Positions 1 to 64,000 of a stretch of DNA of 64,000 nucleotides are shown piece after piece (positions within the stretch are counted from its first letter, which is position 1; the number at the start of each line of letters is the position of its first letter). The notes beneath the pieces are model-generated. The model did not search any database. It saw only the letters and a list, made by a program, of their open reading frames with translations, and was not told where the DNA came from. The translations under genes were made by a program, and so were the position numbers. The stretch is from IMG/VR virus record IMGVR_UViG_3300017763_000002, positions 1-64,000 of that record. One strand, written 5' to 3'.

Positions 1-174
1 GCAGATCCAATGTCCAAGGTTTGCCTTGACCAACACGAACTCCATCCCGACAAGTTTCCGCTCGGCAGTACTTTTGAGTCATTCGATGAAGTCTTAGATG
101 ACATCATTTCAGACTTGACAAGATTGCAAGATGAGCGTAGAATAGAGGCATCTTTTCAATCAGCACAACTATAA
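1..174 (+). CDS. partial hypothetical protein (5' end outside window)
   Basis: Frame 1 is open from base 1 to TAA at 172-174 (ADPMSKVCLDQHELHPDKFPLG...QSAQL) and is co-oriented with the next gene. Confidence 0.5.
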   Translation, partial: ADPMSKVCLDQHELHPDKFPLGSTFESFDEVLDDIISDLTRLQDERRIEASFQSAQL

Positions 175-185
175 CACAAAAAATT

Positions 186-389
186 ATGCAAGTATACGAC
201 ACACCCGAAGCAATTGATATGTTCAGATTAACCGCTCTTAAAGGAGCTTTAAAGATGGAGGTTCTTGGTATGACTCGAAGAGGTCAATCAGCTTATTCAA
301 TTGTAAAACAAGAGCTTGGACTTAAAGGCAACAAGAAATCTGTACTCACAAAACTAGAACAAATCATAGAGAACGCCAAAAATGGGTAA
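186..389 (+). CDS. small hypothetical phage protein, 67 aa
   Basis: ORF track; plausible amphipathic helical sequence within the early gene block. Confidence 0.7.
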   Translation: MQVYDTPEAIDMFRLTALKGALKMEVLGMTRRGQSAYSIVKQELGLKGNKKSVLTKLEQIIENAKNG

Positions 390-561
390 GAAAAACAGAG
401 AACGAGGAGTCCCAAGTCAAGAACAGCACTTGGATTTATATAAAAAAGCAAAGTTAAATTCTCACACAGGAGCTAAGCCCCTTGTGGCACACATTAACAA
501 CCCCAATGTCATGGTCACACAAAAGGTGAGAAAAGCACAAGAGGCACGAAAAAAGTCTTGA
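382..561 (+). CDS. basic hypothetical protein, 59 aa (not in ORF track)
   Basis: ATG 382 to TGA 559-561, MGKKNRERGVPSQEQHLDLYKK...QEARKKS; fills the gap between two genes; the stop lies inside the next -35 box. Confidence 0.55.
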   Translation: MGKKNRERGVPSQEQHLDLYKKAKLNSHTGAKPLVAHINNPNVMVTQKVRKAQEARKKS

Positions 562-586
562 CTTTACATACCACATTTGAGATAAT
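558..586 (+). promoter_or_regulatory. sigma70-type early promoter (leaderless)
   Basis: TTGACT-17nt-GATAAT with TG extension; ATG 593 is 6 nt downstream. Confidence 0.8.
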
Positions 587-592
587 TATATC

Positions 593-862
593 ATGTTAGA
601 TTATATTAGAGCAAACTGCGAGTTACCACCTCTTGAAGATCACCCCACTTACGACAAAGATTCTGATATGTGGGAGTTATACTTTGAAGAACTTTTACCT
701 TCTTGGTATGTAAAAAGTGAAGGAGAACATCCCGAACTAATTACCCTTCACTTTGAAACTGAGGGCGAAGCCGTAGAAATTTTACACCAACTACCAACAA
801 TCCAAAATGAAAGGATAGCTTATGAAACTACTGAGCAAAATCAAGAACCTGTTCTCTCCTAA
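593..862 (+). CDS. acidic hypothetical protein, 89 aa
   Basis: ORF track; own promoter; overlaps the next ORF. Confidence 0.7.
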   Translation: MLDYIRANCELPPLEDHPTYDKDSDMWELYFEELLPSWYVKSEGEHPELITLHFETEGEAVEILHQLPTIQNERIAYETTEQNQEPVLS

Positions 863-1052
863 GTACCAAGTGGTATATACCACTGAAGACGGAAGGACAG
901 AGCGTTATACCATCAATCGCCCGCAACACGATTACGAGTTTGGCAACAATACGGAAGGTCGTAATGTTGTTGGGTTTCGTGCTTTTTGTCATAACCGAGG
1001 AGGAATTCGTTCTTTTAGGTATGACCGAGTGAAAGCTTTAGCTAAGGTATAA
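822..1052 (+). CDS. stand-alone WYL-like domain protein, 76 aa
   Basis: C-terminal GFRAFCHNRGGIRSFRYDRV resembles the WYL signature (hxAhCxxRxxxRxFRhDRI). Confidence 0.55.
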   Translation: MKLLSKIKNLFSPKYQVVYTTEDGRTERYTINRPQHDYEFGNNTEGRNVVGFRAFCHNRGGIRSFRYDRVKALAKV

Positions 1053-1054
1053 CA

Positions 1055-1171
1055 ATGAAAACCACCGCACAAATCAAAGCTCGTATTCGTGAGCTAGGCT
1101 ATGAATTAATGCAAGCCGAAATTGCTGACAGCTATTGCGAAAATTTTGTATCGAAAAGACAGGAGCATAAC
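1055..1171 (+). CDS. 38-aa hypothetical protein (not in ORF track)
   Basis: ATG 2 nt after the upstream stop; MKTTAQIKARIRELGYELMQAEIADSYCEKFCIEKTGA. Confidence 0.45.
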
Positions 1172-1250
1172 TTGCTTCTCGAAAAGCTTTACAAGCTCGA
1201 AAAACGAGTGTTTTAAATACTTTCATAACTTGTTCGAACAAATGCAGCTC

Positions 1251-1289
1251 GCCCCCATCCTTATTGCTAGGGTGGGGGCTTTGTTGTTG
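1251..1289 (+). terminator. intrinsic terminator
   Basis: GCCCCCATCCT-7nt loop-AGGGTGGGGGC stem (one G-U pair) followed by TTTGTTGTT. Confidence 0.7.
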
Positions 1290-1356
1290 GTAGTCAAGGC
1301 TTTGTGAAATTTTCACCCTGCCGGATTTTTGCAAATCCTTGCCGGACAACGACTTA
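1280..1356. repeat. 77-bp double-dyad element, copy A
   Basis: Two YAA-N4-TTG-N5-CAA-N4-TTR dyads start at 1280 and 1332 (52 bp apart) around a 27-bp A-tract/GC core. Confidence 0.75.
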
Positions 1357-1393
1357 GGCACTGAAAAAAATGTATTTATTAGTCATTTTATGC

Positions 1394-1421
1394 TTGCACT
1401 TTGTTTGTCTTCTGTCATAAT
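1394..1421 (+). promoter_or_regulatory. sigma70-type early promoter (leaderless)
   Basis: TTGCAC-16nt-CATAAT with TG extension; ATG 1429 is 7 nt downstream. Confidence 0.7.
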
Positions 1422-1428
1422 TATATAC

Positions 1429-1662
1429 ATGAAGATTAATGATAACAATCCACCATTCGACCCAAACGCAGAAGATGCAGTGCATGCTATCTTGGATGTT
1501 CTTAACGAAATGTTTATTCAACCTGCCTACAACGCAGGCGAGATTGACTCAGAAGATGAAGAAGTTCTCTTCAACATTCTTGGTGCAATGAAGATCATCG
1601 GGCAAAAAGCAAGAGCTTACGAAATTATAGAAGATCAAGATTCTTCCCTTTATCGTAATTAA
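1429..1662 (+). CDS. acidic hypothetical protein, 77 aa (start refined from 1339)
   Basis: MKINDNNPPFDPNAEDAVHAIL...; the start fits the promoter position. Confidence 0.7.
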   Translation: MKINDNNPPFDPNAEDAVHAILDVLNEMFIQPAYNAGEIDSEDEEVLFNILGAMKIIGQKARAYEIIEDQDSSLYRN

Positions 1663-1666
1663 TTGC

Positions 1667-1695
1667 TTGACTTTTACTATATATTCACTTATACT
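1667..1695 (+). promoter_or_regulatory. sigma70-type promoter
   Basis: TTGACT-17nt-TATACT; A-rich leader without an SD to ATG 1735. Confidence 0.75.
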
Positions 1696-1734
1696 TATAT
1701 TATAACAATCGAAAATCCTAAACTTAAAAAAAAT

Positions 1735-2532
1735 ATGTTAGATACAACTCAAGAAACCCCTCGTCTTAACCTCCGCATTTGCGGTAATCGCTCATCCATT
1801 GTTGATATGGACGCTGTTCGCAGAGTACCAACTCCGCAACCAACCAACAGATGGAAACCAATCCCGCACTCAAAAGTTGTAGATGTTACTCGCAACAATC
1901 TTGAAGATAAAGGTTTTGAGATTCTCAATGAATGTCACAATGTCACCAAAGGCGGTGAGCATTACTTTGGAATGTTTCAAGTTAATCATGCAGACCTTTC
2001 CGACAATGGCGGTGAGCGTGGTTGTGTAGTTGGCATGAGAAATTCACATGACAAACTTTTCGCAGCAGGTTTGTGTGCAGGTGACGCTCCATTTATTTGC
2101 GACAATCTCATCTTTCACAATGAAGTTGTTTTCACTCGCAAGCATGTCGGAGATGTAAACAAAGAACTCGTAGATCGAGTGCAAAAGATCACCGAGTATC
2201 TCATCCCAATGTGGACTCGCCAAAACGATAGAGTTGCATCTTACAAAGAGGTGGCACTCAATGATCGTGAAGCCCAACATCTTATTTTCGATGTTTACGA
2301 GGCAGGAATCAAGACCAATCTTATTGGCAAATCCCTTCCTACCCAAGCGTGGGAGCAATGGAAAAGTTCCGATCACAAAGTCTTTCAAGATCGTAACCTC
2401 AATTCGCTTTACAACGCTTTTACCGAAGTGAGCAAAGGACGCAATGTCATGCACTTGCCCAAAAGATCAGAAATCTTTCACAATGCTTTTGATCCTGTAG
2501 CAGGAGTAGAGTCTTTCGAGCTTGTAGCTTAA
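1735..2532 (+). CDS. DUF932 family protein (start refined from 1663)
   Basis: PTPQPTNRWKPIPH and MRNSHDKLFAAGLCAGDAPFICDNL match the DUF932 NSHD...AG...VC.N pattern. Confidence 0.7.
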   Translation: MLDTTQETPRLNLRICGNRSSIVDMDAVRRVPTPQPTNRWKPIPHSKVVDVTRNNLEDKGFEILNECHNVTKGGEHYFGMFQVNHADLSDNGGERGCVVGMRNSHDKLFAAGLCAGDAPFICDNLIFHNEVVFTRKHVGDVNKELVDRVQKITEYLIPMWTRQNDRVASYKEVALNDREAQHLIFDVYEAGIKTNLIGKSLPTQAWEQWKSSDHKVFQDRNLNSLYNAFTEVSKGRNVMHLPKRSEIFHNAFDPVAGVESFELVA

Positions 2533-2562
2533 TTTTAACACTAAAAAAAGGAAATCATAATT

Positions 2563-2790
2563 ATGAAATGCCGTAATCTCAACGAAGTATTAGACTCACG
2601 CAAGGGACGATTTGTATCTGTCCTCCTTAAAAACGGACTAAAGCGAGAGCTTTATTCCGCTAAGGTTCACGATTACAACTCCAAGGTTGTCCGCTTCAAG
2701 GACACCAATGGAGGTGAGCGTAGGGTCAGCAGATCTAAGATTGTAAGGGTAAAGGTCGCAGAGCGTGCCTTTAAGCGTACAAGAGCTTAG
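2563..2790 (+). CDS. basic hypothetical protein, 75 aa (small beta-barrel-like)
   Basis: ORF track; followed by a terminator. Confidence 0.7.
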   Translation: MKCRNLNEVLDSRKGRFVSVLLKNGLKRELYSAKVHDYNSKVVRFKDTNGGERRVSRSKIVRVKVAERAFKRTRA

Positions 2791-2806
2791 GTCAAATACC
2801 TAACCT

Positions 2807-2839
2807 AAAAAGCCCCTTGTGAAAGCAAGGGGTTTTTTT
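2807..2839 (+). terminator. intrinsic terminator
   Basis: CCCCTTGT-GAAA-GCAAGGGG hairpin followed by T7, preceded by an A-run. Confidence 0.9.
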
Positions 2840-2840
2840 G

Positions 2841-2917
2841 TATCTTGTTGTCTTGGAGTGACTTGCGAAATTTCCGGCCCGTAAATTTTTCGCAAGTTAT
2901 TGATAGTGATAGGTTTA
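2841..2917. repeat. 77-bp double-dyad element, copy B
   Basis: Dyads start at 2841 and 2893 (52 bp apart); core CGAAATTTCCGGCCCGTAAATTTTTCG. Confidence 0.7.
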
Positions 2918-2934
2918 TGTGTGAAAAAAAAGTG

Positions 2935-2962
2935 TTGACACGCTCGGTCTATATGTTATTAT
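2935..2962 (+). promoter_or_regulatory. sigma70-type early promoter (leaderless)
   Basis: A-tract, then TTGACA-16nt-TATTAT with TG extension; ATG 2969 is 6 nt downstream. Confidence 0.8.
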
Positions 2963-2968
2963 ATAGAT

Positions 2969-3385
2969 ATGATTAGAACAAAACCAGACTCTCGCTACGA
3001 CATCGACTATGACCGAAAGGTGTTCGTATACAAAAACCTTCATAAGAATTGCTGGAGCGTTCGCCAGGACGGATTAGTCAAGGCTCATTCGGATGGATCT
3101 CCAATTTCTATATATTCAGCAACAATGAAGGTGAACCAAAAAGGTCGTGAGCGTGTGATTCGTGAAAAGAGCAAGAATGTTCATGCCGGTGTCTCAGGCT
3201 ATCTTCGCTTTTACCTAGACACTGTGTGGCACGGATGGGTTGACATGGTCGAGATAACATACAATCCTTACAAGTATGAGTCTTTTGTACATGTCCAAAA
3301 CAAAAAGCCAAGATGGTTTGCCAGTATTTGCAAACTTTATCAAGATAAAGTTCTAGTTGAGGCTATTCGGGGCTTGACAGATTAA
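2969..3385 (+). CDS. conserved phage hypothetical protein, 138 aa
   Basis: VYKNLHKNCWSVR...GRERVIREKSKNVHA, a motif I recall from a widespread uncharacterised phage family. Confidence 0.75.
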   Translation: MIRTKPDSRYDIDYDRKVFVYKNLHKNCWSVRQDGLVKAHSDGSPISIYSATMKVNQKGRERVIREKSKNVHAGVSGYLRFYLDTVWHGWVDMVEITYNPYKYESFVHVQNKKPRWFASICKLYQDKVLVEAIRGLTD

Positions 3386-3402
3386 TTTATTTTCATTAGT
3401 AT
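3374..3402 (+). promoter_or_regulatory. sigma70-type early promoter (leaderless)
   Basis: TTGACA-17nt-TAGTAT; ATG 3409 is 6 nt downstream; the -35 lies in the last codons of the upstream gene. Confidence 0.8.
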
Positions 3403-3408
3403 AGTATC

Positions 3409-4146
3409 ATGATTAAAACAACACTTCTCACATCAGGCAATCAAAAAATTCTCAAAGGAGAAAAAATGGGTTACATTACGAAAGGCATTCATCTTGCCCC
3501 AGCAAATCTTGCGGGCTACGAAGTTTGTCGTTGGCGTTCCAAAGGATGCACAATGTCTTGTCTTAACACAGCAGGTCGTGGTCAAATGAATAGCGTTCAG
3601 CAATCACGCATTGCAAAGACAAAGTTATTCTTTGAGCGTAAAGCTGAGTTTATGACTAAGCTATGCAAAGAGATTACAAGCACTTACCGCTCGGCTCTCA
3701 AGAAAGAAATGCAAGCTGTTTTCCGTCTCAATCTTACAAGTGACATTTCATGGGAAGATGTTCAGCTATTTAAAGGCTCAAACATTTTTAAGCACTTTGA
3801 GGGCATTCAGTTCTACGATTATACTAAGTCATTCAAAAGAATGTGTTCTTTCCTCGATAAGCCGTTCATCAAGGGCGAAGCAAAGTTTCCTTCCAATTAT
3901 CATTTAACCTTCTCTCGTAGTGAAAACAACGACAAGAAGTGTGAGATGGTTCTTGCTATGGGTGGCAATGTTGCGGTTGTATTTCGCAATCAGTTGCCTA
4001 AGACTTGGAAAGGTTACGAGGTTGTCAATGGTGATGATACTGACTTGCGTTTTCTTGACAGCCGTGGTGTTGTTGTTGGTCTTATTGAAAAGGGCATGGC
4101 AAAGAAAGATTCCACAGGCTTTGTGCAAGAAGGTATTGACTCCTAA
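3409..4146 (+). CDS. GP88 family phage protein (radical-SAM-like Cys triad)
   Basis: VCRWRSKGCTMSCLNTAGRG, FRLNLTSDI, FYDYTK, YHLTFS, GDDTDLRFLD and KGMAKKD motifs typical of GP88. Confidence 0.8.
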   Translation: MIKTTLLTSGNQKILKGEKMGYITKGIHLAPANLAGYEVCRWRSKGCTMSCLNTAGRGQMNSVQQSRIAKTKLFFERKAEFMTKLCKEITSTYRSALKKEMQAVFRLNLTSDISWEDVQLFKGSNIFKHFEGIQFYDYTKSFKRMCSFLDKPFIKGEAKFPSNYHLTFSRSENNDKKCEMVLAMGGNVAVVFRNQLPKTWKGYEVVNGDDTDLRFLDSRGVVVGLIEKGMAKKDSTGFVQEGIDS

Positions 4147-4163
4147 TCTCAATTTGATATAAT
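4136..4163 (+). promoter_or_regulatory. sigma70-type early promoter (leaderless)
   Basis: TTGACT-16nt-TATAAT; ATG 4170 is 6 nt downstream. Confidence 0.85.
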
Positions 4164-4169
4164 TAAGTT

Positions 4170-4379
4170 ATGAAAAAGACAAAATTTATCTTAACATTAT
4201 CTAACGATAGCATTCCCATCATAGCGGAGGTTTGTGCCTTGAGGGTATTAGAAAGTGATGAAAAAGTATTGGGAAGAGCTTGTGTTATGGAAAATGTAAA
4301 AAAGAAAAACTTTATCGACATAACAAGAAAAGCCAATTATAAAGAAGGAAAGTTATATGCCCAGGCAGACTATGTATAA
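4170..4379 (+). CDS. hypothetical protein, 69 aa
   Basis: ORF track; own promoter; last gene of the rightward early block. Confidence 0.7.
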   Translation: MKKTKFILTLSNDSIPIIAEVCALRVLESDEKVLGRACVMENVKKKNFIDITRKANYKEGKLYAQADYV

Positions 4380-4411
4380 ATAGCCAAATAGAGCAAATAA
4401 ATAGCCAAATA
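4378..4411. repeat. 13-bp direct repeat AAATAGCCAAATA x2
   Basis: Exact copies at 4378-4390 and 4399-4411, 21 bp apart. Confidence 0.7.
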
Positions 4412-4438
4412 CATTATTTTTTTAATCATATCAATCTG

Positions 4439-4515
4439 TAAGTCGTTGAAGTTCAATGGCTTGCAGATTTTTTGCCCCGTCAGTTTTTTGCAAACTGTTG
4501 GCTATCAGCGTTTTA
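4439..4515. repeat. 77-bp double-dyad element, copy C
   Basis: TAAGTCGTTG-AAGTT-CAATGGCTTG, 27-bp core, CAAACTGTTG-GCTAT-CAGCGTTTTA; sits at the convergence of the two early blocks. Confidence 0.8.
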
Positions 4516-4517
4516 GG

Positions 4518-4598
4518 TTAACGCTTTAGAGTAGGATAGAATAATTCTTTGATGCCACCGATCACGCACGAAACGAGAAAAATTGTAATCAATTCCAT
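4518..4598 (-). CDS. 26-aa hydrophobic micropeptide (not in ORF track)
   Basis: MELITIFLVSCVIGGIKELFYPTLKR; the start overlaps the upstream stop (TAATG). Confidence 0.55.
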   Translation of the reverse strand: MELITIFLVSCVIGGIKELFYPTLKR

Positions 4599-4813
4599 TA
4601 CTTAGATAGTTCTAGCTTGCGGTTGTCAAGGATGAATCCGATTACTTTATTGACTCTTTCGATTGACTTGTCAATGGTTCTTTGGGCGTGTTCGCTCGCT
4701 TCCATCTCCTGAAGTAGATTACGCAAGAACTTGAGTTCTCCGTTTGTCGTTGCTAATTCCATCGCTGTTTTGTCAACAAGCTTTGGATCTTCTAGTTTTT
4801 CGATTAATTCCAT
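4598..4813 (-). CDS. helical hypothetical protein, 71 aa
   Basis: ORF track; leaderless promoter upstream. Confidence 0.75.
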   Translation of the reverse strand: MELIEKLEDPKLVDKTAMELATTNGELKFLRNLLQEMEASEHAQRTIDKSIERVNKVIGFILDNRKLELSK

Positions 4814-4819
4814 GATATT

Positions 4820-4847
4820 ATTATGAATGAATGAGTTTAAAAGTCAA
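4820..4847 (-). promoter_or_regulatory. sigma70-type early promoter (leaderless)
   Basis: TTGACT-16nt-CATAAT; ATG 4813 is 6 nt downstream. Confidence 0.8.
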
Positions 4848-4850
4848 GAC

Positions 4851-5312
4851 TTATTTAAGCTCCCAAAGTTCGGGATGAGAATCCCAATGGAAGACAAACC
4901 TGCCTTGATTTTGTTGTGCAAAGTCAATCTCGAATTGAGAAGGCTCAACACCAAAACGCAAACGAAAGTTTGCTTCCGAAGCTGAAATGCCAAGCTCTTT
5001 TTTAAGCTTAACAACTTCGCCCATGCGTGGACGAGCAAGCTTATTTTTGAAAGTCTTTTCAAGCTTTGGAGCTTTTGGGGCAAAGGTTGTGGAGTCAACT
5101 TGGAAACGCTCAGGAGCAGATTCATTCCAAAGAGTAGCAACTTCGGCAGGGTCTTTGCCGTTTGCAACAAGCTTGTGAGCCATTGACTCAAGACGCTTTT
5201 GGGAGTCAACCCCACGAGTCCAAACTGAGTGGTCGTCAGCGTAGTTGTAGAACCAGTCATGTCCTTGCAAGGCGTTTATAAAGTTGGAGAGAGTATTATC
5301 AATTTTAATCAT
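4851..5312 (-). CDS. hypothetical protein, 153 aa
   Basis: ORF track; LQGHDWFYNYADDHSVWTRG resembles a recurrent phage motif (HDW.Y.YSDD..VW..G). Confidence 0.75.
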   Translation of the reverse strand: MIKIDNTLSNFINALQGHDWFYNYADDHSVWTRGVDSQKRLESMAHKLVANGKDPAEVATLWNESAPERFQVDSTTFAPKAPKLEKTFKNKLARPRMGEVVKLKKELGISASEANFRLRFGVEPSQFEIDFAQQNQGRFVFHWDSHPELWELK

Positions 5313-5318
5313 ATCTAT

Positions 5319-5346
5319 ATATTAACAAGTTAAGGGTGAAAGTCAA
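5319..5346 (-). promoter_or_regulatory. sigma70-type early promoter (leaderless)
   Basis: TTGACT-16nt-TAATAT; ATG 5312 is 6 nt downstream. Confidence 0.8.
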
Positions 5347-5420
5347 GCTTTATTTTTTAAAACAAAGGCTAAAAGTATTTTTTCTCTTTCTGTGAGTTGT
5401 GTTTTATTAATCTTAATCAT
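5343..5420 (-). CDS. 25-aa micropeptide, LTEREKIL family copy 1 (not in ORF track)
   Basis: MIKINKTQLTEREKILLAFVLKNKA; own leaderless promoter; paralog at 7442-7507. Confidence 0.65.
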   Translation of the reverse strand: MIKINKTQLTEREKILLAFVLKNKA

Positions 5421-5426
5421 ACATAC

Positions 5427-5455
5427 AATGTAGCACATAAAACCTCAAAAGTCAA
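5427..5455 (-). promoter_or_regulatory. sigma70-type early promoter (leaderless)
   Basis: TTGACT-17nt-TACATT; ATG 5420 is 6 nt downstream. Confidence 0.75.
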
Positions 5456-5468
5456 GAAAAACTTTAAA

Positions 5469-5537
5469 CTATTTTATTGCACAATCCTTTTTTTGACGGG
5501 GTATTTTTTTTGCAAACCCTTGCCAGTCAATGATTTA
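5469..5537. repeat. half element (one dyad) plus 29-bp repeat
   Basis: CTATTTTATTGCACAATCCTTTTTTTGAC at 5469-5497 is identical to 6641-6669; dyad CAAACCCTTG-CCAGT-CAATGATTTA at 5513-5537. Confidence 0.75.
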
Positions 5538-5621
5538 CCAAGGTTTTTCTTCGGTCATTATATCTTTCCACATGATGTAGAATACGATAATCCAAGGAGA
5601 GAATAGGATAAGTTCGATCAT
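5535..5621 (-). CDS. 28-aa single-TM micropeptide (not in ORF track)
   Basis: MIELILFSPWIIVFYIMWKDIMTEEKPW; starts 4 nt after the upstream stop; its TAA is the outer half-site of the dyad. Confidence 0.6.
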   Translation of the reverse strand: MIELILFSPWIIVFYIMWKDIMTEEKPW

Positions 5622-5625
5622 GATG

Positions 5626-5841
5626 TTATTTTTTGCGTTGTTCGTGCAGTATCACTTGAAACTTCTTGCGAGCTTCTTGCACTGCATTGAGAGCGTCAAG
5701 AATAGCCATTCCTTGCGTCATTGTGCCTTGCCATTCGGGCGAGTTTGATACTTCAGCTAAGAAGTTGAGGTTGCCCTCGGCTTTAGATAGAGCTAGACCC
5801 ATGTCTAGTTCTGGGAAGTCCATTGCTTTCGATTCGTTCAT
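5626..5841 (-). CDS. helical hypothetical protein, 71 aa
   Basis: ORF track; leaderless promoter upstream. Confidence 0.75.
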   Translation of the reverse strand: MNESKAMDFPELDMGLALSKAEGNLNFLAEVSNSPEWQGTMTQGMAILDALNAVQEARKKFQVILHEQRKK

Positions 5842-5847
5842 ATTATG

Positions 5848-5876
5848 AATATAGTTTAAAAGGTTTTAAAAGTCAA
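5848..5876 (-). promoter_or_regulatory. sigma70-type early promoter (leaderless)
   Basis: TTGACT-17nt-TATATT; ATG 5841 is 6 nt downstream. Confidence 0.75.
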
Positions 5877-6154
5877 GCTTTTATTTCTGTTATTCTGTTG
5901 ATGTACCATTCGGCATTATCGCCTTCTTTACCTATAACGCCACGCTTGAATTGGACTTTGGTTTGTAGCTTGTTTACGAGAGCCTTTACCTTTCTTCTTA
6001 CTTCGTGCTTGTCTTCAGCTTGAATTTCGAAGATGTTGTTTGTCATGTGCGTATCAATGAATGAATTTGTATTAGTGTTCCACAAAGGAAGTTTTTCCTC
6101 TCGTTCTATAGAGGAGACATGAACATTTGCGATGAATTTTTTATTCTTTAACAT
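5873..6154 (-). CDS. hypothetical protein, 93 aa (start refined from 6268)
   Basis: MLKNKKFIANVHV...EIKA; starts 4 nt after the stop of 6159-6359. Confidence 0.7.
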   Translation of the reverse strand: MLKNKKFIANVHVSSIEREEKLPLWNTNTNSFIDTHMTNNIFEIQAEDKHEVRRKVKALVNKLQTKVQFKRGVIGKEGDNAEWYINRITEIKA

Positions 6155-6158
6155 TTTA

Positions 6159-6359
6159 TTATTGAAAGATGACATTGAAACGAAACTGATTGAGACCTTC
6201 GTCTCGCATGATTCTATTGAGATGAGATTCGCTTGAAGCGGTGCGAACTCGTGGGCGATCGTTGCCATCTGAGTCGATGCCTTGATCGAAGATTTTGACA
6301 GCCCAATGGGTTGACCACTTTTTTATTCTTACTTGTGTAACTTTGTTATTCTTAATCAT
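6159..6359 (-). CDS. hypothetical protein, 66 aa
   Basis: ORF track; leaderless promoter upstream. Confidence 0.7.
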   Translation of the reverse strand: MIKNNKVTQVRIKKWSTHWAVKIFDQGIDSDGNDRPRVRTASSESHLNRIMRDEGLNQFRFNVIFQ

Positions 6360-6365
6360 ATTTAC

Positions 6366-6394
6366 AATCTAATCTATTTTTTACTAAAAGTCAA
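6366..6394 (-). promoter_or_regulatory. sigma70-type early promoter (leaderless)
   Basis: TTGACT-17nt-TAGATT; ATG 6359 is 6 nt downstream. Confidence 0.8.
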
Positions 6395-6582
6395 GCTTTT
6401 TTTACATTATTTTTCATTGCAATTTTGTTTTGCAAATCCCATTCGGAAAGCCATGCCTTATTTTGTTGCAACAAGCTTTCGGCTTGCTCGCGAACTACGG
6501 CATTTTTCTCGCTGAGAATGATATCAACTAGGTCGTTGATGTCGGCTTTAACTTTTTTGATGAGTTGAATTCCTTTATCCAT
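6391..6582 (-). CDS. hypothetical protein, 63 aa
   Basis: ORF track; own promoter; ends KKA-TGA inside the next -35 box. Confidence 0.65.
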   Translation of the reverse strand: MDKGIQLIKKVKADINDLVDIILSEKNAVVREQAESLLQQNKAWLSEWDLQNKIAMKNNVKKA

Positions 6583-6588
6583 ATATAT

Positions 6589-6617
6589 AATCTAAGGGAA
6601 AAACCGGAGTAAGTCAA
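6589..6617 (-). promoter_or_regulatory. sigma70-type early promoter (leaderless)
   Basis: TTGACT-17nt-TAGATT; ATG 6582 is 6 nt downstream. Confidence 0.8.
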
Positions 6618-6640
6618 CTTTTATTTCACTTACCTTTTAG

Positions 6641-6709
6641 CTATTTTATTGCACAATCCTTTTTTTGACCCTGTGGATTTTTTGCAAATCCTTGATTATG
6701 TGTTACTTA
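6641..6709. repeat. half element (one dyad) plus 29-bp repeat
   Basis: 29-bp exact repeat of 5469-5497; dyad CAAATCCTTG-ATTAT-GTGTTACTTA at 6685-6709, whose TTA is the stop of 6707-7015. Confidence 0.75.
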
Positions 6710-7015
6710 GAACACAAGTGATTCTATGTTTTGATTAGGCACGGCAAACCAGTCGGATGGTTGAATTTTATGACCATTTAAGACAGGCTCAAAGTTGACC
6801 TGATGAACTCCGGCATTGACTATTCCGTTTACTCGCTCGCGAGTGGTTGGTGTGTTCCAGCCAGCAAGTGACCATATGACGAAACCGCTTGCGTCTCGTT
6901 TCACAATGGCGTTGCCATGTAGCCAAACGGTGTTTCCGTCTGTGCGTGTGTTGCCAACGGTCAAAGGTTGGCGGGATTCAAAGGCTGATTTGATTTGTTG
7001 TGTTACTTTTCTCAT
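6707..7015 (-). CDS. conserved phage hypothetical protein, 102 aa
   Basis: VWLHGNAIV...SLAGWNTPTTRERVNGI resembles a recurrent phage early-protein motif (LHGN.IA...GW.T.TT..RLN). Confidence 0.75.
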   Translation of the reverse strand: MRKVTQQIKSAFESRQPLTVGNTRTDGNTVWLHGNAIVKRDASGFVIWSLAGWNTPTTRERVNGIVNAGVHQVNFEPVLNGHKIQPSDWFAVPNQNIESLVF

Positions 7016-7033
7016 TTTATATTTATTGAAGGT

Positions 7034-7219
7034 TTACATGTCGAATTGACTATGGTAGCCATAGTCGATATCCTCTTGATCGGGGAATTCATTTAAGGCA
7101 AGCAAATCGTCAAGTTCGATTTGGGCGTTTATTACTTCCTGCTGAGCTTGAACATGTCCAAGTTCGGCAATCGGCGTTTGAGTCTTGATGATCTCTTTTA
7201 GTTCTGTTATTCTATCCAT
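7034..7219 (-). CDS. hypothetical protein, 61 aa (start refined from 7279)
   Basis: MDRITELKEIIKTQTPIAELGHVQAQQEV...; the start overlaps the upstream stop. Confidence 0.65.
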   Translation of the reverse strand: MDRITELKEIIKTQTPIAELGHVQAQQEVINAQIELDDLLALNEFPDQEDIDYGYHSQFDM

Positions 7220-7409
7220 GATTTGAGATGATTGGCAATTCTGCTTGGCGAAGGTCGCTGGTCTTGTAATCCCAAACAACTTCGTTTTGTTGTATGTTGC
7301 GAGCGATCTCCATTGCTTGAGCGTGGGTCTTTGCGTTGTCTACGATTTTACCAAAGAGTCTTACATCGAACCAATTGGTAAAGTTTGGGTTTTTATCTAC
7401 ATTAATCAT
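7212..7409 (-). CDS. hypothetical protein, 65 aa
   Basis: ORF track; NPNFTNWFDVRLFGKIVDNAKT; promoter upstream. Confidence 0.7.
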   Translation of the reverse strand: MINVDKNPNFTNWFDVRLFGKIVDNAKTHAQAMEIARNIQQNEVVWDYKTSDLRQAELPIISNHG

Positions 7410-7417
7410 ATTAGTAT

Positions 7418-7445
7418 ATTCTATATATTAGAGGGTGAAAGTCAA
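7418..7445 (-). promoter_or_regulatory. sigma70-type early promoter (near-leaderless)
   Basis: TTGACT-16nt-TAGAAT; ATG 7409 is 8 nt downstream; shares TTGACTTTCACCCT with the promoter at 5346. Confidence 0.8.
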
Positions 7446-7507
7446 GCCTTTTTATTAAGGATTTTAGTGATGATGAGGATTTTTTCGCGTTCTGTGAGAT
7501 TTGTCAT
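7442..7507 (-). CDS. 21-aa micropeptide, LTEREKIL family copy 2 (not in ORF track)
   Basis: MTNLTEREKILIITKILNKKA; paralog of 5343-5420. Confidence 0.6.
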   Translation of the reverse strand: MTNLTEREKILIITKILNKKA

Positions 7508-7545
7508 TTTTATCTTTGTTATATTGTTTATCTTATTATGTATAC

Positions 7546-7574
7546 AACATACCACACCAATCGACAAAAGTCAA
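7546..7574 (-). promoter_or_regulatory. sigma70-type early promoter
   Basis: A-tracts, then TTGACT-17nt-TATGTT; A-rich leader to ATG 7507. Confidence 0.7.
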
Positions 7575-7613
7575 GTATTATTTTACTTTTTTTTACTTTT
7601 TTTTATTATTACC

Positions 7614-7690
7614 TAAGTCTTTGTGTATCCGGCACTTGTGGAAATTCGACAGGGCAAAAATCTTGCAAACTCTTGCCTATTAACGACTTA
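7614..7690. repeat. 77-bp double-dyad element, copy D
   Basis: TAAGTCTTTG-TGTAT-CCGGCACTTG, 27-bp core, CAAACTCTTG-CCTAT-TAACGACTTA; the terminal TTA is the stop of 7688-7912. Confidence 0.75.
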
Positions 7691-7912
7691 GAAGTCGTCC
7701 ATTAGTAGCTCGTCTAGTGCATAGGTGTCAAGCTCAGGGTCTTGGTAGTCTGCACCGTCGGGCGTGCTAGTAGTGCCGCATTCTACTAGATAGTTAGCTA
7801 GATCTTTATAGTGCACGAAACGCCTAGCAAGCTTGTATAAGCCTTCGTCGTTGCCTAGCCATAGGGCTACATTCCAAGTAACCCAGTTAGACCAACCATT
7901 ATACCCTTCCAT
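7688..7912 (-). CDS. conserved phage protein, 74 aa (YNGW.N..TWNVALW family)
   Basis: GYNGWSNWVTWNVALWLGNDEGLY is a recurrent phage motif. Confidence 0.8.
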   Translation of the reverse strand: MEGYNGWSNWVTWNVALWLGNDEGLYKLARRFVHYKDLANYLVECGTTSTPDGADYQDPELDTYALDELLMDDF

Positions 7913-8073
7913 TACTTCGAGGCGTTAACGGGGAAAAGACCATAACGACGAGAGCCGTCATTGTGTGCTATGCGAGAGCGTAGAAGTCGCTCGGCATCAC
8001 GCTGACGCATTGCTATGGATTCGACAACCCAAACGGCACCCGCTTGGTTGAGTATAGATTTAAGTATGTACAT
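7912..8073 (-). CDS. 53-aa hypothetical protein (not in ORF track)
   Basis: MYILKSILNQAGAVWVVESIAMRQRDAERLLRSRIAHNDGSRRYGLFPVNASK; TAATG coupling to the downstream gene. Confidence 0.55.
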   Translation of the reverse strand: MYILKSILNQAGAVWVVESIAMRQRDAERLLRSRIAHNDGSRRYGLFPVNASK

Positions 8074-8087
8074 TATTAGCCTTTCGT

Positions 8088-8384
8088 TTAGGATTCAAAG
8101 ATGTCACGCATTGCACCGCTTACGCAATTCATATCTGTTAGATTTTCGTCACTATCAAAGTCATCGTCTTCTTCTGCTTCGACTGCATCGAGAGATTCAA
8201 ACTCTCCTTCGATATCACGCTCGGATGCGTGTTGTATGCCATGCTCAAGAGTAAACTCCTCGTTTGCGATTTCTTCCTCAAGGTCATTGAGTAAGTCAGC
8301 AAACTTGCCTGTGAGTTTGTTGTTGTTCTCATTGGCGAGTTCAACGGCTTTAGCGATTAGAGAGATATTATTATCATTGTTCAT
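8088..8384 (-). CDS. very acidic hypothetical protein, 98 aa (start refined from 8420)
   Basis: D/E-rich (EAEEDDDFDSDE); the start fits the promoter at 8393-8420. Confidence 0.7.
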   Translation of the reverse strand: MNNDNNISLIAKAVELANENNNKLTGKFADLLNDLEEEIANEEFTLEHGIQHASERDIEGEFESLDAVEAEEDDDFDSDENLTDMNCVSGAMRDIFES

Positions 8385-8392
8385 AGTTATGT

Positions 8393-8420
8393 ATATTATA
8401 TTATATTGAAGTAATTGCAA
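8393..8420 (-). promoter_or_regulatory. sigma70-type early promoter (near-leaderless)
   Basis: TTGCAA-16nt-TAATAT; ATG 8384 is 8 nt downstream. Confidence 0.65.
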
Positions 8421-8433
8421 GAAAAAAGTGCGA

Positions 8434-8547
8434 TTATGCGAAAGTTTTTTTATGCTTTGCCTTGCGTGGAAGCATCTTATTCTTTAGCTTGTGAGGTCTT
8501 GCCTTAGTGAAGACCATCGGTATTCTAACTTTAATTTTCTTATTCAT
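8434..8547 (-). CDS. 37-aa very basic peptide (not in ORF track)
   Basis: MNKKIKVRIPMVFTKARPHKLKNKMLPRKAKHKKTFA; own leaderless promoter. Confidence 0.6.
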   Translation of the reverse strand: MNKKIKVRIPMVFTKARPHKLKNKMLPRKAKHKKTFA

Positions 8548-8553
8548 AGATAC

Positions 8554-8582
8554 AATCTATCAAACAAATGCCTAAAAGTCAA
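8554..8582 (-). promoter_or_regulatory. sigma70-type early promoter (leaderless)
   Basis: TTGACT-17nt-TAGATT; ATG 8547 is 6 nt downstream. Confidence 0.8.
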
Positions 8583-8613
8583 CAAAAACATTCAACTGTT
8601 TTACTGCACTATA

Positions 8614-8638
8614 CCCCCACCCCCGGTGACCCTACCCC
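8614..8638 (-). other. putative G-quadruplex motif at the early/late boundary
   Basis: The minus strand reads GGGG-TA-GGG-TCACC-GGGGG-T-GGGGG, four G-runs with short loops in an AT-rich genome. Confidence 0.6.
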
Positions 8639-8754
8639 TTTTGTGAATTAGAATCTCTAAACAGATCAGAAAATCCGGCGGGGGGTGGTATTTTTCAATA
8701 TCGAAAACAAAATTAAAATTATACAAATTAGCTTGGCCCAAAAAAATCCACGGG

Positions 8755-8759
8755 GTGTA
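8755..8759 (+). promoter_or_regulatory. GTGTA late-type promoter motif
   Basis: GTGTA-9nt-ATG 8769. Confidence 0.6.
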
Positions 8760-8768
8760 TTTACATAC

Positions 8769-9023
8769 ATGCCCGACGAACAAGACATGATATGGCTAAA
8801 AGGAATGCAATTAAAATTAAAAGGATGCGAGGCTAAAAACAGCGATATGAAATTTTTAATTAAATTAATGCAAGACGAATTAAACAAAACAAAACAATAC
8901 ATTCATTCAGAATGCCGCCGACCTGACTTTGAGTATTCAAAGCACGTTGACATGGCATTGTCGTGGACACCTAGAAAAAGAAAAAGAATAGTTACTCAAA
9001 TAAAAAATGAAATTAAAACGTAA
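8769..9023 (+). CDS. hypothetical protein, 84 aa (start refined from 8685)
   Basis: MPDEQDMIWLKG...; start placed by the GTGTA motif; overlaps the next gene. Confidence 0.55.
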   Translation: MPDEQDMIWLKGMQLKLKGCEAKNSDMKFLIKLMQDELNKTKQYIHSECRRPDFEYSKHVDMALSWTPRKRKRIVTQIKNEIKT

Positions 9024-9816
9024 AATATTGATTATGGGGTTGCCCGGTGCAGGTAAGACCTCTCTCGCTGAACTTTTAGTGCCTGCCTTAGGCGCTGTAT
9101 GGTTTAACGCTGACGCAATTCGTCAGGAAATACATAAAGATCTTGGATTTTCTGAGGAAGATAGAATAGAACACGCTCGTAGATTGGGAAAATTAAGTGA
9201 CTGGGCTGCCATGGGGGGTAACTTTGTGGTTTCAGATTTTTGCTGCCCAACAAAAGAAACTCGAGAAGTTTTTGAAGCTGATTTTACCATATGGGTGGAC
9301 AGGATTATGGAGGGCCGTTACGAAGATACAAACAAAATGTTTGAACGCCCTATGAATTACGACATTAGACTAACAGACGGCAGTCCAGAAGAATGGCTCG
9401 GAAAGGTTCTTAAAAAAATATACGAAACTGAAAAATGGGACAATCAAGCTCCGACAGCGCTTTTAATTGGAAGATACCAACCGTTTCACATTGGGCATAA
9501 AACGCTGGTTAATGAGGCTATTAAAAGAGTCGGTCAATGCTGTATTGCACTAAGAGATGTTGCAGGTACAGACGAAAGCAATCCTTATGATTTTGAAAAA
9601 GTTAAACTTGAAATCGAGAAAGCTTGCCTTGAGTTCGGAGATAAAATAAAAGTCGTTGAGCTTCCAAATATCACAGACGTATTTTATGGAAGGGGCGTAG
9701 GATATAATATCGAACAACTTGAACTTAGTAAAGAAATGCAGGATGTTTCAGCAACAAAGATTAGATCGGGACAAATTGGCCAAGACGGCAAACCTACTGG
9801 CAAGAGACCTGAGTAG
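9007..9816 (+). CDS. cysC: adenylylsulfate (APS) kinase fused to a HIGH-motif nucleotidyltransferase domain
   Basis: P-loop GLPGAGKT and DAIR...DLGFSEEDRIEHARR as in CysC; C-terminal IGRYQPFHIGH and VSATKIRS of the cytidylyltransferase/NMNAT-like fold. Confidence 0.85.
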   Translation: MKLKRKILIMGLPGAGKTSLAELLVPALGAVWFNADAIRQEIHKDLGFSEEDRIEHARRLGKLSDWAAMGGNFVVSDFCCPTKETREVFEADFTIWVDRIMEGRYEDTNKMFERPMNYDIRLTDGSPEEWLGKVLKKIYETEKWDNQAPTALLIGRYQPFHIGHKTLVNEAIKRVGQCCIALRDVAGTDESNPYDFEKVKLEIEKACLEFGDKIKVVELPNITDVFYGRGVGYNIEQLELSKEMQDVSATKIRSGQIGQDGKPTGKRPE

Positions 9817-9893
9817 TTTTGTCCCATTTTGGGCTGTAAGCCCTTTATTATTCATGTGTTTAATTGGCATAAAGATTGCAATACTATGTTTAT

Positions 9894-10265
9894 ATGAAAA
9901 ATTCACTAATAACTAACTTCTTGGGCGAGCCCAGCTTGCTCAGCGCGATGGATTCAATTATTGATTACAGTGTTGACTCCTATAAATATAGAACAACTCT
10001 AGAAAAAAAAGACAATGGGTATATCGTAACCGCTCAAGTTCCTGGAATGTCAAAAGAAGACATCTCTATTAAATTAGAAGATTCCGTGCTCAAAATAACT
10101 GGAGAAAAACAAGTTAATGAAAGCATGACTACATCTATTAATAAAGACTTCACTATAAGTAGTAGTATTAATACAAGCAAAATCGAAGCTAAGGTTGAAA
10201 ATGGTATACTTAACGTTTTTATTCCTCAAAAAGAAAATAAATCAAAAAAAATTCCAATTAATTGA
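9894..10265 (+). CDS. small heat shock protein (Hsp20/alpha-crystallin), start refined from 9876
   Basis: AQVPGMSKEDISIKLEDSVLKITGEK and IEAKVENGILNVFIP. Confidence 0.9.
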   Translation: MKNSLITNFLGEPSLLSAMDSIIDYSVDSYKYRTTLEKKDNGYIVTAQVPGMSKEDISIKLEDSVLKITGEKQVNESMTTSINKDFTISSSINTSKIEAKVENGILNVFIPQKENKSKKIPIN

Positions 10266-10398
10266 TCCAAGTATAGTTCTAGATCGTTATCTATCTCACT
10301 ATGCTATCTAATAAACAATGTTTGAATCTGGCCAAATTTATGGTTTCTGTAATTTTTACTGCAATCAGCTCAATGGTAACCTATTTGAATTCAATGGT

Positions 10399-11007
10399 TT
10401 AATCGTTTTTGTACATTAACGATTGATATTCAACCATAATTTCTCGATAACCATGCTTTTTTAGATAAGGAATACTGTAAGTACTCTTAGAATCTCCCTC
10501 TGGAGTGTGAACGTCGTCGTGAAGAATAAGCGATTCTTTAGAAAGTAAATCATTTTCTAAAGCGTACTTAACATCTTTCAAGTGTTCAAGGCAAGCTTCT
10601 TCTCCACTTTCTAGATGATCCATATATAACAAGTCAATCTGATTTGGTTTTGGAAGAGATTCAAGAAAAACTTCTGCTGTAGATTCATACAGAATAACAT
10701 TAGGATTATTTTCGCACATTTTTCTAGCAACAAATATTGCTTCAGGCAAAGGATCCACAGAATATATTGTGGCTTGAGGTAAATTGTCCGCAAAAACCTT
10801 AGTAAAGCATCCCGCGCCCCAGTCCCAAACTGAGGGATCTTCATCGTAATGCTCGATGTCGGTGGTAAATATTTGCTGTCTAAATGATCTCGTAGTCCCA
10901 AGTTCAACAATATTTAATTCCCCACGCGTATCCAATATTTCTTTGCATAATTCGAATGTCTTCTTAAATGTATTTCGTCTTCTTCCCAGAAACTCTTCGT
11001 ATTTCAT
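10399..11007 (-). CDS. class I SAM-dependent methyltransferase (Methyltransf_24-like)
   Basis: IVELGTTR, YSVDP, IDLLYMDH and LILHDD motifs. Confidence 0.7.
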   Translation of the reverse strand: MKYEEFLGRRRNTFKKTFELCKEILDTRGELNIVELGTTRSFRQQIFTTDIEHYDEDPSVWDWGAGCFTKVFADNLPQATIYSVDPLPEAIFVARKMCENNPNVILYESTAEVFLESLPKPNQIDLLYMDHLESGEEACLEHLKDVKYALENDLLSKESLILHDDVHTPEGDSKSTYSIPYLKKHGYREIMVEYQSLMYKND

Positions 11008-11009
11008 AA

Positions 11010-11591
11010 TTATTTTTTGTAGATTTGACCTATTCCTGTGTTTCTTGGGGTTTCCCAGGTTTCGCCATAAGGGTCACAAGCTTTTTTAACACCTGGGCAC
11101 TTATGAAAACCATAATCATGAGTCAATATCTTGCCTCCAGGAACTACTTTATCATAAAAATGATTTAAGCAAGCTTTAGTGGGTATATAATGATCTAAGT
11201 CTAACCATAAAACAGCAATATTATTTACGTTAACTGATTGTATTGTATTTTCATCTATAAACATTGGGTATGTTCGCGGCACTTTAATATTGTTTTTTGT
11301 AAAATTATCTATCCATTTATCCAGCCCTCCAGCGTTGAACTCTCCTGCAAAGCATGGGTTTTCACACATATCTTCTTCTGCTGGTGGCGCTAAACCTTCA
11401 AACGAATCAATAGCGTGGTATTCTCGTTCTGGAGAAGTTAAAGTCATTGACATTACATCTCCTCCTAAATATGTGCCAGCAATAACAACATTACCTTGAG
11501 GAGCGAAAGCAACAGTATTAATTAGATGATTGATTTCATATACAGTAAGAGCAGTATATTCTTTAATTTGATTATATATATTGTTTGTCAT
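11010..11591 (-). CDS. TylF/MycF-like sugar O-methyltransferase (start refined from 11624)
   Basis: GNVVIAGTYLGG, IDSFEGL, LWLDLDHYIPTK and PGGKILTHDYG motifs; ATGA overlap with the upstream gene. Confidence 0.8.
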   Translation of the reverse strand: MTNNIYNQIKEYTALTVYEINHLINTVAFAPQGNVVIAGTYLGGDVMSMTLTSPEREYHAIDSFEGLAPPAEEDMCENPCFAGEFNAGGLDKWIDNFTKNNIKVPRTYPMFIDENTIQSVNVNNIAVLWLDLDHYIPTKACLNHFYDKVVPGGKILTHDYGFHKCPGVKKACDPYGETWETPRNTGIGQIYKK

Positions 11592-12397
11592 AATTTTTCT
11601 ATAAAAATTCCTATTGAAGTGCATGTAAACCCTTCGAATGATAACTTTAGGTGTGGGTCTTGAGTATAAGGGGGTACATCTATGTATCCATCATAAACTA
11701 AATCGCCTGAAGAAAAATCCATTTCACAAGCTTTATATCCCATTTGATTTGCAGTGTTTATTAATCTTTCAATATCCTGGCGGCGGTATATACAGGTTGA
11801 TGGATGTTCTAAAGTTTCTTGATTTGATGAAACGTTGTACTCTGTTGTATGTACAGCTATACCTCCTTTTTTTAAAGTTTTCATGCTATTAAGTATAAAA
11901 TCTATACCTTTCTGTAATGATCCTAAATGCTCTAGACTACATGCACTCCAATTAAAGTCAAAACTATCATTAAATTCATCTTGTATATTATTCATATCTA
12001 TACATCTATATTGTACATAATTATAAAAAGTGTCTCTATCGCAGAACTTTGGCAGCCATTTCTCAAAGGAGCTCAATGAATCAGAGTGTTGATCTGTGGC
12101 TATCCACCCACTTTTCTCGGCGGCTTCTTTATCCTGATCACTAGCAACTATATCCACTCCCTCAGTAGCTAATGCAGGAACTAAATATTCTTCTCCACAT
12201 CCAAACCCCAACCCTTTCTTACCAGGCTTCAGCATTCCCTTTTGTTCTAATACATTATATATCCATATCATCTCCCATACTTTACGATGATAATATACTT
12301 CTTGATCAAACTTATTTCTATTTATTCTTACAGAAGATACTGAATCTAAATGTGACTGCTTACATAAACTACCAATTAAATCAATATTTTTATTCAT
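11588..12397 (-). CDS. class I SAM-dependent methyltransferase
   Basis: KGLGFGCGEE, VASD, SFDFNWSACSLEHLG and LKKGGIAVHTTEY motifs. Confidence 0.8.
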   Translation of the reverse strand: MNKNIDLIGSLCKQSHLDSVSSVRINRNKFDQEVYYHRKVWEMIWIYNVLEQKGMLKPGKKGLGFGCGEEYLVPALATEGVDIVASDQDKEAAEKSGWIATDQHSDSLSSFEKWLPKFCDRDTFYNYVQYRCIDMNNIQDEFNDSFDFNWSACSLEHLGSLQKGIDFILNSMKTLKKGGIAVHTTEYNVSSNQETLEHPSTCIYRRQDIERLINTANQMGYKACEMDFSSGDLVYDGYIDVPPYTQDPHLKLSFEGFTCTSIGIFIEKL

Positions 12398-12570
12398 TGC
12401 TTATTATAATAACTTTCGGGGCTCTGTCGTAGACTGTAAAAACGTTGTTTTACATACTTCAAACCCCCACAACTTACTTATTTTATTCTGCCTTTTATGC
12501 ATATAGTATAATAACATTTTTTTAACAAAACAGCTAATATAATTTTTTTTATTTTGCTATAATGCCCTTC

Positions 12571-12644
12571 AGGCGATTCCGGCGTCAGCCGATACTATTA
12601 TAATTATTTATAAATTAATATTATTTATTGAATTGATATCGCCT
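12571..12644 (+). ncRNA. candidate small structured RNA
   Basis: TG-extended TATAAT at 12555-12563; 7-bp terminal stem AGGCGAT/ATCGCCT; internal CGGC-GTCA-GCCG hairpin; no ORF. Confidence 0.3.
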
Positions 12645-12665
12645 CAAACTGATAGGCATATAATT

Positions 12666-13394
12666 TTATAACATTCGCTTTATGACGTCCTCATTATCTA
12701 TTAAAATATAGTCTTGGGCTTTATTTCTTTCTGCAGTATTTGGTAGAAATTGTCCAAGAACTTCCAAAAACCTTCCGTTCCATTCTGCTCCCATGTTTTT
12801 CTTAGCCAAAAATTCCATATGATTTTTTACATCATGAATACTGTAACCCATGAAATGAATCAAGAAGTCCCCAGCTTTAAATTCAGATGGGTATTGATTG
12901 AACATTTTCCTAGGCCACGCCTCAAAGGGGTCTTCTTCTTTTTGAAGCAAGTTGATTAAAGGCGTTTGATCTCCGCCGTTCACCCTCCATTCTGGATCTA
13001 AGGTTTTAGGTAAAGAATCCCACCACTTCCAGAGAAGGTCGATTCCTCGGTATGAATTCTTCCAAATTAAAACTCCAGCATTTAGAGGCCAACTTCCTAC
13101 ATCATCAGCATAGTATACGTCTTTTGATAAGTCTTTTCTAATTATATCTTCAAGCAAAATATCATCATTTACAAAACAAGCATCTAAATCCATAAACACC
13201 ACGTAATCATATTTGTAAATATGTTTTAAAACAATGTATGGCTTTTGATTTGTTGGATTTACATCTGGAAAAGCAGATTCTTCTGCGATGTGATCGTATC
13301 CATGCTTCTCGCAATATAAAGAATTCATGTGCATGCACCCTATCATATTATTAGCGAAAGCTTTATCTCCTAATTGAACTACAGCAATTTTCAT
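12666..13394 (-). CDS. GT34/MNN10-like glycosyltransferase (start refined from 13487)
   Basis: YDYVVFMDLDA (DxD), LNAGVLIW, GDQT and FLIHFMG motifs. Confidence 0.8.
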   Translation of the reverse strand: MKIAVVQLGDKAFANNMIGCMHMNSLYCEKHGYDHIAEESAFPDVNPTNQKPYIVLKHIYKYDYVVFMDLDACFVNDDILLEDIIRKDLSKDVYYADDVGSWPLNAGVLIWKNSYRGIDLLWKWWDSLPKTLDPEWRVNGGDQTPLINLLQKEEDPFEAWPRKMFNQYPSEFKAGDFLIHFMGYSIHDVKNHMEFLAKKNMGAEWNGRFLEVLGQFLPNTAERNKAQDYILIDNEDVIKRML

Positions 13395-13404
13395 TACTAT
13401 AATA

Positions 13405-13428
13405 TACACATGCAAAATTAATAGTGTA
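13405..13428. promoter_or_regulatory. divergent pair of GTGTA motifs
   Basis: Minus strand GTGTA(13409-13405)-10nt-ATG 13394; plus strand GTGTA(13424-13428)-11nt-ATG 13440. Confidence 0.65.
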
Positions 13429-13439
13429 AAATATATTAT

Positions 13440-14495
13440 ATGCAAGTACCGTCTATTGATATACTTACTGTGGTTTGCGGTAAGCAAGCAGTCTTAAGTA
13501 TGTGGGCAAAATTTTTATTTACCGCAGGAAATTCTGTGCTTAATGTAAATCTTAAAATCGTAGACAATAGTAACAGCGAAATATTTAGAAAAACTTTAAT
13601 TTCCACCCTTAAGCTCAATAATGTATATAGCGCATTTAATGACGTGCAAATTATAGAATGTCACGCAGGGGTGCCTTCATTATTCGAAACGGCTAGAGAG
13701 AGCGCTAACGCTCAAAAGAAGCATCAATCTACTGCAGACGCATTTACTGCAGGGTTCAGACAATGCAATGCAGATTATATATTTACTGTAGACGATGATG
13801 TAGTCTGCCCATCTCACATTGTTAGCTCTTTTGCGGAAAAGATGTCAGCAGACCAATCAATAGGTTGCGTTACAGGGTATTATTTTACAAATCCGAATTG
13901 GGCGCATAATCCAGAAAAAGCCAACCAAAGAGAAACCTCTGTAGCTAAAGATATGGATAACCGCGCGCTCTCGGGAGTATATGAAATATGGGGAGAACCA
14001 AACTGTAAAATTAGGCATTGTGGTACTGGCTGCGCCCTCTGGAGGGCCAGCGATGTCAAGCAATGTCTACCTCTTAGAGTAGAGTCTCCTAGCGATTCAG
14101 ATTTATTTTTTTTAGGCCCAGATGTTTGTCTTTGTGATGATATAAATAAATTAGGTAAATCAATTATTTTAGATACAAAAATGATATGTCAACATTTAGA
14201 TCATAACGGCAATGAGGTTGGATTAGGTGTAAAAAACTTTTTTGAAGAATATCAAAAGCAAACACAACGTATGAGTCAAGCAGAAATAGCATATTATCTA
14301 CAAGTTAAATTAAATAATTTAAATTCTTTAATGCTAGAATCTATAACGGAATTAATTGAGGGCAAACCGACATCAATAGCACTACAGCATAAAATTAAGA
14401 CCGACCTAGAAAATCTTTTTGAGAAAAGTCAGGATCCAAATAGGCAAAAAATAATCAAAAATATTATCAAATACATATTAATCACCGATAATTAA
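13440..14495 (+). CDS. GT-A fold (GT2-like) glycosyltransferase
   Basis: IVDNS, YIFTVDDDVV, GTGCALWR and DVCLC..INKLGKSIILDTKMICQHL motifs. Confidence 0.75.
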   Translation: MQVPSIDILTVVCGKQAVLSMWAKFLFTAGNSVLNVNLKIVDNSNSEIFRKTLISTLKLNNVYSAFNDVQIIECHAGVPSLFETARESANAQKKHQSTADAFTAGFRQCNADYIFTVDDDVVCPSHIVSSFAEKMSADQSIGCVTGYYFTNPNWAHNPEKANQRETSVAKDMDNRALSGVYEIWGEPNCKIRHCGTGCALWRASDVKQCLPLRVESPSDSDLFFLGPDVCLCDDINKLGKSIILDTKMICQHLDHNGNEVGLGVKNFFEEYQKQTQRMSQAEIAYYLQVKLNNLNSLMLESITELIEGKPTSIALQHKIKTDLENLFEKSQDPNRQKIIKNIIKYILITDN

Positions 14496-14496
14496 A

Positions 14497-15309
14497 ATGA
14501 GACTTCCAGACTTTATTATTCCAGGGTTTCAAAAATGTGGAACTACAGCTCTAAGGCAAAATTTAAATCAACATCCCGAAATATATATGCCTAAGTGCGA
14601 TGACATACTCTGCAATACCGACCAAGAAATGAATTTTTTTGTAAAACACGCAAACTTTCACAAAATGCCGGCGGACGAAGCCTTGCTTTGGTATAAATCT
14701 CGATTCAAAACCGACGCTAAGTTTTGCGGAGAAAAATCTCCTAATTATACTCTAATTCCTGAATTTTCTGCGGCAAGAATGCACGAAATAGTACCTAATA
14801 TAAAGTTAATATTTAGTTTCAGAAACCCAATAGATAGATGTTATTCTGCATACAATCACTACTCCCAAGCTTTTAACGATAAACAAGACTGGGTTGATAA
14901 CGTGGATTGGAGTCCAGATAAAAGTTTTTTATGGAATTTAGAAAATAAAAAAGGCATAAAAGAAAATACAAATTACGCTGAAACTCTAAAAACCTATGCA
15001 AAGTTTTTTAGTTCGGATAAAACGCTGCTTATTATCCAAGAAAGATTGCAAAAACCAGCGTATGAAATAAAGTCGGACTATAAAAACAATGAGATAATAA
15101 ATGAAGGTCAAGAAGAGTACGATAGGATATTTAATTTTCTTGGAGCGTCAAGTTTTAAAATTAAAAATAGAATCGTCCACGCCCGCTCAAAAAAGCAACT
15201 ATCTTCAATAGAGCGTGAGGCCGCTTACCGAATTTTATCGAAAGAGTTTGAGGCATTTTTTGAGATATACGGCCAGACTGTTCCGGAATGGAAGCAAGAC
15301 TTAAATTAA
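14497..15309 (+). CDS. PAPS-dependent sulfotransferase (heparan sulfate 3-O-sulfotransferase-like)
   Basis: LPDFIIPGFQKCGTTAL (5'-PSB loop), GEKSPNY and FRNPIDRCYSAYNH (3'-PB motif). Confidence 0.9.
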   Translation: MRLPDFIIPGFQKCGTTALRQNLNQHPEIYMPKCDDILCNTDQEMNFFVKHANFHKMPADEALLWYKSRFKTDAKFCGEKSPNYTLIPEFSAARMHEIVPNIKLIFSFRNPIDRCYSAYNHYSQAFNDKQDWVDNVDWSPDKSFLWNLENKKGIKENTNYAETLKTYAKFFSSDKTLLIIQERLQKPAYEIKSDYKNNEIINEGQEEYDRIFNFLGASSFKIKNRIVHARSKKQLSSIEREAAYRILSKEFEAFFEIYGQTVPEWKQDLN

Positions 15310-16254
15310 TTTATAGATCTCTGAATTTTTAATTTGTTTAAATAAATTACCCCTGTGTACGGCGAGCCTCCTTCTTTCGATCAAGTATCTGTGCGCTCTA
15401 GCAATTATATAATCTCTCTTGATGAGTTTATTGGCCTCTTGCATGCTTGAATAATATAATGGATAGTTATGCCCTAAATATTCGCACGCCGACTCGCTTT
15501 TATTAATTAATATAGGAGTACAGCAATCTATACAATCTAGTATAGTATTATTAGCAACACAATCAAATAAACATAAAAAGAATATATTATTCTCGTATAA
15601 TTTATAATAATTTTCATTACTTAATTTATTTATTTTATTTATATTATCTAGCGTGCCTTTATTAAATTGATTATACATTGATTCTGTTACCTCGTTCCAT
15701 GGTATAATATTTTTTGTATAGTTTGTTGGAGTCTCTAGCTCTAGTAGGCCGGCGGGATTTCGGAGGTGCATGCCTGGAGAGTATATATTTCTATTTTTAG
15801 ATTTATTAAAAGATTTTAAATCAAAAACTAATGGTAAATATTTTATTGGATGGTATATAGTTTCACAGGGCACATTAATACCTTTCGATTCAAAAAACGT
15901 TTTAAATTTATTAGCTTCATATTGAGACATAAAATATAAACCCAAACATTGGTTTTGTATAATTTCTAGAACGCAATCAGGATAAGGTTGTATTTTATTT
16001 ATGTATAAATGAGCATCAAATGGATCGTGAATAATTGCAATAAATGGTTCTACAGGAATGCTTTTGAGGGCTTCGTCGATGTGTTTAAGATTATTCTGAG
16101 TAAACCAACCAAAATGCGACTCAAAGAAAGTTAAAAGATTGACGTTGCCCCTGTAAAGCTTACTCTGCGCCTCAAGATATTTACAGGCCAAGTCCCAGCC
16201 TTCGTGAATCATTTCATGGTTTGGGGATATAATGTGTTTAAATTTCACACCCAA
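15301..16254 (-). CDS. putative GT-B-like glycosyltransferase
   Basis: C-terminal FLCLFDCVANNTILDCIDCCTPILIN...EYLGHNYPLYY resembles GT-B C-lobes seen in large-virus glyco clusters; cluster context. Confidence 0.5.
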   Translation of the reverse strand: MGVKFKHIISPNHEMIHEGWDLACKYLEAQSKLYRGNVNLLTFFESHFGWFTQNNLKHIDEALKSIPVEPFIAIIHDPFDAHLYINKIQPYPDCVLEIIQNQCLGLYFMSQYEANKFKTFFESKGINVPCETIYHPIKYLPLVFDLKSFNKSKNRNIYSPGMHLRNPAGLLELETPTNYTKNIIPWNEVTESMYNQFNKGTLDNINKINKLSNENYYKLYENNIFFLCLFDCVANNTILDCIDCCTPILINKSESACEYLGHNYPLYYSSMQEANKLIKRDYIIARAHRYLIERRRLAVHRGNLFKQIKNSEIYKLI

Positions 16255-17063
16255 GTCCTTGATGATTCATGAGTAAAATAAGAGTCTGGCAGTAAAGATT
16301 CTACGAGATATTGCTTAGGAATGTGTTGCCATGGCCCGTCAGTTGTATTGCTTTTTTCGAACAAACTTGATACGTTAAATTTATTAAACAAAACCAACTC
16401 CCCCTCGTTTTTTCCTGGCAATGATGTTGGGTTAGTATAAAAATAAGGTAACACGCACAATGAATGATTACTGCTCGCCTGAATTTGACTAGCAACTGCA
16501 GCGCTAATTAGTTGAGGTCCAGTGCTCCAAAATACTTTAGACTGTTTTTGCATATCGCGCTTACATTTTAATTCAAGAGCTCTTTGCTGCATCATGTATG
16601 CCGCAAGAATCCAAAATCTTGAGTTAGGCTCTGAGGCCATAATGGCATTGTATATGGAGTTTTGTAGATTATAAGCATTTGGGTACTCTTCGAATAAGAG
16701 CACCTGTCGATTATGCGAGCAATTTAACAGAAACTGACAATCATTATGCTCAATTTGGTCTATCATTTCGTCCATAGGCTTCAGCGACAACATGTCTAGA
16801 TCTAAGTAAACTCCGCCGTATTTGTGCATATAAAACACTCTGGACGCGTCTGCACGCTGTATTGGCCACTCGTACGACTCGTAAGTATCTAAAAACCAAG
16901 GGTAATAGTCTGCGATTAAATTAAAGTTATCTTCGTCGGTCCAGTACTTATATTCCCATTCTGGATGGTTTTTTAATAGCACATTTCTGATGCTACTCTC
17001 TTTGGCTGGCAAGTCTTTTGCCTTGCTTTTCCAGCTTTGATGGATTATTTTAGGGATTTTCAT
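16245..17063 (-). CDS. GT32 (Och1/Sur1-like) DxD glycosyltransferase
   Basis: IPKIIHQSWKS, HPEWEYKYWTDED and RADASRVFYMHKYGGVYLDLD motifs. Confidence 0.9.
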   Translation of the reverse strand: MKIPKIIHQSWKSKAKDLPAKESSIRNVLLKNHPEWEYKYWTDEDNFNLIADYYPWFLDTYESYEWPIQRADASRVFYMHKYGGVYLDLDMLSLKPMDEMIDQIEHNDCQFLLNCSHNRQVLLFEEYPNAYNLQNSIYNAIMASEPNSRFWILAAYMMQQRALELKCKRDMQKQSKVFWSTGPQLISAAVASQIQASSNHSLCVLPYFYTNPTSLPGKNEGELVLFNKFNVSSLFEKSNTTDGPWQHIPKQYLVESLLPDSYFTHESSRTWV

Positions 17064-17069
17064 AGCTCC

Positions 17070-17090
17070 TGTGTAAATCTATATTACACA
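17070..17090. promoter_or_regulatory. overlapping face-to-face GTGTA motifs (palindrome TGTGTAA-N7-TTACACA)
   Basis: Sits in the 31-bp gap between divergent starts 17063(-) and 17095(+). Confidence 0.6.
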
Positions 17091-17094
17091 AGAC

Positions 17095-18150
17095 ATGAGA
17101 ATTTTTATTACTTCCGATTTATCAAAATCACCCTGGAAAGATTCTTCAGTTCAAGCCTCGATTTTTCTATATGAATCTATACAATCTACTGGAGCTGAGG
17201 TGTTTATGCTAAACGTTGCTAGTTCAGAGGCTTTTACTGAAAGAAAAAATAAATTTTATAATATGAGTCAGATTGGTGACCCAAATTTTCCCTCGATAGA
17301 CGTTTTAATTATATGCGGCGCAAAAGTTTCTTTAACCCAACAAGAGTCTATCAAAAGCAGGTTTGGCGCTAAAATTATACTTTATCAACATTACTTTGTT
17401 TCTGCAATACATCAGGAAAATTTTGCCCACAACAAGCCGCTCCCTTGCTCGGAGCCTTTGGTTGACGAAATTTGGGTCCCCGAGCATCATAGCAAAAGCA
17501 TGCAGTATGTTAGTTTATTCTATAACCCGAAAGCATCAATTAAGTCGGTTCCTTATTTGTGGGATTCAAGTTTTATAAATTCTGAAAACAAAAGGGGTAG
17601 AATAAATTTTGAAAAAGAAGAAAAAAAGTCTATTGTGATATTTGAGGATAATAAATATTCTTTCAAAACTTGCTTGATGCCGATTATGATCTGCGAAAAA
17701 GCTAATCAATTAAATCCAAAAGCCATTGACGCAGTGAGCGCAATGAATACGTCTAATGCAAAAAAGAATCTATCTTTCATGAACTTTTCTAGCGATTTAA
17801 CTTTAAATAAACAAAACAAATTACATCTGAGCGGCGCATGGAACTTTAGTAGTGCTATATCTAAAATTGGTAAATATATATTATCATATCAAGAGAATAA
17901 TCATTTAAATTATTTATTTTTGGAAGCTTTGTATTTAGGGCTACCTCTTATACATAATTCCGAATACATTAAGGAGTATGGTTATTACTTTAATAGTATG
18001 GATTTAAATTGGGCTGCGAATCAAGTTTTAAATGCTCTCTCTAATCACGAAGAAAATTTAGAAGTTTATAGAGAACAGAATAAATTTCTAATCAAAAGCT
18101 ATCACCCTAAAAATCATAAAAATAAAGCCTTTTTTAATTCTTGCTTTTAA
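17095..18150 (+). CDS. DUF2827 family protein (putative glycosyltransferase-like)
   Basis: VPYLWDSSFI, KTCLMPIMICE and QENNHLNYLFLEALYLGLPLIHNSEYIKEYGYYF motifs. Confidence 0.75.
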   Translation: MRIFITSDLSKSPWKDSSVQASIFLYESIQSTGAEVFMLNVASSEAFTERKNKFYNMSQIGDPNFPSIDVLIICGAKVSLTQQESIKSRFGAKIILYQHYFVSAIHQENFAHNKPLPCSEPLVDEIWVPEHHSKSMQYVSLFYNPKASIKSVPYLWDSSFINSENKRGRINFEKEEKKSIVIFEDNKYSFKTCLMPIMICEKANQLNPKAIDAVSAMNTSNAKKNLSFMNFSSDLTLNKQNKLHLSGAWNFSSAISKIGKYILSYQENNHLNYLFLEALYLGLPLIHNSEYIKEYGYYFNSMDLNWAANQVLNALSNHEENLEVYREQNKFLIKSYHPKNHKNKAFFNSCF

Positions 18151-18189
18151 CTACTAGTGTTTGGTGTATATAATATGTAAGGTTAAAGG

Positions 18190-18726
18190 ATGAAAATTTT
18201 AGGCAAAAACGGTTATGTTAGAGATGTTACGGACGCTGATGTTTTAGAGCTTTCGGCTCATCCACGAGACGTAGACCAAAGGCATTCTCAGTATTTAGGC
18301 TGGGAAAATTACCACGAGCACATAATTAATACTTTTCATTCTTCTAAGCGGAGTTTAGCCTTTTGTTTCAGCGATGGAACTTTAGTCGGATGTACAGGAG
18401 TGCACGACTCCCCACACGCCCGAGTCGGAGGCGTCTGGGCATTAGGAACTAAAAACTCTTTAGATATTCTAGACTTCAAAGGCAGCTTAAAAAAAAGTTA
18501 TGGCAATTTAAAGTCTATTTTAGGTGTTTATGAATTTATGAAAATATCCAGGGAGCATTTCGATTGGCTTTTCGGAGAAGATTTTGATGTTTTGTTAAAC
18601 ATTGTTGAAAAAAATAACAAATTAGGACAGAGATGGTTGCGTTTTTTGGGAGCAGAAATCACGCCTAAAGACGACCGCTTTTGTCAAGTAACATTTTATA
18701 AAAATGGGCGGCGGAGTACATATTGA
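18190..18726 (+). CDS. GNAT-fold protein similar to T7 gp13/DUF2833
   Basis: LLNIVEKNNKLGQRWLRFLGAEI matches the N.V...N....RWL..LG.F pattern; GTGTA at 18164. Confidence 0.55.
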   Translation: MKILGKNGYVRDVTDADVLELSAHPRDVDQRHSQYLGWENYHEHIINTFHSSKRSLAFCFSDGTLVGCTGVHDSPHARVGGVWALGTKNSLDILDFKGSLKKSYGNLKSILGVYEFMKISREHFDWLFGEDFDVLLNIVEKNNKLGQRWLRFLGAEITPKDDRFCQVTFYKNGRRSTY

Positions 18727-21700
18727 TTTTAATCTAGATTTCTTATCTGCAGATCCTACATCCAACTCTGCCAAAAGAACATTATTCGGACACTCCAGGG
18801 CTGCCATGCCAGGAGCAATGCCGACATGGTACGGCCGTTTCAGGCAGTATGCGGTTTACGAAGTTGGGCATTTAGTTTTGCACGCGGATGACGCTGATGA
18901 TTTCTTGGCAAGAAATGAGAGGTCAGCGCCTTCTTTATCTAATTTATATGTATGCGTAAATACTAATAGAGCCGGAGATTTTCCGCCTCCTTCCTCAACC
19001 TCATGGAGATCATTGGCGGATTTGTCTAATGATTATGATACCGGAGCAAGATCAGTTCCTAGGGCTACTTTTTTAACTTCAGGAAGAATGTCTGATAATG
19101 AAATATGTTTAAATTTATTTGAATTTATTGATTTAAATTTTGTAATTTGTAATTCTACTTTCACCCCACTAAATAGCGGTTTAGACCCTATTGCTATTAA
19201 GCCTAGGGTTGGAGCCTCATTTGGAGGAGGGGTTACAAGGACTAGAAGAGAAGTGGATTTAAATTCATCGCAAGGCGGAAACTTAGAAAGGTTTACCGTG
19301 GATTATCCAGAGTATGCTATTTCGGGCACAGGGCAGATTCCCTTGCCTAGTAGAAAATTTGGTTTTGCGGCAACTTCTTTAAATGCACAAATGGGTTCAG
19401 AAATTGAAGCTCTTAATCCAACGAATGACCCGCTAGATCCAGATTTGACTGCAAATTCTTTTGACTCTTCTGTGGTTTATGAAGTTGGAAGCGTAGTGAA
19501 TTATTTTCCAATAGCTGATAATCAAAGCTTAGAGTCTGAAGTTTTTGATACGACTAACCACCCAAAGCTATCTGTGTGTATTAAAAATCTAGAATCTCCA
19601 GCAAGAGATCAAAACGGAACTTATGATACAAGCAAGCTCCCCTGGAATCAAAATTCGACTTACTGGAGGTCATATACATCTGCGGCGAACCGACCAAATT
19701 CATCATTAAGTTCTGTTTATGAATATTTAGTTAATAAAAAAAATAGATTTCCTGCATTTACAGTTAATCCTGACCCGGTAAAAAATCTATCTAACCAAAC
19801 AGTTATCAGGAATAAATCTAGAATTCGTATGAATGATTTTGGTGGCACCTCAAATATTTATGGGCACTTTTTTGTGCATTGGGCTACCGCATTACAACCT
19901 TATAGCAGGAGTAAATGCAGAACCTGGTACTCTGGGGCGTCATCGCAATCTGGCCCACATCAAGATGGGCAATATGATATTTTTATATATACTAAAAATT
20001 TGAAAAAAGACCACGGCGGCCAACCCAGGTTAGCTGTAACTTTCGGAAAAACTACTGCTATTAAATTTTTATCTGTTAGCGGAGTCTCTACATTTTCTAC
20101 AGGCACTATAAGTTCAAATACAATAAATAAATATTTAAAAGATGATAATTTTAACTCGTCAATGATTCAAGAGGTTAGTTCTGAGGCAGATATAATGCAT
20201 TATCAATATAGTAATCTCGTTCCCTCTTACTACATGGGAAGAGGTTACGTTCATGCAAGAAGAAGGGGCGGAGTTCATCCTGGCTCTAGCAAGGGCGATC
20301 GAAATTTAGGTAAATTTATATTGTTTATCGAAGATTTATTGTCTCGCCAAAGAATTGAAATGGTAACTCCTCAAATATTTTCTAATGGGAATCCCAGGCT
20401 TGGTCTTCATGGCCACTCAATTCCAACTCAAGACTGGGGAGAAACTGGGGCCACAAGAAATTATCAATATACAAAAGAAATTGTAGATGGCGGGGGTTTA
20501 ACAGATTTATTATCCACAAAAACAACTGCCACGACAGCGGCACAACCAATGCATTACTTAATAGTAGGCAACGCTTTAAGCGCAACAGACCAAGTAGCGA
20601 ATCAAGGAATAAGCTTTCAAAATCGTTTCGTAGATAGGGCTTTCAGGCCAATTATGCTGAGGACTGATGCGTTAAGCGAAGAAAGATTTTTTCATATACT
20701 TGGCTTGATGCAAACTGGATTCGTCGGGGTTGACGCCGAACTTTTTAAAAATATTACGGACCAAAATATCGACAACTTATCTGGTATAGAGAACAAAATA
20801 TGGATGGATCTTGGGGAGACGTTCCATGGCTCCCAAGGGAACCCTTTATTTAAATCAATCGCCTCTAAAATAGGCTCTTTTAAAGAAAACACACTTACGA
20901 ATCTAAACGATTTAGCTAGCTGGAGTTCATCTTCACAGTACTCTCCGCAGCAAATCACTAAAATTACCCATTCAGATTATTGGACTGCAGGAGGTGACCA
21001 GGGGAGTGCTAATTTTGTCGGACCTTGGTATTATGATGTGCAATATAATTCTGGGAGCGTTGTTTATTTGTGGCAAGACGGACAAAAAACTTATTATACC
21101 GCAGCAGCGAGTTCTAAGTCTGTTTCTCCAAAAGAATTTTTTACTTTTTACAGGGCGTCAGTGGCAAACTCAAATAAAACTCCTATCTACAATTCCAGTA
21201 TCTGGAAAAGAGTGTCAATACCTAAGGGTAATATCGGTTTCCTTAAAGGTTTTGTTTCGACTATAAACCCTTATACTTCATTGCAAGTTTTAGCTAATTC
21301 TAACCTATGGCCTCCAAGCGGAAGGCGCGCATCTAAAATTGGATTTGGCTGGAAGAGGACTTTATCTGAAGAGGGAATATTAAATCAAATCACAGAAAGC
21401 AATCAAGAGTCATATTTATCAAGCTGGACTGAAGGCGCAGAATACCAAGCGGGAGATATTATTACCGTGCAATCTGGTCCAATCGTCGCCCTTGCTCCAG
21501 ACGGAGAATACTATACTTACGAACAGTGGGTGTCTCGTTTTAATTTAAGCTCCCAAGAAGAAGAGGAAGTTTCTTTGCTGTTTTCAGAAGCAGAGGCAGT
21601 TAACCCGCTTTATGCTTTTAAGTGCTTAAAAAATACGTCTGAGGCGGATGTCAACGACCCTAAATCTTATGTAGGATTAATTCCTGGTTTTATTCCAAAT

Positions 21701-24700
21701 GAGACTTCGTCTGAAGTTTATTACTTACTGTCAAACCTAGACTCCGAGCAAGATTCAAACGATGTTATTTCAGAAAACATTGTATCTCAAACAATGTGGA
21801 AAGATATTTCAGCAGCTGAATGGAATAACGGTTCAATAACAACCAGTAAACTGGCGCACTATGGCCTGCTCCCTACGGGTCAATTTAATAAAAGAGACGT
21901 TTTCGGCGCAGGAACATATGCTTATGACCTTTCTTTTGAACCTTATTACAAAGTTGGTGATGCAGTTGTAATGAGGCAATCTGGCGTTGATGTATATAGG
22001 CTTAAAATCAAAGCATTTCACTTGATTGATTTTTCTTTAATTCCTGCCAGCTATACTGATGGAGGTAGTCTAGAATCTGCTAGCAGGATAAAACCAGATT
22101 ATTATTATTCTTCAAACATAAATTTAACAGGATCTTCGGTGCAAAACTATAGTTCTACCACCAGCTTCCACGGGCTAATTAGATCTCAGTGGTGGCAGCC
22201 TGTCGCGAAAAGAACAGGGGCTTTAGAAAGGGGATACCCCGATATATACGGAAACACAGGCTCTTACTTCGTGGTTCCAAAAAGCTTTGATTTCCTTCAT
22301 CTAGAAGATGGAATTGCCGAAGTGGCTCAACAAGCCACAGTCGACTCTACTATTAAAGTATACTTTGATGAGGTTAAAACTTTCGACTTGAGGGGTACGC
22401 AATACTACTGGACAAATGAAGTTAAAAATATTAGCTCAAATATGATTAATGCTTTGCCAAGTTATGGAAACGAAACGGAATTAGAGCCAAATTTAGTCGC
22501 AGAGCTTGAGCACCCTTATATTGATTTTGATGTTTTTGGGGCAAGTTGGGATGACGGCGGAACGACATCTCCGAATTTACTACAAACATCCACAACTGGG
22601 CATGAAGCTGTAGAGTATTTTAAAAGCTGGCTATATTCAAGTTTTGACGTTCAGCTAGCCAGAGACTTTGGAGAGCCTAAAGGTAGCAGCGTGAACCTTG
22701 ACGCTATATTGTCAAGTAAGTTTGAATTTGTAAAATACTACAGTTTTTATAATCCCACAGTTACTTTAAAGTATCAAATATGCGACGCATCTAATAATCC
22801 TATTGGTAGCGAAATTGATTATGTTGAAGGGAGTGAAATAGAAATCGAAAAGGGGCAGAGGATAAAATTAATCCCAAAATTAATTAAAGATGATAATAGT
22901 GAAATTAGTACTTTTTCATTGATGTGCAATTCTTTTGCAAAAAATAATACTATTGGACTTTTTCTAAGAACCCCTTTGGATAGCAATTATAAAGAAGTAG
23001 ATTTTTCTTATACTCATGTATCATCTTCTGTATCCGAGCCGCCTATTGATTCTGATGGAATAAGGGTTCCATATTATACGAACAAAGAAATTACTAGTGG
23101 GCAATTGGCTTTTCCCGCGCAAACCGGAGGCGCATATAGCGTTACTGCAGACCAAGCTAAAACCTATGCGAATGGAAATATTGTATCTTATGGGGCAAAA
23201 ACTTATGAATTTTATGTAGATGATGCTGATTGGCAATTTGACGCAGACATTGAAAATAATCCTGAAATAGCTCCAGGCAGATGGCACAGAAGATCCTGGA
23301 AAAATCCAGTGACATTGACCTACGGGGGAATTGCTCCTGAAAATACTCACTATAGAAGTTCTGGAGAATTTTTCCGCACGACAGAACAAGGCGGGGTGCG
23401 GGCTTCGGCGGAAACAATAACCCCCACATTTTCCAGTTCAGCTTTCACCCTAACTACCAACTTGCAAAATCTACTATTCGATTCTGCTATTGCATTTGGA
23501 CCTTATGGTCAAAATCTTTTACTATCTACCATAGATCAAGCTTATGAGGAAGTGGCCATAAAAGAAACTCTATTGAGTAGGTTTTATAAGTCTCAAACAT
23601 TGCACGATCAATACGGAGAAACTGGATCTGCAGAAGAAAAACTATTATCATCCGCACCAAAATGGAGGAACGTTTCAGGGCCAGAAGGCTCAATCACTGA
23701 GAACGAGATTCTTGGAATTGAGTGGTCTGCAAATAATGTTTACGCTCAGGGAGAAATTGTTGAATTTGGAAATAAATTATATATTTCTACCAAAATTAAT
23801 TCGTCTGTAGACCCTGCTTCTGAGCCGTCAGAGTGGAAAATTGTTCAACCTTGGCACCAAGACAACCATTACATTCCCGGGGATTTTGTTTATATATTTG
23901 AAGATGAGCTTGTTTTATCTTCTGATTCTAACGGAAACCCTCTTCCAACCTTAAGAGAAAACATTCAATTAAAAGGCCCTAGCTCAGGAGGAAATAATTC
24001 CTTTATTTATCCTTCTTGGTCAAAACACAAATACTATCATATAGGAGAAAAAGTTATTAAAAATTCAGCAATATACATATGTATCGCTGCAGGTATTGCG
24101 TCAACAGAATTAGAATTTAATCAAACTTTTCAATTAACTGCGGAAGCGGTTCCTGCACATCCTAATTATGGAGGTAAATATGCTTTCTTCGTTTGTGAAA
24201 AAAATATTTCTCCTGGGAGCGGAGGGCATGACCCGAGAAGATTGAACGTTCTAACTTCCATGCACGGAGATGATGACATTTTAATTAGGGCTAGCGATAA
24301 TTTATCTAAAGCTTTTAATCAAAATGACGATATATATTTAGATTTTACATATCAGAACGGGGATGCATTTAAGGTTAGCACAAAAAATATTAGCCTGTCT
24401 TTGTTCGGTTATAATTCTGCATCAAATATAGACGAAAGAGATTTTTTAACTCAAATTAATGCAAAACCAGAAATTGCAGAAGCGCATGCATCAACCTTAT
24501 CTGCGTGGTCTACTGGGTCTGAGGGGGAGGGTTTTATTTCAACTGGAACATTGAATATAAAAATAAAAGTTACTAATCCAAATCCATCAAGCGTAATTGA
24601 TAGAACTTTTACTCCCGCTACGCCACCTTCAGATTCTACCTGTCAAACATTTACTTCATATTCTAACTTGTTATGTAGTAATAAATTTTTCATTAATAAT

Positions 24701-27700
24701 GGAAAATTATATGCTTCTGGTTTAGATAGTGGTGAGTTAGGTTTTATTGGATTAATGGATAATTCAGAATTTCAAAATACGGTGTTAGGTAATAGTACCG
24801 AAGGTTCTCAGCACAGATCGTATAATAAATTTTGGGCGCTGGAAGGAATAGGAACTGATACTGAAAATCATAGGGTAAAGATTTTTGAAAATGGTAGTGG
24901 CGGCATTAGTAGTTCAGACCAAAATGAAACCATATCTAATGATCAATCAACTTTTGTAAATTCTGAAGGAGGAAACACAGTATTTATTTGCGGAGGAAAA
25001 CTTTATGGAATGGGTCACAATCAGGGTTATTCTTTAGGGTTGTGCGCTACTTCATCAAGCACATTTGGATTAGGTAACCGATCTCAAGGCTACAGAAAAG
25101 ACGGTAATGATGATCTTGATAAACAGAGAAAGAGCGAAGCTGTGCAAGACTTTTTTGAAGCATCCTTGCATTTCGATTCAGATTATTATATTAATCTACA
25201 AGTCAATCCTGGCAGCACAATCTATAGCCTTGGAGACAGTCAGCAACAATTTAGTACAGATATGAGCACAGATCTTGTTGCGTGGAACCATTTCACTAAA
25301 AAAGGTTTTTATCAATCAATTAATGACGAATGGTCTTTAATAGGATATACTAAAAAAGATGCGAACTTCTGGGGTAGTACGTCAAATCAAATATCCCAAC
25401 TTACAAGCGATTGGTATTTTGTTGAACCTTATAATTCTAGCTCTTGGATATCTCATCCAGGATCAATGGAAGCGACAGCTTTATTTACTCCTAATTATAT
25501 GCCTTCTGATTTTTGGCAGACAGGAGGAATACACGCATACAATTTAGACCAAAAGACACCTGCAGGTAGTTGGGGCGTAATGAATCTAGCAAACCTTGAC
25601 GCTTACTTTGAGTCGAGTATTTTTGAAAGGATGGATAAGCTTATTGAAGACGAAGATTATTTTAATGCCTGGAAGAACAATATGGCTCAATATAAATATG
25701 TTGAAAATTCAAGCGTTTATCATGGAACAGTTGATACATCTTCTGGATCTCAACCTAGGCTGGGCTGGAACGGTATACTCATAAATGAAAATTCTTTAAA
25801 ACGTTTTTATGACATGGGCGACTTCGTGACTTCATCAACATGGATGAGCCAAATGAGGATCGGAAGAACAGTTGCTATTTCTGGTGAAATTGATGGATCT
25901 GATTCGGGCTTTAAGCTGGCTACGTCTCATGAAAATGGAGTTGCTAGCCTAAATCCAGTATCAAGCCCAGATTATAGTTACTATAATAATTCCCAAACTT
26001 ATGGTTATGACGGGAGCATGGGAAAATGGGCTAAGGTATTCACTCATAATAAATCACTTTATATTAACGGCAAACCCTTTTGGGATCCAGTGCTGGGAGA
26101 ATCAGAGCACATCGTGATTGATACTATAACTGGAGAATATAATGCAGGAAATTCTGGTTCCGATAACCGAGCGACTCCCCTAGGTATTTATAAATTAAAT
26201 TCTGAAAAAAATATTTCGTTCGGGAATTACCCTAGAAATACCAGGCTAGAATCAGATTTACAAATAATTATTCCAAACAATTTAGGAATTAGTAATTTAC
26301 CTGGAGGAAAAAGAAATATTGATGGTCTTGGTAACGCAAGCAAGGAAATTATTCCTGCGAGAACATATGTTCCGTACGCGACTAAATTAACGGACGAAGA
26401 TGTAACTTGGGCTGCGACAAACAAGTATTCTACATTTTACATTAACCCCCAAGGGCAAGTAAAAGCTTTAGGTTCAGTCTGCGCTTGTCCTTTTTATAAA
26501 ATACAAGGATTAAGCGTTCCGCAATCTTTTGAGTTAACTCCTGGCGGAGACTTCGGCGGTTTGATGGGCGTAGAGGGTAACTATTCGTCTCCAGCTGTAT
26601 CTATAAATTCATTTGATGCTTTTGGCTCACTTACAATTACTGCAGATGACGCAAGCCCTGTGTTTAAAAATGATAATTGGGCTTTAATTCTTTCTGCGGC
26701 GGGAACTACCTCTAGTAGTAATTTACAAACTCATGCAGCTGATGTATTTAGTGGAGATGACATTTATTTCGGATCAGATTCTAGCGAATATATATTTAGA
26801 GATCAAATATCCCAGGAAATTATTATTGAATCTCAAATTACTGCGTCTTTATATGGTCAAAATTTGCTAAAAGTTATGTATGATGATAGCAGCTATAAAG
26901 TTGCAGCCAATAGTTGGATGATAAGATTTACAGAGAAAGGGGCGGGATTAAATGGCAGTGATATAGTTTCAGACTTGAGATGGTACGCAACTAGTTACAA
27001 TCATTCTATTTTAGTTAGAGCTGTTTATTTATTAGTATTAAGGAGAGAGGCTGATTCTCTTGGACTCAGTCATTTTTCTGGACAAAACCACTATGGAGTT
27101 AATATGACTCTTTATCAGCTGATTGGAGCATTAATGTTAAGCGAAGAATTTATAAGTAATGATGCTGCTAGTTTAACTAAACGATATGTAATAGATGCTA
27201 ACCCAGAATCTCCGCAGATTTCAAACGATCCCAGGGATTGTTTTCCGGCAATGAAAAAAATGATGAAGATATGGAATCATTATGGAAATACTTCGTTTCA
27301 ATATTGGGATGGAGATTCAAACATGAGCACTTCTCACATGCTGCGGATTTCTAGTGAATACATAGGAGCTATCGTAATTAATAACTGCGAACGAGAAGAA
27401 GTCAACGGTATATATCGCCCGTCAAAAGGATGGGATGATAATGATTTTAATAGTACTGCAGATAGATCTTGGTACGAGCACGCTCATAATCAAGGAGGTA
27501 GGGATGATGATAAAGGTATATACGTAAGCGATAAAAACACTCAATACGGAAAAATCTTAATTTATTGGGATGCTAATCTTGATATTTGGAGAATGCAGTA
27601 CTCTGATTTTTGGCTGCAGGATACTACAGGAGATGGACTCAGGGCTCAAAGATTAATTGGAATGCAAAAACATTATTACAACGCCAATGGAGATTTGGTT

Positions 27701-30700
27701 AGATCCATTAAGAGTAATATCGGAACCCCGCAAGATGTTGATGAATGGTACATCGGCACAGGAGAATGGCTTACATCTACAGAGCCTGAAACTGTTGATG
27801 TATTTAGTCAACCTAATGATTTCATTGATTCAACCAGGGTAATCTATGCGCCACCAGAAAACTCATTTATTAATAATCTCCATGGGCCTACCAGAATGTC
27901 TATTGTGCCTAAGCTACTAAATAAAACTCCAGGATCTGCGGATCCAGATGCAATTTTCGACAACATGAATTACGCTCAACAATTCAATAATTTTGGATCT
28001 CAAATTCCTGATCGAAACGGCGGGCCTAGCGCTTTCGTTAACGATGATTTATACCAACTGGACCAACAGATTTATCGCTTAGTAAAAAGGTTTACTGATG
28101 ATGGCCGAGCATTTTCTCCAGTTCATTTTGCAGATAGATTTGCATCAAGGACTAGGCCTGGGGGGTTAGAAGCTCTAAGGCCTGATAATAACGAAGTTTA
28201 TCCACGCATCGGTGCGGGGCTTGATTGGAATTTGTGGCCAGAAGATGTAGATTTTGTAAACGAATTTTCTCTTAATGAACAAGCTATAGGTGATCTACTG
28301 CACTTTCAAGGCGGAGCGCTAAAAGAAACTTTAATATATACTTCTTTAGATACAAAAGCCGACGCAAATATTACTAACGATGGATTAGATCTATGGCGAT
28401 TAAATTTAACACAAAATTCCAATATAACTTTTAAATCTAAAATATTAAAAAATTCTGGAAATTTTAGTGATCCTTCAAAAGTAAAATTTGGAATGTATAT
28501 ATTTAAGGACATGGGTTATGGTTACGTTAATGTTGCTGATTTTCAGATGCAGTGGCCCAATAATGGGCTGCCTAGTGGAGGTTATGGCGAATGGGCTCCT
28601 GTGAACACATATATAACACCTGATAGGTATTCTACTTTTATTGGCGGTGGAGAAACCGCAGCGCTAGCTGACTATTCAGATTTATTTACCGATCAATACT
28701 CTCTAGTAAAAGCTTTTTTTGCAAGATATTATAGGCCTGATAATTATGTATATTCCGACGCAGATCCTAATTACAATGCAACTGGGACCAGTGGGTCACT
28801 ATGGACGATTAATGGAGATATAATAACAAATCGCGGCTTGAATTGGACTCAGATGATCGACGTCCGAACTACTCTGAGAAACGCAGATGATCATTTTTTC
28901 GATAGGGTTATGAGTAGAAGTTTTGAAAACAGACCTATATTTCCAGGAGTGTCAGCTAACAGTTTTAACATGGGAACGCAAAATCCTTCTGGTGGATCGT
29001 ACGTAAGTCTTGATGCAAATAGTTTTGTAGATAACGAGCTAGTTTTAGATGTTAGCATTAACAACGCAGCCGCTGGAGGATATTATGTTTTACTTGTAGC
29101 TGAACATGCTTTTGATGCACCTGTACAAGATTTGCAATTAATTCAATCACAATACAATATTAATACAACTGCTGTGGCTACTTCAGGAACTTCAGAGCCA
29201 ATGTTTGTTAGCGAAGCAACAACCGAACATATCAACGGACAAGATGCTGAAACTAATGAACCTATAACTAATGGAGATACCCAGGCATTCACTAAAGATC
29301 CTTTGAAATATATAGCGAGAAATTCTTGGAGTTATAACGATTATAGTGCCTTTGTTAGTATGCTGGACGTTTACGATTGGCACGCAGACTTAACAGATTG
29401 GCAGTACTATTTTGATACTCAAGAAGCAGGCCTAGAGCAAGCTTTGAGAGATCGTCCCAGCAGGTTAAATATGAACCAAGCTAATCTTGGCCTGGCGCAT
29501 TGGAATAGTACTCTTAGTCTCGAGGACCGAAAAAAAAGATCAGAGCACATAAGGGGCTTGTTTGAGAAAAGGTTTAGCGCTAAAGCTACTTACTTTAGAG
29601 GTTTTGAGTCGATGAATCATAATGCAGATTGGGTTTACGATGAAATATTTGGATGGTCTACAAAAGCAATAGGAACTCATTCTCCTGCTAATAATGGCGT
29701 TTCTAACATTTATACAAGCTCTGCTGGATATTATTTTAGTAGTAGATATAATAATTGGTTTGAATTATCTAGTGCAGATAAAACAAAAAGAGATAATGGA
29801 GAGGCATTTGCTGTTAAATTTCTTAATCATGATTTTAATTTTAATTTATTTATTGAAGGGCAATCTGAATTTAATTTAGTATGGCCAGAGTCAAATTCTG
29901 CGACCTTTACTTATTTTGGTGCAAACGGACAAATGAACACTACTACAGGATTACGAAAGCCAGTAAGTAATACATATTCTCAATTAGATCAATATTCATA
30001 CAATACAGGTGATGTTGCAAAAATTGAATTAGCAGAAGGTAATGATCTCTTTAGGACTTTATATTTTGTGTCATTAAAAGATAATAACACTTCTTCATTA
30101 GGTTTCCTGGACAGTTTAGTTCAAGACGAAATCAAGGAGATGAATATTCCCGCGAGAAAAGGATTGTGCCAGAGATATGCTGTAGAGACTCATACGCTGT
30201 CTAGCGACTCCAGCTTGTCTGGGCCAATAACTATTTACAATCCAGCAGATTACAGCAACGACAAAGCTGTAAGGGTGGATATGGGTGAGTCTCACGCAAT
30301 AATTCTCACAGAGTCAGGAAAAGCGTACGGGGTTGGAGATAATTCCCAAAAACAAATAGACAAAATTTTTGAAAGATCAGATCAATTTAGCGGCGTCAAC
30401 CAAGACTCAGCTTTTGGTCCCAGTGATTATGATAATTGCTTATATCTCGTAGCAAATAAATCTAATCCAATTAGCCCTTATTTATCAAGAAGTGATTGGG
30501 ATGCAATCGAAAAGCCTGCGTTTCCTCTGGAGCGTTGGAAATACGGTCAGTCTTATAGTAGTGGAGAGAAAGTTTTCATTAAAAACGAAACATATAGTGC
30601 TATTTCAGCAGATGATTATGAAGTTTCAGAATCAAAGAAATCAAATGTTTTATTAAATGGCTTTTCTGGGTCTCCTTATTTAATCGACCATGAAAGATTT

Positions 30701-33700
30701 TTTGATTCTGGTGAATCTAGAATAAGAAATGAAACTATCTTTGCAAATACAATAGGAGAGCTATTTAAAAGAAATTGGAAAAATGGAAGAAATGCAGTGG
30801 GCGGCGGGGGCAACAGGGTGGCGGTTTATTGCGGGAAAATTGACGGAATAACTCACGACACATCTTTAAAAAATCATTACAGAGAATCGAGGGGAGACGG
30901 TTTCTTTTTAACTCAAGACTGTTACCTAAAGCCTCATGAAATTAAAAGCTTTTTTAAACAAGGCTCTGTGGTAAATAATTTATTTATAAAAAATATTAAA
31001 TGCTCTGGATATGGTTCGTTATTCCTTGACGCCTCAAATAATATGTATGGAATTGGAAACAATGAAATATCAAAATCAAATCAATCTCAATATACTGGAG
31101 GAGAAAGTATTGGGACTGTTTTTGGTTTAAATTCAGACTTTGATTACGGCCCTGAGTTTATTAAAGAGTCAGTATCTTTTATGCATAAGGCTGGAGATTT
31201 AGTTTCGTATATTTCACATGGATATTCTTACAAAGCTGGAGGTCAAAATTTATATCCCTACTTCGAAAATTATCAAAACGCGGGAGCAGAAGCGATCATG
31301 CTAGATTCTAGTGGGAATCCTATTTCGGCAAAAATGGTTTTCCTAGAAGGCCCTAGGTTTTGGGATAATAGGGACTGGTTTTTAAAAAGAAGTTTGTCTC
31401 AAAAAATAAATAATAATTTTTATTTAAAGGATGAACACTATCGGCCCGTGGACCTAGAAAGATGCACCCCGCACACAAGAAAAGGGCAGTTTACATCTAA
31501 TGTATTTGGATTACCTGTAATTAATGATTTTATACCTGAATGGAAAGACGAAGGGCAGTACCACGAGCTTATAAAAGGGGGTCAAATTATGGGCTCAGAT
31601 AAAAATTATTTACAAAATGACCGAGAAGATGATCCAACTTGGTTTAAATCTGTAGAAACTTACGGAGCTTTGTCTAGCGCTTTTGAATCCAAGCAACCAA
31701 GCCTTGTGACTTATCAAGGCAAAATATATCAATGTATACAAAGACACGGTCACGTATTTGGAGACGAAGCAAGCGACAAAATTCCATACGATAAAAACTT
31801 AAGCAAAAAATTTACTGTTGATTCTGAAGGAGTTTATACCGCAAGAGGCAGAGTCGGGGCGGGAATAATCCCTGGAGAATCGGGATCTGAACTTTATTGG
31901 CAGGAGGTATCTGATTTATCAAATAAAAATATGATTCAATTTTTAACTCAAAGATTAAAAATATTTAACTTAAGTTCAATGATTGTTGTTTCAGAAGATA
32001 ACAGTTTATACATCAAGGGGTTTAATTTTGGTTTATCTAAAGAGGCTGACGGAACTTGTTCTGGTATAAAAGATAACTCTGAATTAATTGCTTTTGAAAG
32101 AGGCGCGGATGTAGGCTCTAATTCTCCGGAGCAAAGACTGATTATAGAAAAATATTTTAAGGATAAGTATTTATATACAGATTTAACTCCGTTCAATACG
32201 TCTATAGATACTAGGCCCACCGTGCCAAAATGGAAAAGTTTTATAAATTTGATGTCTGAAAAAATTGAAGGATGGACGCATCCGAATCCAGTAAATGAAA
32301 CAGGACAATCTACTTTGTCAGGGGGAAGATCTTTGTCCCCTTTTGACTTTTTAGGCAATAATAGAAAAAGAGGTCAGTATTTTGTGGGGATTGATCCCAG
32401 CGAATATATCGATGTAGAAAATTTATCTTTAGAATTAAATCCCACATCTCCAATGCTATCCTGGGGAGAAACAAATTCAGCGCTGAATAATTTATTGTCA
32501 AATAATGTATTCGGGTTTCTCGAAAGTTGGACAGAGATTTTTAGAGCGATGGAAGATTGGAAACAAGGCGTTTCCGCCCACTATAGACAACCAAGACCGT
32601 TTATGTTTGACGGCTCTTTCTCTGAGTGTTTGAATCTTTCCTGGACAACTGTTGACCCATTTGCAAACTCTTTATTTTTAGCATACAGAGGGGCTTATCA
32701 GCCACCTGTAGAAATATCAGGAACCGAGACTGATTGGCTTTATCATCATTCTATAGTATTACCAAGTTCAATTGATTTGTCGACCTTATCAATTAATGTT
32801 AATACCAGGAATAGTATAACAAGTTTGGAACCAAATCAAAGAAACGGCGGATCTATAATGGAAATAAACACAGATTTATCTGACGCGCGTTACAACAGTT
32901 TTTATCCAGAACTTTTAAGATCTCCAAACCCAACATTATTTAATTGGTGGGACTTAATCAGAGACGCTGGGTCAAAAATAAAATACACAGCTTCATTTAA
33001 TACGGACGAAGCAGTAGAAAATCCATCTGCAGAATTTTCATTCATGGAGTTATTTTTCTCTCAACATAGCCCTAGCTCATTTCCCGTAAGTGATTCGGCC
33101 GAATTCTCCGCAAAACCACATATATCTGAGTCGGACAACCCTTGGAACGATAGAAACTCTAGTTCGTTTTACAATCCCTGGGGAAGCTGTAATTTTGTGA
33201 ACAATATATCAAATCAAACCCAGTGGCACATACAAGACGACGCGCCTACTCTTCAATCTTTTTCTGTATGGAATGCCAGGACAAATAGCATTCATACTCC
33301 GACTCTTAGGGCAGATGCAGATTCTCTTCAGAGCATTCTTAATTACAACTACAATCAAAGTTTATACGTTGATTTCTACAGTACTTACCTTAATGCGGCA
33401 AATAATAATAGCACTGATCCTGAGCTACCTAAATTCGTAGAGCTTACCGAAGCTTTCAAGCAGTTACAGTTTTTTGATACCGCGTCGCATTACGCTTTCT
33501 TTGTTAATTCTTATTTGCTAGATCCAGCGTCTTTACCTTTTGGAGGCACAATACCTAAATTTGGATATCAGAATAACAGCGGGTCAATAACATCCGCAGC
33601 ATCGTATAATACTGGAGAAAGAGTGTTCCATAAGGGATTCGCTTTTACGTCTTTAATAGATTCAAATAACTCAACGCCATCTTTTGGTGACGTATATTGC

Positions 33701-36391
33701 GCAAATCCTATTAGTGACAATAATTGGAAATACGAAGAGCCCATGGATTTACACAGATTTAGATCGCAAATTGGCATTGCACACGGAATTTCTATATCTA
33801 GATTAATCATGAACAAAAGAAACGATGAAGACCCTTACTTTCGGGCCGGATTTATATCGCAGCAAACAATAGGTCATTCTCAGATTGATTTTAGCTTTGT
33901 ATCTAAAAACCCTTCAATGACAAATTTTCATAATTTTAAAAATTTAAATTTATTAAGAAGGGCAGATTGGGAGCAAACAGATGAAAACAATAAACTTCCG
34001 TACGAGCATTTAGAAAACAAAACTCATCCGCTTGCAGAAGGAGAAGACGTAAATGCAGATCCTTTATTATCTCAATCTGCAAATAAAAAAGGTTTTAATT
34101 TACCCGACTGGTTTAGGGTAAGGTCCGAGCATATTAGTGATCAAGTAGCGGTTTTACAGGCGGCAATCGACGCAGCCGAAGCCAGCCAAGGAGGAAGTTG
34201 GGCAGGCAACTTTTACTTGAAACTATGGGTTAATACTGTAATAGAAAAGTTCATGAAGGCCTACGGATATAAAGACCAACGCTTAATTAGTAGACCCGAT
34301 CTTTCATTATCTGGAGTCGGAGAAAGCATTAATTGGGATTCAAGCCAAGCAACATCTGATGATCATTTTGATTTTGTAACAGACGAGGTTGGGCCATATC
34401 CTGTTTTTGATTTTACTCCAGATTTAGCCAACGGGGAGCTCGGGGGCTTTGCTATACCCGATGGGTTTGGAGACATTCCTTTCATTATTGACGGCAATCT
34501 TCGTCGAGGAATTGCGTCCACAGAAGACAACTTAGCTAATAGCGTTAGCTCTGTGGTTCCAACCTCAAATGGCGTAGATTATGGAACCTTGGGTCAAGCT
34601 TATAACGCTGCCTTTAAGGGTTATGACGAGGCTAACAATTTTTATGAAACCTCGGTGCCAAATACAGTTATAAAAAATGTATACTATAAGTTTGCTAAGC
34701 CTGCGTTTCCAGCTTTATATGGAAACGTAACAGACTACATGGAAGCAATATCTGAAATGCATAAATACGGATTTTCAAACTTTACAAGCGGATCAGAATT
34801 AACAAATACAATATGGGGAAGGGAAATTAATCATGATTTTTATTGTTCGTCAAAAATAAATTCTCAATTTTATGCTTCAAATATACCAAACTATTTAGAA
34901 GACAAAACTCCTTCAGGAGGCGCCTCGAGATTTGACTGTGATGACAATTATATTACTGAGAGCGAAGATGATTATGATGCTGCTTTTGAGGCTGGAAAGT
35001 GTTATTTTAGTATTAACGCTAATTATAGTGGATTTTCTTTAGTAAGTGATGCTGGTGGCAATGATAATTCAATATATATTAGAAATAGAAAAGAGTTTTT
35101 TGAGAGCACATCTTCGGCTTCTTCATACAATTCGAACGGAGAACCCGAAAGAAGTACTCACTTAGAAGTTCCTTACAAATACTTTAATTGGTTAGGAATA
35201 ATTTATGAAATCGGCGGCGTAAAACAGCAAAAAATAGTATTCCACATTGATGACATGAATTCTTATTCATTTGAAGCTGGATACCCATATTTAATCTTTA
35301 ATCAAATTTATTTTTGCAAAAAGGATTTTGACGCAGGATCGAGCACGACGCCAATAAACGAAAGGGTGCCCCGCCCTGGAGAGAGTAATGATGCATTTGA
35401 ATTTGTCGTCTCACTTCAACCCACTTCGCCGACGGTTCCTTCTCAGAAATTGTATGATAAGAATTTAAATGAAATTAACGACAAATGGTATTACTTTGAA
35501 GACTTCCCTCATGCAGTAAAAAACTTAAGGCATTTAAGATTTGAGGTTAGGAAAATTTACCCAACTTCTACAAATATTCATGGTGAAGATCAATTATTCC
35601 CTGATGTTAATACTCCAGATGCCAACGGCAATCCTATATCTATTCTTCACCAAGGTTTTTTAAATCATGGATCAAACGAAACTTTGGGTAATCACGCATA
35701 TGTTTTAAGCGGTGGGTTAGCGGGGCTTGTATTTAGCGACTATTTTGACGCTTTTAAAGAAGGTTCTTCTTTTTATGGAAACAGAGCTTATCGTAGTAAA
35801 TTTAAATTAGGAGATGAAAATACTTCTGTTCATACATCTGCTATACCTTTTTCAATACCGCTACAAGACGAAGATGCTTACTTTGTTTCAGAGCAACAAG
35901 CGAAAGATGCCGCAGAAAAATATGTAATTTATTTAGCAAAAGAAAGAGAAGGTTTAGATTATGTTTGGTTTGACCTGCGAAGTGAGCGCTGGGTAGTCGG
36001 AAGAAATTGGATTCATGAAAAAATAGAAACAAATTTTGACTCTGAATCTGAGGCAAGATCCCGAGCACAGGTCCTAGGTTATTCAGATCAAAGTTTAATA
36101 TGCTGGGAAAAAGAATATTTTCCGTGCGTATACAAGGAGGCTGGTGGGGCAATAAATAAAGATCTAGATAAATTTATAGAACATGATGTAATATACATTG
36201 GCGGAAAGGAGCACCATCAGTGCTTAGCGAGAATTCATGGCGTTACTGAAAAATGGAAACAAGAGATTGAATCCAACAATCCAGGTTTTATAGAAATTAA
36301 TAATGGACAATTATTTTTCGCTTTGTTAGGAACTCTTACTCCTGTGAGTGATTGGACTATATTGACAAATATTACTTTCGATATAAGTTAG
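18704..36391 (+). CDS. giant 5,895-aa putative virion fibre/adhesin with CBM5/12-like, RCC1-like and DUF4214-like segments
   Basis: Uninterrupted 17.7-kb ORF; about ten W-x4-Y-xx-G-x2-V repeats; RCC1-like VDMGESHAIILTESGKAYGVGDNSQKQ; DUF4214-like VRAVYLLVLRREADSLGLSHF. Confidence 0.8.
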   Translation: MGGGVHIDFNLDFLSADPTSNSAKRTLFGHSRAAMPGAMPTWYGRFRQYAVYEVGHLVLHADDADDFLARNERSAPSLSNLYVCVNTNRAGDFPPPSSTSWRSLADLSNDYDTGARSVPRATFLTSGRMSDNEICLNLFEFIDLNFVICNSTFTPLNSGLDPIAIKPRVGASFGGGVTRTRREVDLNSSQGGNLERFTVDYPEYAISGTGQIPLPSRKFGFAATSLNAQMGSEIEALNPTNDPLDPDLTANSFDSSVVYEVGSVVNYFPIADNQSLESEVFDTTNHPKLSVCIKNLESPARDQNGTYDTSKLPWNQNSTYWRSYTSAANRPNSSLSSVYEYLVNKKNRFPAFTVNPDPVKNLSNQTVIRNKSRIRMNDFGGTSNIYGHFFVHWATALQPYSRSKCRTWYSGASSQSGPHQDGQYDIFIYTKNLKKDHGGQPRLAVTFGKTTAIKFLSVSGVSTFSTGTISSNTINKYLKDDNFNSSMIQEVSSEADIMHYQYSNLVPSYYMGRGYVHARRRGGVHPGSSKGDRNLGKFILFIEDLLSRQRIEMVTPQIFSNGNPRLGLHGHSIPTQDWGETGATRNYQYTKEIVDGGGLTDLLSTKTTATTAAQPMHYLIVGNALSATDQVANQGISFQNRFVDRAFRPIMLRTDALSEERFFHILGLMQTGFVGVDAELFKNITDQNIDNLSGIENKIWMDLGETFHGSQGNPLFKSIASKIGSFKENTLTNLNDLASWSSSSQYSPQQITKITHSDYWTAGGDQGSANFVGPWYYDVQYNSGSVVYLWQDGQKTYYTAAASSKSVSPKEFFTFYRASVANSNKTPIYNSSIWKRVSIPKGNIGFLKGFVSTINPYTSLQVLANSNLWPPSGRRASKIGFGWKRTLSEEGILNQITESNQESYLSSWTEGAEYQAGDIITVQSGPIVALAPDGEYYTYEQWVSRFNLSSQEEEEVSLLFSEAEAVNPLYAFKCLKNTSEADVNDPKSYVGLIPGFIPNETSSEVYYLLSNLDSEQDSNDVISENIVSQTMWKDISAAEWNNGSITTSKLAHYGLLPTGQFNKRDVFGAGTYAYDLSFEPYYKVGDAVVMRQSGVDVYRLKIKAFHLIDFSLIPASYTDGGSLESASRIKPDYYYSSNINLTGSSVQNYSSTTSFHGLIRSQWWQPVAKRTGALERGYPDIYGNTGSYFVVPKSFDFLHLEDGIAEVAQQATVDSTIKVYFDEVKTFDLRGTQYYWTNEVKNISSNMINALPSYGNETELEPNLVAELEHPYIDFDVFGASWDDGGTTSPNLLQTSTTGHEAVEYFKSWLYSSFDVQLARDFGEPKGSSVNLDAILSSKFEFVKYYSFYNPTVTLKYQICDASNNPIGSEIDYVEGSEIEIEKGQRIKLIPKLIKDDNSEISTFSLMCNSFAKNNTIGLFLRTPLDSNYKEVDFSYTHVSSSVSEPPIDSDGIRVPYYTNKEITSGQLAFPAQTGGAYSVTADQAKTYANGNIVSYGAKTYEFYVDDADWQFDADIENNPEIAPGRWHRRSWKNPVTLTYGGIAPENTHYRSSGEFFRTTEQGGVRASAETITPTFSSSAFTLTTNLQNLLFDSAIAFGPYGQNLLLSTIDQAYEEVAIKETLLSRFYKSQTLHDQYGETGSAEEKLLSSAPKWRNVSGPEGSITENEILGIEWSANNVYAQGEIVEFGNKLYISTKINSSVDPASEPSEWKIVQPWHQDNHYIPGDFVYIFEDELVLSSDSNGNPLPTLRENIQLKGPSSGGNNSFIYPSWSKHKYYHIGEKVIKNSAIYICIAAGIASTELEFNQTFQLTAEAVPAHPNYGGKYAFFVCEKNISPGSGGHDPRRLNVLTSMHGDDDILIRASDNLSKAFNQNDDIYLDFTYQNGDAFKVSTKNISLSLFGYNSASNIDERDFLTQINAKPEIAEAHASTLSAWSTGSEGEGFISTGTLNIKIKVTNPNPSSVIDRTFTPATPPSDSTCQTFTSYSNLLCSNKFFINNGKLYASGLDSGELGFIGLMDNSEFQNTVLGNSTEGSQHRSYNKFWALEGIGTDTENHRVKIFENGSGGISSSDQNETISNDQSTFVNSEGGNTVFICGGKLYGMGHNQGYSLGLCATSSSTFGLGNRSQGYRKDGNDDLDKQRKSEAVQDFFEASLHFDSDYYINLQVNPGSTIYSLGDSQQQFSTDMSTDLVAWNHFTKKGFYQSINDEWSLIGYTKKDANFWGSTSNQISQLTSDWYFVEPYNSSSWISHPGSMEATALFTPNYMPSDFWQTGGIHAYNLDQKTPAGSWGVMNLANLDAYFESSIFERMDKLIEDEDYFNAWKNNMAQYKYVENSSVYHGTVDTSSGSQPRLGWNGILINENSLKRFYDMGDFVTSSTWMSQMRIGRTVAISGEIDGSDSGFKLATSHENGVASLNPVSSPDYSYYNNSQTYGYDGSMGKWAKVFTHNKSLYINGKPFWDPVLGESEHIVIDTITGEYNAGNSGSDNRATPLGIYKLNSEKNISFGNYPRNTRLESDLQIIIPNNLGISNLPGGKRNIDGLGNASKEIIPARTYVPYATKLTDEDVTWAATNKYSTFYINPQGQVKALGSVCACPFYKIQGLSVPQSFELTPGGDFGGLMGVEGNYSSPAVSINSFDAFGSLTITADDASPVFKNDNWALILSAAGTTSSSNLQTHAADVFSGDDIYFGSDSSEYIFRDQISQEIIIESQITASLYGQNLLKVMYDDSSYKVAANSWMIRFTEKGAGLNGSDIVSDLRWYATSYNHSILVRAVYLLVLRREADSLGLSHFSGQNHYGVNMTLYQLIGALMLSEEFISNDAASLTKRYVIDANPESPQISNDPRDCFPAMKKMMKIWNHYGNTSFQYWDGDSNMSTSHMLRISSEYIGAIVINNCEREEVNGIYRPSKGWDDNDFNSTADRSWYEHAHNQGGRDDDKGIYVSDKNTQYGKILIYWDANLDIWRMQYSDFWLQDTTGDGLRAQRLIGMQKHYYNANGDLVRSIKSNIGTPQDVDEWYIGTGEWLTSTEPETVDVFSQPNDFIDSTRVIYAPPENSFINNLHGPTRMSIVPKLLNKTPGSADPDAIFDNMNYAQQFNNFGSQIPDRNGGPSAFVNDDLYQLDQQIYRLVKRFTDDGRAFSPVHFADRFASRTRPGGLEALRPDNNEVYPRIGAGLDWNLWPEDVDFVNEFSLNEQAIGDLLHFQGGALKETLIYTSLDTKADANITNDGLDLWRLNLTQNSNITFKSKILKNSGNFSDPSKVKFGMYIFKDMGYGYVNVADFQMQWPNNGLPSGGYGEWAPVNTYITPDRYSTFIGGGETAALADYSDLFTDQYSLVKAFFARYYRPDNYVYSDADPNYNATGTSGSLWTINGDIITNRGLNWTQMIDVRTTLRNADDHFFDRVMSRSFENRPIFPGVSANSFNMGTQNPSGGSYVSLDANSFVDNELVLDVSINNAAAGGYYVLLVAEHAFDAPVQDLQLIQSQYNINTTAVATSGTSEPMFVSEATTEHINGQDAETNEPITNGDTQAFTKDPLKYIARNSWSYNDYSAFVSMLDVYDWHADLTDWQYYFDTQEAGLEQALRDRPSRLNMNQANLGLAHWNSTLSLEDRKKRSEHIRGLFEKRFSAKATYFRGFESMNHNADWVYDEIFGWSTKAIGTHSPANNGVSNIYTSSAGYYFSSRYNNWFELSSADKTKRDNGEAFAVKFLNHDFNFNLFIEGQSEFNLVWPESNSATFTYFGANGQMNTTTGLRKPVSNTYSQLDQYSYNTGDVAKIELAEGNDLFRTLYFVSLKDNNTSSLGFLDSLVQDEIKEMNIPARKGLCQRYAVETHTLSSDSSLSGPITIYNPADYSNDKAVRVDMGESHAIILTESGKAYGVGDNSQKQIDKIFERSDQFSGVNQDSAFGPSDYDNCLYLVANKSNPISPYLSRSDWDAIEKPAFPLERWKYGQSYSSGEKVFIKNETYSAISADDYEVSESKKSNVLLNGFSGSPYLIDHERFFDSGESRIRNETIFANTIGELFKRNWKNGRNAVGGGGNRVAVYCGKIDGITHDTSLKNHYRESRGDGFFLTQDCYLKPHEIKSFFKQGSVVNNLFIKNIKCSGYGSLFLDASNNMYGIGNNEISKSNQSQYTGGESIGTVFGLNSDFDYGPEFIKESVSFMHKAGDLVSYISHGYSYKAGGQNLYPYFENYQNAGAEAIMLDSSGNPISAKMVFLEGPRFWDNRDWFLKRSLSQKINNNFYLKDEHYRPVDLERCTPHTRKGQFTSNVFGLPVINDFIPEWKDEGQYHELIKGGQIMGSDKNYLQNDREDDPTWFKSVETYGALSSAFESKQPSLVTYQGKIYQCIQRHGHVFGDEASDKIPYDKNLSKKFTVDSEGVYTARGRVGAGIIPGESGSELYWQEVSDLSNKNMIQFLTQRLKIFNLSSMIVVSEDNSLYIKGFNFGLSKEADGTCSGIKDNSELIAFERGADVGSNSPEQRLIIEKYFKDKYLYTDLTPFNTSIDTRPTVPKWKSFINLMSEKIEGWTHPNPVNETGQSTLSGGRSLSPFDFLGNNRKRGQYFVGIDPSEYIDVENLSLELNPTSPMLSWGETNSALNNLLSNNVFGFLESWTEIFRAMEDWKQGVSAHYRQPRPFMFDGSFSECLNLSWTTVDPFANSLFLAYRGAYQPPVEISGTETDWLYHHSIVLPSSIDLSTLSINVNTRNSITSLEPNQRNGGSIMEINTDLSDARYNSFYPELLRSPNPTLFNWWDLIRDAGSKIKYTASFNTDEAVENPSAEFSFMELFFSQHSPSSFPVSDSAEFSAKPHISESDNPWNDRNSSSFYNPWGSCNFVNNISNQTQWHIQDDAPTLQSFSVWNARTNSIHTPTLRADADSLQSILNYNYNQSLYVDFYSTYLNAANNNSTDPELPKFVELTEAFKQLQFFDTASHYAFFVNSYLLDPASLPFGGTIPKFGYQNNSGSITSAASYNTGERVFHKGFAFTSLIDSNNSTPSFGDVYCANPISDNNWKYEEPMDLHRFRSQIGIAHGISISRLIMNKRNDEDPYFRAGFISQQTIGHSQIDFSFVSKNPSMTNFHNFKNLNLLRRADWEQTDENNKLPYEHLENKTHPLAEGEDVNADPLLSQSANKKGFNLPDWFRVRSEHISDQVAVLQAAIDAAEASQGGSWAGNFYLKLWVNTVIEKFMKAYGYKDQRLISRPDLSLSGVGESINWDSSQATSDDHFDFVTDEVGPYPVFDFTPDLANGELGGFAIPDGFGDIPFIIDGNLRRGIASTEDNLANSVSSVVPTSNGVDYGTLGQAYNAAFKGYDEANNFYETSVPNTVIKNVYYKFAKPAFPALYGNVTDYMEAISEMHKYGFSNFTSGSELTNTIWGREINHDFYCSSKINSQFYASNIPNYLEDKTPSGGASRFDCDDNYITESEDDYDAAFEAGKCYFSINANYSGFSLVSDAGGNDNSIYIRNRKEFFESTSSASSYNSNGEPERSTHLEVPYKYFNWLGIIYEIGGVKQQKIVFHIDDMNSYSFEAGYPYLIFNQIYFCKKDFDAGSSTTPINERVPRPGESNDAFEFVVSLQPTSPTVPSQKLYDKNLNEINDKWYYFEDFPHAVKNLRHLRFEVRKIYPTSTNIHGEDQLFPDVNTPDANGNPISILHQGFLNHGSNETLGNHAYVLSGGLAGLVFSDYFDAFKEGSSFYGNRAYRSKFKLGDENTSVHTSAIPFSIPLQDEDAYFVSEQQAKDAAEKYVIYLAKEREGLDYVWFDLRSERWVVGRNWIHEKIETNFDSESEARSRAQVLGYSDQSLICWEKEYFPCVYKEAGGAINKDLDKFIEHDVIYIGGKEHHQCLARIHGVTEKWKQEIESNNPGFIEINNGQLFFALLGTLTPVSDWTILTNITFDIS

Positions 36392-36410
36392 TTTTTAATA
36401 TAATTAAGTT

Positions 36411-37151
36411 ATGGATGATGTATTATATGGCGCAGTATGTAATAATGTTGTAGTTATAAAGTATTTGTCTGACGCAGGATTTATTACAAGAGGATTGTTT
36501 TCTAATAATAGAGCCTATATACCAGATAAATTTTTAATTTATAAACCTAACTTTTATTTTGAATGTTATGAATTTTTTAGAAATAAAAAAGTCAGAATTA
36601 AAGATCAGTCTAAGGTACTCTCAGCCTCTTTTGATTCTCCGCAAAATGTTCGCGCTGGGCAAATAATATATGGAGAATGCCAGCCAACAAAAAACTTTAT
36701 AGAAGAAAAAATTAAACAATTTCCAGAACTAAGACTTCCTTTTGAACGTGGAAACATTAAAAATATATCACCTCAGGCTAAAGCTAACGCCCTAGGGTTC
36801 TTTACGGGTTGCGAATTTAAAGAAAAAGATAGGAACTTGAATAAATTTATAGATGATTTAATATGTAGTGAAATTTTTACAAGAGTTCCAATGGAAGAAA
36901 TGTTTGTTGAATTTATATCTAAAGGAGATTCTCCTCAGTCTCAATGGAAAAAAATAATAGATTTATATATAGAGCTCTCTATACAGGAGATTAAGTCTGA
37001 TAAAAAAATGCGTCAATCAGAGAAAGAAAGTTTAGTCTCATCGGTTCGGAGCGCTCGAGACGTAAGAATAGAAAATATGTCTTCTTTGAGTTCTGCTACC
37101 TGGCCAAAGCAATTGATGCCCCGCCCTAATTGGTTTTCTTACGAGATTTAA
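36411..37151 (+). CDS. hypothetical protein, possible fibre assembly chaperone
   Basis: Directly follows the giant gene; C-terminal LSSATWPKQLMPRPNW recalls the WP..P ends of tail-fibre assembly proteins; TATAAT-6nt-ATG. Confidence 0.5.
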   Translation: MDDVLYGAVCNNVVVIKYLSDAGFITRGLFSNNRAYIPDKFLIYKPNFYFECYEFFRNKKVRIKDQSKVLSASFDSPQNVRAGQIIYGECQPTKNFIEEKIKQFPELRLPFERGNIKNISPQAKANALGFFTGCEFKEKDRNLNKFIDDLICSEIFTRVPMEEMFVEFISKGDSPQSQWKKIIDLYIELSIQEIKSDKKMRQSEKESLVSSVRSARDVRIENMSSLSSATWPKQLMPRPNWFSYEI

Positions 37152-37326
37152 TTCTTTTAATTTCTTCAGGCAAAATCCTTTGAACGTCAGAAGCTTTACC
37201 TTCTAACATGCATTCTGCAGGAGTCTGACCGTTTAACAATTTATTCTCTGACTTCAACCAACAGGTTGATTCGTATCCGTTGAGGCTTTTACTTAATGTT
37301 CTAAGTATATTATGGCTATTTTTCAT
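37126..37326 (-). CDS. MbcA/ParS/Xre antitoxin C-terminal domain-like protein (start refined from 37398)
   Basis: CWLKSENKLLNGQTPAECMLEGKASDVQRIL matches W-L-xx-(P)N-xx-L-x-G-x-TP...G...V; GTGTA 15 nt upstream. Confidence 0.7.
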   Translation of the reverse strand: MKNSHNILRTLSKSLNGYESTCWLKSENKLLNGQTPAECMLEGKASDVQRILPEEIKRIKSRKKTN

Positions 37327-37341
37327 ATTATATATTATATA

Positions 37342-37360
37342 TACACTTAATTGACGTGTA
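37342..37360. promoter_or_regulatory. divergent pair of GTGTA motifs
   Basis: Each GTGTA lies 15 nt before its start codon (37326 minus, 37376 plus). Confidence 0.6.
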
Positions 37361-37375
37361 TAATACATTATAGAC

Positions 37376-38098
37376 ATGACCTTAAAAAAGTCCAACAAAG
37401 AGCGGGGTGATTTTGTAATCCCTCAGTTAAAACAAAAAATTGCAGTAAATTCGTTGAAATTAACAGACAAGCAAAAGAAATTTTTGTCTTTAGCGTTTGA
37501 CAGTAAAACAAAAATTATGTTTATCGCTGGCCCCGCTGGTTCAACTAAAACCTATATGGCAGTTTATTCTGCTCTTAGACTACTGAGCGCGTACGACGAA
37601 CTAGACTTGCTTTATGTTCGAACTGTCATTGAAAGTGCAGAAAAAGGATTGGGGGCACTGCCAGGAGATATAGATGAAAAGTTTAATCCTTATATGGCTC
37701 CCTTAGAAGATAAGCTTTATGAAATGTTGCCAAAAACAAATACGGCAAAAAAAGAGATGTTGGATAGCGGAAGAATTTCTGCCATGCCAATAAATTACTT
37801 ACGGGGATCAAGCTGGAAGGATAAAATTGTAGTGGCGGACGAAGCTCAAAATTTTACATATAAAGAGTTAACGACACTAATAACTCGGATCGGAGAAAAC
37901 TGTAAGCTTTTTATCTGTGGAGACTTTATGCAAAGCGATATAAACGGCAAAAGCGGATTCGCTCCAATGTTTGATCTATTTAAAGATCAAGCAAGCAGGG
38001 ACAATGGAATACATTCATTTAAATTCAACAAGGACGATATCCTTCGCAGTGAAATTTTGAAATTTATTATATCTAAACTCGACACAAAAAACGTGTAA
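37376..38098 (+). CDS. phoH: PhoH family ATPase
   Basis: GPAGSTKTYMAV, LGALPGDIDEK, PINYLRG, DEAQN and GDFMQSDI motifs. Confidence 0.95.
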   Translation: MTLKKSNKERGDFVIPQLKQKIAVNSLKLTDKQKKFLSLAFDSKTKIMFIAGPAGSTKTYMAVYSALRLLSAYDELDLLYVRTVIESAEKGLGALPGDIDEKFNPYMAPLEDKLYEMLPKTNTAKKEMLDSGRISAMPINYLRGSSWKDKIVVADEAQNFTYKELTTLITRIGENCKLFICGDFMQSDINGKSGFAPMFDLFKDQASRDNGIHSFKFNKDDILRSEILKFIISKLDTKNV

Positions 38099-38106
38099 TA
38101 TATTTT

Positions 38107-39246
38107 ATGGACGGAAAAATTTATTTACCTAAAATAGAAATTAATGAAACTTTAAACTCGTTAAGTCAAGTTGTAGACTGGGGCCTTAGACAGTCTAACG
38201 TTCCTGAAACATGGAAGGTTACCAGGGGAGAGGGCATTAGCGTTTTAGTGATCGATACAGGCTATCCTGAGCATAAAGACATTGGAGATAACGCTACCCG
38301 TGGCAAAAATTTTATTTCAGGAGAGCCTATAGAAGATGAAAATGGGCATCAAACACACTGCGTGGGAATAATATGCGCAAAAGATAATGGGATTGGAATG
38401 GTTGGCGTTGCTCCAAAAGCTAAGGCCATATGCGTAAAAGCTTTGTCAAAATCTGGATCTGGCAGTTATATTGGTTTGGCTAAAGCTTTGGATTATGCTA
38501 TTGAGGTTAAGCCAGATATTGTGTCGATGAGCTTGGGAGGTTCTGTTGCCAGTCCAATACTTGAATCTAAGATTAAAAAATTATATGAAATGAATATTCC
38601 AGTAATATGCGCTGCAGGAAACACAGGAGAAGGAGGGGTTAATTGGCCAGCCGCTTACGATCAAACTATAGCTGTTGCAGCTCACGATAAGTATGGTAAA
38701 ATAGCAAAATTCTCTTCTCGCGGAAACAAAGTAGAATGGGCTGCGCCAGGAGTAAACATATATAGCTCCTTCTTAGGCAACACCTACGCCAGTTTAAACG
38801 GAACTTCTATGGCATGTCCTTTTATCGCTGGAGTGGTAGCTCTCATGCTGGCTAAACACAAAAAACAAGAAAGAGAAACGGGGAAAAATGACTGTAAGAC
38901 AGTAGCTCAAATTAGAGAACACTTACTTAAGTATACTAAAGATCGAGGCTCTTTAGGAAAGGATAACGACTGGGGTTACGGGGTGATCGACGTAGAAAAA
39001 TTGATCGGGACAGAGCCAGAGCCTACGCCAGAGCCTAAGCCTGAGCCTAAGCCTGAGCCTACGCCAGAGCCTAAGCCTGAGCCTGATACTCCCGAAGAAG
39101 ATGCAGAGCAGTGGAGAAAAGTTTTAATTGGAGTAGGGGTTATATTAATGGCTGTGCTAAGCTTTTTCTCTCTGGGTGAGTGCTCAGAAGAAGAGGTTGA
39201 CTGGGATGATAAATATCAAAAAGAAATAAATGGAGAAAATATGTGA
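38107..39246 (+). CDS. subtilisin-family (S8) serine protease with Pro-rich linker and C-terminal TM helix
   Basis: Catalytic triad motifs VIDTG, NGHQTHCVGII and GTSMACP; PEPK repeats; VLIGVGVILMAVLSFFSL; GTGTA-9nt-ATG. Confidence 0.92.
   Translation: MDGKIYLPKIEINETLNSLSQVVDWGLRQSNVPETWKVTRGEGISVLVIDTGYPEHKDIGDNATRGKNFISGEPIEDENGHQTHCVGIICAKDNGIGMVGVAPKAKAICVKALSKSGSGSYIGLAKALDYAIEVKPDIVSMSLGGSVASPILESKIKKLYEMNIPVICAAGNTGEGGVNWPAAYDQTIAVAAHDKYGKIAKFSSRGNKVEWAAPGVNIYSSFLGNTYASLNGTSMACPFIAGVVALMLAKHKKQERETGKNDCKTVAQIREHLLKYTKDRGSLGKDNDWGYGVIDVEKLIGTEPEPTPEPKPEPKPEPTPEPKPEPDTPEEDAEQWRKVLIGVGVILMAVLSFFSLGECSEEEVDWDDKYQKEINGENM
39013..39085 (+). repeat. coding tandem repeat (EP[T/K]P)n
   Basis: 12-nt units GAGCCTAAGCCT/GAGCCTACGCCA; one 30-nt block repeated at 39019 and 39055. 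Confidence 0.9.
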
Positions 39247-39434
39247 TGGAAGAAAAACAATTTTGGAAAAGCAAAAAATTCTGGGCTGCGTGCATTGCAG
39301 TTATGGTTCCAATGATGAATCATTTTATGAATTGGAATATGGATCATGAAGCCGTAACAACCATGATGACTCCAATGTTGGCTTATGTAGTCGGGCAAGG
39401 CATGGCGGATCTTGGGAAAAACTCTAAAAAATGA
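39243..39434 (+). CDS. small two-TM holin-like protein
   Basis: FWKSKKFWAACIAV...MLAYVVGQGMADLGK matches the KSRKFW...AYI.G.G.AD holin-like pattern. Confidence 0.6.
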   Translation: MMEEKQFWKSKKFWAACIAVMVPMMNHFMNWNMDHEAVTTMMTPMLAYVVGQGMADLGKNSKK

Positions 39435-39868
39435 TGGGCCCAATATTAAATACAATACTTGGCGCGGGAATAAAGATAGGGGCTAACTTGGTAAATGCTT
39501 GGCTTGAGCAAAAAAGACAAGATCAGCTGGCATTAGCCGCAAGAGATCAGGAGACGTTAAGGGCCTTGATAGAGAATCAAAAAGCTCAAGCTTCGGACGG
39601 CTTTGTTCAGGCAACTAGAAGAGTTCTGTTTCTTTCTATTACTTTCACTTTATGCTACCTTATGATTTACTACGCACATAATCCGGAGGTCAGCTATGAT
39701 ATGATTGTGCCTAAGGGAGATAATTCTAGGTGGGGTATATTTTCTTGGTTTCTAGGGGGCACAGACTTTCATGTGGTTACTCTTACTGGAGGGCTTATGC
39801 TTTCTTCTTTTATGGATTTATGCTTTATGGTCGTAGGGTTCTATGCAATACCAAGTAAAAAACGATGA
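39431..39868 (+). CDS. membrane protein, 3TM-holin-like
   Basis: N-terminal amphipathic helix, coiled segment, then two hydrophobic helices ending VVGFY...KKR. Confidence 0.5.
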   Translation: MMGPILNTILGAGIKIGANLVNAWLEQKRQDQLALAARDQETLRALIENQKAQASDGFVQATRRVLFLSITFTLCYLMIYYAHNPEVSYDMIVPKGDNSRWGIFSWFLGGTDFHVVTLTGGLMLSSFMDLCFMVVGFYAIPSKKR

Positions 39869-40131
39869 GGGTTTTATTTATATTAATATTCTTTTTATCT
39901 GGGTGCGTTTCAACTAAAATAAGTACAAAAGATAAAACTGGTCAGACTAACATTTTACAAAATGATTTTAATAGTATTGATGTTGATTCTACAGGCACAA
40001 TAGACAGGGTGGAGTTTTATGAGTCTGTATCAGAAATAAATGCTCAAGAGCCTATTTTCGTATTAATGATAATTATTTTTGCTGTGTTCTTATGCTGCGC
40101 GGTAACTTTTAAATTTTCAAGAAAAAAATAA
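39865..40131 (+). CDS. lipoprotein with EF-hand-like loop and C-terminal TM helix
   Basis: Lipobox FLSG-C; DVDSTGTIDRVE fits the 12-residue EF-hand loop; hydrophobic C-terminus. Confidence 0.65.
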   Translation: MRVLFILIFFLSGCVSTKISTKDKTGQTNILQNDFNSIDVDSTGTIDRVEFYESVSEINAQEPIFVLMIIIFAVFLCCAVTFKFSRKK

Positions 40132-40146
40132 CGTGTACTATAAGTT

Positions 40147-40743
40147 ATGAATGATCCTTTTGCCGTATTAATTGCATCAGCAGTTTCCATTCTGGGAACT
40201 CTAGCCAGCGTTTGGTTAAAAAATAAATTGGAATACAAAAAAGAAAACTGCCTAGAATCTAGGTCGAAGGCGGGCTCAAATGTATACCAAGCTTTAAAAT
40301 TTGTACAATCACAAACAGACTGCGATAGAGCTTATGTTTTTGAATTTCATAACGGAGAACATTTTTTCTCAGGAAAAGGGCAGCAAAAGTTTAGTTGCAC
40401 TTATGAATTTGTTAAACCTGGCGTGAGTAGTGAAGCTTCAAATTCTCAAAACCATCGAGTCTCTAACTTTAGCGTCTTCATGGACAGCATAATTTGTCAA
40501 GAGGTGTTTGACTGCTTGGACACATCTTTGTTGGAAGATCCAGCCTTTCAAAGCATACTTCGCAGTAAAGGTGTGGAGTCTGTTGTGAACGTTCCTTTGA
40601 AAACTTTAAATGGAAATATTATCGGGATTTTAGGTATTGAGTATCTAGATAAAGTTGATGATATCCGAGTTGATAATAAAGAAACAAATTATATAGAATT
40701 TTTAAAACGACAATCAAGGCTAGTCGCTGGATATTTAGCTTAG
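40147..40743 (+). CDS. N-terminal TM plus GAF domain protein
   Basis: TM residues 5-24; DRAYVFEFHNG, TYEFVKPGVS and SVVNVPLKTLNGNIIGILGIEY are GAF-like; GTGTA-9nt-ATG. Confidence 0.7.
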   Translation: MNDPFAVLIASAVSILGTLASVWLKNKLEYKKENCLESRSKAGSNVYQALKFVQSQTDCDRAYVFEFHNGEHFFSGKGQQKFSCTYEFVKPGVSSEASNSQNHRVSNFSVFMDSIICQEVFDCLDTSLLEDPAFQSILRSKGVESVVNVPLKTLNGNIIGILGIEYLDKVDDIRVDNKETNYIEFLKRQSRLVAGYLA

Positions 40744-40772
40744 TTGATATTCTGTAAATATTTATATATAAT
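40744..40772 (+). promoter_or_regulatory. sigma70-type promoter for the Zn-ribbon/sigma-factor operon
   Basis: TTGATA-17nt-TATAAT; ATG 40781 is 8 nt downstream. Confidence 0.8.
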
Positions 40773-40780
40773 ACGTTTGT

Positions 40781-41161
40781 ATGCTATATAATTATTGTAA
40801 ATGCTGCGGCGCTAAAAATTATTACGCTTTATCACCGCCTCAGTTTTGCTCCAACTGCGGGAGCTCATTTGGGGCTAATTCGGTTGCAAGTGAAGCTCAA
40901 GTCAAAAAATCTGAAGTAGCTTCTAAAAAAACAACAAGAGTGCGTAGGAGAAGGTTGCATGATGAACCTGAAGAAGATGGTTTGGATATAGACTCTATTC
41001 CAAAGGTAAGCAAATTAAAATATAATACCTCTCAGGGAGGAATCGGGGGCAGAGTTATGTCCTTGGAATCTCTTTTGCCTGAGCCGGAGAAAGAAAATAT
41101 TGAAAAAACCAAAACAGCAAAACCCAAAAGAAAAAGAGGAAGACCAAGAAAAGAAAAGTAA
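40781..41161 (+). CDS. zinc-ribbon protein with basic tail
   Basis: CKCCG...PQFCSNCG; C-terminal KRKRGRPRK (AT-hook-like GRP). Confidence 0.75.
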   Translation: MLYNYCKCCGAKNYYALSPPQFCSNCGSSFGANSVASEAQVKKSEVASKKTTRVRRRRLHDEPEEDGLDIDSIPKVSKLKYNTSQGGIGGRVMSLESLLPEPEKENIEKTKTAKPKRKRGRPRKEK

Positions 41162-41909
41162 TTACTCTTTTGAGGAACAGTATGAAACAATAAATAAAGA
41201 AGTCAAAAAACGCAGAAATAAATGGTTTTTAGACTCTCTGGCGTGGTTTGATTTTGAAGATGTTGAGCAAATAATAAAAGCTCACATATATAAAAAATGG
41301 GATCAATGGGATCAATCCCGACCTTTGGGGCCGTGGATAAATAAAATTATTACTAACCAGATGAAGAATATCTTGCGTAATAATTATAGTAATTTTGTCA
41401 GACCCTGCTTGAACTGTCCTTTTAATCAATCTAAAACAAGTATGGATCCTGGAATTAGCTCCGGGTCTTTGTGTGGATTCACTAGAACGGGTTTGCAAGA
41501 TTCAGAATGCCCTTTATATGCGAAATGGGAAAAAACTAAAAAATCAGCTTATGATATTAAAATGGCCGTTACAATGGAAAACCATACAGGAGAAGTTTCA
41601 GTAATGGAGAATTCTCAATTAGACATTGATGAAGCGATCAAAAAATTATCAAAAGAAATGAAAAAACATCTTCCTGAAAAACAATACAAAGTATACAAAA
41701 TGCTTTATGTAGAACACAAAAGCGAAGAAGAGGTTGCTAAAATCATGGGGTATAAAACTAGTGAGACGGGGCGCAAGGCTGGATACAAGCAATTAAAAAA
41801 TTTAACGAAAATTTTTAAAGAAAAAGCAGTATCAATCTTAAAGAAAGGAGAAATAATCGCTTATGAAGAAGCTACTTCAGCTTACACAAGAGCAAAAAGA
41901 TCTTATTGA
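41100..41909 (+). CDS. phage sigma70/ECF-like sigma factor with Cys4 insertion
   Basis: Region 2-like EDVEQII..HIYKKWDQWDQSRPLGPWINKIITNQMKNILRN; CLNC...C...C insert; region 4 HTH LPEKQYKVYKMLYVEHKSEEEVAKIMG. Confidence 0.8.
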   Translation: MKKPKQQNPKEKEEDQEKKSNYSFEEQYETINKEVKKRRNKWFLDSLAWFDFEDVEQIIKAHIYKKWDQWDQSRPLGPWINKIITNQMKNILRNNYSNFVRPCLNCPFNQSKTSMDPGISSGSLCGFTRTGLQDSECPLYAKWEKTKKSAYDIKMAVTMENHTGEVSVMENSQLDIDEAIKKLSKEMKKHLPEKQYKVYKMLYVEHKSEEEVAKIMGYKTSETGRKAGYKQLKNLTKIFKEKAVSILKKGEIIAYEEATSAYTRAKRSY

Positions 41910-42921
41910 TTCTAAGGGAATTAACATTACCGATCTCTCAGCTTTAACTCGAGAGGTTTTTGGTGATGAAAAGTTAGACGGAAGAACAAAAGAAGGGCGA
42001 GCGGTAAGAGAATATCTTGCTGAAAAAGAAATCGCATACCAAACAAAACATATAGACAAAAAAGAAGATGTTGAGTTGACTGAAGAGCAAAAGGAATTTA
42101 TAGCTAATAACTGCTCACCCACAATTAGTAGTTTAGAGCTAGCTAAATTAGTTTTTTCTGACGGCTCAATCAAAAATATGAGCAAAGAGTTTTGGGCGGT
42201 ACATGATTATATTAAGAATAATAAGTTAAATATATTCTCCGAAGAAACAGCTTTAAACGTAAAATACACACCACCTAGAGCAGATAGTAAGGTTGTTAAG
42301 AAAATTAATGACTGTGTCGGCGAGGATATTGACTTAGAAAAATTAAATGTACAACAAAAACGATGCATAGAATCATTAAAAAAATTTATGTCGGCGCCTA
42401 GATTTTTACAGGTAATATCTACATACTGCAATCTCGAAGATAGGGATTTGTTTGAAGCTGAATTTGTGCGCGCAAGCTGGGATAAACCCGACTTAACTAC
42501 AGATGAAATTAATTTATATATTAATGTTTGCATGGATTATATTCACCTTAAGAGGATTCAGAGCGCTATGGATAAACTAAATAGAATGTTCGATGAGGCT
42601 CAAGACCAGCAAGACCTCACTGTTAGGCTGGCTGAGTTATTAAAAACAAAAAGCGAAGAATACAATCAATGCGAAAAAAGAATGGAATCTTTAATATCAA
42701 AACTACAAGGAGACCGCTCAAAAAGAATAGCCTCCCAGGTCGAAAAAAACGCCAGCATACTCAACCTGGTTCAATTATTCCAAGAAGAAGAGGAGCGAAA
42801 AATAATGGTAAAAATGGCGGAAATGCAAAAAAAATTAATCGCAGAAGAGGTGGATGTTTTAGAAAAAATGCCAGACTGGAAGTCTAGGGTTTTAGGCATA
42901 TCCAAAAGAGATGTTATTTAA
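41863..42921 (+). CDS. hypothetical helical/coiled-coil protein (possible packaging accessory)
   Basis: ORF track; C-terminal coiled coil; three genes upstream of TerL. Confidence 0.7.
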   Translation: MKKLLQLTQEQKDLIDSKGINITDLSALTREVFGDEKLDGRTKEGRAVREYLAEKEIAYQTKHIDKKEDVELTEEQKEFIANNCSPTISSLELAKLVFSDGSIKNMSKEFWAVHDYIKNNKLNIFSEETALNVKYTPPRADSKVVKKINDCVGEDIDLEKLNVQQKRCIESLKKFMSAPRFLQVISTYCNLEDRDLFEAEFVRASWDKPDLTTDEINLYINVCMDYIHLKRIQSAMDKLNRMFDEAQDQQDLTVRLAELLKTKSEEYNQCEKRMESLISKLQGDRSKRIASQVEKNASILNLVQLFQEEEERKIMVKMAEMQKKLIAEEVDVLEKMPDWKSRVLGISKRDVI

Positions 42922-43589
42922 TGCAAGAAATATTAATAGAAAATCAAAACTTTATTGCGAAAGAAAAGTATCAAGATAAATTCAAAGGCTCTTGTGCGCT
43001 AGGAATATCTTGGAGACCAGGGCAGGAAGAGAAGTCTTATGAAATTAAAAATTGCATTATAGACGGAGCAGGATCTTCAGAGGGCTTAAAGATGTCTTTT
43101 TGTTATAATGTACATGTCGAGTCTTGTAAAATTTATGGAGGCGTAGAGGACTGCGTTGATATTGTAAGAGGCGGAAATATAACTTTCGCGAACTGCTCTT
43201 TTATATCTAACAATACTAAGCAACATATTACCATAAAGGGTGGCGCAAAAAACATTAAAATCATTAACTGTAATTTTATTAAACCTTATAAGAGCAGGTT
43301 CAACGGAGCTTGCATAGACCTTGGAAATTGGACGGACTATGATGATGTAAATAGGCCTCGAGTAAGAAACGTTGAAATTAAAAACTGCAGGATTATAGAC
43401 TCTGAAAGGTCTATTCTTTGTAGGGTTCTTTATTCCGATGATCCTGCTTTAGATTTTTCATTCGGTAAAGTCTTTAAAGTCCCGCGTTTTTTACTAGCTA
43501 TCTTTTGGCTTGGACAAAGACTGGGGGTGCTTGGCAAGCGCAGGAGATTTACAAAAGATCTTTTAGAGATATATGATATAGAGTTATGA
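42921..43589 (+). CDS. right-handed beta-helix (pectin lyase-like) protein
   Basis: Repeated I-x-N/S-C-x-I/F units (IKNCII, VESCKI, FANCSF, IINCNF, IKNCRI) and EDCVDIVRG. Confidence 0.75.
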   Translation: MQEILIENQNFIAKEKYQDKFKGSCALGISWRPGQEEKSYEIKNCIIDGAGSSEGLKMSFCYNVHVESCKIYGGVEDCVDIVRGGNITFANCSFISNNTKQHITIKGGAKNIKIINCNFIKPYKSRFNGACIDLGNWTDYDDVNRPRVRNVEIKNCRIIDSERSILCRVLYSDDPALDFSFGKVFKVPRFLLAIFWLGQRLGVLGKRRRFTKDLLEIYDIEL

Positions 43590-44542
43590 ATTATAATAAA
43601 TGTAAAGTATGCGGAAAAGAATTCGAAAGCAAGCGGGGTTTACACTGCCACCTTAAAGAGCACGGAATTTACGTGGCGGAATATTACACGACATATTATC
43701 CAAAATTAAGCAAGCTTAATCAAACTCCAATACCTTTTAAAAAAGGAATGAATAGGGATGAATATTTTAATCAAGACTTTATAGATAAAAAGGAAATGAA
43801 CCAATGGCTCAGTCAGGGCCAAAAAGACGAGGTAAAAGAATATATTCTTAAGTCATTTAAAAAAAGAATAAAAGAAAAATCTCTCAAAGTTATGCCAAGC
43901 CATGTCGAGGGCTTAATACATAGGCTTCCATCAATAGATTACTGCATTGAACATTTTGGGTCATACTCCGCGTTAGCCGAAATCTTAAACGTTGAGCCTA
44001 TGTTTTCCAAACGATTGCCTAAAGCTTTCTGGGAAAAGGAGCCAGATATTAAAATTTTCATAGACACGAGAGAGCAACAGCCGCTATCCTTTAGTAAACA
44101 AGAAAGTATGAAGCTTGATTTTGGAGATTATACAGCCGCAGGAGAAAACTATTCTTATACTTATGTTGACAGAAAAAGCGCAAACGACTTTATCGGTACT
44201 CTAAGTTTAAAAAGTCTGGATAGATTCAAGAGAGAAATTGAAAGGGCTAGACAAGCAGACTCTTATATTTTTATTGTTATTGAGTCTGATCTAGTAGGAT
44301 TAGAGGCTTACATGCGATCTGCTAAAAGAAATAATTTTGGACCAAGTAAAACAAATCTTAATTTTATATATCACAACATGAGAGAAATATCTCATGAGTT
44401 TAGCGACGTTTGCCAGTTCGTGTTTACTGGTAGCAGGGAAAATTCAGAAAGAATAATAGAAAAAATATTGTACTTTGGCGAGTCTCTTTGGAATGTAGAT
44501 TTACAATATTACTTAGATAACTATGAGCTGGGAAAAAGGTAA
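43586..44542 (+). CDS. C2H2 zinc finger plus ERCC4/XPF-family nuclease
   Basis: CKVCGKEFESKRGLHCHLKEH; IFIDTREQQP, LDFGDY, VDRKSANDF and RFKREIERA motifs. Confidence 0.85.
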   Translation: MNYNKCKVCGKEFESKRGLHCHLKEHGIYVAEYYTTYYPKLSKLNQTPIPFKKGMNRDEYFNQDFIDKKEMNQWLSQGQKDEVKEYILKSFKKRIKEKSLKVMPSHVEGLIHRLPSIDYCIEHFGSYSALAEILNVEPMFSKRLPKAFWEKEPDIKIFIDTREQQPLSFSKQESMKLDFGDYTAAGENYSYTYVDRKSANDFIGTLSLKSLDRFKREIERARQADSYIFIVIESDLVGLEAYMRSAKRNNFGPSKTNLNFIYHNMREISHEFSDVCQFVFTGSRENSERIIEKILYFGESLWNVDLQYYLDNYELGKR

Positions 44543-46391
44543 TCAAAATAATAAAAATATAGAAGATATAAATTCATATATCATGAGTTTAGAAGGTTTT
44601 GTAGACGAACGAGAATCTAAGCTTTTATTGTATAAATTTTTAAGAGAGAATCCGACTTTTACAACAGAATTAATATCAGGTATAAAGTTATTTCCATTTC
44701 AACACATGGCTATTAAGTCGATGTTTAATACAGATTACTTTATGGGGGTGTGGAGTCGGGGTATGTCAAAATCATTCACTACTGGAATTTATGCTTTCCT
44801 GGACGCTATACTTCATCAAGGTGTTGAGATAGGTATATTGTCTAAGTCTTTTCGTCAAGCAAAAATGATATTTAAAAAAATTGAAGATATTGCCGCCAAA
44901 CCAGAAGCTGCATTCTTGGCTCAATGTATAACAAAAAAATCCAAGAGCAATGATGAATGGCTGATGGAGATCGGGCAATCAAGGATTCGAGCCCTACCTC
45001 TTGGTGACGGCGAAAAGCTTCGTGGTTTCAGATTTCATAGAATTATTATCGATGAGTTTTTATTGATGCCTGAAAGAATTTATAATGAGGTTATTGTACC
45101 CTTCTTGTCTGTTGTGGAAAATCCAACCCAACGAGAAGATTTATATAATCTAGAAACTAAGTTAATTGCAGAAGGCAAAATGACAGAAGAAGAAAGATAT
45201 AAATGGCCAAATAATAAATTGATAATGCTATCTTCTGCTAGTTATAAATTCGAATATATGTATAAGCTGTATAGTCAGTTCGAAGGTTTGATCGTTAATC
45301 CAAGCGAAAAACAAGATGATGCAAACAGGGTGATCATGCAATTTAGCTACGACTGCGCTCCTAGGCAACTTTATGATCAGAATCTTATAGATCAAGCTAA
45401 AGCCACTATGAGCCAAAGCCAGTTTGAGCGAGAGTTTGGGGCAATATTTACAGATGATAGTAGTGGGTATTTTAAGACTTCCAGAATGGCAGCATGCTCA
45501 ATTCAGCCTGGAGAAGGTCAGTCTGTGGAAGTAAAAGGAGAAGTGGGAGCCAAATATATATTGGCTTTTGATCCGAGTTGGGCAGAGTCAGAAAGCTCAG
45601 ATGATTTTGCCATGTCTGTTTTTAAAATCGCAGAAAAAACTGGACAAGGGATACTAGTTCACTCTTACGCTATGTCAGGAACTAACTTAAGACATCATAT
45701 GGATTATTTTTATTATTTATTAACTAATTTTAATATTGTATCTATAGTTGGCGATTATAATGGCGGTGTTCAATTCATTAACGCTGTAAATCAAAGCGCA
45801 TTATTCAAGAAAAATAATATAAAAATAGAGACTATAACCTCAGCGTTTGATAAGCCAGAAGACTATAAAAAAGATTTACTAACAGCTAGAAGAGAGTACG
45901 ACAGGAACACTTGGAAGATATGCATACTAAGGAAGCCTACTTCTTCTTGGATTAGAATTGCAAATGAATTACTACAAGCTAATTTCGATCATAAGAGAAT
46001 TTGGTTTGCCTCTAGGGCTACGAATGATGAATATAAGGAACAGACTAAAAAGAAAATACCGATTGAAAAATTAAAATTCTTAAGGACCGTGGAATCGTAC
46101 CATAAGGAATCTAAGACAGCCAAAATGATTGACTTTGTGGAAAATCAATATGATTTAATAGAGTCAACCAAAGGTCAATGTGCTTTAATACAAATTAAAA
46201 CATCTCCTCAAGGAACTCAAACTTTTGATCTCCCGGATAATTTAAAAAGACAAACCGGCCCAGACAAAGCAAGAAAAGATAGTTATTCTGCATTAGTACT
46301 TGGTAATTGGATGATTAAGATACATAATGATATGATGAACGTTAATTTAGATAATGTACAAACCACTTTTACTCCGATGTTTATAGGATAA
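44523..46391 (+). CDS. terL: terminase large subunit
   Basis: Walker A SRGMSKS, Walker B IIIDEF, QFEREFGAIF, and RNase H-like AFDPS...DDFA...DSYSAL motifs. Confidence 0.9.
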   Translation: MSWEKGNQNNKNIEDINSYIMSLEGFVDERESKLLLYKFLRENPTFTTELISGIKLFPFQHMAIKSMFNTDYFMGVWSRGMSKSFTTGIYAFLDAILHQGVEIGILSKSFRQAKMIFKKIEDIAAKPEAAFLAQCITKKSKSNDEWLMEIGQSRIRALPLGDGEKLRGFRFHRIIIDEFLLMPERIYNEVIVPFLSVVENPTQREDLYNLETKLIAEGKMTEEERYKWPNNKLIMLSSASYKFEYMYKLYSQFEGLIVNPSEKQDDANRVIMQFSYDCAPRQLYDQNLIDQAKATMSQSQFEREFGAIFTDDSSGYFKTSRMAACSIQPGEGQSVEVKGEVGAKYILAFDPSWAESESSDDFAMSVFKIAEKTGQGILVHSYAMSGTNLRHHMDYFYYLLTNFNIVSIVGDYNGGVQFINAVNQSALFKKNNIKIETITSAFDKPEDYKKDLLTARREYDRNTWKICILRKPTSSWIRIANELLQANFDHKRIWFASRATNDEYKEQTKKKIPIEKLKFLRTVESYHKESKTAKMIDFVENQYDLIESTKGQCALIQIKTSPQGTQTFDLPDNLKRQTGPDKARKDSYSALVLGNWMIKIHNDMMNVNLDNVQTTFTPMFIG

Positions 46392-46404
46392 ACAATTGTT
46401 TTGT

Positions 46405-46409
46405 GTGTA
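46405..46409 (+). promoter_or_regulatory. GTGTA motif for the head operon
   Basis: GTGTA-15nt-GTG 46425. Confidence 0.6.
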
Positions 46410-46424
46410 CTCTAAAATAGTATT

Positions 46425-47981
46425 GTGAAAAAATATAAATATACCGCAACATTTGCAAGCGAAGTTAAAGCCTCAGAAGAGGCCACAAATTCTATGTTTT
46501 CTGCAGCGTCCCTTGACTCTCTTAAGGATTTAGTTCCTGATGAAATAGATCTAGATAAAAACATTGACTTAATAGGCGTAGCTTTTAACGCTGCTGTTGC
46601 AAATACATTTAACAAAAATGGAGATGGAATAAATACAGAATCTGCTCTTGCTATTTCAGATTACTTTATTCATAAACCTTGCAATGTAGAGCACCAAAAG
46701 AGTAATATTGTAGGACACGTTGTTTCCGCTGGGTTTTCAGAGTACGGACACAACAATCAATTTAAAAAAATAAATGCTGACTATAAAGAACCTTTTAATA
46801 TATGTCTAGGTGCTGTAGTTTATAGAACAGTCGCTCAAGAGTTTTCAGAAATGCTTCTTGATTCATCTGACCCAGATTCTGAAAATTATAATTCAATATC
46901 TGCTAGCTGGGAAGTTGGGTTTAATGATTATAATGTTGCTGTTGGCTCTGGAGAAAACATGCGCATTGTAACCGACAAAGAAGAAATTAAATCCATGGCA
47001 AAAGATCTTAAAGCTTTTGGAGGTGAAGGGGTTAACGATGAAGGCGAACCTGTTAATAGATTAATCGTTGGAGATATTTTTCCTTTGGGAATAGGCTTCA
47101 CAAATAATCCCGCTGCAGATGTTCAGGGTATAACAATAAAAGAAAAAGCAGGTCACAACGAATCAAAAACAACTGAAGGTCAAGGCATTAAAACAAATAA
47201 AACTTCAAAAGAAAAAAGTTCTCATTTAGATAATGAGGCTGTAATACAAGAAGAAGAACAATTTTTCTCTCAAATTATGGAAAAAACAGAAATACTAAAA
47301 GATATCGAACAGCTCCTTTCTGAAAAGGCGGCTGCGAAAGACTTTTCGGATGAAGCCATCGCTAACATTACTAAGGTTTTTCATGACGCTATTCGTGAAA
47401 AGAGCGAAGAGTATGTCAATGAAATCGAAAAAGTGAAGGCAGAGAAATCCGAGGCGCAAAGCGCGAAAGAAGAGTTAACTCAAACACTCTCCGATTTACA
47501 AGAAAAACTAAACGACGCAGAATCAAAACTTGAAGGTCTTGAAGAAGAAAAATCCGAAAGACAAGCTCAAGCTAGATTTAATGCACGCATGAGTTTGCTT
47601 GAAGATTCTTATGAGTTTGATGAAGATGATCGTAAAATCATCGCTACAGAAATTTCTGAGCTAGACGAAACCGAAGAGGCTTTCGCCCAGTATCAAGAAA
47701 AAGTTTCTGTTGTTTTCAAAAACAAAAATAAAGAATTCTTACAAAAATTGGCAGATGAAATGGAAGCTAAAATTCAGGAAGAAGTAGAAAAACGTCTATC
47801 TGATACTGCTGAAGCAAGTGCAACCGAGACTACGGAAGAAGTAGAATCCACAGATCTTGGTGAAACTGTTGAAGAAGAAGCTACAATTTCTAACAACAAT
47901 GGAGAAACTATTGAAACCGAACAGAGTCTTAAGGAGCGTTTTGAACAAGCGTTTAAGGATTCTGTAAAAGTTAACTACTAA
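46425..47981 (+). CDS. prohead protease with C-terminal coiled-coil scaffold
   Basis: N-domain with KPCNVEH, IVGHV, SASWEVGF and GIGFTNNPAADV (HK97-type protease-like); acidic coiled-coil C-half; directly upstream of the capsid genes. Confidence 0.75.
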   Translation: MKKYKYTATFASEVKASEEATNSMFSAASLDSLKDLVPDEIDLDKNIDLIGVAFNAAVANTFNKNGDGINTESALAISDYFIHKPCNVEHQKSNIVGHVVSAGFSEYGHNNQFKKINADYKEPFNICLGAVVYRTVAQEFSEMLLDSSDPDSENYNSISASWEVGFNDYNVAVGSGENMRIVTDKEEIKSMAKDLKAFGGEGVNDEGEPVNRLIVGDIFPLGIGFTNNPAADVQGITIKEKAGHNESKTTEGQGIKTNKTSKEKSSHLDNEAVIQEEEQFFSQIMEKTEILKDIEQLLSEKAAAKDFSDEAIANITKVFHDAIREKSEEYVNEIEKVKAEKSEAQSAKEELTQTLSDLQEKLNDAESKLEGLEEEKSERQAQARFNARMSLLEDSYEFDEDDRKIIATEISELDETEEAFAQYQEKVSVVFKNKNKEFLQKLADEMEAKIQEEVEKRLSDTAEASATETTEEVESTDLGETVEEEATISNNNGETIETEQSLKERFEQAFKDSVKVNY

Positions 47982-47993
47982 GGAATTTATATT

Positions 47994-48635
47994 ATGGCTA
48001 CAAGATTAGAACCATATAGAGATTACAGTGAGCACGAAGTTATTAATTTGTACTCGCTGAAGGTTGAAGCTGCAGATGTTCTTACGAGCATGAAAGCTGG
48101 AACCTCCGGTAAATATGATGCAGGGTGCGTCGTTGCTCTAGGTGACACTACGTTACCGGGTGATCTCCCTGGATTTGCTGCCGCAGGATCAAACCTAAGG
48201 AAATACTTAGGAGCAGAAATTACATCCGGTCACGTCGGAGTAAATGCTATGCCCTTTGTAGAAACAACTGTCGTGCCAGCATTGGATGGAACATCTGGAG
48301 CTGCTATCGGCATTACATTGAAGCAAACACTTGCTTATGATGAAAACGATGAAAATCTTCTTCGTTACCCTCTTAAGAAAGACGAGCTTCAGTGCGTAAC
48401 ACCAGGTCAAGCAGTACCAATTTTGACACGAGGACTTGTACTTCTTAATACAAGCGCGTTTGAAACCGATCCTGCTGCAGGAGATGTTATTACAGTCGCT
48501 GGGACAGCAGGTTCCGAAGGACTTCTTGACAAAGACGATGCTTCGGGAAATCAAGTTGTTGGGCGATGCCTTGCAACTGGTAGTTCCGATGGAGGAACAA
48601 CAACAGATAAGTTTCTTTGCAAACTTTCATTCTAA
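47994..48635 (+). CDS. capsid decoration/cement-like protein
   Basis: Ala/Gly/Thr-rich, between scaffold and MCP; GQAVPILTRG and VVGRCLATG beta motifs. Confidence 0.6.
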   Translation: MATRLEPYRDYSEHEVINLYSLKVEAADVLTSMKAGTSGKYDAGCVVALGDTTLPGDLPGFAAAGSNLRKYLGAEITSGHVGVNAMPFVETTVVPALDGTSGAAIGITLKQTLAYDENDENLLRYPLKKDELQCVTPGQAVPILTRGLVLLNTSAFETDPAAGDVITVAGTAGSEGLLDKDDASGNQVVGRCLATGSSDGGTTTDKFLCKLSF

Positions 48636-48652
48636 TAGGAGAATAAACGAAA

Positions 48653-49792
48653 ATGGAAATTAAAATTGAAAGAACTCCAGAGCAGGTCGAGCTAGTAAAA
48701 GCTATGGCCTCAAAGAACCGTGAAGTTGCTTATGAAGCTCAAGCTGCGCTTGGGGATTTCATCGGACCAGTATTGGCCGAAGTTGTTAATCAAGCTCCTA
48801 CGGTAAGTAACTTGTTTACTAGCCTTCAGTTTAACTCTGAAGATAACGCAAGCATTCCTTTGGACCTTTATCACGATATTACTGATGAAGATTACGTTCA
48901 AATTTGGAGTCAGAACACCCCAGGTGGCCTGCCTACCAATCATGTTGCACCAGTACAACAAGAAATGAAATTTACCACCTATCGCCTTGATAGCGCTGTT
49001 TCCTTTGATAAAAGGTTCGCATCGCGCTCTCGCATGGACGTGGTAAGTAAAACTTTCACAAGAATTGCACAAGAGATTCTTTTGAAACAAGAAAAAACAT
49101 CCGCTACAATGATTATGACAGCATTAGCTAACGCCAGCACAAATGGCAAAGAGCATGTTGTTCGTTCTCATACAGCAGATCGTTTTCTTTTGGCTGACCT
49201 TAATGCTTTGTTTACTCTTGCAAAAAGAGTCAACAGCGCCTGGACAGGTGGAACACCTACCGAGCGTCGTGGACGAGGCATCACAGACCTTCTTGTTTCT
49301 CCGGAAATCGTAGAAGAACTTAGAGGTATGGCTTATAACCCAATCAATACTAAGGCTAGCCCTATCGCTGCTAACTCAACTGGAGAAGGAATTCCTGCTA
49401 CGGACGAACTTCGTAACTCAGTTTTTAATAGCGCTGGTATTCCTGAATTTTATGGAGTTTCTATTATGGAGCTCAATGAAATGGGTATTGGTCAAAAATT
49501 CAACAAGGTTTTTGACACTGTCGCTAGCGGAACAAGCTTTGCCAATCACGTTGGCGCTGCTGCCGGAACAGCTGGATTCACAGAAACTGATGAAGAAATT
49601 ATAGTGGGTGCAGATCTCTCTAGAGAGTCTCTGCTTCGCGCTGTTGCTACAGATTCAGAATCTGGTTCAGAATTCGACTTGGTTGTTGATGATCAGTGGG
49701 TTAGCCGTTCCGCAAAGATTGGCTACTATGGATCTCTTGAAGAAGGACGAATGATCGTTGACGATCGCGTTCTTACAGGAATTATTGTTTAA
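48653..49792 (+). CDS. major capsid protein (HK97 fold, inferred)
   Basis: 379 aa after protease and decoration genes; AGGAG SD; ITDLLVSPE...LR and PEFYGVSIMEL motifs; strong terminator follows. Confidence 0.8.
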   Translation: MEIKIERTPEQVELVKAMASKNREVAYEAQAALGDFIGPVLAEVVNQAPTVSNLFTSLQFNSEDNASIPLDLYHDITDEDYVQIWSQNTPGGLPTNHVAPVQQEMKFTTYRLDSAVSFDKRFASRSRMDVVSKTFTRIAQEILLKQEKTSATMIMTALANASTNGKEHVVRSHTADRFLLADLNALFTLAKRVNSAWTGGTPTERRGRGITDLLVSPEIVEELRGMAYNPINTKASPIAANSTGEGIPATDELRNSVFNSAGIPEFYGVSIMELNEMGIGQKFNKVFDTVASGTSFANHVGAAAGTAGFTETDEEIIVGADLSRESLLRAVATDSESGSEFDLVVDDQWVSRSAKIGYYGSLEEGRMIVDDRVLTGIIV

Positions 49793-49813
49793 GATTTAAT
49801 CTTAAGTAAATTT

Positions 49814-49846
49814 AAAAAAATCCACCATTTGGTGGATTTTTTTTTG
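49814..49846. terminator. bidirectional intrinsic terminator
   Basis: AAAAAATCCACC-ATTT-GGTGGATTTTTTTT. Confidence 0.9.
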
Positions 49847-49883
49847 TTCTAGTACATAATATATGTGTGTACCATATAAAGAT

Positions 49884-50306
49884 ATGAGTCAAAAAAAAGT
49901 AACTAAAAAGAGCGCTCGAACTCGTAAGCCTAAGACTTCAAAAGCTAAAAAATTAGATCAATTAAGTCAGACGAACGGAAAGGCATACGATAATGAAGAC
50001 ACCTCCCAAGTGAGGAAACTAGAAGAAATTTTAGAAGTTTCTGTAACAAATCCTTTTGGAACTTCTAGCGGTAAGGTTTTTGAAGAAAATCTTGCAGAAA
50101 TGAATTTATCTCAAATGCAAGAAGTTGCAGTAAGAGCTGGAATATTTCCCTCAGGAAATCAAACAATGCTTAAAAATAAATTAAAAAAAGCTTTTAAATC
50201 ATCATACCCAGATCAACTACAAGTGATTGTTGACAAAGGATCTCCAATTGAATTAGACCCTGCCAACCCAAAGCATAAAGAATTAATTGATTATTTAAAT
50301 AGTTAA
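49884..50306 (+). CDS. hypothetical protein, 140 aa (start refined from 49863)
   Basis: GTGTA(49867)-12nt-ATG; basic N-terminus. Confidence 0.7.
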   Translation: MSQKKVTKKSARTRKPKTSKAKKLDQLSQTNGKAYDNEDTSQVRKLEEILEVSVTNPFGTSSGKVFEENLAEMNLSQMQEVAVRAGIFPSGNQTMLKNKLKKAFKSSYPDQLQVIVDKGSPIELDPANPKHKELIDYLNS

Positions 50307-50307
50307 A

Positions 50308-50784
50308 ATGCACGCCAATTACAGTCTAACTAATTTAGCTTCTCAAATATATGACTCAGAGTTAGATATTGGCGGTACTGCTGCTGAGCGGGATGCTGAA
50401 ATAATTATCATAAGATCTTGGTTGGCCGCGCATGTTGGTGAAGTTAATACGCTCCTTAATACTTCGTTTGAGGTAAGCGGAGAAGATGTTGTTGGGTTTC
50501 ACGAAGAAGAGGCTGGAATATTAAGAGAGTTGTATGTAATACAATATTATAAAAAACAAACCAGAAGCGTTCTAAAGCAAGCTGATAATTCTGCTAATTC
50601 TCTAGACTTTTCTGAGTTACGAGAAGGAGACTCGGTTGTGAAAAGATCTTCTAAGCGAGATCATCTAAAAGATTACAAAAGTTTAATTATGCATTCTCAG
50701 CAGATTCTAGATAAATTAATAGCTAATTATAATACCTATCAATCTCCACCTTCTCAGGTTGTAGAAAAAGATTCTTATAACTAA
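50308..50784 (+). CDS. hypothetical protein, possible head-tail adaptor
   Basis: 158 aa helical protein after the MCP; SELREGDSVVKR recalls the C-terminal beta hairpin of adaptor proteins. Confidence 0.5.
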   Translation: MHANYSLTNLASQIYDSELDIGGTAAERDAEIIIIRSWLAAHVGEVNTLLNTSFEVSGEDVVGFHEEEAGILRELYVIQYYKKQTRSVLKQADNSANSLDFSELREGDSVVKRSSKRDHLKDYKSLIMHSQQILDKLIANYNTYQSPPSQVVEKDSYN

Positions 50785-50808
50785 AGTTTGAGTGTAAATA
50801 ATTTAATC

Positions 50809-51345
50809 ATGGATGAGTACAAAGATTTAAAATTTATTAACGACGCGCAAGACACAAGCGAAGCGTTAAGAATGTATAAGTCACAATTATATAAAATGGC
50901 GCAATGCGCTCAAAAAATATTCGAATCCTTGAATTCTGGAGATGAAATTGAAGAATGGATGAAATCGTCGATTCTACGCGCATACAATGGCCTAGAAGAG
51001 GTTTCTAGTTATATAGACTATAATTCATCATTTCCTAAGGTAGAAGACCCTCTAGAGCCCTTAGAGGACGATCCAAGGAAAAACAATAATTATTTAACCA
51101 ACGAAGACAAGCGTTTTCCTGTGCCCCAAGAAGCTGAAGGTGGCGATGATTTTGTTGGAAGGTGTATCTCAGACCCAGCAATGAAGGGAAGATACCCCCA
51201 ACAATCTGATAGATTTATGGCGTGCTTGTTAATATATAATAAAAATATTGAAAACGCAGCAGATAATCCTGGAGTTCCTTTTGAAGATCCAATGGAAAAG
51301 AAAGATGAAACTCAAATGGATCCAGAAAAGCCTATTTTACCTTAA
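50809..51345 (+). CDS. hypothetical protein (start refined from 50788)
   Basis: GTGTA(50792)-12nt-ATG; MYKSQL...EEWMKS and P.P...E..DDFVGRC motifs recurrent in phage head-region proteins. Confidence 0.65.
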   Translation: MDEYKDLKFINDAQDTSEALRMYKSQLYKMAQCAQKIFESLNSGDEIEEWMKSSILRAYNGLEEVSSYIDYNSSFPKVEDPLEPLEDDPRKNNNYLTNEDKRFPVPQEAEGGDDFVGRCISDPAMKGRYPQQSDRFMACLLIYNKNIENAADNPGVPFEDPMEKKDETQMDPEKPILP

Positions 51346-53791
51346 GTTTTAATTTTCCTTTTTCAAAAACTAGCGAAGTCTTTGTTCCGTCGCCAATTTC
51401 TTTTTTAATAATTAATTCAGATAGAGGGTCTTCAATTTCTTTTTCAATCATTCTTGCTACCGGCCTAGCTCCAAAATTTTGATTGGCAATATGCTCACTG
51501 ATATATTTCTTAGCAGAAGCTGATAATGAAAAGGATATGTTCATTTCTTTTAATTTATTTTTTAAAGGTCTAAGTTCAATATTAAATATTTTAATTATAT
51601 CTTCCTCATTCAAGTTTTGATATACTAATACTTCTGATATTCTGTTCACGAATTCTGGACGAAGCATTTCGCAAGCTTTTTGTATAATTTTTTCTTTCTT
51701 CTTATCTTCATTGTCTACCGAGTTAAATCCAATGCCACCTCCTTTGTGAGATATTTCAGATCCTATATTGCCTGTGATAATTATTACAGAGTTAGAAAAG
51801 TCTCCAACTCTTCCTAGTCCGTCGGTCAATCTACCTTCATCCATAATTTGCAGTAAACATTGAATTGCATCAGGGTGAGACTTTTCTATTTCATCAAATA
51901 ATATAACGCTATATGGATTTTTACTTATTTTATCTATTAAAAAAGAACCCTCTTCATACCCTACATAACCCGGCGAAGCTCCAGACAATTTATTGCTGGA
52001 AGTTTTATCTGAAAACTCTGACATATCAACTCTAATAATTTCTGAGTTTTTGCCAACCAAGAATTGAGAGAGTATTTTCGCTGTATGTGTTTTGCCAAGT
52101 CCTGTTTGCCCTAGTATTAGGAAACTAGCAATTGGCTTTCGCCTTTCTCTTAAACCAGATTTTGATCTTAATATGGCTTTCGAAATAGATTCTACAGCAT
52201 CGTCTTGTCCTACAATATGGTTTTTGAGTTTTTTCTCCAGAGATAAATATATTTCTGCATCACTTTTAGATAGCTCCGACATCGGTATTTTTGTGGATTG
52301 CGACACCGTTCTGTAAATGTCTTGAGGGGTTATTTTCTTTTTGTTGCTGAATTTTCTTTTTGCCCAAGAGTTTAAACTTTTTTTATACTTGTCTAATAGC
52401 TCGTCTTGAGCTCGTAATATTTCTTTTGTATCCTTAAAGTTACTAGTCAGTTCGTCTTCTTGGTTCATTAAAATTTCAAGCTGCTTTTCCATCTCTACAG
52501 TAGACTTCGGTCTTTTGAAAGATTTGATTTTTACTTTTGCGCCTGTCTGGTCTAATATATCTATAGCTTTATCCGGAAAGTTTTTAGAAGGTATATATCT
52601 TGCGGATAGCTCTACAATAATTTCAAGGCATTCATCTGGGAATTCTACATAATGAAACTCTTGGTACTTATCTTTTATACCTTTTAATATTTCTAATGTT
52701 TCTTCTTTTGAAGGGGCTCTGCAGCGCACAGCTTGAAATCTGCGATCAAGGGCTCCATCTTTGAGTATAGTCTTTTTATATTCTCCATCTGTAGTCGCCC
52801 CTATGCATCTGATATTGCCTCTTGCTAAGGCAGGCTTTAGCATGTTAGCTGCGTCCATGCTACCCTCCGCGCTACCCGCTCCAACCAAAGTGTGAATTTC
52901 ATCTATGAAAAGTATCTTATTATCATCTTGAGAAACTTCTTCAATAACCGATTTTAGACGCTCTTCAAATTGCCCCCTATACTTTGTTCCAGCAATCATA
53001 GACCCAAGATCTAAGCCGAAAATAATTTTATTTAAGAGCGGTTCTGGGCAATGCCCTGAATATATAGAGTTGGCCAAGCCTTCAATAATAGCCGTTTTTC
53101 CAACTCCTGGGTCACCAATAAGAACCGGGTTATTCTTGGTTCTTCTTGATAAAATCTCGCAAACCTCTAAAATCTCTTCGTCTTTGCCTATGATTTTATC
53201 TAGTTTTTCTTGTTGAGCTAAATCATTATAGTTAATGCAGAACTTTTCTATTGATGATGATTTTTTAGAAGGAGCTTGCTGCGCTTCTCTCGGAGTTTCT
53301 TGTGACGGAGAGATAAAAAATGGAGTGAAATTGGGAGAACTTACATTTTCTGAAGACAACTGAAAGTAGTTCTTGATTTCATCAATAATTAAATCTTCTG
53401 GAATTTGCATTGATTTAAAATATTTTGATACAGGAGATCCATCATACTTAAGTAGAGACAGTAGTATGTGTTCTATACCTACATAATCGTGCCCAAAGTT
53501 GGCGCTAATTACGGAAGAGATTTCAAGCACCTGCTTGAACTTAGAAGAAAACTCTAATTTGGGATCTTTACTATTGTTTTTTTTGCTAGGAGGTTTCATG
53601 GAGGAGGTTAATTTTAATGGGTCAATTCCCATAGAAGTTAAAACTTCATGAACGATTCCAGCTTTCAACTGCAATATGCCTAGGAATAACTCCTCTAAAC
53701 AAACTTTTGACTTTTTATTTTCCTTAGCTATTTTTCTTGAAATTTCTATTGCTCTTTGAGCTCTTGGTGTAAAATTTGGTTTTGGTTGCAT
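51332..53791 (-). CDS. clpC: ClpC/ClpA-type AAA+ unfoldase (start refined from 53806)
   Basis: Clp-N repeats (FTPRAQRAI, YVGIEHILLSLL); NBD1 GDPGVGKT/FIDEIH; NBD2 GQTGLGKT/FDEIEK; ClpP-docking IGF loop (GGIGFN); GTGTA-10nt-ATG. Confidence 0.9.
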   Translation of the reverse strand: MQPKPNFTPRAQRAIEISRKIAKENKKSKVCLEELFLGILQLKAGIVHEVLTSMGIDPLKLTSSMKPPSKKNNSKDPKLEFSSKFKQVLEISSVISANFGHDYVGIEHILLSLLKYDGSPVSKYFKSMQIPEDLIIDEIKNYFQLSSENVSSPNFTPFFISPSQETPREAQQAPSKKSSSIEKFCINYNDLAQQEKLDKIIGKDEEILEVCEILSRRTKNNPVLIGDPGVGKTAIIEGLANSIYSGHCPEPLLNKIIFGLDLGSMIAGTKYRGQFEERLKSVIEEVSQDDNKILFIDEIHTLVGAGSAEGSMDAANMLKPALARGNIRCIGATTDGEYKKTILKDGALDRRFQAVRCRAPSKEETLEILKGIKDKYQEFHYVEFPDECLEIIVELSARYIPSKNFPDKAIDILDQTGAKVKIKSFKRPKSTVEMEKQLEILMNQEDELTSNFKDTKEILRAQDELLDKYKKSLNSWAKRKFSNKKKITPQDIYRTVSQSTKIPMSELSKSDAEIYLSLEKKLKNHIVGQDDAVESISKAILRSKSGLRERRKPIASFLILGQTGLGKTHTAKILSQFLVGKNSEIIRVDMSEFSDKTSSNKLSGASPGYVGYEEGSFLIDKISKNPYSVILFDEIEKSHPDAIQCLLQIMDEGRLTDGLGRVGDFSNSVIIITGNIGSEISHKGGGIGFNSVDNEDKKKEKIIQKACEMLRPEFVNRISEVLVYQNLNEEDIIKIFNIELRPLKNKLKEMNISFSLSASAKKYISEHIANQNFGARPVARMIEKEIEDPLSELIIKKEIGDGTKTSLVFEKGKLKLKVK

Positions 53792-53805
53792 CATAGTAAT
53801 ATACA

Positions 53806-56385
53806 CTACTTTAGGTCAGCGAGTTTCATATATATATTCTCCTTTAAAACATTAATGTTGTTCACAAAGAATATATCGTCAGCTTTAGACCCATAGGTCA
53901 CAATTATTGAGTTTTTTTCTGGAGCTTCATTTATATTTAAAAATTCATCAAGTTTGTTTTCTTTTGAATTATTGCAAAGCATGCAGTTTAGAGATCCAAA
54001 TTCATCTGCTATTTCTAGTTTCATGTATTTATTTCCAGATCTACTAATTCTAGTAAAGCAATCTAATACAATTCCTATCACGCTAAGGTTTGAGTTTTTT
54101 CTTTTTTCTTTATATTCTTTTAGATTTGTTAGTTTTAGCCCAGGCTTGCCAAATATATTTCTTAAGTCTTCGCTATAAGAATAGCCTAGCAGTTGATTCT
54201 CGAAGTACCAATTAGCAAAGCTGCTGGATTTGCTATTTTGCATATATATATTTTTATAAGGTTCGTATTTTTTCTTAAAGGTTTGAAATCTAGATTCCTT
54301 GAATAAAGGCCTTCCATCATCTCCCACTAAATTATTATCTCTAGCACTAACAATCGCATCTAGCAACTTGTAATTAAACTTTTCGCCCAACTGAATAAAA
54401 TTTCTTTTCTCGCGATCCGTAAGAACATTAAACACTTGAGCCTCTAGAACTAACAAGGGTCTGCTGCCTTCAAAATTAGAAAGCGCTCCTGCTTGTATTA
54501 AAGCGCACAGTGTGCCGATGTGTAATCCAGCTTGCTTGGCAGATATAAACATTTCATATTTTGTGTCTCCTGATTGAGATCTGAATTCTATTAATGATTT
54601 TAAAGCTTTTTCAGAAATACCTTTGATGGAGTTTAATCCGTACCTGATGTCGTTGCCTTCAATGGAGAAATCCATCTCTGATTTAGATAAATTGGGGGGC
54701 AAAAGTTTTATTCCGAAATAAGATAATTCTTTACTTATTTTACCCACTTCTTCTTGAGGAGAAGGTTCAAACTTTGTCATATTAAGCAAGGATAAGAAAA
54801 AATGTATTGGATACTTAAATTTTAGATAAGTTGTCCACGCGGCTAATGTAGAATACGCAATAGAATGGCTTTTATTGAAAGAGTAGTTAGCGCTATCCTC
54901 CGCCACCCTCCAAAGCACTTCTCCGGCATCCGCTCCTTCTCTGTTCAAGTCTTTGTTGGTTAGCTTGTTGTCTTCAATTTTTTGGAATATTCTCTGCTTC
55001 CATTCTGCCATTTTTTCTACTTTCTTCTTGCCAACAATTCTTCTGAGCTGTTCAGACTCATCTAAGGTGAAACCTACTTTAACGGCCATCTTCATCAGCT
55101 GTTCTTGGTACAAAGGAATACCTCCAGTATAGTCTAATATGTCATCAAAGATGGGATGAACACTCTGGAAATTTCCTGTTTCAACATAAGTCTCATAGTT
55201 AGATAAAAAATCTAAAGCTCCAGGTCTGGCGATAGCTAGCACGGCGCTTAGCTCTTCTATATTTTTAGGCTTGATTTTTCTGCATACTTTAAAATCTGTT
55301 TCCGCTTCAATTTGGAACAATCCTCTAGGACAAATAAGGTTTTGTAGGTTTGAGTATATATCACCAGAATGAACATCTATCTCTTCTAAATCAATGCCTA
55401 CTAAATTTGCGGTATTATGTAGCACGCTTAAAGTTCTTAAACCTAAAATGTCGAACTTCACCATTAGCTCCGCAACCCAATTCATATCATACCCTGTGAT
55501 TTTTTGCCCGTCTGAATTTATAGAAACAGGACAAACTTCAGATATAGGTCTATGTGAAATAGCTATACCAGAAGGATGCACACCAGTGTTTTTGTTAAGG
55601 TTTTGAATTTTTTTGGCGATTAGTACGATTTCTTCGTTATCTTTACTCCACTCTCTGAAGTCTTCGCTTTCTTCTAGAGAGACCTCTATAGACGCAACCT
55701 TTCCAAATTTCTTTGGAATCATGTCGCTAACCCTGTTTGCATCTTGCTCGCTTTGGTCTCCTACTATTTTAATGCATTCTTTTAGGCATAGCTTACTGCT
55801 TAAGGTGTTCAGTGTTAGTATTTTAGCTGTTCTTCCGGGGTGTTTTTTCTCAATATAATCTACAACTAAGTGGCGATATTCATAAGCTATATCGTTATCA
55901 ACGTCAGCAAGTAAACTTCCGTCTAGGTATGTTTCTCCTTCGCTTTCTATTTTTCTCGCTCTACTTTTAGACACAAACCTTTCAAAGAACAATTCATTTT
56001 CAATAGGGTCTATCTTAGTTACATTGATTAAGAATAAAACTAAAGAGCCTGCAGCACTGCCTCTTCCTGGCCCTGTTGGTATTCCGTTTTCATGACAGAA
56101 ATTAATAATATCCCAATTTAATAAAATATAATCTGTAAATCCTAATTCTTCTAATATGTTTAATTCATCATTTAGTCTTTTGATATATTGTTTATGATTA
56201 TCTTTTTTATTTAATTCTTTAGACAGTAAGCCTTTGTTACATATTTTAGTTAGAAATTCAAAATTAGATACATCGTTTTCTATTCCTAGCTCTCTGTAAA
56301 ATCTAGAATCTATTTTAAGCTGAGGCAGTTTTACGCCAGGCTCCATAGCTTTATTATAAGTGGAGAAAGAATCTAAAAAACTCAT
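53806..56385 (-). CDS. dnaE: DNA polymerase III alpha catalytic core, lacking the PHP domain
   Basis: GPGRGSAAGSLV, LLADVDNDI, HPSGI, KFDILGL, YQEQLM, YSFNKSHS, IRYGLNSIKGI and a C-terminal OB fold. Confidence 0.95.
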   Translation of the reverse strand: MSFLDSFSTYNKAMEPGVKLPQLKIDSRFYRELGIENDVSNFEFLTKICNKGLLSKELNKKDNHKQYIKRLNDELNILEELGFTDYILLNWDIINFCHENGIPTGPGRGSAAGSLVLFLINVTKIDPIENELFFERFVSKSRARKIESEGETYLDGSLLADVDNDIAYEYRHLVVDYIEKKHPGRTAKILTLNTLSSKLCLKECIKIVGDQSEQDANRVSDMIPKKFGKVASIEVSLEESEDFREWSKDNEEIVLIAKKIQNLNKNTGVHPSGIAISHRPISEVCPVSINSDGQKITGYDMNWVAELMVKFDILGLRTLSVLHNTANLVGIDLEEIDVHSGDIYSNLQNLICPRGLFQIEAETDFKVCRKIKPKNIEELSAVLAIARPGALDFLSNYETYVETGNFQSVHPIFDDILDYTGGIPLYQEQLMKMAVKVGFTLDESEQLRRIVGKKKVEKMAEWKQRIFQKIEDNKLTNKDLNREGADAGEVLWRVAEDSANYSFNKSHSIAYSTLAAWTTYLKFKYPIHFFLSLLNMTKFEPSPQEEVGKISKELSYFGIKLLPPNLSKSEMDFSIEGNDIRYGLNSIKGISEKALKSLIEFRSQSGDTKYEMFISAKQAGLHIGTLCALIQAGALSNFEGSRPLLVLEAQVFNVLTDREKRNFIQLGEKFNYKLLDAIVSARDNNLVGDDGRPLFKESRFQTFKKKYEPYKNIYMQNSKSSSFANWYFENQLLGYSYSEDLRNIFGKPGLKLTNLKEYKEKRKNSNLSVIGIVLDCFTRISRSGNKYMKLEIADEFGSLNCMLCNNSKENKLDEFLNINEAPEKNSIIVTYGSKADDIFFVNNINVLKENIYMKLADLK

Positions 56386-57023
56386 ACTTCTACCTCCCAG
56401 AGCATTTTTTGAAAAACATCCATATTCTTTTGAATATCATACATTGCGTCATGCAGTTTACTGGGGTCAAAATCTATATCGTAATCCCTGCAGCATTGCT
56501 GCAGATTTACTTTTAAGCCTTTTTCCCTGAAATTTAAAAGCTTATACATCCACGCGATCCTTTCAGAGTTATTCTTCTTTTTAATATCTTTTTTAATTGA
56601 CCTTGCTAGGCAAACTGTGTCTATTGATCTATTAATGTAAGAGTAATCTGCGCTTTTATTTAAAAGCTTTCTGTGGATATTATGTATATAAACATCAAAC
56701 CCTAAAATGTTGTGGCCTAAAGGTATGATTTTTTCATCATACAGGTATTTTTCAAAATGTTCCAAAGCTTTTTCTGGGCAAGATTTTCTTTTATTATACA
56801 TGGATTTTGTGAAACCAGTAATCCTGGCAGCTTCTTTCGAGACTTGTAAATTCTTCCAGTCTAATATATAATCCCCTTGATCTAATATTTTATCTCCCTG
56901 AAAAAGCATGAAGGCTAATTGCCAAGGTTTATTTTTGGTTGATATTAAATTCAGATTACATGTTTCATAATCAAATATTATATACTTTTGGTTTTTATTA
57001 AACCTTAATAATTCTTCTTTCAT
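56382..57023 (-). CDS. DEDDh 3'-5' exonuclease (DnaQ/epsilon-like)
   Basis: IIFDYET, GHNILGFDV and LHDAMYDI motifs. Confidence 0.9.
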   Translation of the reverse strand: MKEELLRFNKNQKYIIFDYETCNLNLISTKNKPWQLAFMLFQGDKILDQGDYILDWKNLQVSKEAARITGFTKSMYNKRKSCPEKALEHFEKYLYDEKIIPLGHNILGFDVYIHNIHRKLLNKSADYSYINRSIDTVCLARSIKKDIKKKNNSERIAWMYKLLNFREKGLKVNLQQCCRDYDIDFDPSKLHDAMYDIQKNMDVFQKMLWEVEV

Positions 57024-57026
57024 ATT

Positions 57027-57755
57027 TTAAAATGGTTGTTGTTGATGTTCTAGAAATGATTCGAAGCAAAATTCATCGCTGCCAAAATGGTCTAGACCTG
57101 GATTGCCTAAGTTTCTTTGTCCAAATTTTCTACTACAGATGCATTGATATGTTTGAAAAGCTTCGATGTCTTTCCTGCTTTTATATTTTACAGACTTAAC
57201 CTCTTGTGTTATATAGTTATTAATGTCACAGTATTCTAATAATTTAGACCTAATAACAGAATCAAAGGGTAGCCCGTTGTGTTCCATGAAAAAAGTAGGA
57301 TTAAAATGTTTTAGATTAGGAGTGCAGTTTTCAAACTCCATGAGATTTTTATGCAAAAAAGAATCGTAAAAAGGTATCACCATGGTTAAATCGTTCGACC
57401 AATACTTCTTTATTACTTCTAAACTTATTGAATTAGTTTCTGGGTCTTTTTGGCTAAAGATGATGTTTAGCTTTTTGCACCCCTGACTATTATTTGCAAA
57501 TATAACCAGTTTATGTTTTTGAGAATCACATAAAAAAGATAACCCAAAGACTAAGTCTATTTCATTTTCAATAGAAGTTGACAATGCTTGAGGAAAACCT
57601 GTTAAGCTGTTTTCAACTAAAACAATTTTATCTAAATTGTTTTCTTTTGCAATATCAAAAATACTATCCGAAGTATTTTCTTTTTCACCCCCAGGTGCGG
57701 CGAGCGTTAATATGCTTTTTCCAATGCTATAGTGAGAAGTGAATATAGGAATCAT
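57027..57755 (-). CDS. stand-alone PHP domain of DnaE, metal ligands degenerate (start refined from 57794)
   Basis: IFTSHYSIGKSIL, IVLVENSLTGF, LVFGLSF and KLVIFANNSQGCKKLN parallel the DnaE N-terminal PHP motifs (H.YS..D, DH, AKN..GY.NL). Confidence 0.8.
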   Translation of the reverse strand: MIPIFTSHYSIGKSILTLAAPGGEKENTSDSIFDIAKENNLDKIVLVENSLTGFPQALSTSIENEIDLVFGLSFLCDSQKHKLVIFANNSQGCKKLNIIFSQKDPETNSISLEVIKKYWSNDLTMVIPFYDSFLHKNLMEFENCTPNLKHFNPTFFMEHNGLPFDSVIRSKLLEYCDINNYITQEVKSVKYKSRKDIEAFQTYQCICSRKFGQRNLGNPGLDHFGSDEFCFESFLEHQQQPF

Positions 57756-57764
57756 TATGGTAGA

Positions 57765-57794
57765 AGTATACCATAATAATACGCATATTGTCAA
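57765..57794 (-). promoter_or_regulatory. sigma70-type promoter for the polymerase operon
   Basis: TTGACA-18nt-TATACT with TG extension; ATG 57755 is 9 nt downstream. Confidence 0.75.
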
Positions 57795-57802
57795 GAATTA
57801 AC

Positions 57803-58621
57803 TCAGTACTTTTTACTGGCTGCAGAAGGTTTTTTGTGGGTGTATCCCATTTTTTTATACTTCAAGTGATCGGAGTAAGTTTTAGCTTGGAAAGCCTTAC
57901 CCGACTTGTCGTACATAGTATGCGGTTTAAAATCTTTTTCGCCTTCTTCAGCTTTAGATTTTTTCTTTTTGTTTAAAATTGCTTTTTTGACAGCATCTGG
58001 TAATTTTTTTTGTTGATCAGTCAGCTTGGAATTATCTTCTTTCTTATCTTCTGCCTTTGATTTTTTCTTAGGCTTTTGAGCTTTTTTCCAAGATTTAGAA
58101 TCAGGTCGATCTTTATCTCCGGGTTTTGCTGGTCGGTAATTTTTACCTTCACGTTTTTTCTTGTCTCGTATGTTGTCCCAAAGTCCACGTTTGCTTTCTG
58201 AAACCTCCGACTCATCTAACATTTCAAGAATTTCCTCTTCAAAGTCAACGCTACTGGTAACTTTGCTAACTGGTTTCTTACTCCACATTTTACAAGACCA
58301 ATATTTAGCTTTGGTTTTTGGTCCTGGGCTGTCACAATTATGTCTAGCTCTAAAAGACTTTCTTCTTGAGGGGCTATCTCGTTTAATTTCCATGTTCGGG
58401 TCTCCGAAATTAACTTTAACAACGTTACCCTTTTCGTTTTTAACATAAACTGAAAACTTCTTCGGTCCCCCTGAAGTTCTAAATGGTTTATTTAACTTTT
58501 TGCCTTTATTTTTCTCCTCGGCAAAAACTTCTTCAGAAACAGCTTCCTCAAATCCCTGTTCGTCTAAGAGCGCAGCTCTAATTTCTTCTGTTAAATCAAT
58601 GTTTTTAATATATTTTTTCAT
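57803..58621 (-). CDS. Lys-rich mosaic hypothetical protein (possible virion core protein)
   Basis: LNKPFRTSGGPKKFSVYVK...VNFGDPNMEIKRD...RKSFRARHNC...YWSC, a module I recall from large-phage DUF6321-like proteins; GLWDNIRDKK module. Confidence 0.7.
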   Translation of the reverse strand: MKKYIKNIDLTEEIRAALLDEQGFEEAVSEEVFAEEKNKGKKLNKPFRTSGGPKKFSVYVKNEKGNVVKVNFGDPNMEIKRDSPSRRKSFRARHNCDSPGPKTKAKYWSCKMWSKKPVSKVTSSVDFEEEILEMLDESEVSESKRGLWDNIRDKKKREGKNYRPAKPGDKDRPDSKSWKKAQKPKKKSKAEDKKEDNSKLTDQQKKLPDAVKKAILNKKKKSKAEEGEKDFKPHTMYDKSGKAFQAKTYSDHLKYKKMGYTHKKPSAASKKY

Positions 58622-59889
58622 TATGATAAAAGTTCTCGTATAATTTTCCCATCGTGCGCAACCTTAAACGGTCTGCCGCTTGGAGAAAAAGTTATTTTTC
58701 TTGTGTCTAATCCCATCGCATATGCTATAGTTGCATTTAGATCTTCCATGCCAACCCCGCCTTCTTCTACGTAGTGGGCTCGTTCATCAGAGGCTCCATG
58801 TACAAACCCAGACTTAATCCCACCGCCTGCAAGTAGGGCGCTAAATGAAGAGGGGTGATGGTCTCTGCCAATTCTTCCAGGTTTTACTTCAGGAGTCCTG
58901 CCAAATTCACTTGCGACAACAACCATAGTTTCAGATAATAACCCTCTTACGTCTAGATCTTCTAGTAATGTAGAAAGCGCTTGGTCTAAAGTCGCTCCAC
59001 GAGTTTCCATAGCGCCAAAAACGTCATTATGCATATCCCAACCGCCGAGTATTACTTCAATAAATCTTACATTATTTTCAACTAATCTTCTAGCTAAAAG
59101 ACAACCCTGTCCAAAGTTGTTATCTCCATAAGATTCTCTAGTTTTTTCGTTTTCCTTTGTCAAGTCAAAAGCTTCTAAATCTTTGCTCTGCATTAACTTG
59201 ACTGCATCATCGTATAGATCTGTATAAGCTCTAACTCTTTTTTGTGGAAAGTCAGATAAAAAATCATCGTTAAATGCTTTAGCAACATCTAGTCTTTGGT
59301 TGTATAAGTTTTGATCTAAATAGTCAGATTTTTGTACATTTTGTATGCCTGCGCTAGGATTTCCTAGCGGAAGCGGCCCGTATCTTTTTTCGAAATATCC
59401 TGCGCCTAAAATATTGCTTCCACCATTAACTCTAACATTAGCTGGTAAATTGGCGTTTGCGTTCCCTCTCATTTTTGTAATCCAGCTTCCAAGAGTTGGG
59501 TGAATTATAGTTCCTCTTTTTTGGTAGCTTGTGTGAAGTAAATAATTAGCCTGTTCGTGAGCGCCCTGGTTTGTATTGAGAGATCGAAGCAAGGAAGCTC
59601 TATGCATTTGAGAAGCGGTTTTTGGCAGCCAATGCCCAAGCTGTATTCCATGAGCAGAAGAGTCGATTGCATTTGTTTCTCCCATAACATCTGAATTTTC
59701 GGGCTTAGGGTCAAAAGTGTCAATGTGCGTCATCCCTCCTCCCATATATAAGAATATTACGCTTTTCGCTTTGGGTATAACGTCAGGTGTATTTAGCGCT
59801 AATAGTTCTTTTGAGCCAATTATAGCATTAACACCTAACAAGCCTTTGGCGAGGCCAGCGACAAAACTTCTTCTACTTATATCGTTCAT
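58621..59889 (-). CDS. DUF1501 family protein with Tat-like signal
   Basis: ISRRSFVAGL, AKSVIFLYMGGGMTHIDTFDPKP, FGQGCLLARRLVENNVRFIEV, GWDMH, LLEDLDVRGLL, SEFGRTP, GRDHHP and GGIKSG motifs; GTGTA-11nt-ATG. Confidence 0.92.
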   Translation of the reverse strand: MNDISRRSFVAGLAKGLLGVNAIIGSKELLALNTPDVIPKAKSVIFLYMGGGMTHIDTFDPKPENSDVMGETNAIDSSAHGIQLGHWLPKTASQMHRASLLRSLNTNQGAHEQANYLLHTSYQKRGTIIHPTLGSWITKMRGNANANLPANVRVNGGSNILGAGYFEKRYGPLPLGNPSAGIQNVQKSDYLDQNLYNQRLDVAKAFNDDFLSDFPQKRVRAYTDLYDDAVKLMQSKDLEAFDLTKENEKTRESYGDNNFGQGCLLARRLVENNVRFIEVILGGWDMHNDVFGAMETRGATLDQALSTLLEDLDVRGLLSETMVVVASEFGRTPEVKPGRIGRDHHPSSFSALLAGGGIKSGFVHGASDERAHYVEEGGVGMEDLNATIAYAMGLDTRKITFSPSGRPFKVAHDGKIIRELLS

Positions 59890-59905
59890 AACATATTATA
59901 TACAC

Positions 59906-61948
59906 TTATTTAATAAAAATAAACTCATGAGAATTCAATAAAATCCAAGATACATGCTTGAATCCATCTGGTTTTTCAATGATATTTTTTAAAGCATTAA
60001 ATTCTCTAGTCGTTGGTTTTCTGGCTAATATCGAAAGAAAAACGCTTTCAATCTGTTTATTTTTTGATTTTTCTGATTGCATTTGCTCCATAAAATCTGC
60101 GTCTTTTTTACGTAAGATGTTTGTCTCCACGAAGCCATTCAGCAGACTTAAAACCTGCGGGGTATTTGGCTCTTTACTGCTATTATCTATCTGCTCTCTA
60201 TCTGAACCGCCAAACTGCCGTATAAGGTGCCCTCCTGGGGCTGGAGAGCTAAGGTAGCTACTTCTCACTAGCTGGCGGTCGGGGAATTTATTATTAGAAT
60301 ACTGATGTTCGTCTATTAGTTTTATAAAATTTCTTTCTCCGGGGTTTTCGTCAGCGAGTTTTTTGATATCTTGATAAATTTCTTGACCCGACATGTCTTT
60401 ATACCTATTGAATATTGGTGAATAGTCAGGTTGATTATGAAGGTAAAATCTTTTTTGACTGTCGATATCATTGTAAACTAGAGTAACTAAAGAGTCCCAT
60501 AACTGCTCTCCTGTCATGCGTCTGAGTATTGGCCCTTCAAAATTATATTCTTCTAGACTTTTGTAGTCAGCTTTTTTTGACTGTCTTTGGAAAAGTTTTG
60601 TATTAAGTAAAATTTTTTGGTATTCTCTGATGTCGTAGTTCACACTAACAAAAATGCGCTCTAAGTATTTCATGAGAGTTTCATTACTCGAAAGAGTTTT
60701 ATCTGACATTGTATCTATTGGTTCGATTAGTCCTGCGCCAAAAATTTGCTTCCATATTCTATTTGCAATCATGGTGGTGAACCTTGGGTTATCTTTGCTT
60801 GTTATCCATTCTGCTAAAATTTTTCTGCTTTTAGGGTCAGACGCTTTAGGGTCAAATATAGGTTTGGGGGTAAAAATCGCTTTAGCATAAACTGTATCAC
60901 CAGGTTTGCCATTTGATTCCGCAAAATCTCTGGGCAGTTTTATTTGGCCAGTGCCATTACTTTCTATCCCAAATATTAAAGAGTCTCTGATTTGGTTTCT
61001 CCAGTTATTGAATAAACCCGCCCTTGAATCTGCATCCTTATTGATCTCAGAACTTAACTTGCCGATTTCTCTACCAGCAGAATTAACTCTTACATTGCCA
61101 ATGCCAGAGGTGAATGCTGTCATTTCATAAAATTCTTTTTGTGTCCAGCGGTCAAAAGGATGGTCATGGCACATAGCACACTGCAGTCTTGTCCCTAAAA
61201 ATATTCTTATGGTGTGGGAAAGATTGTCGGCTTGCATGCCTCTATCTCTTAAGAAGTAACTAACTGCTGCGCTTTCTTTTGTTTCGAATATTCTACCTGT
61301 ACTTGACACTAATTCTGTAACAATTTGATCGTAGGTTTTGCCTTCTCTTAAAGATTCTCTTAACCATTTTCTATAAACCGCTCCAACGTTAATATTAGTT
61401 CCGTTTACTCTATCTTTTATCCTGAGCATGTCGCTCCACCAATTCATTTGATGGCTCACATAACCTTCAGAGTTAAGTAATTTTAAAACGAGGCTTTGTC
61501 GAGGATTAGGCGTTCTGTCGCTTTCAAATTCTTCTATCTCTTTTTGTGTGGGGATTCTACCTATTAAAGTAAGATAAGTACGTCTAATATATACCGAGTC
61601 TTCTATGTCTTTAGTTTTTTGAATTCTTTTTTCTCGTAAGTTTTGCTCGATTAAAGAGTCAATGTATGATGAATAAATTTTTAAAGTCTTATTATCTAAT
61701 GGGGTTTTAACTTGAGGTATTTGGCTGTACCTATTTTCTGAATGATAAAGCTCAATTTGTTTTTGAGTGTCTTGTGTTAACATTGACGTTTTGAATCTAA
61801 ATTGTTGAAGATCTTCAGCTCTCTGTATGATTACATGAGTTTCATTAGCTTCTAATATTTTTGCGTCAAGACTTTTGCCATTATTGAAATATAATTTATC
61901 AGCAAAACAAAAAGATGTAGATAGTAATAATAGTATTGATATTTTCAT
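59906..61948 (-). CDS. secreted SHD1-like + DUF1549 + DUF1553 (PSD1-type) protein
   Basis: Signal peptide; YIRRTYLTLIGRIPT, LQCAMCHDHPFDRWTQKEFY, LAEWITSKDNPRFTTMIANRIWKQIFGAGLIEPID, RRMTGEQLWDSL and SWILLNSHEFIF motifs. Confidence 0.9.
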   Translation of the reverse strand: MKISILLLLSTSFCFADKLYFNNGKSLDAKILEANETHVIIQRAEDLQQFRFKTSMLTQDTQKQIELYHSENRYSQIPQVKTPLDNKTLKIYSSYIDSLIEQNLREKRIQKTKDIEDSVYIRRTYLTLIGRIPTQKEIEEFESDRTPNPRQSLVLKLLNSEGYVSHQMNWWSDMLRIKDRVNGTNINVGAVYRKWLRESLREGKTYDQIVTELVSSTGRIFETKESAAVSYFLRDRGMQADNLSHTIRIFLGTRLQCAMCHDHPFDRWTQKEFYEMTAFTSGIGNVRVNSAGREIGKLSSEINKDADSRAGLFNNWRNQIRDSLIFGIESNGTGQIKLPRDFAESNGKPGDTVYAKAIFTPKPIFDPKASDPKSRKILAEWITSKDNPRFTTMIANRIWKQIFGAGLIEPIDTMSDKTLSSNETLMKYLERIFVSVNYDIREYQKILLNTKLFQRQSKKADYKSLEEYNFEGPILRRMTGEQLWDSLVTLVYNDIDSQKRFYLHNQPDYSPIFNRYKDMSGQEIYQDIKKLADENPGERNFIKLIDEHQYSNNKFPDRQLVRSSYLSSPAPGGHLIRQFGGSDREQIDNSSKEPNTPQVLSLLNGFVETNILRKKDADFMEQMQSEKSKNKQIESVFLSILARKPTTREFNALKNIIEKPDGFKHVSWILLNSHEFIFIK

Positions 61949-62397
61949 AGTTTTTTTATAATGTTTACGATCTCTTCATCCATTGGTGTTGGTAGGGTAT
62001 CTATGTATTGGCTTTTAAAATACCCGCATTCAGTGTGCTCGTAATCTAAATTGATAGTTTCCATTCTTTCTAGTGGATATTCAAATAGCGACAAGTCTCT
62101 AATTCTTGACAAAATTTTTAATTTATTTTCATCTATAATTAAACCTGTCTCTTCTAAAACTTCCCTGCATGCCGCTTTCTCGAGAGATTCTCCAGCTTCT
62201 ACTGCTCCACAAAATGGAGACCAGTAACCTCCGAATGGAACTTTAAAATTATTATGTGGGCATACTTCAATTCTCTTAGCTAAAACCACTAACTGACCAA
62301 GCCTTAGAATAACCCCTACATTAGTTGATGATCTAAAGTTCGAAGTCGTTATGTCTGCACTGGAATGATGGGCATCCGCTATATTGTCTTTTTTCAA
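61945..62397 (-). CDS. NUDIX hydrolase (start uncertain)
   Basis: Nudix box GAVEAGESLEKAACREVLEETGL. Confidence 0.9.
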   Translation of the reverse strand: MKKDNIADAHHSSADITTSNFRSSTNVGVILRLGQLVVLAKRIEVCPHNNFKVPFGGYWSPFCGAVEAGESLEKAACREVLEETGLIIDENKLKILSRIRDLSLFEYPLERMETINLDYEHTECGYFKSQYIDTLPTPMDEEIVNIIKKL

Positions 62398-63406
62398 TTG
62401 TAAATCCTTTCTCTAATTTTTGATCTAATGAATCTTTGTCTTCTGGGTATACACTTTTTTTGATGCTTCCCTCTTCATCCAAAAGCACATAGTACTCAAA
62501 AGGTTTACGGAACTGACATATGTAGGCTTTGATTGGGCTTCCATCTTTATCTAAAACTTCCTTACCCTTAGACATCTTGTAGCCATCTTTACCGCAAGAC
62601 AAAGGCCCTCCAAATGTGCCGTCTTTAGGGTAAGACTGATCTGAAGCAAAATTGGATTTTGCATTATTTTCTGAAAAATTTTCTAAATAATTCTGTACGC
62701 CAGACAGCTCATACTCAAACCCCTCAAGAACATCATCTGATAATTCTTTCATTTTTATTACTCCTGGGCCAGATTCACCCAGCATATCTTTTTCTAGAAC
62801 AAATTTTAAAAACAAAAACTCACTAATACTTTTATACTTTGGGTATAATTTTTTAATCGCTAGACAATACATTAAGTCTTGCATGTTGTCGCTGATTTCC
62901 TTGCCTTTAAATTTTTGCTTGCTTGATTTGAAGTCTCTTATTATTGCGGATCCGTCTGCGTAAAGAAATAATTTATCGATAAACCCTCTTATGTTATATC
63001 TTTTTTCTCCTTCTTCAATCTGTAAATTAAACTCTTTTTCGGAGAAAGACTTGTCGAGTTTTCCTGGGTCTTTTCCGAAAAAATCGTAGTTTAAACCGTT
63101 GACTACCATTTTGTTTATGTCATCTAGGCTTTCTTGGTTAAAAACGCTTAAGCGCTTTGCATGTTTGTGTACCATTTTTTCGATAGAAGGAACGCACCAA
63201 ATAGTTTGCTCTTTGATTATTAAATCAAAATATTTTTTCCTTCTTACGTTTCCAAGCACTTCAAAAATAAGGTGACATATCCATCCTTTTGATGCGCCAT
63301 CATTGCTTTTGTCTGGAAGTTTTAATACGTACTTGGCCCAATATAACCAAGAACATTGTTGCGCAGTTTTAATTCTGCTGGCGGATAGGAAAATGGGTTT
63401 TTTCAT
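62333..63406 (-). CDS. PD-(D/E)xK nuclease (RecB/Cas4-like exonuclease)
   Basis: LSASRIKT...C, GWICH, RGFIDKL and IIRDFKSSK motifs; C-terminal cysteines. Confidence 0.85.
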   Translation of the reverse strand: MKKPIFLSASRIKTAQQCSWLYWAKYVLKLPDKSNDGASKGWICHLIFEVLGNVRRKKYFDLIIKEQTIWCVPSIEKMVHKHAKRLSVFNQESLDDINKMVVNGLNYDFFGKDPGKLDKSFSEKEFNLQIEEGEKRYNIRGFIDKLFLYADGSAIIRDFKSSKQKFKGKEISDNMQDLMYCLAIKKLYPKYKSISEFLFLKFVLEKDMLGESGPGVIKMKELSDDVLEGFEYELSGVQNYLENFSENNAKSNFASDQSYPKDGTFGGPLSCGKDGYKMSKGKEVLDKDGSPIKAYICQFRKPFEYYVLLDEEGSIKKSVYPEDKDSLDQKLEKGFTIEKRQYSGCPSFQCRHNDFEL

Positions 63407-63999
63407 AAAATTGATTTAATGTTTTTTGATAGATTAGCGCTAAGCTTTCCGCTTCGCGACATTTGTTTACAAGCAGATTTTATTTCAGACAAAGAATCGT
63501 ATTGAATACAAGATTGCAAGTTGTCTTTCCAGCTGATAAATTCATTAGAATTCATATCTCCAAAATCATTTTGTAATGGTTGGTGAATTTTAATTTTACT
63601 TGGCATAAATAAATGAGATATCATTTTTAAAAAATTCTTATAGGAGGCTTCTAGGCCTCGATTATCTTTAGATAAAGCGTCATTATTAAGCGATAATACT
63701 ATGTGGCTAGGGTTAATAAATGTTAGATAATTTAATAGTTTCTTAGAAAGATCTAGCCCGAAAGAAACTAAAACGTTATGTATTCCGTGCGTTTTTAAAT
63801 TTAATAAATCCCCAATACTTTCTACGATAATTACATGCCCGCAATCGCTGATTGATTGTTCTGTTAAAGGGTCTGCGAAAGCAGGATAAACCCAATTGCT
63901 TTTTCTACCTATGTGCTTCCATTTGGGTCTGCTGTCATTGTTATAAATATCTCTGCCAGAAAAACCATGTATTTGTTTATTTTCATTAAAAATTGGAAA
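63403..63999 (-). CDS. dnaG: DnaG-like primase, C-terminal part (5' end outside window)
   Basis: The frame is open to the window edge: PIFNENKQIHGFSGR, KWKHIG, TOPRIM IIVESIGD, LSLNND and NDFGDM; the ORF track shows only the last 73 aa. Confidence 0.85.
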   Translation of the reverse strand, partial: FPIFNENKQIHGFSGRDIYNNDSRPKWKHIGRKSNWVYPAFADPLTEQSISDCGHVIIVESIGDLLNLKTHGIHNVLVSFGLDLSKKLLNYLTFINPSHIVLSLNNDALSKDNRGLEASYKNFLKMISHLFMPSKIKIHQPLQNDFGDMNSNEFISWKDNLQSCIQYDSLSEIKSACKQMSRSGKLSANLSKNIKSIL

Positions 64000-64000
64000 C

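Follow-up and report, generated by a model that had tools for sequence, protein, structure and literature searches.

The window analysed here is a stretch of 64,000 nucleotides from IMG/VR virus record IMGVR_UViG_3300017763_000002, the genome of an uncultured marine phage of about 205 kb, and the island of interest spans positions 9007-18150. It begins with a gene on the plus strand (9007-9816), termed K_NT, whose product matches Pfam APS_kinase (4.9e-12, residues 7-88 only) and CTP_transf_like, with further matches in NCBIfam and to PHROG 10255. The N-terminal part (residues 1 to about 145) is an APS-kinase-fold P-loop kinase, and it is fused to an NMNAT/NadM-type nucleotidyltransferase (about residues 150-255; GRYQPFHIGH ... 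SATKIR). A terminator-like hairpin followed by a T-run lies just after the gene (9831..9853, plus strand), although the number of such sites in the region is not above chance and this assignment is weak. Next is an Hsp20 small heat-shock protein (9876-10265, plus strand; Pfam HSP20, 1.7e-14).

Three methyltransferase genes follow on the minus strand, two of them firmly assigned. The first (10399-11007) is a probable class-I SAM methyltransferase, with only weak matches to Methyltransf_25 (1.8e-3, below the cut-off) and NanM-like proteins, and a match to PHROG 24975 at 1.3e-12. The second (11010-11624) is a TylF-type O-methyltransferase (3.5e-11), whose start is probably the ATG at 11591, as relatives have gene calls of 192-193 residues. 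The third (11588-12397) scores above the gathering score for Methyltransf_11 and is of the Methyltransf_11/23 type.

The remainder of the island encodes five glycosyltransferase-like proteins and one sulfotransferase. A GT34/DUF273-like glycosyltransferase with the DxD motif (DLDA) occupies 12666-13487 on the minus strand; its true start is probably the ATG at 13394, in keeping with gene calls of 241-253 residues in relatives, and this removes the only hydrophobic N-terminus. A GT2-like glycosyltransferase (13440-14495, plus strand; Glycos_transf_2, 6.7e-7; VDDDV) has a stop codon that abuts the start codon of the sulfotransferase gene (14497-15309, plus strand; Sulfotransfer_3/_1). A protein without any Pfam match (15301-16254, minus strand; 15301-16248 in a second delimitation) has a predicted GT-B fold, and may be a glycosyltransferase or a pyruvyl-transferase-like enzyme: its AlphaFold model (pLDDT 74.5) matches SenB, BshA, PimA and SdgB in the PDB at 1e-7 in a Foldseek search, giant-virus matches reach TMq 0.75 at 4e-19, and the protein atlas gave the same lead. 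A GT32-like glycosyltransferase (16245-17063, minus strand; Gly_transf_sug, 1e-18, DXD sugar-binding region) and a DUF2827 protein (17095-18150, plus strand; 4.8e-55), a cytoplasmic putative glycosyltransferase, complete the set. No protein of the island has a hydrophobic segment typical of a signal peptide or membrane anchor, as judged by a hydropathy scan only.

The first-pass annotation had placed the cluster directly against a gene for a 5,895-residue protein. We find instead that a gene of 178 codons (18190-18726, plus strand) lies between the two and overlaps the start of the giant gene (18704-36391, plus strand) by 23 nt. The small protein matches PHROG 308, annotated as internal virion protein, at 1.9e-12, and the protein atlas pointed to Phage_T7_Gp13 and the GNAT fold; we refer to it as gp13-like. 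The giant protein is non-repetitive, has only weak matches to CBM_5_12, RCC1_2 and DUF4214, and matches nothing in the PDB or in PHROGs. Only six homologues (5,875-6,511 residues) were found among 5.8 billion proteins; the family is collinear along its length, and its two ends are the most conserved parts. The giant protein has no detectable similarity to any known structural protein, and its proposed place in the virion rests on the neighbouring gp13-like gene alone.

The genes of the island share a promoter-like GTGTA-TATAAT motif with the gp13-like and giant genes. GTGTA occurs 36 times in the 64 kb, against 65-137 expected, and ten copies lie within 40 nt upstream of a start codon on the same strand. 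A divergent pair lies between the GT34 and GT2 genes (13405-13428), a face-to-face pair lies in the 31-nt gap between the GT32 and DUF2827 genes (17071-17089), and the element GTGTATATAAT (18164-18174, plus strand) lies upstream of the gp13-like and giant genes. The motif is conserved at the same intergenic positions in four diverged relatives, the related loci that we term L091, L003, L090 and L176: the first three keep the divergent pair and L176 keeps one copy of it, all four keep the face-to-face pair, and the element at 18164 is identical in L091, L003 and L090. The motif is thus real, whereas the late timing that the first-pass annotation ascribed to it remains a supposition. Contigs identical to parts of the GT2, DUF2827 and gp13-like genes occur in seawater RNA libraries, although these could be carried-over DNA.

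The cluster is far beyond chance, being kept in synteny in at least four further distinct genomes at 44-95% protein identity. In L087, a further related locus, and in L091, L003, L090 and L176, the order GT34 ... GT32, DUF2827, gp13-like gene, giant gene is maintained, while the middle genes (sulfotransferase, GT2 and methyltransferases) are swapped. Hsp20 is present in all five and sits at the edge of the island in every variant, and GT34 is likewise conserved in all variants. By contrast, the probable methyltransferase at 10399-11007 is found among relatives only in L087 and L091, and the Methyltransf_11 protein only in L087, so the island is in flux. Every genome found with the island has the gp13-like gene and the gene for the protein of about 5,900 residues directly downstream, and these two genes occur only in genomes that carry the island. 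We stress, however, that all of these genomes belong to one small clade, so that the co-occurrence may be a single inherited event. The gp13-like protein is 63-91% conserved in all variants; when rates of divergence were compared, the glycosyltransferases and the giant protein were found to diverge similarly (about 45-60% identity), while K_NT and the gp13-like protein stay at 79-91%.

The sulfotransferase is a PAPS-dependent enzyme of the heparan-sulfate NST/3-OST type and its motifs are intact: K13-GTT, the Glu of GEKSP and RNPxxRxxS are conserved, K13, T16, R109, S117 and H121 are invariant, and E79 is kept in 11 of 13 relatives. Its best PDB sequence matches are 3rnl, NDST1 and the 3-OSTs. 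Similarity among sulfotransferases is concentrated in the PAPS-binding motifs, so the acceptor cannot be read from the sequence, and it remains possible, though we consider it unlikely, that sulfate is placed directly on tyrosine, serine or threonine of the giant or another protein, or on a small molecule or glycolipid, with the glycosyltransferases and methyltransferases serving a separate product, the sulfotransferase using host PAPS, and K_NT being an NAD-related enzyme unrelated to sulfation. TylF, a family of macrolide-sugar methyltransferases, would be consistent with a small-molecule product. However, the nearest solved relatives of the sulfotransferase are carbohydrate sulfotransferases, its catalytic Glu is of that type, no tyrosylprotein sulfotransferase appears at E<=1, the gene is translationally abutted to the GT2 gene, and there are no scaffold-forming biosynthetic genes for a natural product.

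K_NT looked unrelated to sulfation at first. The profile of its nucleotidyltransferase domain matches NadM/NMNAT at 5.9e-9 and has no detectable similarity to ATP sulfurylase, the DGDN motif of APS kinases reads NADA, and the full-length APS-kinase model scores 46 bits against a cut-off of 138.7. The protein is also present in many phages with no recognisable sulfotransferase, including 56-kb Casjensviridae, in which its gene overlaps a NADAR gene. On the other hand, a model built from 29 homologues has APS kinases as its top 46 PDB matches in Foldseek, and the APS-binding positions R39, F48, R53 and R59 are invariant in the 29 homologues. Across 79 related phage loci the commonest neighbour family of K_NT is Sulfotransfer_2, directly adjacent in 9 loci and within 10 kb in 17 of 48 K_NT lineages defined at 95% identity, and four of the five GenBank phage records with a Sulfotransfer_2-like match also match K_NT. 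This recurrent adjacency is hard to explain by NAD metabolism, and a role in PAPS supply is therefore likely.

A second possibility is that the enzymes decorate a modified base, for example a hydroxymethyl-pyrimidine, in the phage DNA to block host nucleases. In Ralstonia phage RSL1 a single operon combines a ThyS-family gene, a sulfotransferase, three glycosyltransferases annotated as beta-glucosyl-HMC-alpha-glucosyltransferase, a nucleotidyltransferase, an NDP-sugar pyrophosphorylase and a K-domain kinase, which looks like a DNA-modification operon. In Stenotrophomonas phage DLP_6 the sulfotransferase lies in the replication module, a nucleoside 2-deoxyribosyltransferase-like gene is a frequent neighbour of K_NT in relatives, and a 2013 computational paper is reported to have predicted nucleotide sulfation in phages. 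Against this, we find no ThyS, 5mYOX/TET or C5-methyltransferase in the 64-kb window and no ThyS homologue in any of the 79 K_NT loci, whereas intact DNA-glycosylation pathways usually cluster with those enzymes (bioRxiv 10.1101/2023.12.21.572611). The glycosyltransferases of the window are not homologous to those of RSL1, T4 beta-GT is not among the top 50 fold matches of the GT-B protein, relatives add sugar-nucleotide enzymes such as UDP-galactopyranose mutase, and the island is fixed next to a virion-protein operon rather than a replication module. Although DNA as the acceptor is not excluded, we regard this reading as unlikely.

A third possibility, which we also consider unlikely, is that the enzymes act at the inner face of the membrane on lipid-linked intermediates of LPS, capsule or exopolysaccharide, changing the surface of the infected cell, for example for superinfection exclusion or to trap competing phages. 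The GT2, GT32, GT34 and GT-B (GT4-like) families and TylF-type methyltransferases are typical of polysaccharide clusters, one relative of the sulfotransferase (locus L089) sits in a large RmlA/RmlD/RgpF/pyruvyl-transferase cluster, and PVC bacteria make and degrade sulfated polysaccharides. Nevertheless, we find no priming phosphoglycosyltransferase, flippase, polymerase, ligase or ABC exporter, and no membrane-associated enzyme, in the island or in related loci (Wzx-, Wzy- and ABC-like proteins were absent from the island and from the 79 related loci), and no integrase or lysogeny genes were seen in the window. Nor does this reading explain the fixed synteny and the promoter-like motif shared with the gp13-giant operon.

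Taken together, the observation made in the first-pass annotation, a set of glycan-modifying enzymes in about 9 kb, is confirmed, with almost every enzyme that it named present, one methyltransferase being only probable. Its interpretation, that the phage builds a sulfated and methylated glycan on its virion or host surface, is partly supported. The inventory, the apparent solubility of the enzymes and the tight link to the giant gene hold, a PVC host is plausible (the phage's DUF1501 is closest to Verrucomicrobiota homologues, at about 50% identity), the APS-kinase fusion is plausibly part of a sulfation route, and the parallel drawn with giant viruses holds for the GT-B protein. The description as a complete-looking pathway is overstated, since the window contains no ATP sulfurylase homologue, leaving the sulfate-adenylylation step unproven, and no sugar-nucleotide genes, flippase, polymerase or other export machinery, nor is there a known acceptor. 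The term giant virion protein goes beyond the evidence given above, and the proposed roles in mimicry, shielding and exclusion are speculation.

We tentatively hypothesize, while preferring this to each of the alternatives above, that the region is an accessory glycan-tailoring island of a phage whose host is probably a member of Verrucomicrobiota or another PVC phylum. In this view, the five soluble glycosyltransferase-like enzymes would build a short glycan in the cytoplasm of the infected cell from host sugar nucleotides, two or three SAM methyltransferases would O-methylate it, and the sulfotransferase would sulfate it with PAPS, the supply of which K_NT most likely raises, at minimum by converting host APS to PAPS. 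The acceptor would most likely be a phage protein made from the adjacent operon, the prime candidate being the protein of about 5,900 residues, which in this view is co-transcribed with the gp13-like gene. There is no direct evidence for the acceptor, but it is in keeping with this proposal that DUF2827 genes are tied to giant adhesins in bacteria, that a distant tandem pair of DUF2827 genes plus glycosyltransferases lies between proteins of 1,529 and more than 1,700 residues, and that in a relative, L005, a glycosyltransferase-sulfotransferase island lies 3 kb from a 1,911-residue Phage-tail_3 protein. Our analysis establishes the gene content, the catalytic motifs, the synteny, the shared promoter motif and the neighbourhood link between K_NT and sulfotransferases, whereas we infer the synthesis of PAPS by K_NT, a glycan rather than some other acceptor of sulfate, a protein as the acceptor of that glycan, and a place for the giant protein in the virion. 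A sulfated glycan on a phage protein is not known to have been described for any phage, although virus-encoded glycosylation is itself established.

Mycobacteriophage virion O-glycosylation of the Che8/Corndog/Myrna type (Freeman et al. 2023, cited in PMC12619734) similarly involves phage-encoded soluble glycosyltransferases, sometimes with methyltransferases, that lie next to structural genes and are thought to modify virion proteins in the cytoplasm. The present island, for which no biochemical evidence exists, has five glycosyltransferase-like genes, three methyltransferases, a sulfotransferase and a putative PAPS supplier, and its candidate acceptor is a protein of 5,900 residues rather than the capsid or tail-tube C-terminus. 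In the Mimiviridae fibril and chlorovirus capsid systems, virus-encoded clusters of several glycosyltransferases with methyltransferases also work independently of host secretion, and the best viral fold matches of the GT-B protein are Klosneuvirus and CroV proteins; here, however, the host is prokaryotic, nearly all other genes in the island differ, and no sulfotransferase is known to be part of the characterised giant-virus pathways. In bacteria, DUF2827 genes are constantly adjacent to giant trimeric autotransporter adhesins (bioRxiv 10.64898/2026.01.22.700529), which again places a cytoplasmic putative glycosyltransferase, its function only predicted, immediately beside the gene for a very large surface protein, but the giant phage protein has no signal peptide, beta-barrel or repeats and is not an autotransporter.

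K_NT shares its kinase fold, the P-loop and the Phe and Arg positions that bind APS with bacterial CysC APS kinase and the bifunctional PAPS synthases of metazoa (PAPSS1/2), and has the same domain order as PAPSS, with the kinase first and the nucleotidyltransferase second. It differs in its length (269 residues against about 620), its shortened lid, its NADA in place of DGDN, its NMNAT/NadM-like second domain and its failure to reach the curated APS-kinase cut-off. Finally, in the RSL1 operon (ORF230-238) a kinase of the same K-domain family is linked to a sulfotransferase, glycosyltransferases and nucleotidyltransferases in a jumbo phage, but RSL1 has a ThyS-family gene beside the operon, a Sulfotransfer_2-type sulfotransferase, unrelated glycosyltransferases and a kinase with a different C-terminal domain, and no DUF2827, gp13-like or giant gene at that site.

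The enzymes listed in the first-pass annotation are all present, and its observation is confirmed. The best defined of them is the putative PAPS-dependent sulfotransferase (ST, 14497-15309), which scores above the curated cut-offs of both PF13469 (43.7 bits against 27) and PF00685 (39 bits against 22), and whose nearest solved relatives by sequence are a bacterial sulfotransferase (3rnl), heparan-sulfate NDST1 and the 3-O-sulfotransferases. The 5'-phosphosulfate-binding loop (K-x-G-T-T) is present as FQKCGTT and the 3'-phosphate-binding motif (R-x-P-x-x-R-x-x-S) as FRNPIDRCYS, and K13, T16, R109, R114 and S117 are invariant in 13 relatives. In carbohydrate sulfotransferases the Glu of the E-K-S/T-x-x-Y motif is the catalytic base; here GEKSPNY aligns with FEKSANY of NDST1, and the Glu is kept in 11 of the 13 relatives. 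The glycosyltransferase-like proteins likewise exceed their profile cut-offs: GT34 (PF05637, 38.4 bits against 23), GT2 (PF00535, 29.8 against 23.3), GT32 (PF04488, 68.3 against 23) and DUF2827 (PF10933, 187 against 25; E-value 5e-55), with DLDA, DDDV and DLDM seen in the translations as DxD motifs of the GT34-, GT2- and GT32-like proteins. A 317-residue protein without a Pfam family (15301-16248) is predicted by AlphaFold to adopt the two-Rossmann GT-B fold (pTM 0.76). The model matches SenB, BshA, PimA and SdgB in the PDB at 1e-7, although a sequence profile searched against the PDB gave nothing significant, and its best viral matches are Klosneuvirus and CroV proteins (TMq 0.75) that are annotated as pyruvyl-transferase-like, so that it may be a glycosyltransferase or a pyruvyl-transferase-like enzyme. 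Two methyltransferases are firm (TylF and Methyltransf_11, the latter termed MT11) and one is weak (MT1). A hydropathy scan finds no membrane segment in the island once the GT34 start is placed at the ATG at 13394, as in the gene calls of relatives.

The layout of the genes suggests compact transcription units. On the minus strand, GT34, MT11, TylF and MT1 follow one another from about 13409, and GT32 and the GT-B gene from about 17089; on the plus strand, a unit from about 13424 holds GT2 and then ST, with abutting stop and start codons, DUF2827 forms a unit from 17071, and a gp13-like gene followed by the giant gene, overlapping by 23 nt, form a unit from 18164. Each unit starts 14-26 nt after a GTGTA followed by an AT-rich, TATAAT-like stretch. 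GTGTA is depleted overall in the window, with 36 copies against 65-137 expected, yet ten copies lie within 40 nt upstream of a start codon on the same strand. The motifs (13405-13428, 17071-17089 and 18164-18174 in this region) are kept at the same intergenic positions in the relatives L091, L003, L090 and L176, although the flanking sequence has diverged, which is good evidence for a shared promoter element. Further instances, again 14-26 nt upstream of start codons, lie at 37356, 38093, 40133, 46405 and 59901-59905; the motif precedes the PhoH gene, the S8 protease gene, a GAF-domain gene, the gene after the terminase (46425) and the DUF1501 gene. The phage encodes its own sigma factor (41100-41909), which might read this motif. 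A scan for sigma-70 and terminator consensus sequences did no better than on shuffled sequence, and no tRNA genes or Rfam families were found. Contigs identical to parts of the GT2, DUF2827 and gp13-like genes occur in seawater RNA libraries, one of them rRNA-depleted metatranscriptomic and one oligo-dT; without a control for DNA carry-over, this is merely compatible with transcription.

The window is the first 64 kb of the IMG/VR contig IMGVR_UViG_3300017763_000002 (204,906 bp) and is phage DNA; it carries a large terminase (44523-46391), members of the GP88 and L5-gp82 families, PhoH, an S8 protease, a sigma factor, a DnaE-type polymerase and ClpB. The S8 subtilase (38107-39246, plus strand) has a C-terminal proline-rich repeat and a strongly hydrophobic tail segment. 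A NUDIX hydrolase, a PD-(D/E)XK nuclease and a Kyanoviridae Gp96-family protein are encoded on the minus strand (61945-63406 and 6707-7015), and the stretch 4146-9007 holds mostly small ORFs with no matches. There is no close cultured relative: tblastn returned no match for the ST or for the putative capsid protein, and the terminase and DnaE matched only distantly. The 'moraphage' paper (PMC12619734) could not be tied to this lineage. The first-pass annotation suggested a PVC host, and this is supported, by inference only, by a DUF1501 gene and a PSCyt2/PSD1 gene (58621-61948, minus strand), a pair typical of Planctomycetota and Verrucomicrobiota; the closest cellular DUF1501 homologues, at about 50% identity, are in Verrucomicrobiota, followed by Planctomycetota. 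DUF1501 also neighbours K_NT, the kinase-nucleotidyltransferase fusion of the island, in nine related phage loci.

We found the island in further genomes. L087, from an NCBI metagenome assembly, has the same gene set at about 88-98% identity to the window, and L088, an ENA contig, carries identical ST and giant proteins. L091, a Tara scaffold of 191,709 bp, is 64-96% identical and lacks MT11. L003/L175, an IMG/VR contig of 126,880 bp, retains ST, with about 46-55% identity for the enzymes. L090, a scaffold of 147,749 bp (DUF2827 61% identical), has no ST and lacks K_NT at its usual place, and L176, a scaffold of 18,098 bp (DUF2827 44% identical), has no ST. A constant frame is kept, consisting of Hsp20, GT34, the GT-B gene, GT32, DUF2827, the gp13-like gene and the giant gene, whereas the middle is swapped. 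ST is present in the window, L087, L091 and L003; in L090 an unrelated 259-residue protein takes its place, and in L176 a GT34/GT-B fusion occupies that region. MT1 and MT11 come and go even between genomes that are 90% identical. In L003 (11268-12020, minus strand) and L176 (467-1219, minus strand) both are replaced by a conserved 250-residue protein, 81% identical between the two, with a P-loop-like GERNSGT motif; we considered this protein as a second sulfotransferase but rejected the idea, as it found no support in Pfam, the PDB or profile-profile comparison. The glycosyltransferases and the giant protein diverge in parallel (45-60% identity), while K_NT and the gp13-like protein stay at 79-91%, a pattern typical of host-interaction functions.

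The giant gene is preceded by a 178-residue gene (18190-18726) that matches PHROG 308, 'internal virion protein', at 1.9e-12, but Pfam PF11090 only at an E-value of 0.15; a protein atlas also relates it to T7 gp13. In IMG/VR this gene occurs only in the two contigs that carry the island. The giant protein has only six homologues among 5.8 billion proteins, all of them 5,875-6,511 residues long and collinear, with the first 750 and last 145 residues being the most conserved. It has weak CBM5/12, RCC1 and DUF4214 matches, and the attempts to identify it gave no PHROG or PDB match, no internal repeats, an uninformative protein-atlas result and no shorter homologues in relatives. The only evidence for its description as a giant virion protein in the first-pass annotation is this neighbouring gp13-like gene. 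A 2026 preprint provides independent support for the notion that DUF2827 serves giant proteins, since the DUF2827 proteins described there are cytoplasmic putative glycosyltransferases constantly adjacent to trimeric autotransporter adhesins. In L092 and L093, two distant loci, tandem DUF2827 genes lie with GT34, a GT25/GT32 fusion and a GT47/RXYLT1/GT34 fusion protein, flanked by unannotated proteins of 1,529 residues (717 in L093) upstream and more than 1,600-1,700 downstream, and in the related locus L005 a glycosyltransferase-sulfotransferase island lies 3 kb from a 1,911-residue Phage-tail_3 protein. The phage encodes both a full-length ClpB disaggregase (51332-53806, minus strand) and an Hsp20 (9876-10265, plus strand), the latter always at the edge of the island, and the two might serve folding of the 5,900-residue protein.

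The kinase domain of K_NT contains a P-loop (GLPGAGKT) and is predicted to have the APS-kinase fold: the modelled domain matches APS kinases over the whole fold, and its top 46 Foldseek matches in the PDB are all APS kinases (TMt 0.54-0.78). By sequence, however, it aligns with APS kinases only over residues 7-88; TIGR00455 scores 46 bits, well below the curated equivalog cut-off of 138.7, with only residues 7-89 aligned. The DGDN(x)R substrate and Mg loop is not conserved and reads NADAIR, of which N34, A35, D36 and R39 are conserved family-wide. The positions aligned with the R of DGDNIR, the F of GFS and two R of DREENVRR in PAPSS1, residues that bind APS, are invariant in 29 homologues. 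The second, NT domain is NadM/NMNAT-like (5.9e-9 in a profile search); no ATP sulfurylase appears at E<=1, and only the generic HxGH and ISxTxxR nucleotidyltransferase motifs are shared.

K_NT is widespread, with at least 141 matching IMG/VR contigs, and we first took it for a core gene unrelated to sulfation, because a tblastn and jackhmmer search with the ST of the window found that ST type only in L003 among the 79 other K_NT loci. This reading was wrong at the superfamily level. Clustering of all ORFs within 4 kb of K_NT, combined with Pfam, showed that the commonest neighbour family is Sulfotransfer_2; an HMM of that family finds it in about 27 of 79 loci, in up to five copies, directly adjacent in nine loci, and within 10 kb in 17 of 48 lineages at 95% identity and 6 of 14 at 80%. 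Among 50,697 GenBank phage records, a Sulfotransfer_2-like match occurs in only five, and four of those five are among the 19 records that match K_NT. Other recurrent neighbours are an NAD-dependent epimerase/dehydratase, UDP-galactopyranose mutase, GT2 and RCC1/Ig-like proteins. In the IMG/VR loci L005-L013, L021, L024, L041-L044 and L051-L055, one to five Sulfotransfer_2 genes next to K_NT are often accompanied by these and by GT92 and GT32 genes, so that sulfation islands seem widespread in this phage group. Within the island clade, L090, without ST, also lacks K_NT at its usual place. On the other hand, in the 56-kb Casjensviridae phages represented by L082 and L083 (Xylella phage Bacata and Stenotrophomonas phage Bhz60), K_NT overlaps an upstream NADAR-domain gene and sits near MazG and DNA methyltransferase genes, with no detectable sulfotransferase, and it may there have a second, NAD- or ADP-ribose-related role; such a NADAR neighbour is absent from all the IMG/VR loci. 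From these observations, we infer that the kinase domain supplies PAPS. Should the NT domain adenylylate sulfate, K_NT would be a minimal PAPS synthase with the metazoan domain order.

In L084 (a 577-kb contig) and L085 (a 102-kb contig), which look like huge phages, relatives of the ST at 35% identity sit among many small unknown ORFs beside a polyprenyl synthase, a peptidyl-prolyl isomerase and a tryptophan halogenase, and are not in a glycan cluster. In L089 (ENA MIZU16-1 scaffold_19, 190,317 bp, which may be viral or cellular), a 20-kb cluster holds eight sulfotransferase genes with RmlA, RmlD, RgpF, GT32-like, pyruvyl-transferase and GT2 genes. In Ralstonia phage RSL1 (L179, NC_010811.2 163104-171498), a single operon holds a ThyS-family gene, a sulfotransferase, three glycosyltransferases annotated as HMC-glucosyltransferases, a nucleotidyltransferase, an NDP-sugar pyrophosphorylase and a K-domain kinase, making it a candidate system for sulfated DNA hypermodification in a cultured phage. 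Because of this operon, DNA hypermodification must be kept as an alternative explanation of the island. Against it, Pfam searches of the 64-kb window, which is only part of the genome, found no ThyS-type hydroxymethylase, 5mYOX/TET or C5-methyltransferase; none occurs in any K_NT locus, and no homologue of the RSL1 ThyS-family protein was found in the window or in the K_NT loci. In addition, the glycosyltransferases are unrelated to those of RSL1, the island sits beside the putative virion-protein operon, and DNA-glycosylation pathways are generally clustered with their base-modifying enzymes (Pyle et al. 2024, preprint). Remodelling of the host envelope, another possibility, lacks any membrane machinery: no multi-pass membrane protein is encoded in the island, no priming transferase, flippase, polymerase or exporter was found there or in related loci, and of 1,574 ORFs in the related loci nine have three or more hydrophobic segments, none of which matches a transporter family. 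Direct sulfation of protein, or a small-molecule product, cannot be excluded from sequence.

The interpretation offered in the first-pass annotation is partly supported. Its description of a complete-looking pathway is overstated, as there is no ATP sulfurylase homologue, no sugar-nucleotide synthesis in this window (although relatives have some), no priming transferase, flippase, polymerase or exporter, and no defined acceptor. We tentatively favour, at somewhat less than even confidence, the hypothesis that the island directs cytoplasmic assembly of a methylated, sulfated glycan on a phage protein, with the giant protein as the prime candidate. We stress that the enzyme families and their motifs, the conserved gene order, the shared promoter-like element and the association of K_NT with sulfotransferases rest on the analysis itself, whereas transfer of sulfate to a sugar, synthesis of PAPS by K_NT, attachment of a glycan to a virion protein and the presence of the giant protein in the virion are inferred. 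A bolder reading, which we consider unlikely although the evidence does not rule it out, is that many aquatic and some soil phages carry a portable sulfation module. Its core would be a 27-30-kDa 'mini PAPS synthase', in which an NMNAT-type adenylyltransferase domain has taken over sulfate adenylylation and feeds a fused APS-kinase-fold domain, paired with one to five sulfotransferases. In this phage clade the module would be used to sulfate a glycan on a 5,900-residue virion protein, which would give the first sulfated phage particle and a new minimal type of PAPS synthase.

The island is conserved, rapidly diversifying and apparently self-contained, and in it a sulfotransferase with all catalytic motifs is linked to glycosyltransferases and to a giant phage protein. 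The wider result may matter more, since the recurrence of a small kinase-nucleotidyltransferase fusion next to sulfotransferases suggests that phages bring their own activated-sulfate supply, and we regard this link across many phages as the most testable new lead. If confirmed, it would add sulfated glycoconjugates to the repertoire of phage surface or genome chemistry, a possible way for phages of polysaccharide-degrading PVC bacteria to interact with sulfated-glycan-binding hosts, and a compact PAPS-forming enzyme of practical interest. We found no paper in the library searched that characterises sulfation by a phage. Virus-encoded glycosylation is itself known from mycobacteriophages and giant viruses; what is new here is its combination, in a single island, with a sulfotransferase gene and a phage-borne gene for the inferred supply of PAPS.

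What the first reader, a model, noticed from the sequence alone, without database searches (positions are those of the whole stretch)
13405..59905. Second promoter class: a single GTGTA element close to start codons, often in divergent pairs
Seen in sequence: GTGTA followed by AT-rich sequence lies 9-12 nt before starts at 8769, 13394, 13440, 38107, 40147, 49884, 50809, 53791 and 59889; 15 nt before 37326, 37376 and 46425; and 19-21 nt before 17063, 17095 and 18190. I did not see it before early-block starts. Three sites are divergent pairs, one a palindrome (17070-17090). Established: T4 late promoters are single-element and read by a phage sigma factor. Inference: this is the late promoter of the phage sigma factor, again yielding near-leaderless mRNAs, and it marks which accessory genes are wired into the late programme.
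Basis: partly seen in the sequence, partly recalled or inferred. Interest (0 to 1): 0.65.

Follow-up and report, generated by a model that had tools for sequence, protein, structure and literature searches.

The report
Five-base GTGTA promoter of marine phages
A strict five-letter word, GTGTA, sits about nine bases before the start codons of tail, head and accessory genes in this 205-kb uncultured marine phage and its many relatives; it is most likely a one-element promoter read by a phage-made sigma factor, a new variant of how phage T4 turns on its late genes.

Summary
All 15 sites lie where stated. In the window 14 of 36 GTGTA are followed 7-21 nt later by an ORF-opening ATG (background 4.4%, p 2e-10). 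Across the 204,906-bp genome, GTGTA is the most start-associated of all 1024 five-mers (p 8e-19) and the most under-represented. It is depleted 3-4-fold inside genes on both strands. No one-mismatch variant behaves the same way, and there is no -35 element. The spacer to ATG peaks at 9 nt with no Shine-Dalgarno. A minor class at about 18-29 nt carries AAGG-type ribosome sites. The word is conserved in relatives, including kin with 41-46% GC, while the spacers vary. It precedes the tape-measure, tail-fibre and head-module genes, the giant-ORF operon, PhoH, subtilase, GAF, Lon and glycosyltransferases. Early and replication genes instead use canonical TTGACA-N17-TATAAT promoters, also leaderless. 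The genome has no RNA polymerase core but two sigma factors, both behind host-type promoters. Best reading: a -10-like, single-element promoter for the non-early programme, read by host core plus a phage sigma. Still unproven: the transcription start sites, the timing, and which sigma reads it. This is a new variant of a known kind.

The parts
8755..8759 (+). GTGTA element, 9 nt before ATG 8769 (84-aa ORF, then 9007-9816)
13405..13409 (-). GTGTA element, 10 nt before ATG 13394 (gene 12666-13394); back-to-back with 13424
13424..13428 (+). GTGTA element, 11 nt before ATG 13440 (family-2 glycosyltransferase 13440-14495)
17071..17075 (+). GTGTA element, 19 nt before ATG 17095 (DUF2827 protein); overlaps its partner face to face
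17085..17089 (-). GTGTA element, 21 nt before ATG 17063 (gene 16245-17063), GGAG in the leader
18164..18168 (+). GTGTA element, 21 nt before ATG 18190, AAGG-type ribosome site in the leader; heads 18190-18726 plus the overlapping 5895-aa ORF 18704-36391
37342..37346 (-). GTGTA element, 15 nt before ATG 37326 (66-aa ORF); back-to-back with 37356
37356..37360 (+). GTGTA element, 15 nt before ATG 37376 (PhoH-like ATPase)
38093..38097 (+). GTGTA element overlapping the PhoH stop codon, 9 nt before ATG 38107 (S8 subtilase)
40133..40137 (+). GTGTA element, 9 nt before ATG 40147 (GAF-domain protein)
40744..40780 (+). Host-type promoter (TTGATA, 17 nt, TATAAT, 8 nt, ATG) heading the Zn-ribbon gene 40781-41161 and the sigma-1 gene
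   Evidence: the same arrangement in distant relatives
41100..41909 (+). Sigma-1: ECF-like sigma-70-family protein with an invariant four-Cys insertion between regions 2 and 4; the likelier reader of GTGTA
46405..46409 (+). GTGTA element just after the terminase stop, 15 nt before GTG 46425 (518-aa head-module gene); kept in 54 of 55 relatives
49821..49845 (+). Intrinsic terminator after gene 48653-49792; an RNA contig ends at 49812; GTGTA follows 21 nt later
49867..49871 (+). GTGTA element, 12 nt before ATG 49884; one RNA contig begins at 49892
50792..50796 (+). GTGTA element, 12 nt before ATG 50809 (178-aa gene)
53802..53806 (-). GTGTA element, 7/10 nt before ATG 53794/53791 (Lon-like ATP-dependent protease 51332-53794)
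59901..59905 (-). GTGTA element, 11 nt before ATG 59889 (DUF1501 protein 58621-59889)

Best explanation
GTGTA, followed by about 9 A/T-rich bases, is a single-element, -10-type promoter with no -35 element. Host RNA polymerase core carrying a phage-encoded sigma factor binds it and starts transcription about 9-10 nt downstream of the final A.

Where the ATG lies 9-12 nt away, the mRNA is leaderless. Where it lies about 18-29 nt away, a short leader with an AAGG/GGAG ribosome site is made.

The cascade would run in two steps. Host sigma first reads the canonical TTGACA/TATAAT promoters of early genes, replication genes and the two phage sigma genes. A phage sigma then switches on the GTGTA regulon: virion genes plus PhoH, subtilase, GAF, Lon, glycosyltransferases, DUF1501 and the giant-ORF operon. 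The ECF-like, Zn-ribbon-bearing sigma-1 (41100-41909) is the more likely reader.

Shown: the motif's statistics, its geometry, its conservation, its gene set, and the sigma nature of both proteins. Inferred: that it is a promoter, where transcription starts, its timing, and which sigma reads it.
For: 1. Specificity. GTGTA is rank 1 of 1024 five-mers for being followed by an ORF-opening ATG: window p 1.7e-10, genome p 8e-19, 46 related loci p 1e-152. An unsupervised word count upstream of 193 genes finds only two specific words, GTGTA (30 genes, 2.8 expected) and TTGAC.

2. DNA-level selection. GTGTA is the most under-represented 5-mer of the genome, 107 observed against 213 expected. Against synonymous-codon shuffles it is depleted inside genes on the sense strand (24 vs 74 +/- 7) and on the antisense strand (36 vs 135 +/- 10).

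3. Geometry. Across 186 non-redundant family sites the spacer peaks at 9 nt (71), 10 (34), 11 (19) and 12 (9). The genome's canonical promoters place their -10 hexamer 6-7 nt before ATG. The TA of GTGTA therefore falls within 1 nt of the TA of that hexamer.

4. Leader logic. A Shine-Dalgarno-like word occurs in 2% of the 9-12-nt class and in 42% of the 18-29-nt class.

5. Places that need a promoter. Every divergent junction carries GTGTA or a host-type promoter on each side. Two intrinsic terminators are followed directly by GTGTA.

6. Independence of paired sites. Back-to-back pairs are spaced 7-51 nt apart with no preferred value.

7. Conservation. The word is kept after the terminase stop in 54 of 55 relatives while the spacer varies. 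It is also kept upstream of structural genes in distant relatives with 46% and 41% GC that carry a sigma-1 homologue.

8. Gene set. It heads the tape measure, a J-like fibre and tail fibres. The 105-163 kb tail block has about 10 GTGTA sites and no well-placed host-type promoter.

9. Machinery. No beta, beta-prime or T7-type RNA polymerase was found. There are two sigma factors. The sigma-1 operon sits behind a host-type promoter here and in distant kin.

10. RNA. The head-gene block is transcribed. One contig ends at the terminator (49812) and another begins at 49892, 8 nt past the ATG served by the 49867 site.
Against: - No transcription start site has been mapped.
- In four RNA runs, contig cover over the head block begins only at about 47.3 kb and is almost nil over 46.4-47.2 kb. 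The conserved 46405 site is therefore not seen as a 5' end. 3' bias and decay could explain this, but it is not support.
- There are two phage sigma factors but only one non-host motif, so the pairing of sigma and motif is open.
- Sigma-1 keeps a region-4 domain, yet no -35 word is found.
- The host is unknown, so a host alternative sigma cannot be excluded.
- The depletion of GTGTA is strong here but weaker in relatives: 0.68 in G2, 0.81 in G1.
Confidence: 0.66

Rival explanations
1. Same promoter, different reader. The second phage sigma (93019-92414, minus strand, 201 aa, group-1/3-like) reads GTGTA. Sigma-1 then has another role, such as a later sub-class, a decoy, or promoters too few to detect.
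For: - Sigma-2 is a genuine sigma: its profile hits FliA at E 4.6e-5, and the Foldseek top 50 are all sigma factors at probability 1.0.
- It lies in an operon with a dNMP kinase and SSB behind a host-type promoter at 93877, like T4 gene 55.
- It is conserved in the complete relative G1.
- Only one non-host motif exists for two sigmas.
Against: - Sigma-1 is the core gene that travels with the packaging and head module in every relative examined, including distant ones that keep GTGTA.
- Sigma-1 has hundreds of homologue clusters, against 16 detected homologues for sigma-2.
- A short G/T-containing -10 word resembles ECF-type -10 elements more than the TAnnnT of group 1-3 sigmas (from memory, not tested).
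Confidence: 0.22
2. Host primary-sigma holoenzyme reads GTGTA plus the A/T-rich stretch as an unusual -35-independent promoter, after phage factors disable -35 recognition. This is how Thermus phage P23-45 gp39/gp76 favour its -35-less middle and late promoters.
For: - The element lies at the -10 position and lacks a -35.
- The P23-45 precedent is described in PMC3950348 and PMC5758890 (found; abstracts only read).
Against: - The base at the T(-7) position of a TAnnnT hexamer is not conserved (T 37% against 32% background).
- No TGn word is in register.
- The absolute requirement for G-T-G is not a feature of primary-sigma -10 recognition.
- The phage carries two sigma genes that would then lack targets.
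Confidence: 0.08
3. GUGUA acts in RNA. It would be a translation enhancer, or a cleavage site for a phage endoribonuclease that trims polycistronic RNA to leaderless messages.
For: - The distance to the start codon is fixed.
- Several sites lie inside co-directional gene arrays, some overlapping the upstream stop codon (38093, 81063).
- RNA cover in the head block does not start at a GTGTA site.
Against: - The word is purged even more strongly from the antisense strand of genes than from the sense strand, which an RNA signal does not predict.
- Divergent junctions, which must hold promoters, hold nothing else specific.
- The long-spacer class places a normal ribosome site between the word and the ATG.
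- Only about 40 of roughly 200 genes have the word.
Confidence: 0.05
4. GTGTA is the half-site of an operator for a phage repressor or activator rather than the polymerase-binding element.
For: Inverted pairs occur far more often than chance: TACAC lies within 34 nt upstream in 27 of 186 sites against 1.5 expected. One pair forms a short palindrome (17071-17089).
Against: - Pair spacing ranges from 7 to 51 nt with no preferred value, and it differs between orthologous junctions.
- About 85% of sites are single.
- Each site keeps its distance to its own gene, not to a partner.
- With only 9 nt to the ATG, there is no room for a separate -10 element downstream.
Confidence: 0.04

Closest known systems
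Phage T4 late promoters (TATAAATA at -10; gp55 sigma, gp33 co-activator, gp45 clamp); established knowledge
   Same: A single short element at about -10, with no -35. It is read by host core plus a phage sigma made from earlier promoters, and it heads virion genes.
   Different: - The word is different and G-containing (GTGTA against TATAAATA).
- The candidate sigmas keep a region-4 domain, which gp55 lacks.
- Sigma-1 has a four-Cys insertion.
- No gp33 or clamp dependence is known here.
- The spacing gives leaderless mRNAs.
ECF (group 4) sigma factors and their promoters, e.g. M. tuberculosis SigH and E. coli SigE; phage examples phiEco32 gp36 and phage 7-11 (PMC4331800)
   Same: Sigma-1 has the two-domain sigma2-sigma4 size and fold. 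Its best structural matches are SigH complexes, and JGI labels its homologues 'sigma24 family'. It uses a short -10 word containing G and T.
   Different: ECF promoters are bipartite with a conserved -35 (AAC-type). None is present here. The Zn-ribbon insertion is not a general ECF feature.
Bacillus phage SPO1 sigma cascade (gp28, then gp33/34); established knowledge, PMC13401047
   Same: Host sigma reads the early promoters, and two phage sigma genes reprogramme host core for later classes.
   Different: The SPO1 middle and late promoters are bipartite, and each sigma has its own motif. Here only one non-host motif is detectable.
Thermus phage P23-45 -35-less middle/late promoters with gp39/gp76 (PMC3950348, PMC5758890)
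   Same: Later phage promoters lack a -35 and depend on the -10 region.
   Different: That system uses the host primary sigma and a canonical -10 with an upstream extension. Here the -10 hexamer consensus is absent and phage sigmas are encoded.
Leaderless mRNAs, common in Actinobacteria, Deinococcus-Thermus and archaea (PMC4633059)
   Same: The promoter element lies at a fixed short distance from ATG, and there is no Shine-Dalgarno.
   Different: Here both a host-type class and a phage-specific class are built this way within one phage genome.

Membership tests
Bacterial sigma-70-family-dependent promoter (generic) | Transcription starts 6-9 nt downstream of the -10 element | not testable with these tools
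   Only Logan contigs were available. One contig starts 8 nt after the ATG served by the 49867 site, and there is no cover at the 46405 site. Indirect support: the geometry equals that of the genome's canonical promoters.
Bacterial sigma-70-family-dependent promoter (generic) | Directional element upstream of transcription-unit heads, including both sides of divergent junctions and after terminators | tested here: met
Primary-sigma -10 hexamer (TAnnnT) / extended -10 (TGn) | Conserved A(-11) and T(-7); TG one base upstream of the hexamer | tested here: not met
   TA is present, but the T(-7)-equivalent position is T in only 37% of 186 sites. The TG is directly adjacent to TA, not in the TGn register.
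T4-type late promoter system | Single -10 element without -35 | tested here: met
   There is no information content upstream of the pentamer. The only enriched upstream word is its own reverse complement.
T4-type late promoter system | TATAAATA consensus; gp55-type sigma lacking region 4; gp33 and sliding-clamp dependence | tested here: not met
   - The consensus is GTGTA.
- Both candidate sigmas model with a C-terminal helix-turn-helix, region-4-like domain.
- Homologues of gp33 and of the clamp, and clamp dependence, were not tested.
ECF sigma promoter | Conserved -35 (AAC-type) 16-17 nt upstream of a short -10 | tested here: not met
Sigma-70 protein family (for 41100-41909) | Region 2 and region 4 domains | tested here: met
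   - Pfam: Sigma70_r2 at 7e-5 and r4_2 at 1.4e-4, both just under the curated cut-offs; r2 scores 25.4 bits, over the cut-off, in the six-frame search.
- PHROG: sigma factor family at 2.7e-7.
- Foldseek: the top ~50 PDB hits are all sigma factors, but the best E is only 0.03 and mean pLDDT is 68.
Sigma-70 protein family (for 93019-92414) | Region 2 and region 4 domains | tested here: met
   The profile hits FliA at 4.6e-5 and SigA at 5e-3. Mean pLDDT is 84.5, and the Foldseek top 50 are all sigma factors at probability 1.0.
Late temporal class | Expression after DNA replication begins | not testable with these tools
   Gene content only. Tail, head and fibre genes carry the motif, while replication genes carry host-type promoters.

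The most novel reading that the evidence does not exclude
A bare five-base word is sufficient to specify a promoter, with no -35 and no canonical -10 hexamer. It is read by a previously uncharacterised, very widespread family of Zn-ribbon-bearing ECF-like phage sigma factors (over 500 clusters at 50% identity). Transcription starts exactly at the AUG, and the signal is strong enough that the genome has purged the word 3-4-fold from both strands of its genes. That would be among the shortest fully specified bacterial promoters, and a compact orthogonal sigma/promoter pair from an abundant uncultured marine phage lineage.
Probability: 0.35. Interest if true: 0.72.

Novelty: new variant of a known kind. 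Interest (0 to 1): 0.58.

Why it matters
It gives a testable transcription programme for a large, globally distributed group of uncultured marine phages. More than 590 IMG/VR loci encode the related terminase, and the window's own DNA turns up in marine metagenomes from 14 studies.

- Host-type leaderless promoters would drive early, replication and sigma genes.
- One strict pentamer would drive everything else.

The motif annotates operon heads and true start codons. It also shows which auxiliary genes (PhoH, Lon, GAF, glycosyltransferases, DUF1501, the 5895-aa ORF) travel with the virion programme.

If the sigma/pentamer pair is confirmed, it is an unusually small orthogonal expression switch. 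It would also be a new example of -35-independent recognition by a two-domain sigma.

Tried and rejected
- **Close cultured relatives.** Megablast of 13 kb and tblastn of sigma-1 against 50,697 phage records found nothing. The DnaE-type polymerase has only distant hits of 25-35% identity.
- **Literature.** Four searches for GTGTA with phage, promoter or sigma terms found no prior description (one search was a syntax error).
- **RNA evidence for start sites.** Only assembled contigs exist. They show that the 47.3-49.8 kb block is transcribed and ends at the terminator, but they do not show a 5' end at 46405. I do not count this as support.
- **Using relative G2 to ask whether sigma-2 is dispensable.** G2 lacks the whole 90-163 kb block, so its lack of sigma-2 says nothing.
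- **The search for related loci with sigma-2.** No relatives were found by exact peptide words.
- **A third promoter motif for the second sigma.** None was found.
- **A -35 element with fixed or variable spacing.** None was found.
- **A hidden phage RNA polymerase.** There are no beta, beta-prime or T7-type hits. A DFDGD string in the 1575-aa protein 142370-147097 is chance, because that protein is tail-fibre-like.
- **GATGA**, the second-ranked word in relatives, is a coding artefact: in-frame Asp/Glu codons before internal Met.
- **Sigma-1 against sigma-2.** No profile similarity.

No other genetic code was used.

Full report
**What the window is.** The window is the first 64 kb of a 204,906-bp IMG/VR virus contig that CheckV rates as complete. 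It holds about 193 genes at 93% coding density and has 36% GC. Its DNA is found in marine metagenomes from 14 studies. No cultured relative is in the phage collection. More than 590 IMG/VR loci encode a terminase that is 70-93% identical.

**Checking the observation.**
- The window has 36 GTGTA against 65 +/- 8 expected. Even so, 14 are followed 7-21 nt later by an ATG that opens a >=60-aa ORF, against a 4.4% background (p 1.7e-10, best of all 5-mers).
- In the whole genome, 25 of 107 are followed by such an ATG at spacer 7-13, against 2.2% (p 8e-19, rank 1 of 1024).
- The word is strict. None of the 15 single-mismatch variants is enriched, apart from a weak signal for GTATA.
- An unsupervised count of words in the 60 nt upstream of all called genes returns only two specific words: GTGTA (30 genes, 2.8 expected, p 9e-22) and TTGAC (40 genes, 11.8 expected).

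**Avoidance elsewhere in the genome.** GTGTA is the single most under-represented 5-mer of the genome under a third-order Markov expectation, 107 observed against 213. Against synonymous-codon shuffles that keep each protein and its codon usage, gene interiors hold far fewer than expected:
- sense strand: 24 against 74 +/- 7
- antisense strand: 36 against 135 +/- 10

Purging from both strands points to a signal read in DNA, one strong enough to be harmful when misplaced. The depletion is weaker in relatives: 0.68 in G2, 0.81 in G1.

**Anatomy.**
- Anchored on the pentamer, the flanks are A/T-rich and G-poor for about 8 nt on each side. Nothing is conserved further upstream (186 non-redundant family sites).
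- The only word enriched 9-34 nt upstream is the pentamer's own reverse complement (27 of 186, 1.5 expected). These are back-to-back pairs at divergent gene junctions.
- Pair spacing runs from 7 to 51 nt with no preferred value, and it differs between orthologous junctions. The paired sites are therefore independent directional elements, not halves of an operator.
- The spacer to the ATG peaks sharply at 9 nt (71 sites), then 10 (34), 11 (19) and 12 (9), with a minor mode at about 21-25 nt.
- Shine-Dalgarno-like words occur in 2% of the 9-12 class and in 42% of the 18-29 class. In the long class they often appear as a doubled AAGG.

**The other promoter class gives the ruler.** About 35 sites match TTGAC(A/T), 17 nt, TAnnnT. 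They are concentrated at 0-8.5 kb and 163-205 kb, with a few in the replication blocks. In 22 of them the ATG follows the hexamer by exactly 6-7 nt, so these canonical promoters should yield leaderless mRNAs. On the same ruler, the TA of GTGTA lies within one base of the TA of the -10 hexamer. However, the T(-7)-equivalent base is not conserved (37% T) and there is no TGn in register. GTGTA therefore occupies the -10 position but is not a primary-sigma -10.

**Context that demands a promoter.** Each side of every divergent junction in the genome has either GTGTA or a host-type promoter. Two of the few clear intrinsic terminators are followed directly by GTGTA: 49821-49845, then +21 nt; and 72003-71981 on the minus strand, then +0 nt.

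**Gene set.** GTGTA heads these genes:
- the tape measure (2343 aa), a J-like central fibre (1632 aa), and tail fibres (1832 and 627 aa)
- a divergent pair of 1443- and 1114-aa proteins
- the head-module gene after the terminase
- the operon that contains the 5895-aa ORF
- PhoH, an S8 subtilase, a GAF protein, a Lon-like protease, glycosyltransferases, DUF2827 and DUF1501

The 105-163 kb tail block has about ten GTGTA sites and no well-placed host-type promoter. The DnaE-type polymerase block and the small-gene regions use host-type promoters. About eight GTGTA sites do lie within the 169-198 kb small-gene region, so the partition is not absolute.

**Conservation.**
- In 46 related loci of >=10 kb, GTGTA is again rank 1: 190 of 623 are followed by an ORF-opening ATG, p 1e-152.
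- Directly after the terminase stop codon it is kept in 54 of 55 relatives, while the spacer varies in sequence and length.
- Two further genomes of the family show the same sites. G2 is strongly enriched (p 2e-13). G1 is only weakly enriched (p 1e-3) but has clear sites, including a divergent pair.
- Distant relatives reached through remote sigma-1 homologues keep GTGTA upstream of the structural genes that follow the terminase. In one (46% GC) the word is extended to GTGTAAC; the other has 41% GC.

**Machinery.** No beta, beta-prime or T7-type RNA polymerase is detectable. A DFDGD string in a 1575-aa protein is a chance match in a tail-fibre-like protein. The genome encodes two sigma-70-family proteins.

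Sigma-1 (41100-41909):
- It has weak Pfam region-2 and region-4 hits and a PHROG sigma hit.
- An invariant four-Cys insertion lies between the two domains.
- Its AlphaFold model is of moderate confidence, and the top ~50 PDB matches are all sigma factors, led by M. tuberculosis SigH.
- It has 938 close and 528 cluster-level homologues, all metagenomic. JGI labels many of them 'sigma24 family'.
- Together with a small Zn-ribbon gene it sits behind a TTGATA, 17 nt, TATAAT promoter. Distant relatives keep the same host-type promoter before the same gene pair.

Sigma-2 (93019-92414, minus strand):
- It is unrelated to sigma-1 at profile level.
- Its profile matches FliA and SigA, and it models confidently as a sigma.
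- It lies with a dNMP kinase and SSB behind the host-type promoter at 93877.
- It is present in the complete relative G1.
- G2 lacks the entire 90-163 kb block and so is uninformative.

**RNA.** Four RNA-labelled marine runs hold contigs over 47.3-49.8 kb only. One 2.3-kb contig ends at 49812, at the terminator. One contig begins at 49892, 8 nt after the ATG served by the 49867 site. There is almost no cover at 46.4-47.2 kb. This shows that the head block is transcribed and terminated where predicted. It is compatible with a start near 49884. It gives no support for a start at 46405.

**Conclusion.** The best-supported reading is a single-element, -10-type promoter for the non-early programme, read by host core plus a phage sigma, with starts at or just before the ATG. 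Sigma-1 is the likelier reader, for three reasons:
- It is the core gene linked to the packaging and head module in all relatives that keep the word.
- It is ECF-like.
- It is made from a conserved host-type promoter.

Sigma-2 is not excluded. The rivals (remodelled host sigma, an RNA-level signal, an operator) each conflict with at least one tested feature.

Compared with T4 late promoters the logic is the same, but the word, the sigma architecture and the leaderless geometry differ. Compared with ECF promoters the -35 is missing. I found no earlier description. I rate it a new variant of a known kind.

Noticed in passing
window 1-8600; genome 163000-204900 (L087-L090): Canonical TTGAC(A/T), 17 nt, TAnnnT promoters whose hexamer ends exactly 6-7 nt before the ATG in 22 cases. 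The early genes of this phage should therefore also be leaderless. This hints at a host that translates leaderless mRNA well.
   Followed up: partly
window 40781-41161 and 41100-41909: A small Zn-ribbon-like protein (126 aa) is always encoded just upstream of sigma-1 and overlaps it, here and in distant relatives. Sigma-1 itself carries invariant C103, C106, C125 and C137 between regions 2 and 4. The small protein could be a co-factor or an anti-sigma. Binding was not tested.
   Followed up: partly
genome 92414-93019 minus strand (L084:8414-9019): A second phage sigma factor, unrelated to sigma-1, sits in an operon with a dNMP kinase and SSB. No promoter motif of its own was found.
   Followed up: yes
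window 47260-47512: In all four RNA runs, contig cover of the head block begins inside gene 46425-47981 at about 47.26-47.51 kb. No GTGTA or TTGAC promoter lies there. This may be an internal start, a processing site, or 3' bias.
   Followed up: partly
window 18704-36391: A 5895-aa ORF with only CBM_5_12 and RCC1-repeat hits. It overlaps the 178-aa gene 18190-18726 and is probably co-transcribed with it from the 18164 GTGTA site.
   Followed up: partly
window 58621-61948 minus strand: An adjacent DUF1501 gene and a DUF1549/DUF1553 (PSCyt2/PSD1) gene, a pair typical of Planctomycetes-type genomes, are carried by the phage. The DUF1501 gene has its own GTGTA site.
   Followed up: no
genome 169776-170138 and 179633-179708 (L088): The phage encodes a tmRNA (tag AKNIVSFEDFVHSEELALAA) and a tRNA-Thr(TGT). 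A GTGTA site follows the tRNA by about 10 nt.
   Followed up: no
leaders of long-spacer sites, e.g. window 18169-18189; genome 120697-120716, 135019-135040, 137167-137187: Leaders downstream of GTGTA often carry a doubled AAGG word a few bases apart, which looks like a reinforced ribosome site. It recurs in relatives.
   Followed up: partly
window 53767-53771 plus strand; genome 92477-92492: Some GTGTA copies have no gene to serve. One lies antisense inside the 5' end of the Lon gene. A short GTGTA/TACAC palindrome lies inside the sigma-2 gene. These could be antisense starts or chance.
   Followed up: no
genome 72541 and 72853 minus strand (L083): A repeat of about 60 nt containing GTGTA occurs twice, 312 nt apart, inside gene 73431-72034. 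It is a coding repeat, not a promoter.
   Followed up: no
homologue lists: One sigma-1 homologue is filed under a marine 'Actinobacteria bacterium' MAG and one sigma-2 homologue under a 'Dehalococcoidia bacterium' MAG. These labels conflict, the bins may be contaminated by phage contigs, and no host can be named.
   Followed up: no

What the first reader, a model, noticed from the sequence alone, without database searches (positions are those of the whole stretch)
18704..36391. A single 5,895-aa ORF with CBM-like repeats, RCC1-like blades and a DUF4214-like segment
Seen in sequence: a 17.7-kb uninterrupted ORF, over a quarter of the window (roughly 650 kDa). It has about ten short repeats such as WSANNVYAQGEIVEFGNKLY, WHQDNHYIPGDFV, WSKHKYYHIGEKV and WKYGQSYSSGEKV (CBM5/12-like), dispersed RCC1-like blades near 24.7, 26.4, 30.3 and 31.0 kb, and a DUF4214-like helix set near 27.0 kb. 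It has no signal peptide, no collagen repeats and no tape-measure periodicity. Inference: a giant multivalent glycan-binding fibre or surface appendage, and the likely acceptor or reader of the neighbouring glycan pathway. Most of its length is unassignable by eye and may hold new folds.
Basis: partly seen in the sequence, partly recalled or inferred. Interest (0 to 1): 0.75.

Follow-up and report, generated by a model that had tools for sequence, protein, structure and literature searches.

The report
Giant unexplained protein of marine phage
A real 5,895-amino-acid gene in an abundant, uncultivated 205-kb marine phage: it evolves fast, always sits next to sugar- and sulfate-adding enzymes, is most likely an accessory surface fibre of the virus particle, and over 95% of it matches no known protein family.

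Summary
The ORF (18704..36391, +, 5,895 aa) is real. The other five frames carry 327-668 stops. Contigs from two separate studies match a 6-kb central stretch exactly. Full-length collinear homologues of 5,875-6,563 aa (about 30-93% identity) occur in many marine assemblies.

The window is the start of a 204.9-kb siphovirus-like phage record. Its tape measure, J-like tip and recognised tail fibres lie 70-135 kb away. The likely host is Verrucomicrobiota.

Only about 2% of the protein reaches a Pfam threshold: one CBM5/12 module, one RCC1 blade and one DUF4214 segment. There are no internal repeats. AlphaFold2 (twice) and ESMFold2 gave no usable model.

The gene belongs to a conserved cassette: a changing set of soluble glycosyl-, sulfo- and methyltransferases, a 178-aa ORF (PHROG 308, "internal virion protein"), the giant, then a 246-aa ORF. 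This order holds in six lineages. Only the N-terminal ~450-750 aa is shared across all of them, and the giant ranges from 2,683 to 6,563 aa. Its composition is closest to this genome's own tail-tip proteins.

Best reading (confidence about 0.45): an accessory virion-surface appendage anchored by its N-terminus. Its presence in virions is untested.

The parts
18704..36391 (+). Giant ORF, 5,895 aa (about 650 kDa), acidic (net charge -3.9 per 100 aa), rich in S/N/G/D, non-repetitive
   Evidence: homologues
18704..20803 (+). N-terminal conserved region, aa 1-700 (33-87% identity to the diverged full-length homologues P0003-P0006). Its first ~450-750 aa are the only part shared with the 2,683-aa and 4,770-aa relatives. 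Conserved MG(G/S)G start and motifs NRPNSS, RIRM-D-GG-IYGH, KKDHGGQ
   Evidence: no Pfam match; AF2 pLDDT 29
23720..23839 (+). CBM5/12 module, aa 1673-1712, the only one above Pfam's gathering score
   Evidence: 27.2-31.6 bits, cutoff 26.2
26984..27157 (+). DUF4214-like segment, aa 2761-2818, inside the most variable stretch (aa 2700-2900)
   Evidence: 20.2 bits in context, 25.7 bits alone; cutoff 23.2
30269..30355 (+). Single RCC1_2 blade, aa 3856-3884
   Evidence: 29.7-37.9 bits, cutoff 22; PDB profile E 4e-4 to RCC1
30986..31066 (+). Second, sub-threshold RCC1-like blade, aa 4095-4121
   Evidence: 18.4 bits, cutoff 22
31700..31747 (+). Sub-threshold CBM5/12 core motif, aa 4333-4348
   Evidence: 20-22.7 bits, cutoff 26.2
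36056..36388 (+). C-terminal ~110 aa. The last ~85 aa are conserved even in the ~30%-identity lineage (VIYIGGxxHxQCLARxxG ... NG.L ... DW), but absent from the 2,683-aa and 4,770-aa relatives
18190..18726 (+). 178-aa 'pre' ORF. Its end overlaps the giant's start by 23 nt. It matches PHROG 308 ('internal virion protein', T7 gp13 type). A ~162-178-aa ORF holds this position in every lineage; homology was shown by alignment for L010, L011, L013 and L014
   Evidence: hhalign against T7 gp13 alone is weak
36411..37151 (+). 246-aa 'post' ORF, starting 20 nt after the giant's stop. Found only in these phage lineages; function unknown (candidate assembly factor)
9007..18150 (.). Glycan-modification cassette: APS-kinase/cytidylyltransferase-like, an HSP20-like stretch at ~9918-10205, three methyltransferases (one TylF-like), a GT34-like enzyme, GT2, a sulfotransferase, a 317-aa unknown, a DXD glycosyltransferase, DUF2827. 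Most products are predicted soluble

Best explanation
The ORF is a genuine gene for a ~650-kDa protein. It is the variable centre of a conserved accessory module: glycan-modifying enzymes, a 178-aa gp13-like ORF, the giant, then a 246-aa ORF. The module occurs in a widespread clade of uncultivated ~205-kb siphovirus-like marine phages that probably infect Verrucomicrobiota.

Most likely the giant is an accessory appendage on the outside of the virion, a fibre or adhesin. It would be anchored by its conserved N-terminal ~450-700 aa domain. The long, fast-evolving, lineage-replaceable remainder would contact polysaccharide on the host or on particles, partly through CBM5/12-type modules.

The two small flanking proteins would help it assemble. 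The adjacent soluble glycosyl-, sulfo- and methyltransferases would decorate it or another virion protein in the cytoplasm.

Shown: the gene is real; the synteny is conserved; the N-terminus is conserved while the rest is replaced; the composition resembles tail-tip proteins; the domain hits are few.

Inferred: location in the virion, anchoring, glycan binding, and being glycosylated.
For: 1. The gene is real and under selection as one piece. Homologues of 5,875-6,563 aa are collinear over the whole length at about 30-93% identity. Contigs from separate studies agree with it.
2. It has the architecture of a receptor-binding protein. The N-terminal ~450-750 aa are shared with the 2,683-aa and 4,770-aa relatives (E 1e-27 and 1.6e-22), and the rest is unrelated.
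3. It evolves far faster than the core genes. In lineage L011, TerL is 75%, PhoH 80% and p352 71% identical, against 21% for the giant's N-terminus and 24% for the post ORF.
4. Glycosyltransferases and sulfotransferases of changing families lie next to the pre ORF and the giant in six lineages. Most are soluble.
5. The closest compositions in this genome are the 1,296-aa minor tail protein (r 0.95), the 3,418-aa fibre (0.94) and the J-like protein (0.92). Enzymes, TerL and the putative portal and capsid proteins give 0.60-0.75.
6. It has a CBM5/12 module, an RCC1 blade and a DUF4214 segment, no signal peptide and no TM helix, and it is acidic.
7. The module is accessory. Sister-clade record G001 (TerL 72%) lacks it at the syntenic place.
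8. There is precedent for phage-encoded glycosylation of virion proteins (Freeman et al. 2023, as cited in PMC11256854).
Against: - No PHROG tail-fibre or other structural family matches the giant, and it shares no domain with this genome's own fibres.
- The recognised tail module lies 70-135 kb away. The giant's neighbours downstream are regulatory or auxiliary genes: Xre, PhoH, a subtilase, GAF, a sigma factor.
- The C-terminal ~85 aa are strongly conserved, which is unusual for a receptor-binding tip.
- No fold, trimer or fibre-like repeat could be predicted.
- There are no proteomic data, and only one CBM passes threshold.
- G001 also lacks every homologue of this genome's tail module, so it may be incomplete.
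Confidence: 0.45

Rival explanations
1. Internal capsid cargo or ejected protein. The giant would be packaged in the head with the help of the gp13-like ORF and delivered into the host at infection, like the T7 core proteins or the N4 virion RNA polymerase.
For: The upstream, translationally coupled ORF matches PHROG 308 'internal virion protein' at E 1.9e-12, with a weak Pfam Phage_T7_Gp13 hit. The module lies 8 kb upstream of TerL, the likely portal gene and the likely capsid gene.
Against: This is a long-tailed phage with a 2,343-aa tape measure protein, which does not need a podovirus-type ejected core. The giant itself matches no internal-protein family. It carries outward-type modules (CBM5/12, DUF4214) and has the composition of tail-tip proteins. 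Its payload is replaced between lineages. Direct hhalign of the pre ORF against T7 gp13 gives only 5.9% probability.
Confidence: 0.12
2. A protein that is not part of the virion and acts in the infected cell or after lysis. It could be a giant scaffold or multi-enzyme working with the neighbouring transferases on a sulfated glycan, or a released adhesin that alters cell or particle surfaces.
For: Its neighbours are enzymes and regulators rather than morphogenesis genes. Conserved polar motifs in the N-domain (D, H, R, N) could form an active site. More than 95% of the protein is unassigned. The module is accessory.
Against: No enzyme family was detected by Pfam, by PDB profiles or in the Atlas. 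The conserved-anchor, replaced-payload pattern and the fibre-like composition fit a structural appendage better.
Confidence: 0.2
3. A polyprotein that is cut into several mature proteins, for example by the S8 subtilase encoded 1.7 kb downstream.
For: It is a non-repetitive chain in which conserved blocks alternate with indel-rich variable stretches. An S8 subtilase gene lies at 38107-39246.
Against: The subtilase is also present in G001, which lacks the giant. No cleavage motif or domain-boundary evidence was found. Bacteriophage polyproteins of this size are not known to me (own knowledge).
Confidence: 0.07
4. An artefact: an assembly chimera or a chance open frame.
For: None was found. Only one third of the ORF was checked against independent contigs.
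Against:: independent assemblies give the same length and order, and there are no joints or indels.
Confidence: 0.01

Closest known systems
Phage tail fibres and receptor-binding proteins with a conserved N-terminal anchor and an exchangeable distal part (for example this genome's own 3,418-aa fibre and lambda J-like protein)
   Same: Conserved N-terminus with a replaced remainder; rapid divergence relative to core genes; S/N/G-rich acidic composition; a carbohydrate-binding module; a small gene immediately downstream, the position where fibre chaperone genes usually lie; no signal peptide.
   Different: No match to any PHROG or Pfam fibre family. No shared domain with the genome's own fibres. 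Located far from the tail module. Conserved C-terminal end. No repeats and no predicted trimeric fold. 5.9 k aa without internal repetition.
Virus-encoded glycosylation of virion surface proteins (mycobacteriophage capsid and tail-tube glycosylation, Freeman et al. 2023; chlorovirus and mimivirus fibril glycosylation with clade-specific gene clusters, the latter from my own knowledge)
   Same: Soluble virus-encoded glycosyltransferases next to a candidate virion surface protein. The enzyme set differs from lineage to lineage.
   Different: Here sulfotransferases, an APS-kinase-like enzyme and O-methyltransferases are included. The acceptor is unknown and no glycan has been observed.
T7 gp13 and the internal virion proteins (PHROG 308)
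   Same: The 178-aa ORF upstream of the giant matches PHROG 308 over nearly the whole profile (E 1.9e-12) and precedes a very large protein, much as gene 13 precedes genes 14-16 in T7.
   Different: The giant has no similarity to gp14-16. The phage is long-tailed. Direct comparison of the pre ORF with T7 gp13 is not significant.
Giant bacterial surface adhesins (RTX/LapA/SiiE type; own knowledge)
   Same: Size class; acidic; carbohydrate-binding modules and DUF4214/RCC1-like pieces.
   Different: Those adhesins are built of tens of tandem Ig-like repeats and carry secretion signals. This protein is non-repetitive, has no export signal and is phage-encoded.

Membership tests
CBM5/12 (PF02839) | Match to the 44-position module at or above the gathering score of 26.2 bits | tested here: met
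   aa 1673-1712 scores 31.6 bits in context and 27.2 bits as a slice. All other candidates fall below the cutoff (22.7, then 13.6-14.5 bits) or are absent.
RCC1 / RCC1-like seven-bladed beta-propeller | Seven contiguous ~50-aa blades; PF25390 whole-domain cutoff of 150 bits | tested here: not met
   One blade passes RCC1_2 (aa 3856-3884). A second, 240 aa away, scores 18.4 bits. WD40_RLD scores 28.8 bits against a cutoff of 150. Nothing was found at 24.7 or 26.4 kb. AF2 gave no propeller (low confidence).
DUF4214 (PF13946) | Score at or above 23.2 bits | tested here: inconclusive
   20.2 bits within a 1,600-aa piece and 25.7 bits as a 91-aa slice. The segment lies in the least conserved part of the family alignment.
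Phage tail fibre / tail spike families (PHROGs) | Significant match to a PHROG annotated as tail fibre, as this genome's other fibres give | tested here: not met
   No PHROG at E <= 0.01 for any of the four pieces. ORFs at 105-155 kb match fibre, J and tape-measure PHROGs at 1e-10 to 1e-98.
Tape measure protein | Tape-measure PHROG match; position between tail-tube/chaperone genes and tail-tip genes | tested here: not met
   The genome's tape measure protein is the 2,343-aa ORF at 127987-135018. The giant has no such match or context.
Internal virion / ejection proteins (T7 gp14-16 type) | Homology of the protein itself to internal-protein families | tested here: not met
   No PHROG or Pfam match for the giant. 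Only the neighbouring 178-aa ORF matches PHROG 308.
Virion component of any kind | Detected in purified particles | not testable with these tools
   There is no isolate and no proteome. Only composition and context speak to this.

The most novel reading that the evidence does not exclude
The giant is the founding member of an undescribed class of phage surface organelle. It would be a single ~650-kDa non-repetitive chain made largely of unknown folds, anchored by a new N-terminal domain and assembled by dedicated gp13-like and 'post' factors. It would be covered with a phage-made sulfated and methylated glycan whose chemistry changes from lineage to lineage. That would give these abundant marine Verrucomicrobia phages a glycan coat or polysaccharide-mimicking adhesin, used to stick to sulfated algal polysaccharide particles or to evade recognition.
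Probability: 0.2. Interest if true: 0.85.

Novelty: new variant of a known kind. Interest (0 to 1): 0.6.

Why it matters
If the reading holds, one gene taking 8.6% of the genome of a widespread marine phage clade encodes a host- or particle-contacting structure unlike any characterised fibre. That clade has at least 593 TerL relatives in IMG/VR, and the giant-bearing subclade recurs in Tara and other ocean assemblies.

The gene is tied to phage-encoded sulfation and glycosylation. This would extend virion glycosylation, known from mycobacteriophages and giant algal and amoebal viruses, to marine phages of polysaccharide-degrading Verrucomicrobiota. It would also offer a large reservoir of unassigned protein folds.

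Even without a function, the family is a clear test case for structure prediction. About 98% of 5,895 residues are unassigned, and both AlphaFold2 and ESMFold2 fail on it despite strong conservation.

Tried and rejected
Structure prediction
- AlphaFold2 on aa 1-1000 with an 11-row alignment gave mean pLDDT 29.2.
- AlphaFold2 on aa 3600-4500 with 12 rows gave pLDDT 36.5; only short CBM-like hairpins reached 60-80.
- Both models were too poor for fold search, so no fold search was run.
- ESMFold2 on a homotrimer of the C-terminal 286 aa gave no answer (pLDDT 47).

Sequence and profile searches
- ESM Atlas on aa 1-2000, aa 1-500 and the C-terminal 336 aa scored 0.5-0.8, which is uninformative.
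- PDB profile searches with six family alignments covering the whole protein, and with the pre and post ORF alignments, gave nothing beyond one RCC1 blade and CBM fragments.
- PHROGs gave no match on the giant.
- Pfam on all 11 N-domain sequences gave nothing.
- tblastn of the N-terminus, the C-terminus and the post ORF against 50,697 isolated-phage records gave no match.
- hhalign of the pre-ORF profile against T7 gp13 gave 5.9% probability.

Repeats and composition
- Self-BLAST and 120-aa window profiles found only marginal CBM-like self-similarity.
- N-x-S/T sequons are not enriched (85 observed against 73 +/- 7.5 expected), and there are no S/T-rich or low-complexity runs.

Context
- Promoter and terminator scans gave counts equal to shuffled sequence.
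- The look-up of encoding contigs refuses proteins over 5,000 aa, and some relatives' records are not held. Context was therefore obtained through neighbouring small proteins and shorter relatives.

Readings rejected
- Tape measure protein, collagen-like fibre, RCC1 propeller, assembly chimera.

Full report

The window is the first 64 kb of an IMG/VR virus record of 204,906 bp, estimated complete by CheckV. ORF 18704..36391 (+) has 5,895 sense codons. An in-frame stop lies four codons upstream of its ATG. The other five frames over the same stretch contain 327-668 stops, so chance is excluded.

No 19-residue window reaches a TM-like hydropathy. There are no collagen triplets and no tandem repeats at DNA level. 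G+C is like the rest of the window.

**Is it an assembly chimera?**

A search of public runs found the central 6 kb (24000-29999) in many marine DNA runs. When four runs were laid on it, single contigs of X1 (viral metagenome, 2019) and X2 (seawater metagenome, 2023; a different study) spanned it without one difference. X3 and X4 tiled most of it, with short uncovered stretches in X3, and showed substitutions only: no indels, joints or meaningful loose ends. One of X1 or X2 may be the source sample.

Only this third of the ORF could be laid. The rest is covered by protein evidence. Six 90%-identity clusters of 5,875-6,511 aa matched the query. Their members come from ENA, Logan, JGI, NCBI and Tara assemblies, and include a second exact 5,895-aa copy. 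A MAFFT alignment of 21 full-length proteins is collinear from end to end at 41-93% identity. A further lineage is 6,563 aa long. It was called as 6,031 aa in an NCBI MAG copy, and is ~30% identical and collinear.

The 28 changed codons in the X3 and X4 contigs (25 of them in X4) split 11 synonymous to 17 non-synonymous. That is compatible with relaxed or diversifying selection in the variable middle, but the sample is too small to test.

**What is recognisable in it?**

Pfam on four overlapping pieces and on 17 slices gave few hits.

| Pfam family | Position (aa) | Score (bits) | Cutoff (bits) |
|---|---|---|---|
| CBM_5_12 | 1673-1712 | 27.2-31.6 | 26.2 |
| CBM_5_12 | 4333-4348 | 22.7 | 26.2 |
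| CBM_5_12 | ~908, ~1484, ~1772, ~3945 | 13.6-14.5 | 26.2 |
| RCC1_2 | 3856-3884 | 29.7-37.9 | 22 |
| RCC1_2 | 4095-4121 | 18.4 | 22 |
| DUF4214 | 2761-2818 | 20.2 in context, 25.7 alone | 23.2 |

Nothing was found at 24.7 or 26.4 kb. These domains cover about 127 of 5,895 residues (2%). PHROGs gave nothing.

Profile searches of six family alignments against all PDB sequences gave only the RCC1 blade (E 4e-4) and non-significant CBM fragments. Self-BLAST found one marginal pair. Profiles of 120-aa windows found only weak CBM-like cross-matches. The protein is therefore essentially non-repetitive.

Three kinds of structure attempt failed:
- AlphaFold2 with family alignments on aa 1-1000 (pLDDT 29) and aa 3600-4500 (pLDDT 36.5).
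- An ESMFold2 trimer test of the C-terminus.
- Three ESM Atlas searches.

I therefore ran no fold search.

**The genome around it**

The phage has a lambda-like long tail:
- a 2,343-aa tape measure protein (127987-135018)
- minor tail proteins
- a fused I/J-like 1,632-aa tip protein
- a 3,418-aa tail fibre
- further fibres at 142-155 kb

All of these are recognised by PHROGs at E 1e-10 to 1e-98. The giant lies 70-135 kb from these genes and shares no detectable domain with any other ORF of the genome.

Upstream (9.0-18.2 kb) lies a block of enzymes:
- an APS-kinase/cytidylyltransferase-like protein
- three methyltransferases, one TylF-like
- a GT34-like enzyme
- a GT2 enzyme
- a sulfotransferase
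- a 317-aa unknown
- a DXD glycosyltransferase
- DUF2827

A tblastn hit to a relative's HSP20 gene also falls here, at ~9918-10205. Most products lack hydrophobic segments. None of the cassette ORFs scanned matched a flippase, polymerase or exporter family. This favours cytoplasmic modification of a protein over synthesis of a surface polysaccharide; that step is inference.

Directly before the giant, overlapping its start by 23 nt, is a 178-aa ORF. It matches PHROG 308 ('internal virion protein') over nearly the whole profile at E 1.9e-12. It also gives a weak Pfam hit to T7 Gp13 (E 0.15), but comparison with T7 gp13 alone is not significant.

Twenty nucleotides after the giant's stop comes a 246-aa ORF of unknown function. 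After that come, in order:
- an Xre-like ORF (on the opposite strand)
- PhoH
- an S8 subtilase
- a GAF protein
- a sigma factor
- a 352-aa ORF
- a beta-helix protein
- an ERCC4-like protein
- TerL
- the likely portal gene
- a 213-aa ORF
- the likely capsid gene

These are followed by ClpB and Pol III alpha on the opposite strand.

**Relatives**

A profile of the first 1,000 aa, searched against 1.84 billion representative proteins, found only 13 proteins. Besides the close family, it found proteins of 2,683 and 4,770 aa and several fragments cut at contig ends. These share only the N-terminal ~450-750 aa (21-27% identity). The remainder, including the C-terminus, is unrelated to this giant, and beyond ~1,000 aa the 2,683- and 4,770-aa proteins are essentially unrelated to each other.

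The gene order is the same in these loci and in the locus of the 42%-identity lineage. A set of glycosyl-, sulfo- and sometimes methyltransferases of changing families comes first: Sulfotransfer_1/2/3/4, GT2, GT25, GT34, GT47, Gly_transf_sug/Caps_synth, Methyltransf_21. Then come a 162-178-aa 'pre' ORF and the giant. Wherever the contig extends past the giant, a 246-267-aa 'post' ORF follows; where it extends further, Xre, PhoH, the sigma factor and TerL follow as well.

In lineage L011 the core genes are 67-80% identical to the window's (TerL 75%, PhoH 80%). The giant's N-terminus is 21% identical, the post ORF 24%, and the pre ORF falls below tblastn detection. The pre and post ORFs are nevertheless homologous across the lineages aligned and are found nowhere else.

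TerL has at least 593 relatives at 70% identity or more in IMG/VR. In sister-clade record G001 (125.7 kb; TerL and the likely capsid protein both 72% identical) the N-domain profile finds nothing. The positive control on the window's own genome gave E 3.7e-177. The interval between the GP88-like gene and PhoH holds 7.5 kb of small ORFs in G001, against 33 kb here.

The module is thus an accessory island. One caveat applies: G001 also lacks all homologues of this genome's tail module, so it may be incomplete.

**Host**

The window encodes DUF1501 and PSCyt2/PSD1 proteins. The 80 best genomic relatives of the DUF1501 protein (44-54% identity) are almost all Verrucomicrobiota. A 207.7-kb relative of this phage sits in an NCBI MAG labelled Verrucomicrobiales. 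This makes Verrucomicrobiota the likely host, but it is not proof.

**Composition as an internal control**

Among all ORFs of 250 aa or more in this genome, the amino-acid composition of the giant correlates best with the tail proteins:

| ORF | Correlation r |
|---|---|
| 1,296-aa minor tail protein | 0.95 |
| 3,418-aa tail fibre | 0.94 |
| J-like tip protein | 0.92 |
| TerL, putative portal, putative capsid protein, ClpB, Pol III | 0.60-0.73 |
| Tape measure protein | 0.70 |

The giant is acidic (-3.9 net charge per 100 aa) and rich in aromatic residues (12.8% F+Y+W). This is soft evidence, but it points the same way as the architecture.

**Interpretation**

The combination has six elements:
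- a conserved N-terminal domain with a lineage-replaceable remainder
- divergence far above that of the core genes
- small dedicated flanking genes
- outward-type modules without an export signal
- fibre-like composition
- accessory distribution

This is what one expects of a virion-exposed host- or particle-contacting appendage. I take that as the best explanation, at about 0.45.

The persistent adjacency to a changing glycan and sulfate cassette supports a functional link. Whether the giant is the acceptor, as the capsid and tail-tube proteins are in glycosylated mycobacteriophages (Freeman et al. 2023, cited in PMC11256854), or a reader of the glycan cannot be decided here.

Several points count against a classical tail fibre:
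- there is no fibre-family match
- the gene lies far from the tail module
- the last ~85 aa are strongly conserved
- no predicted fold is available

Three rivals remain open:
- an internal or ejected protein, suggested only by the PHROG 308 neighbour
- a non-virion scaffold or enzyme working with the transferases
- a polyprotein

**Novelty and score**

The family has no name, no Pfam or PHROG model and no isolate, and its parts and context differ from described fibres. In kind, however, it most resembles a phage receptor-binding or surface appendage. I rate it a new variant of a known kind, with interest 0.6.

Noticed in passing
window 9007-18150: The phage encodes an APS-kinase/cytidylyltransferase-like protein, three methyltransferases (one TylF-like sugar O-methyltransferase type), GT34-like, GT2 and DXD glycosyltransferases, a sulfotransferase and DUF2827. 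Together these look like a self-contained route to a sulfated, methylated glycan. Relatives carry different enzyme sets at the same place.
   Followed up: partly
window 58621-61948 (-): DUF1501 and PSCyt2/PSD1 genes of the planctomycete/verrucomicrobial type sit in a phage genome. The nearest cellular homologues (44-54% identity) are almost all Verrucomicrobiota, which gives a host lead. A 207.7-kb relative is binned in a Verrucomicrobiales MAG.
   Followed up: partly
window 44523-46391 (TerL) and loci L098-L177: TerL has at least 593 relatives at 70% identity or more in IMG/VR, so this is a large and widespread uncultivated marine phage clade. Its nearest isolated-phage TerL matches are only 23-27% identical (Clostridium phage c-st, Bacillus phage Basilisk group, Microcystis phage MaeS).
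   Followed up: partly
G000 105540-135018 (-) and 142370-154757 (loci L004-L006): The same genome also has a 3,418-aa tail fibre, a 2,343-aa tape measure protein (implying a very long tail), a fused I/J-like 1,632-aa tip protein and three more fibre or spike genes. Unassigned ORFs of 1,351, 1,451 and 1,114 aa are also present.
   Followed up: partly
L015 10516-12112 versus L016 10516: In the NCBI MAG copy of the 6,563-aa lineage the gene is called 532 aa shorter (6,031 aa, later start) than in the ENA assembly of the same phage. A frameshift or sequencing error near the 5' end of that copy is likely.
   Followed up: no
window 18704-18715 and homologues: Ten of the eleven N-termini printed, nine of them full-length-start family members, begin MG (mostly MGGG or MGSG); this giant does too. 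About 30 residues later comes a conserved LAGSLP.W / MPGAMPTW motif. An exposed N-terminal glycine may matter for modification or anchoring; the cause is unexplained.
   Followed up: no
loci L185-L187 (records G003-G005): In the sister clade (TerL ~72%), a 242-244-aa ORF is followed by a large ORF of very variable length (840, 1,466 or 2,114 aa) a few kb upstream of the conserved p144-GAF-sigma block. These ORFs are unrelated to the giant by the N-domain profile, which suggests a second variable large-protein slot.
   Followed up: partly
window 51332-56385 (-), 41100-41909, 40147-40743, 38107-39246: The phage encodes ClpB, a Pol III alpha subunit, a sigma factor, a GAF-domain protein and an S8 subtilase with a Pro/Glu-rich tail. 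All but the GAF protein are conserved at 48-65% in the giant-less relative G001; GAF is 40%.
   Followed up: no
window 24000-30000, runs X16-X20: Five marine RNA-type libraries hold 6-8% of the sampled words of the central 6 kb. This is a weak hint of transcription, or of DNA carry-over.
   Followed up: no
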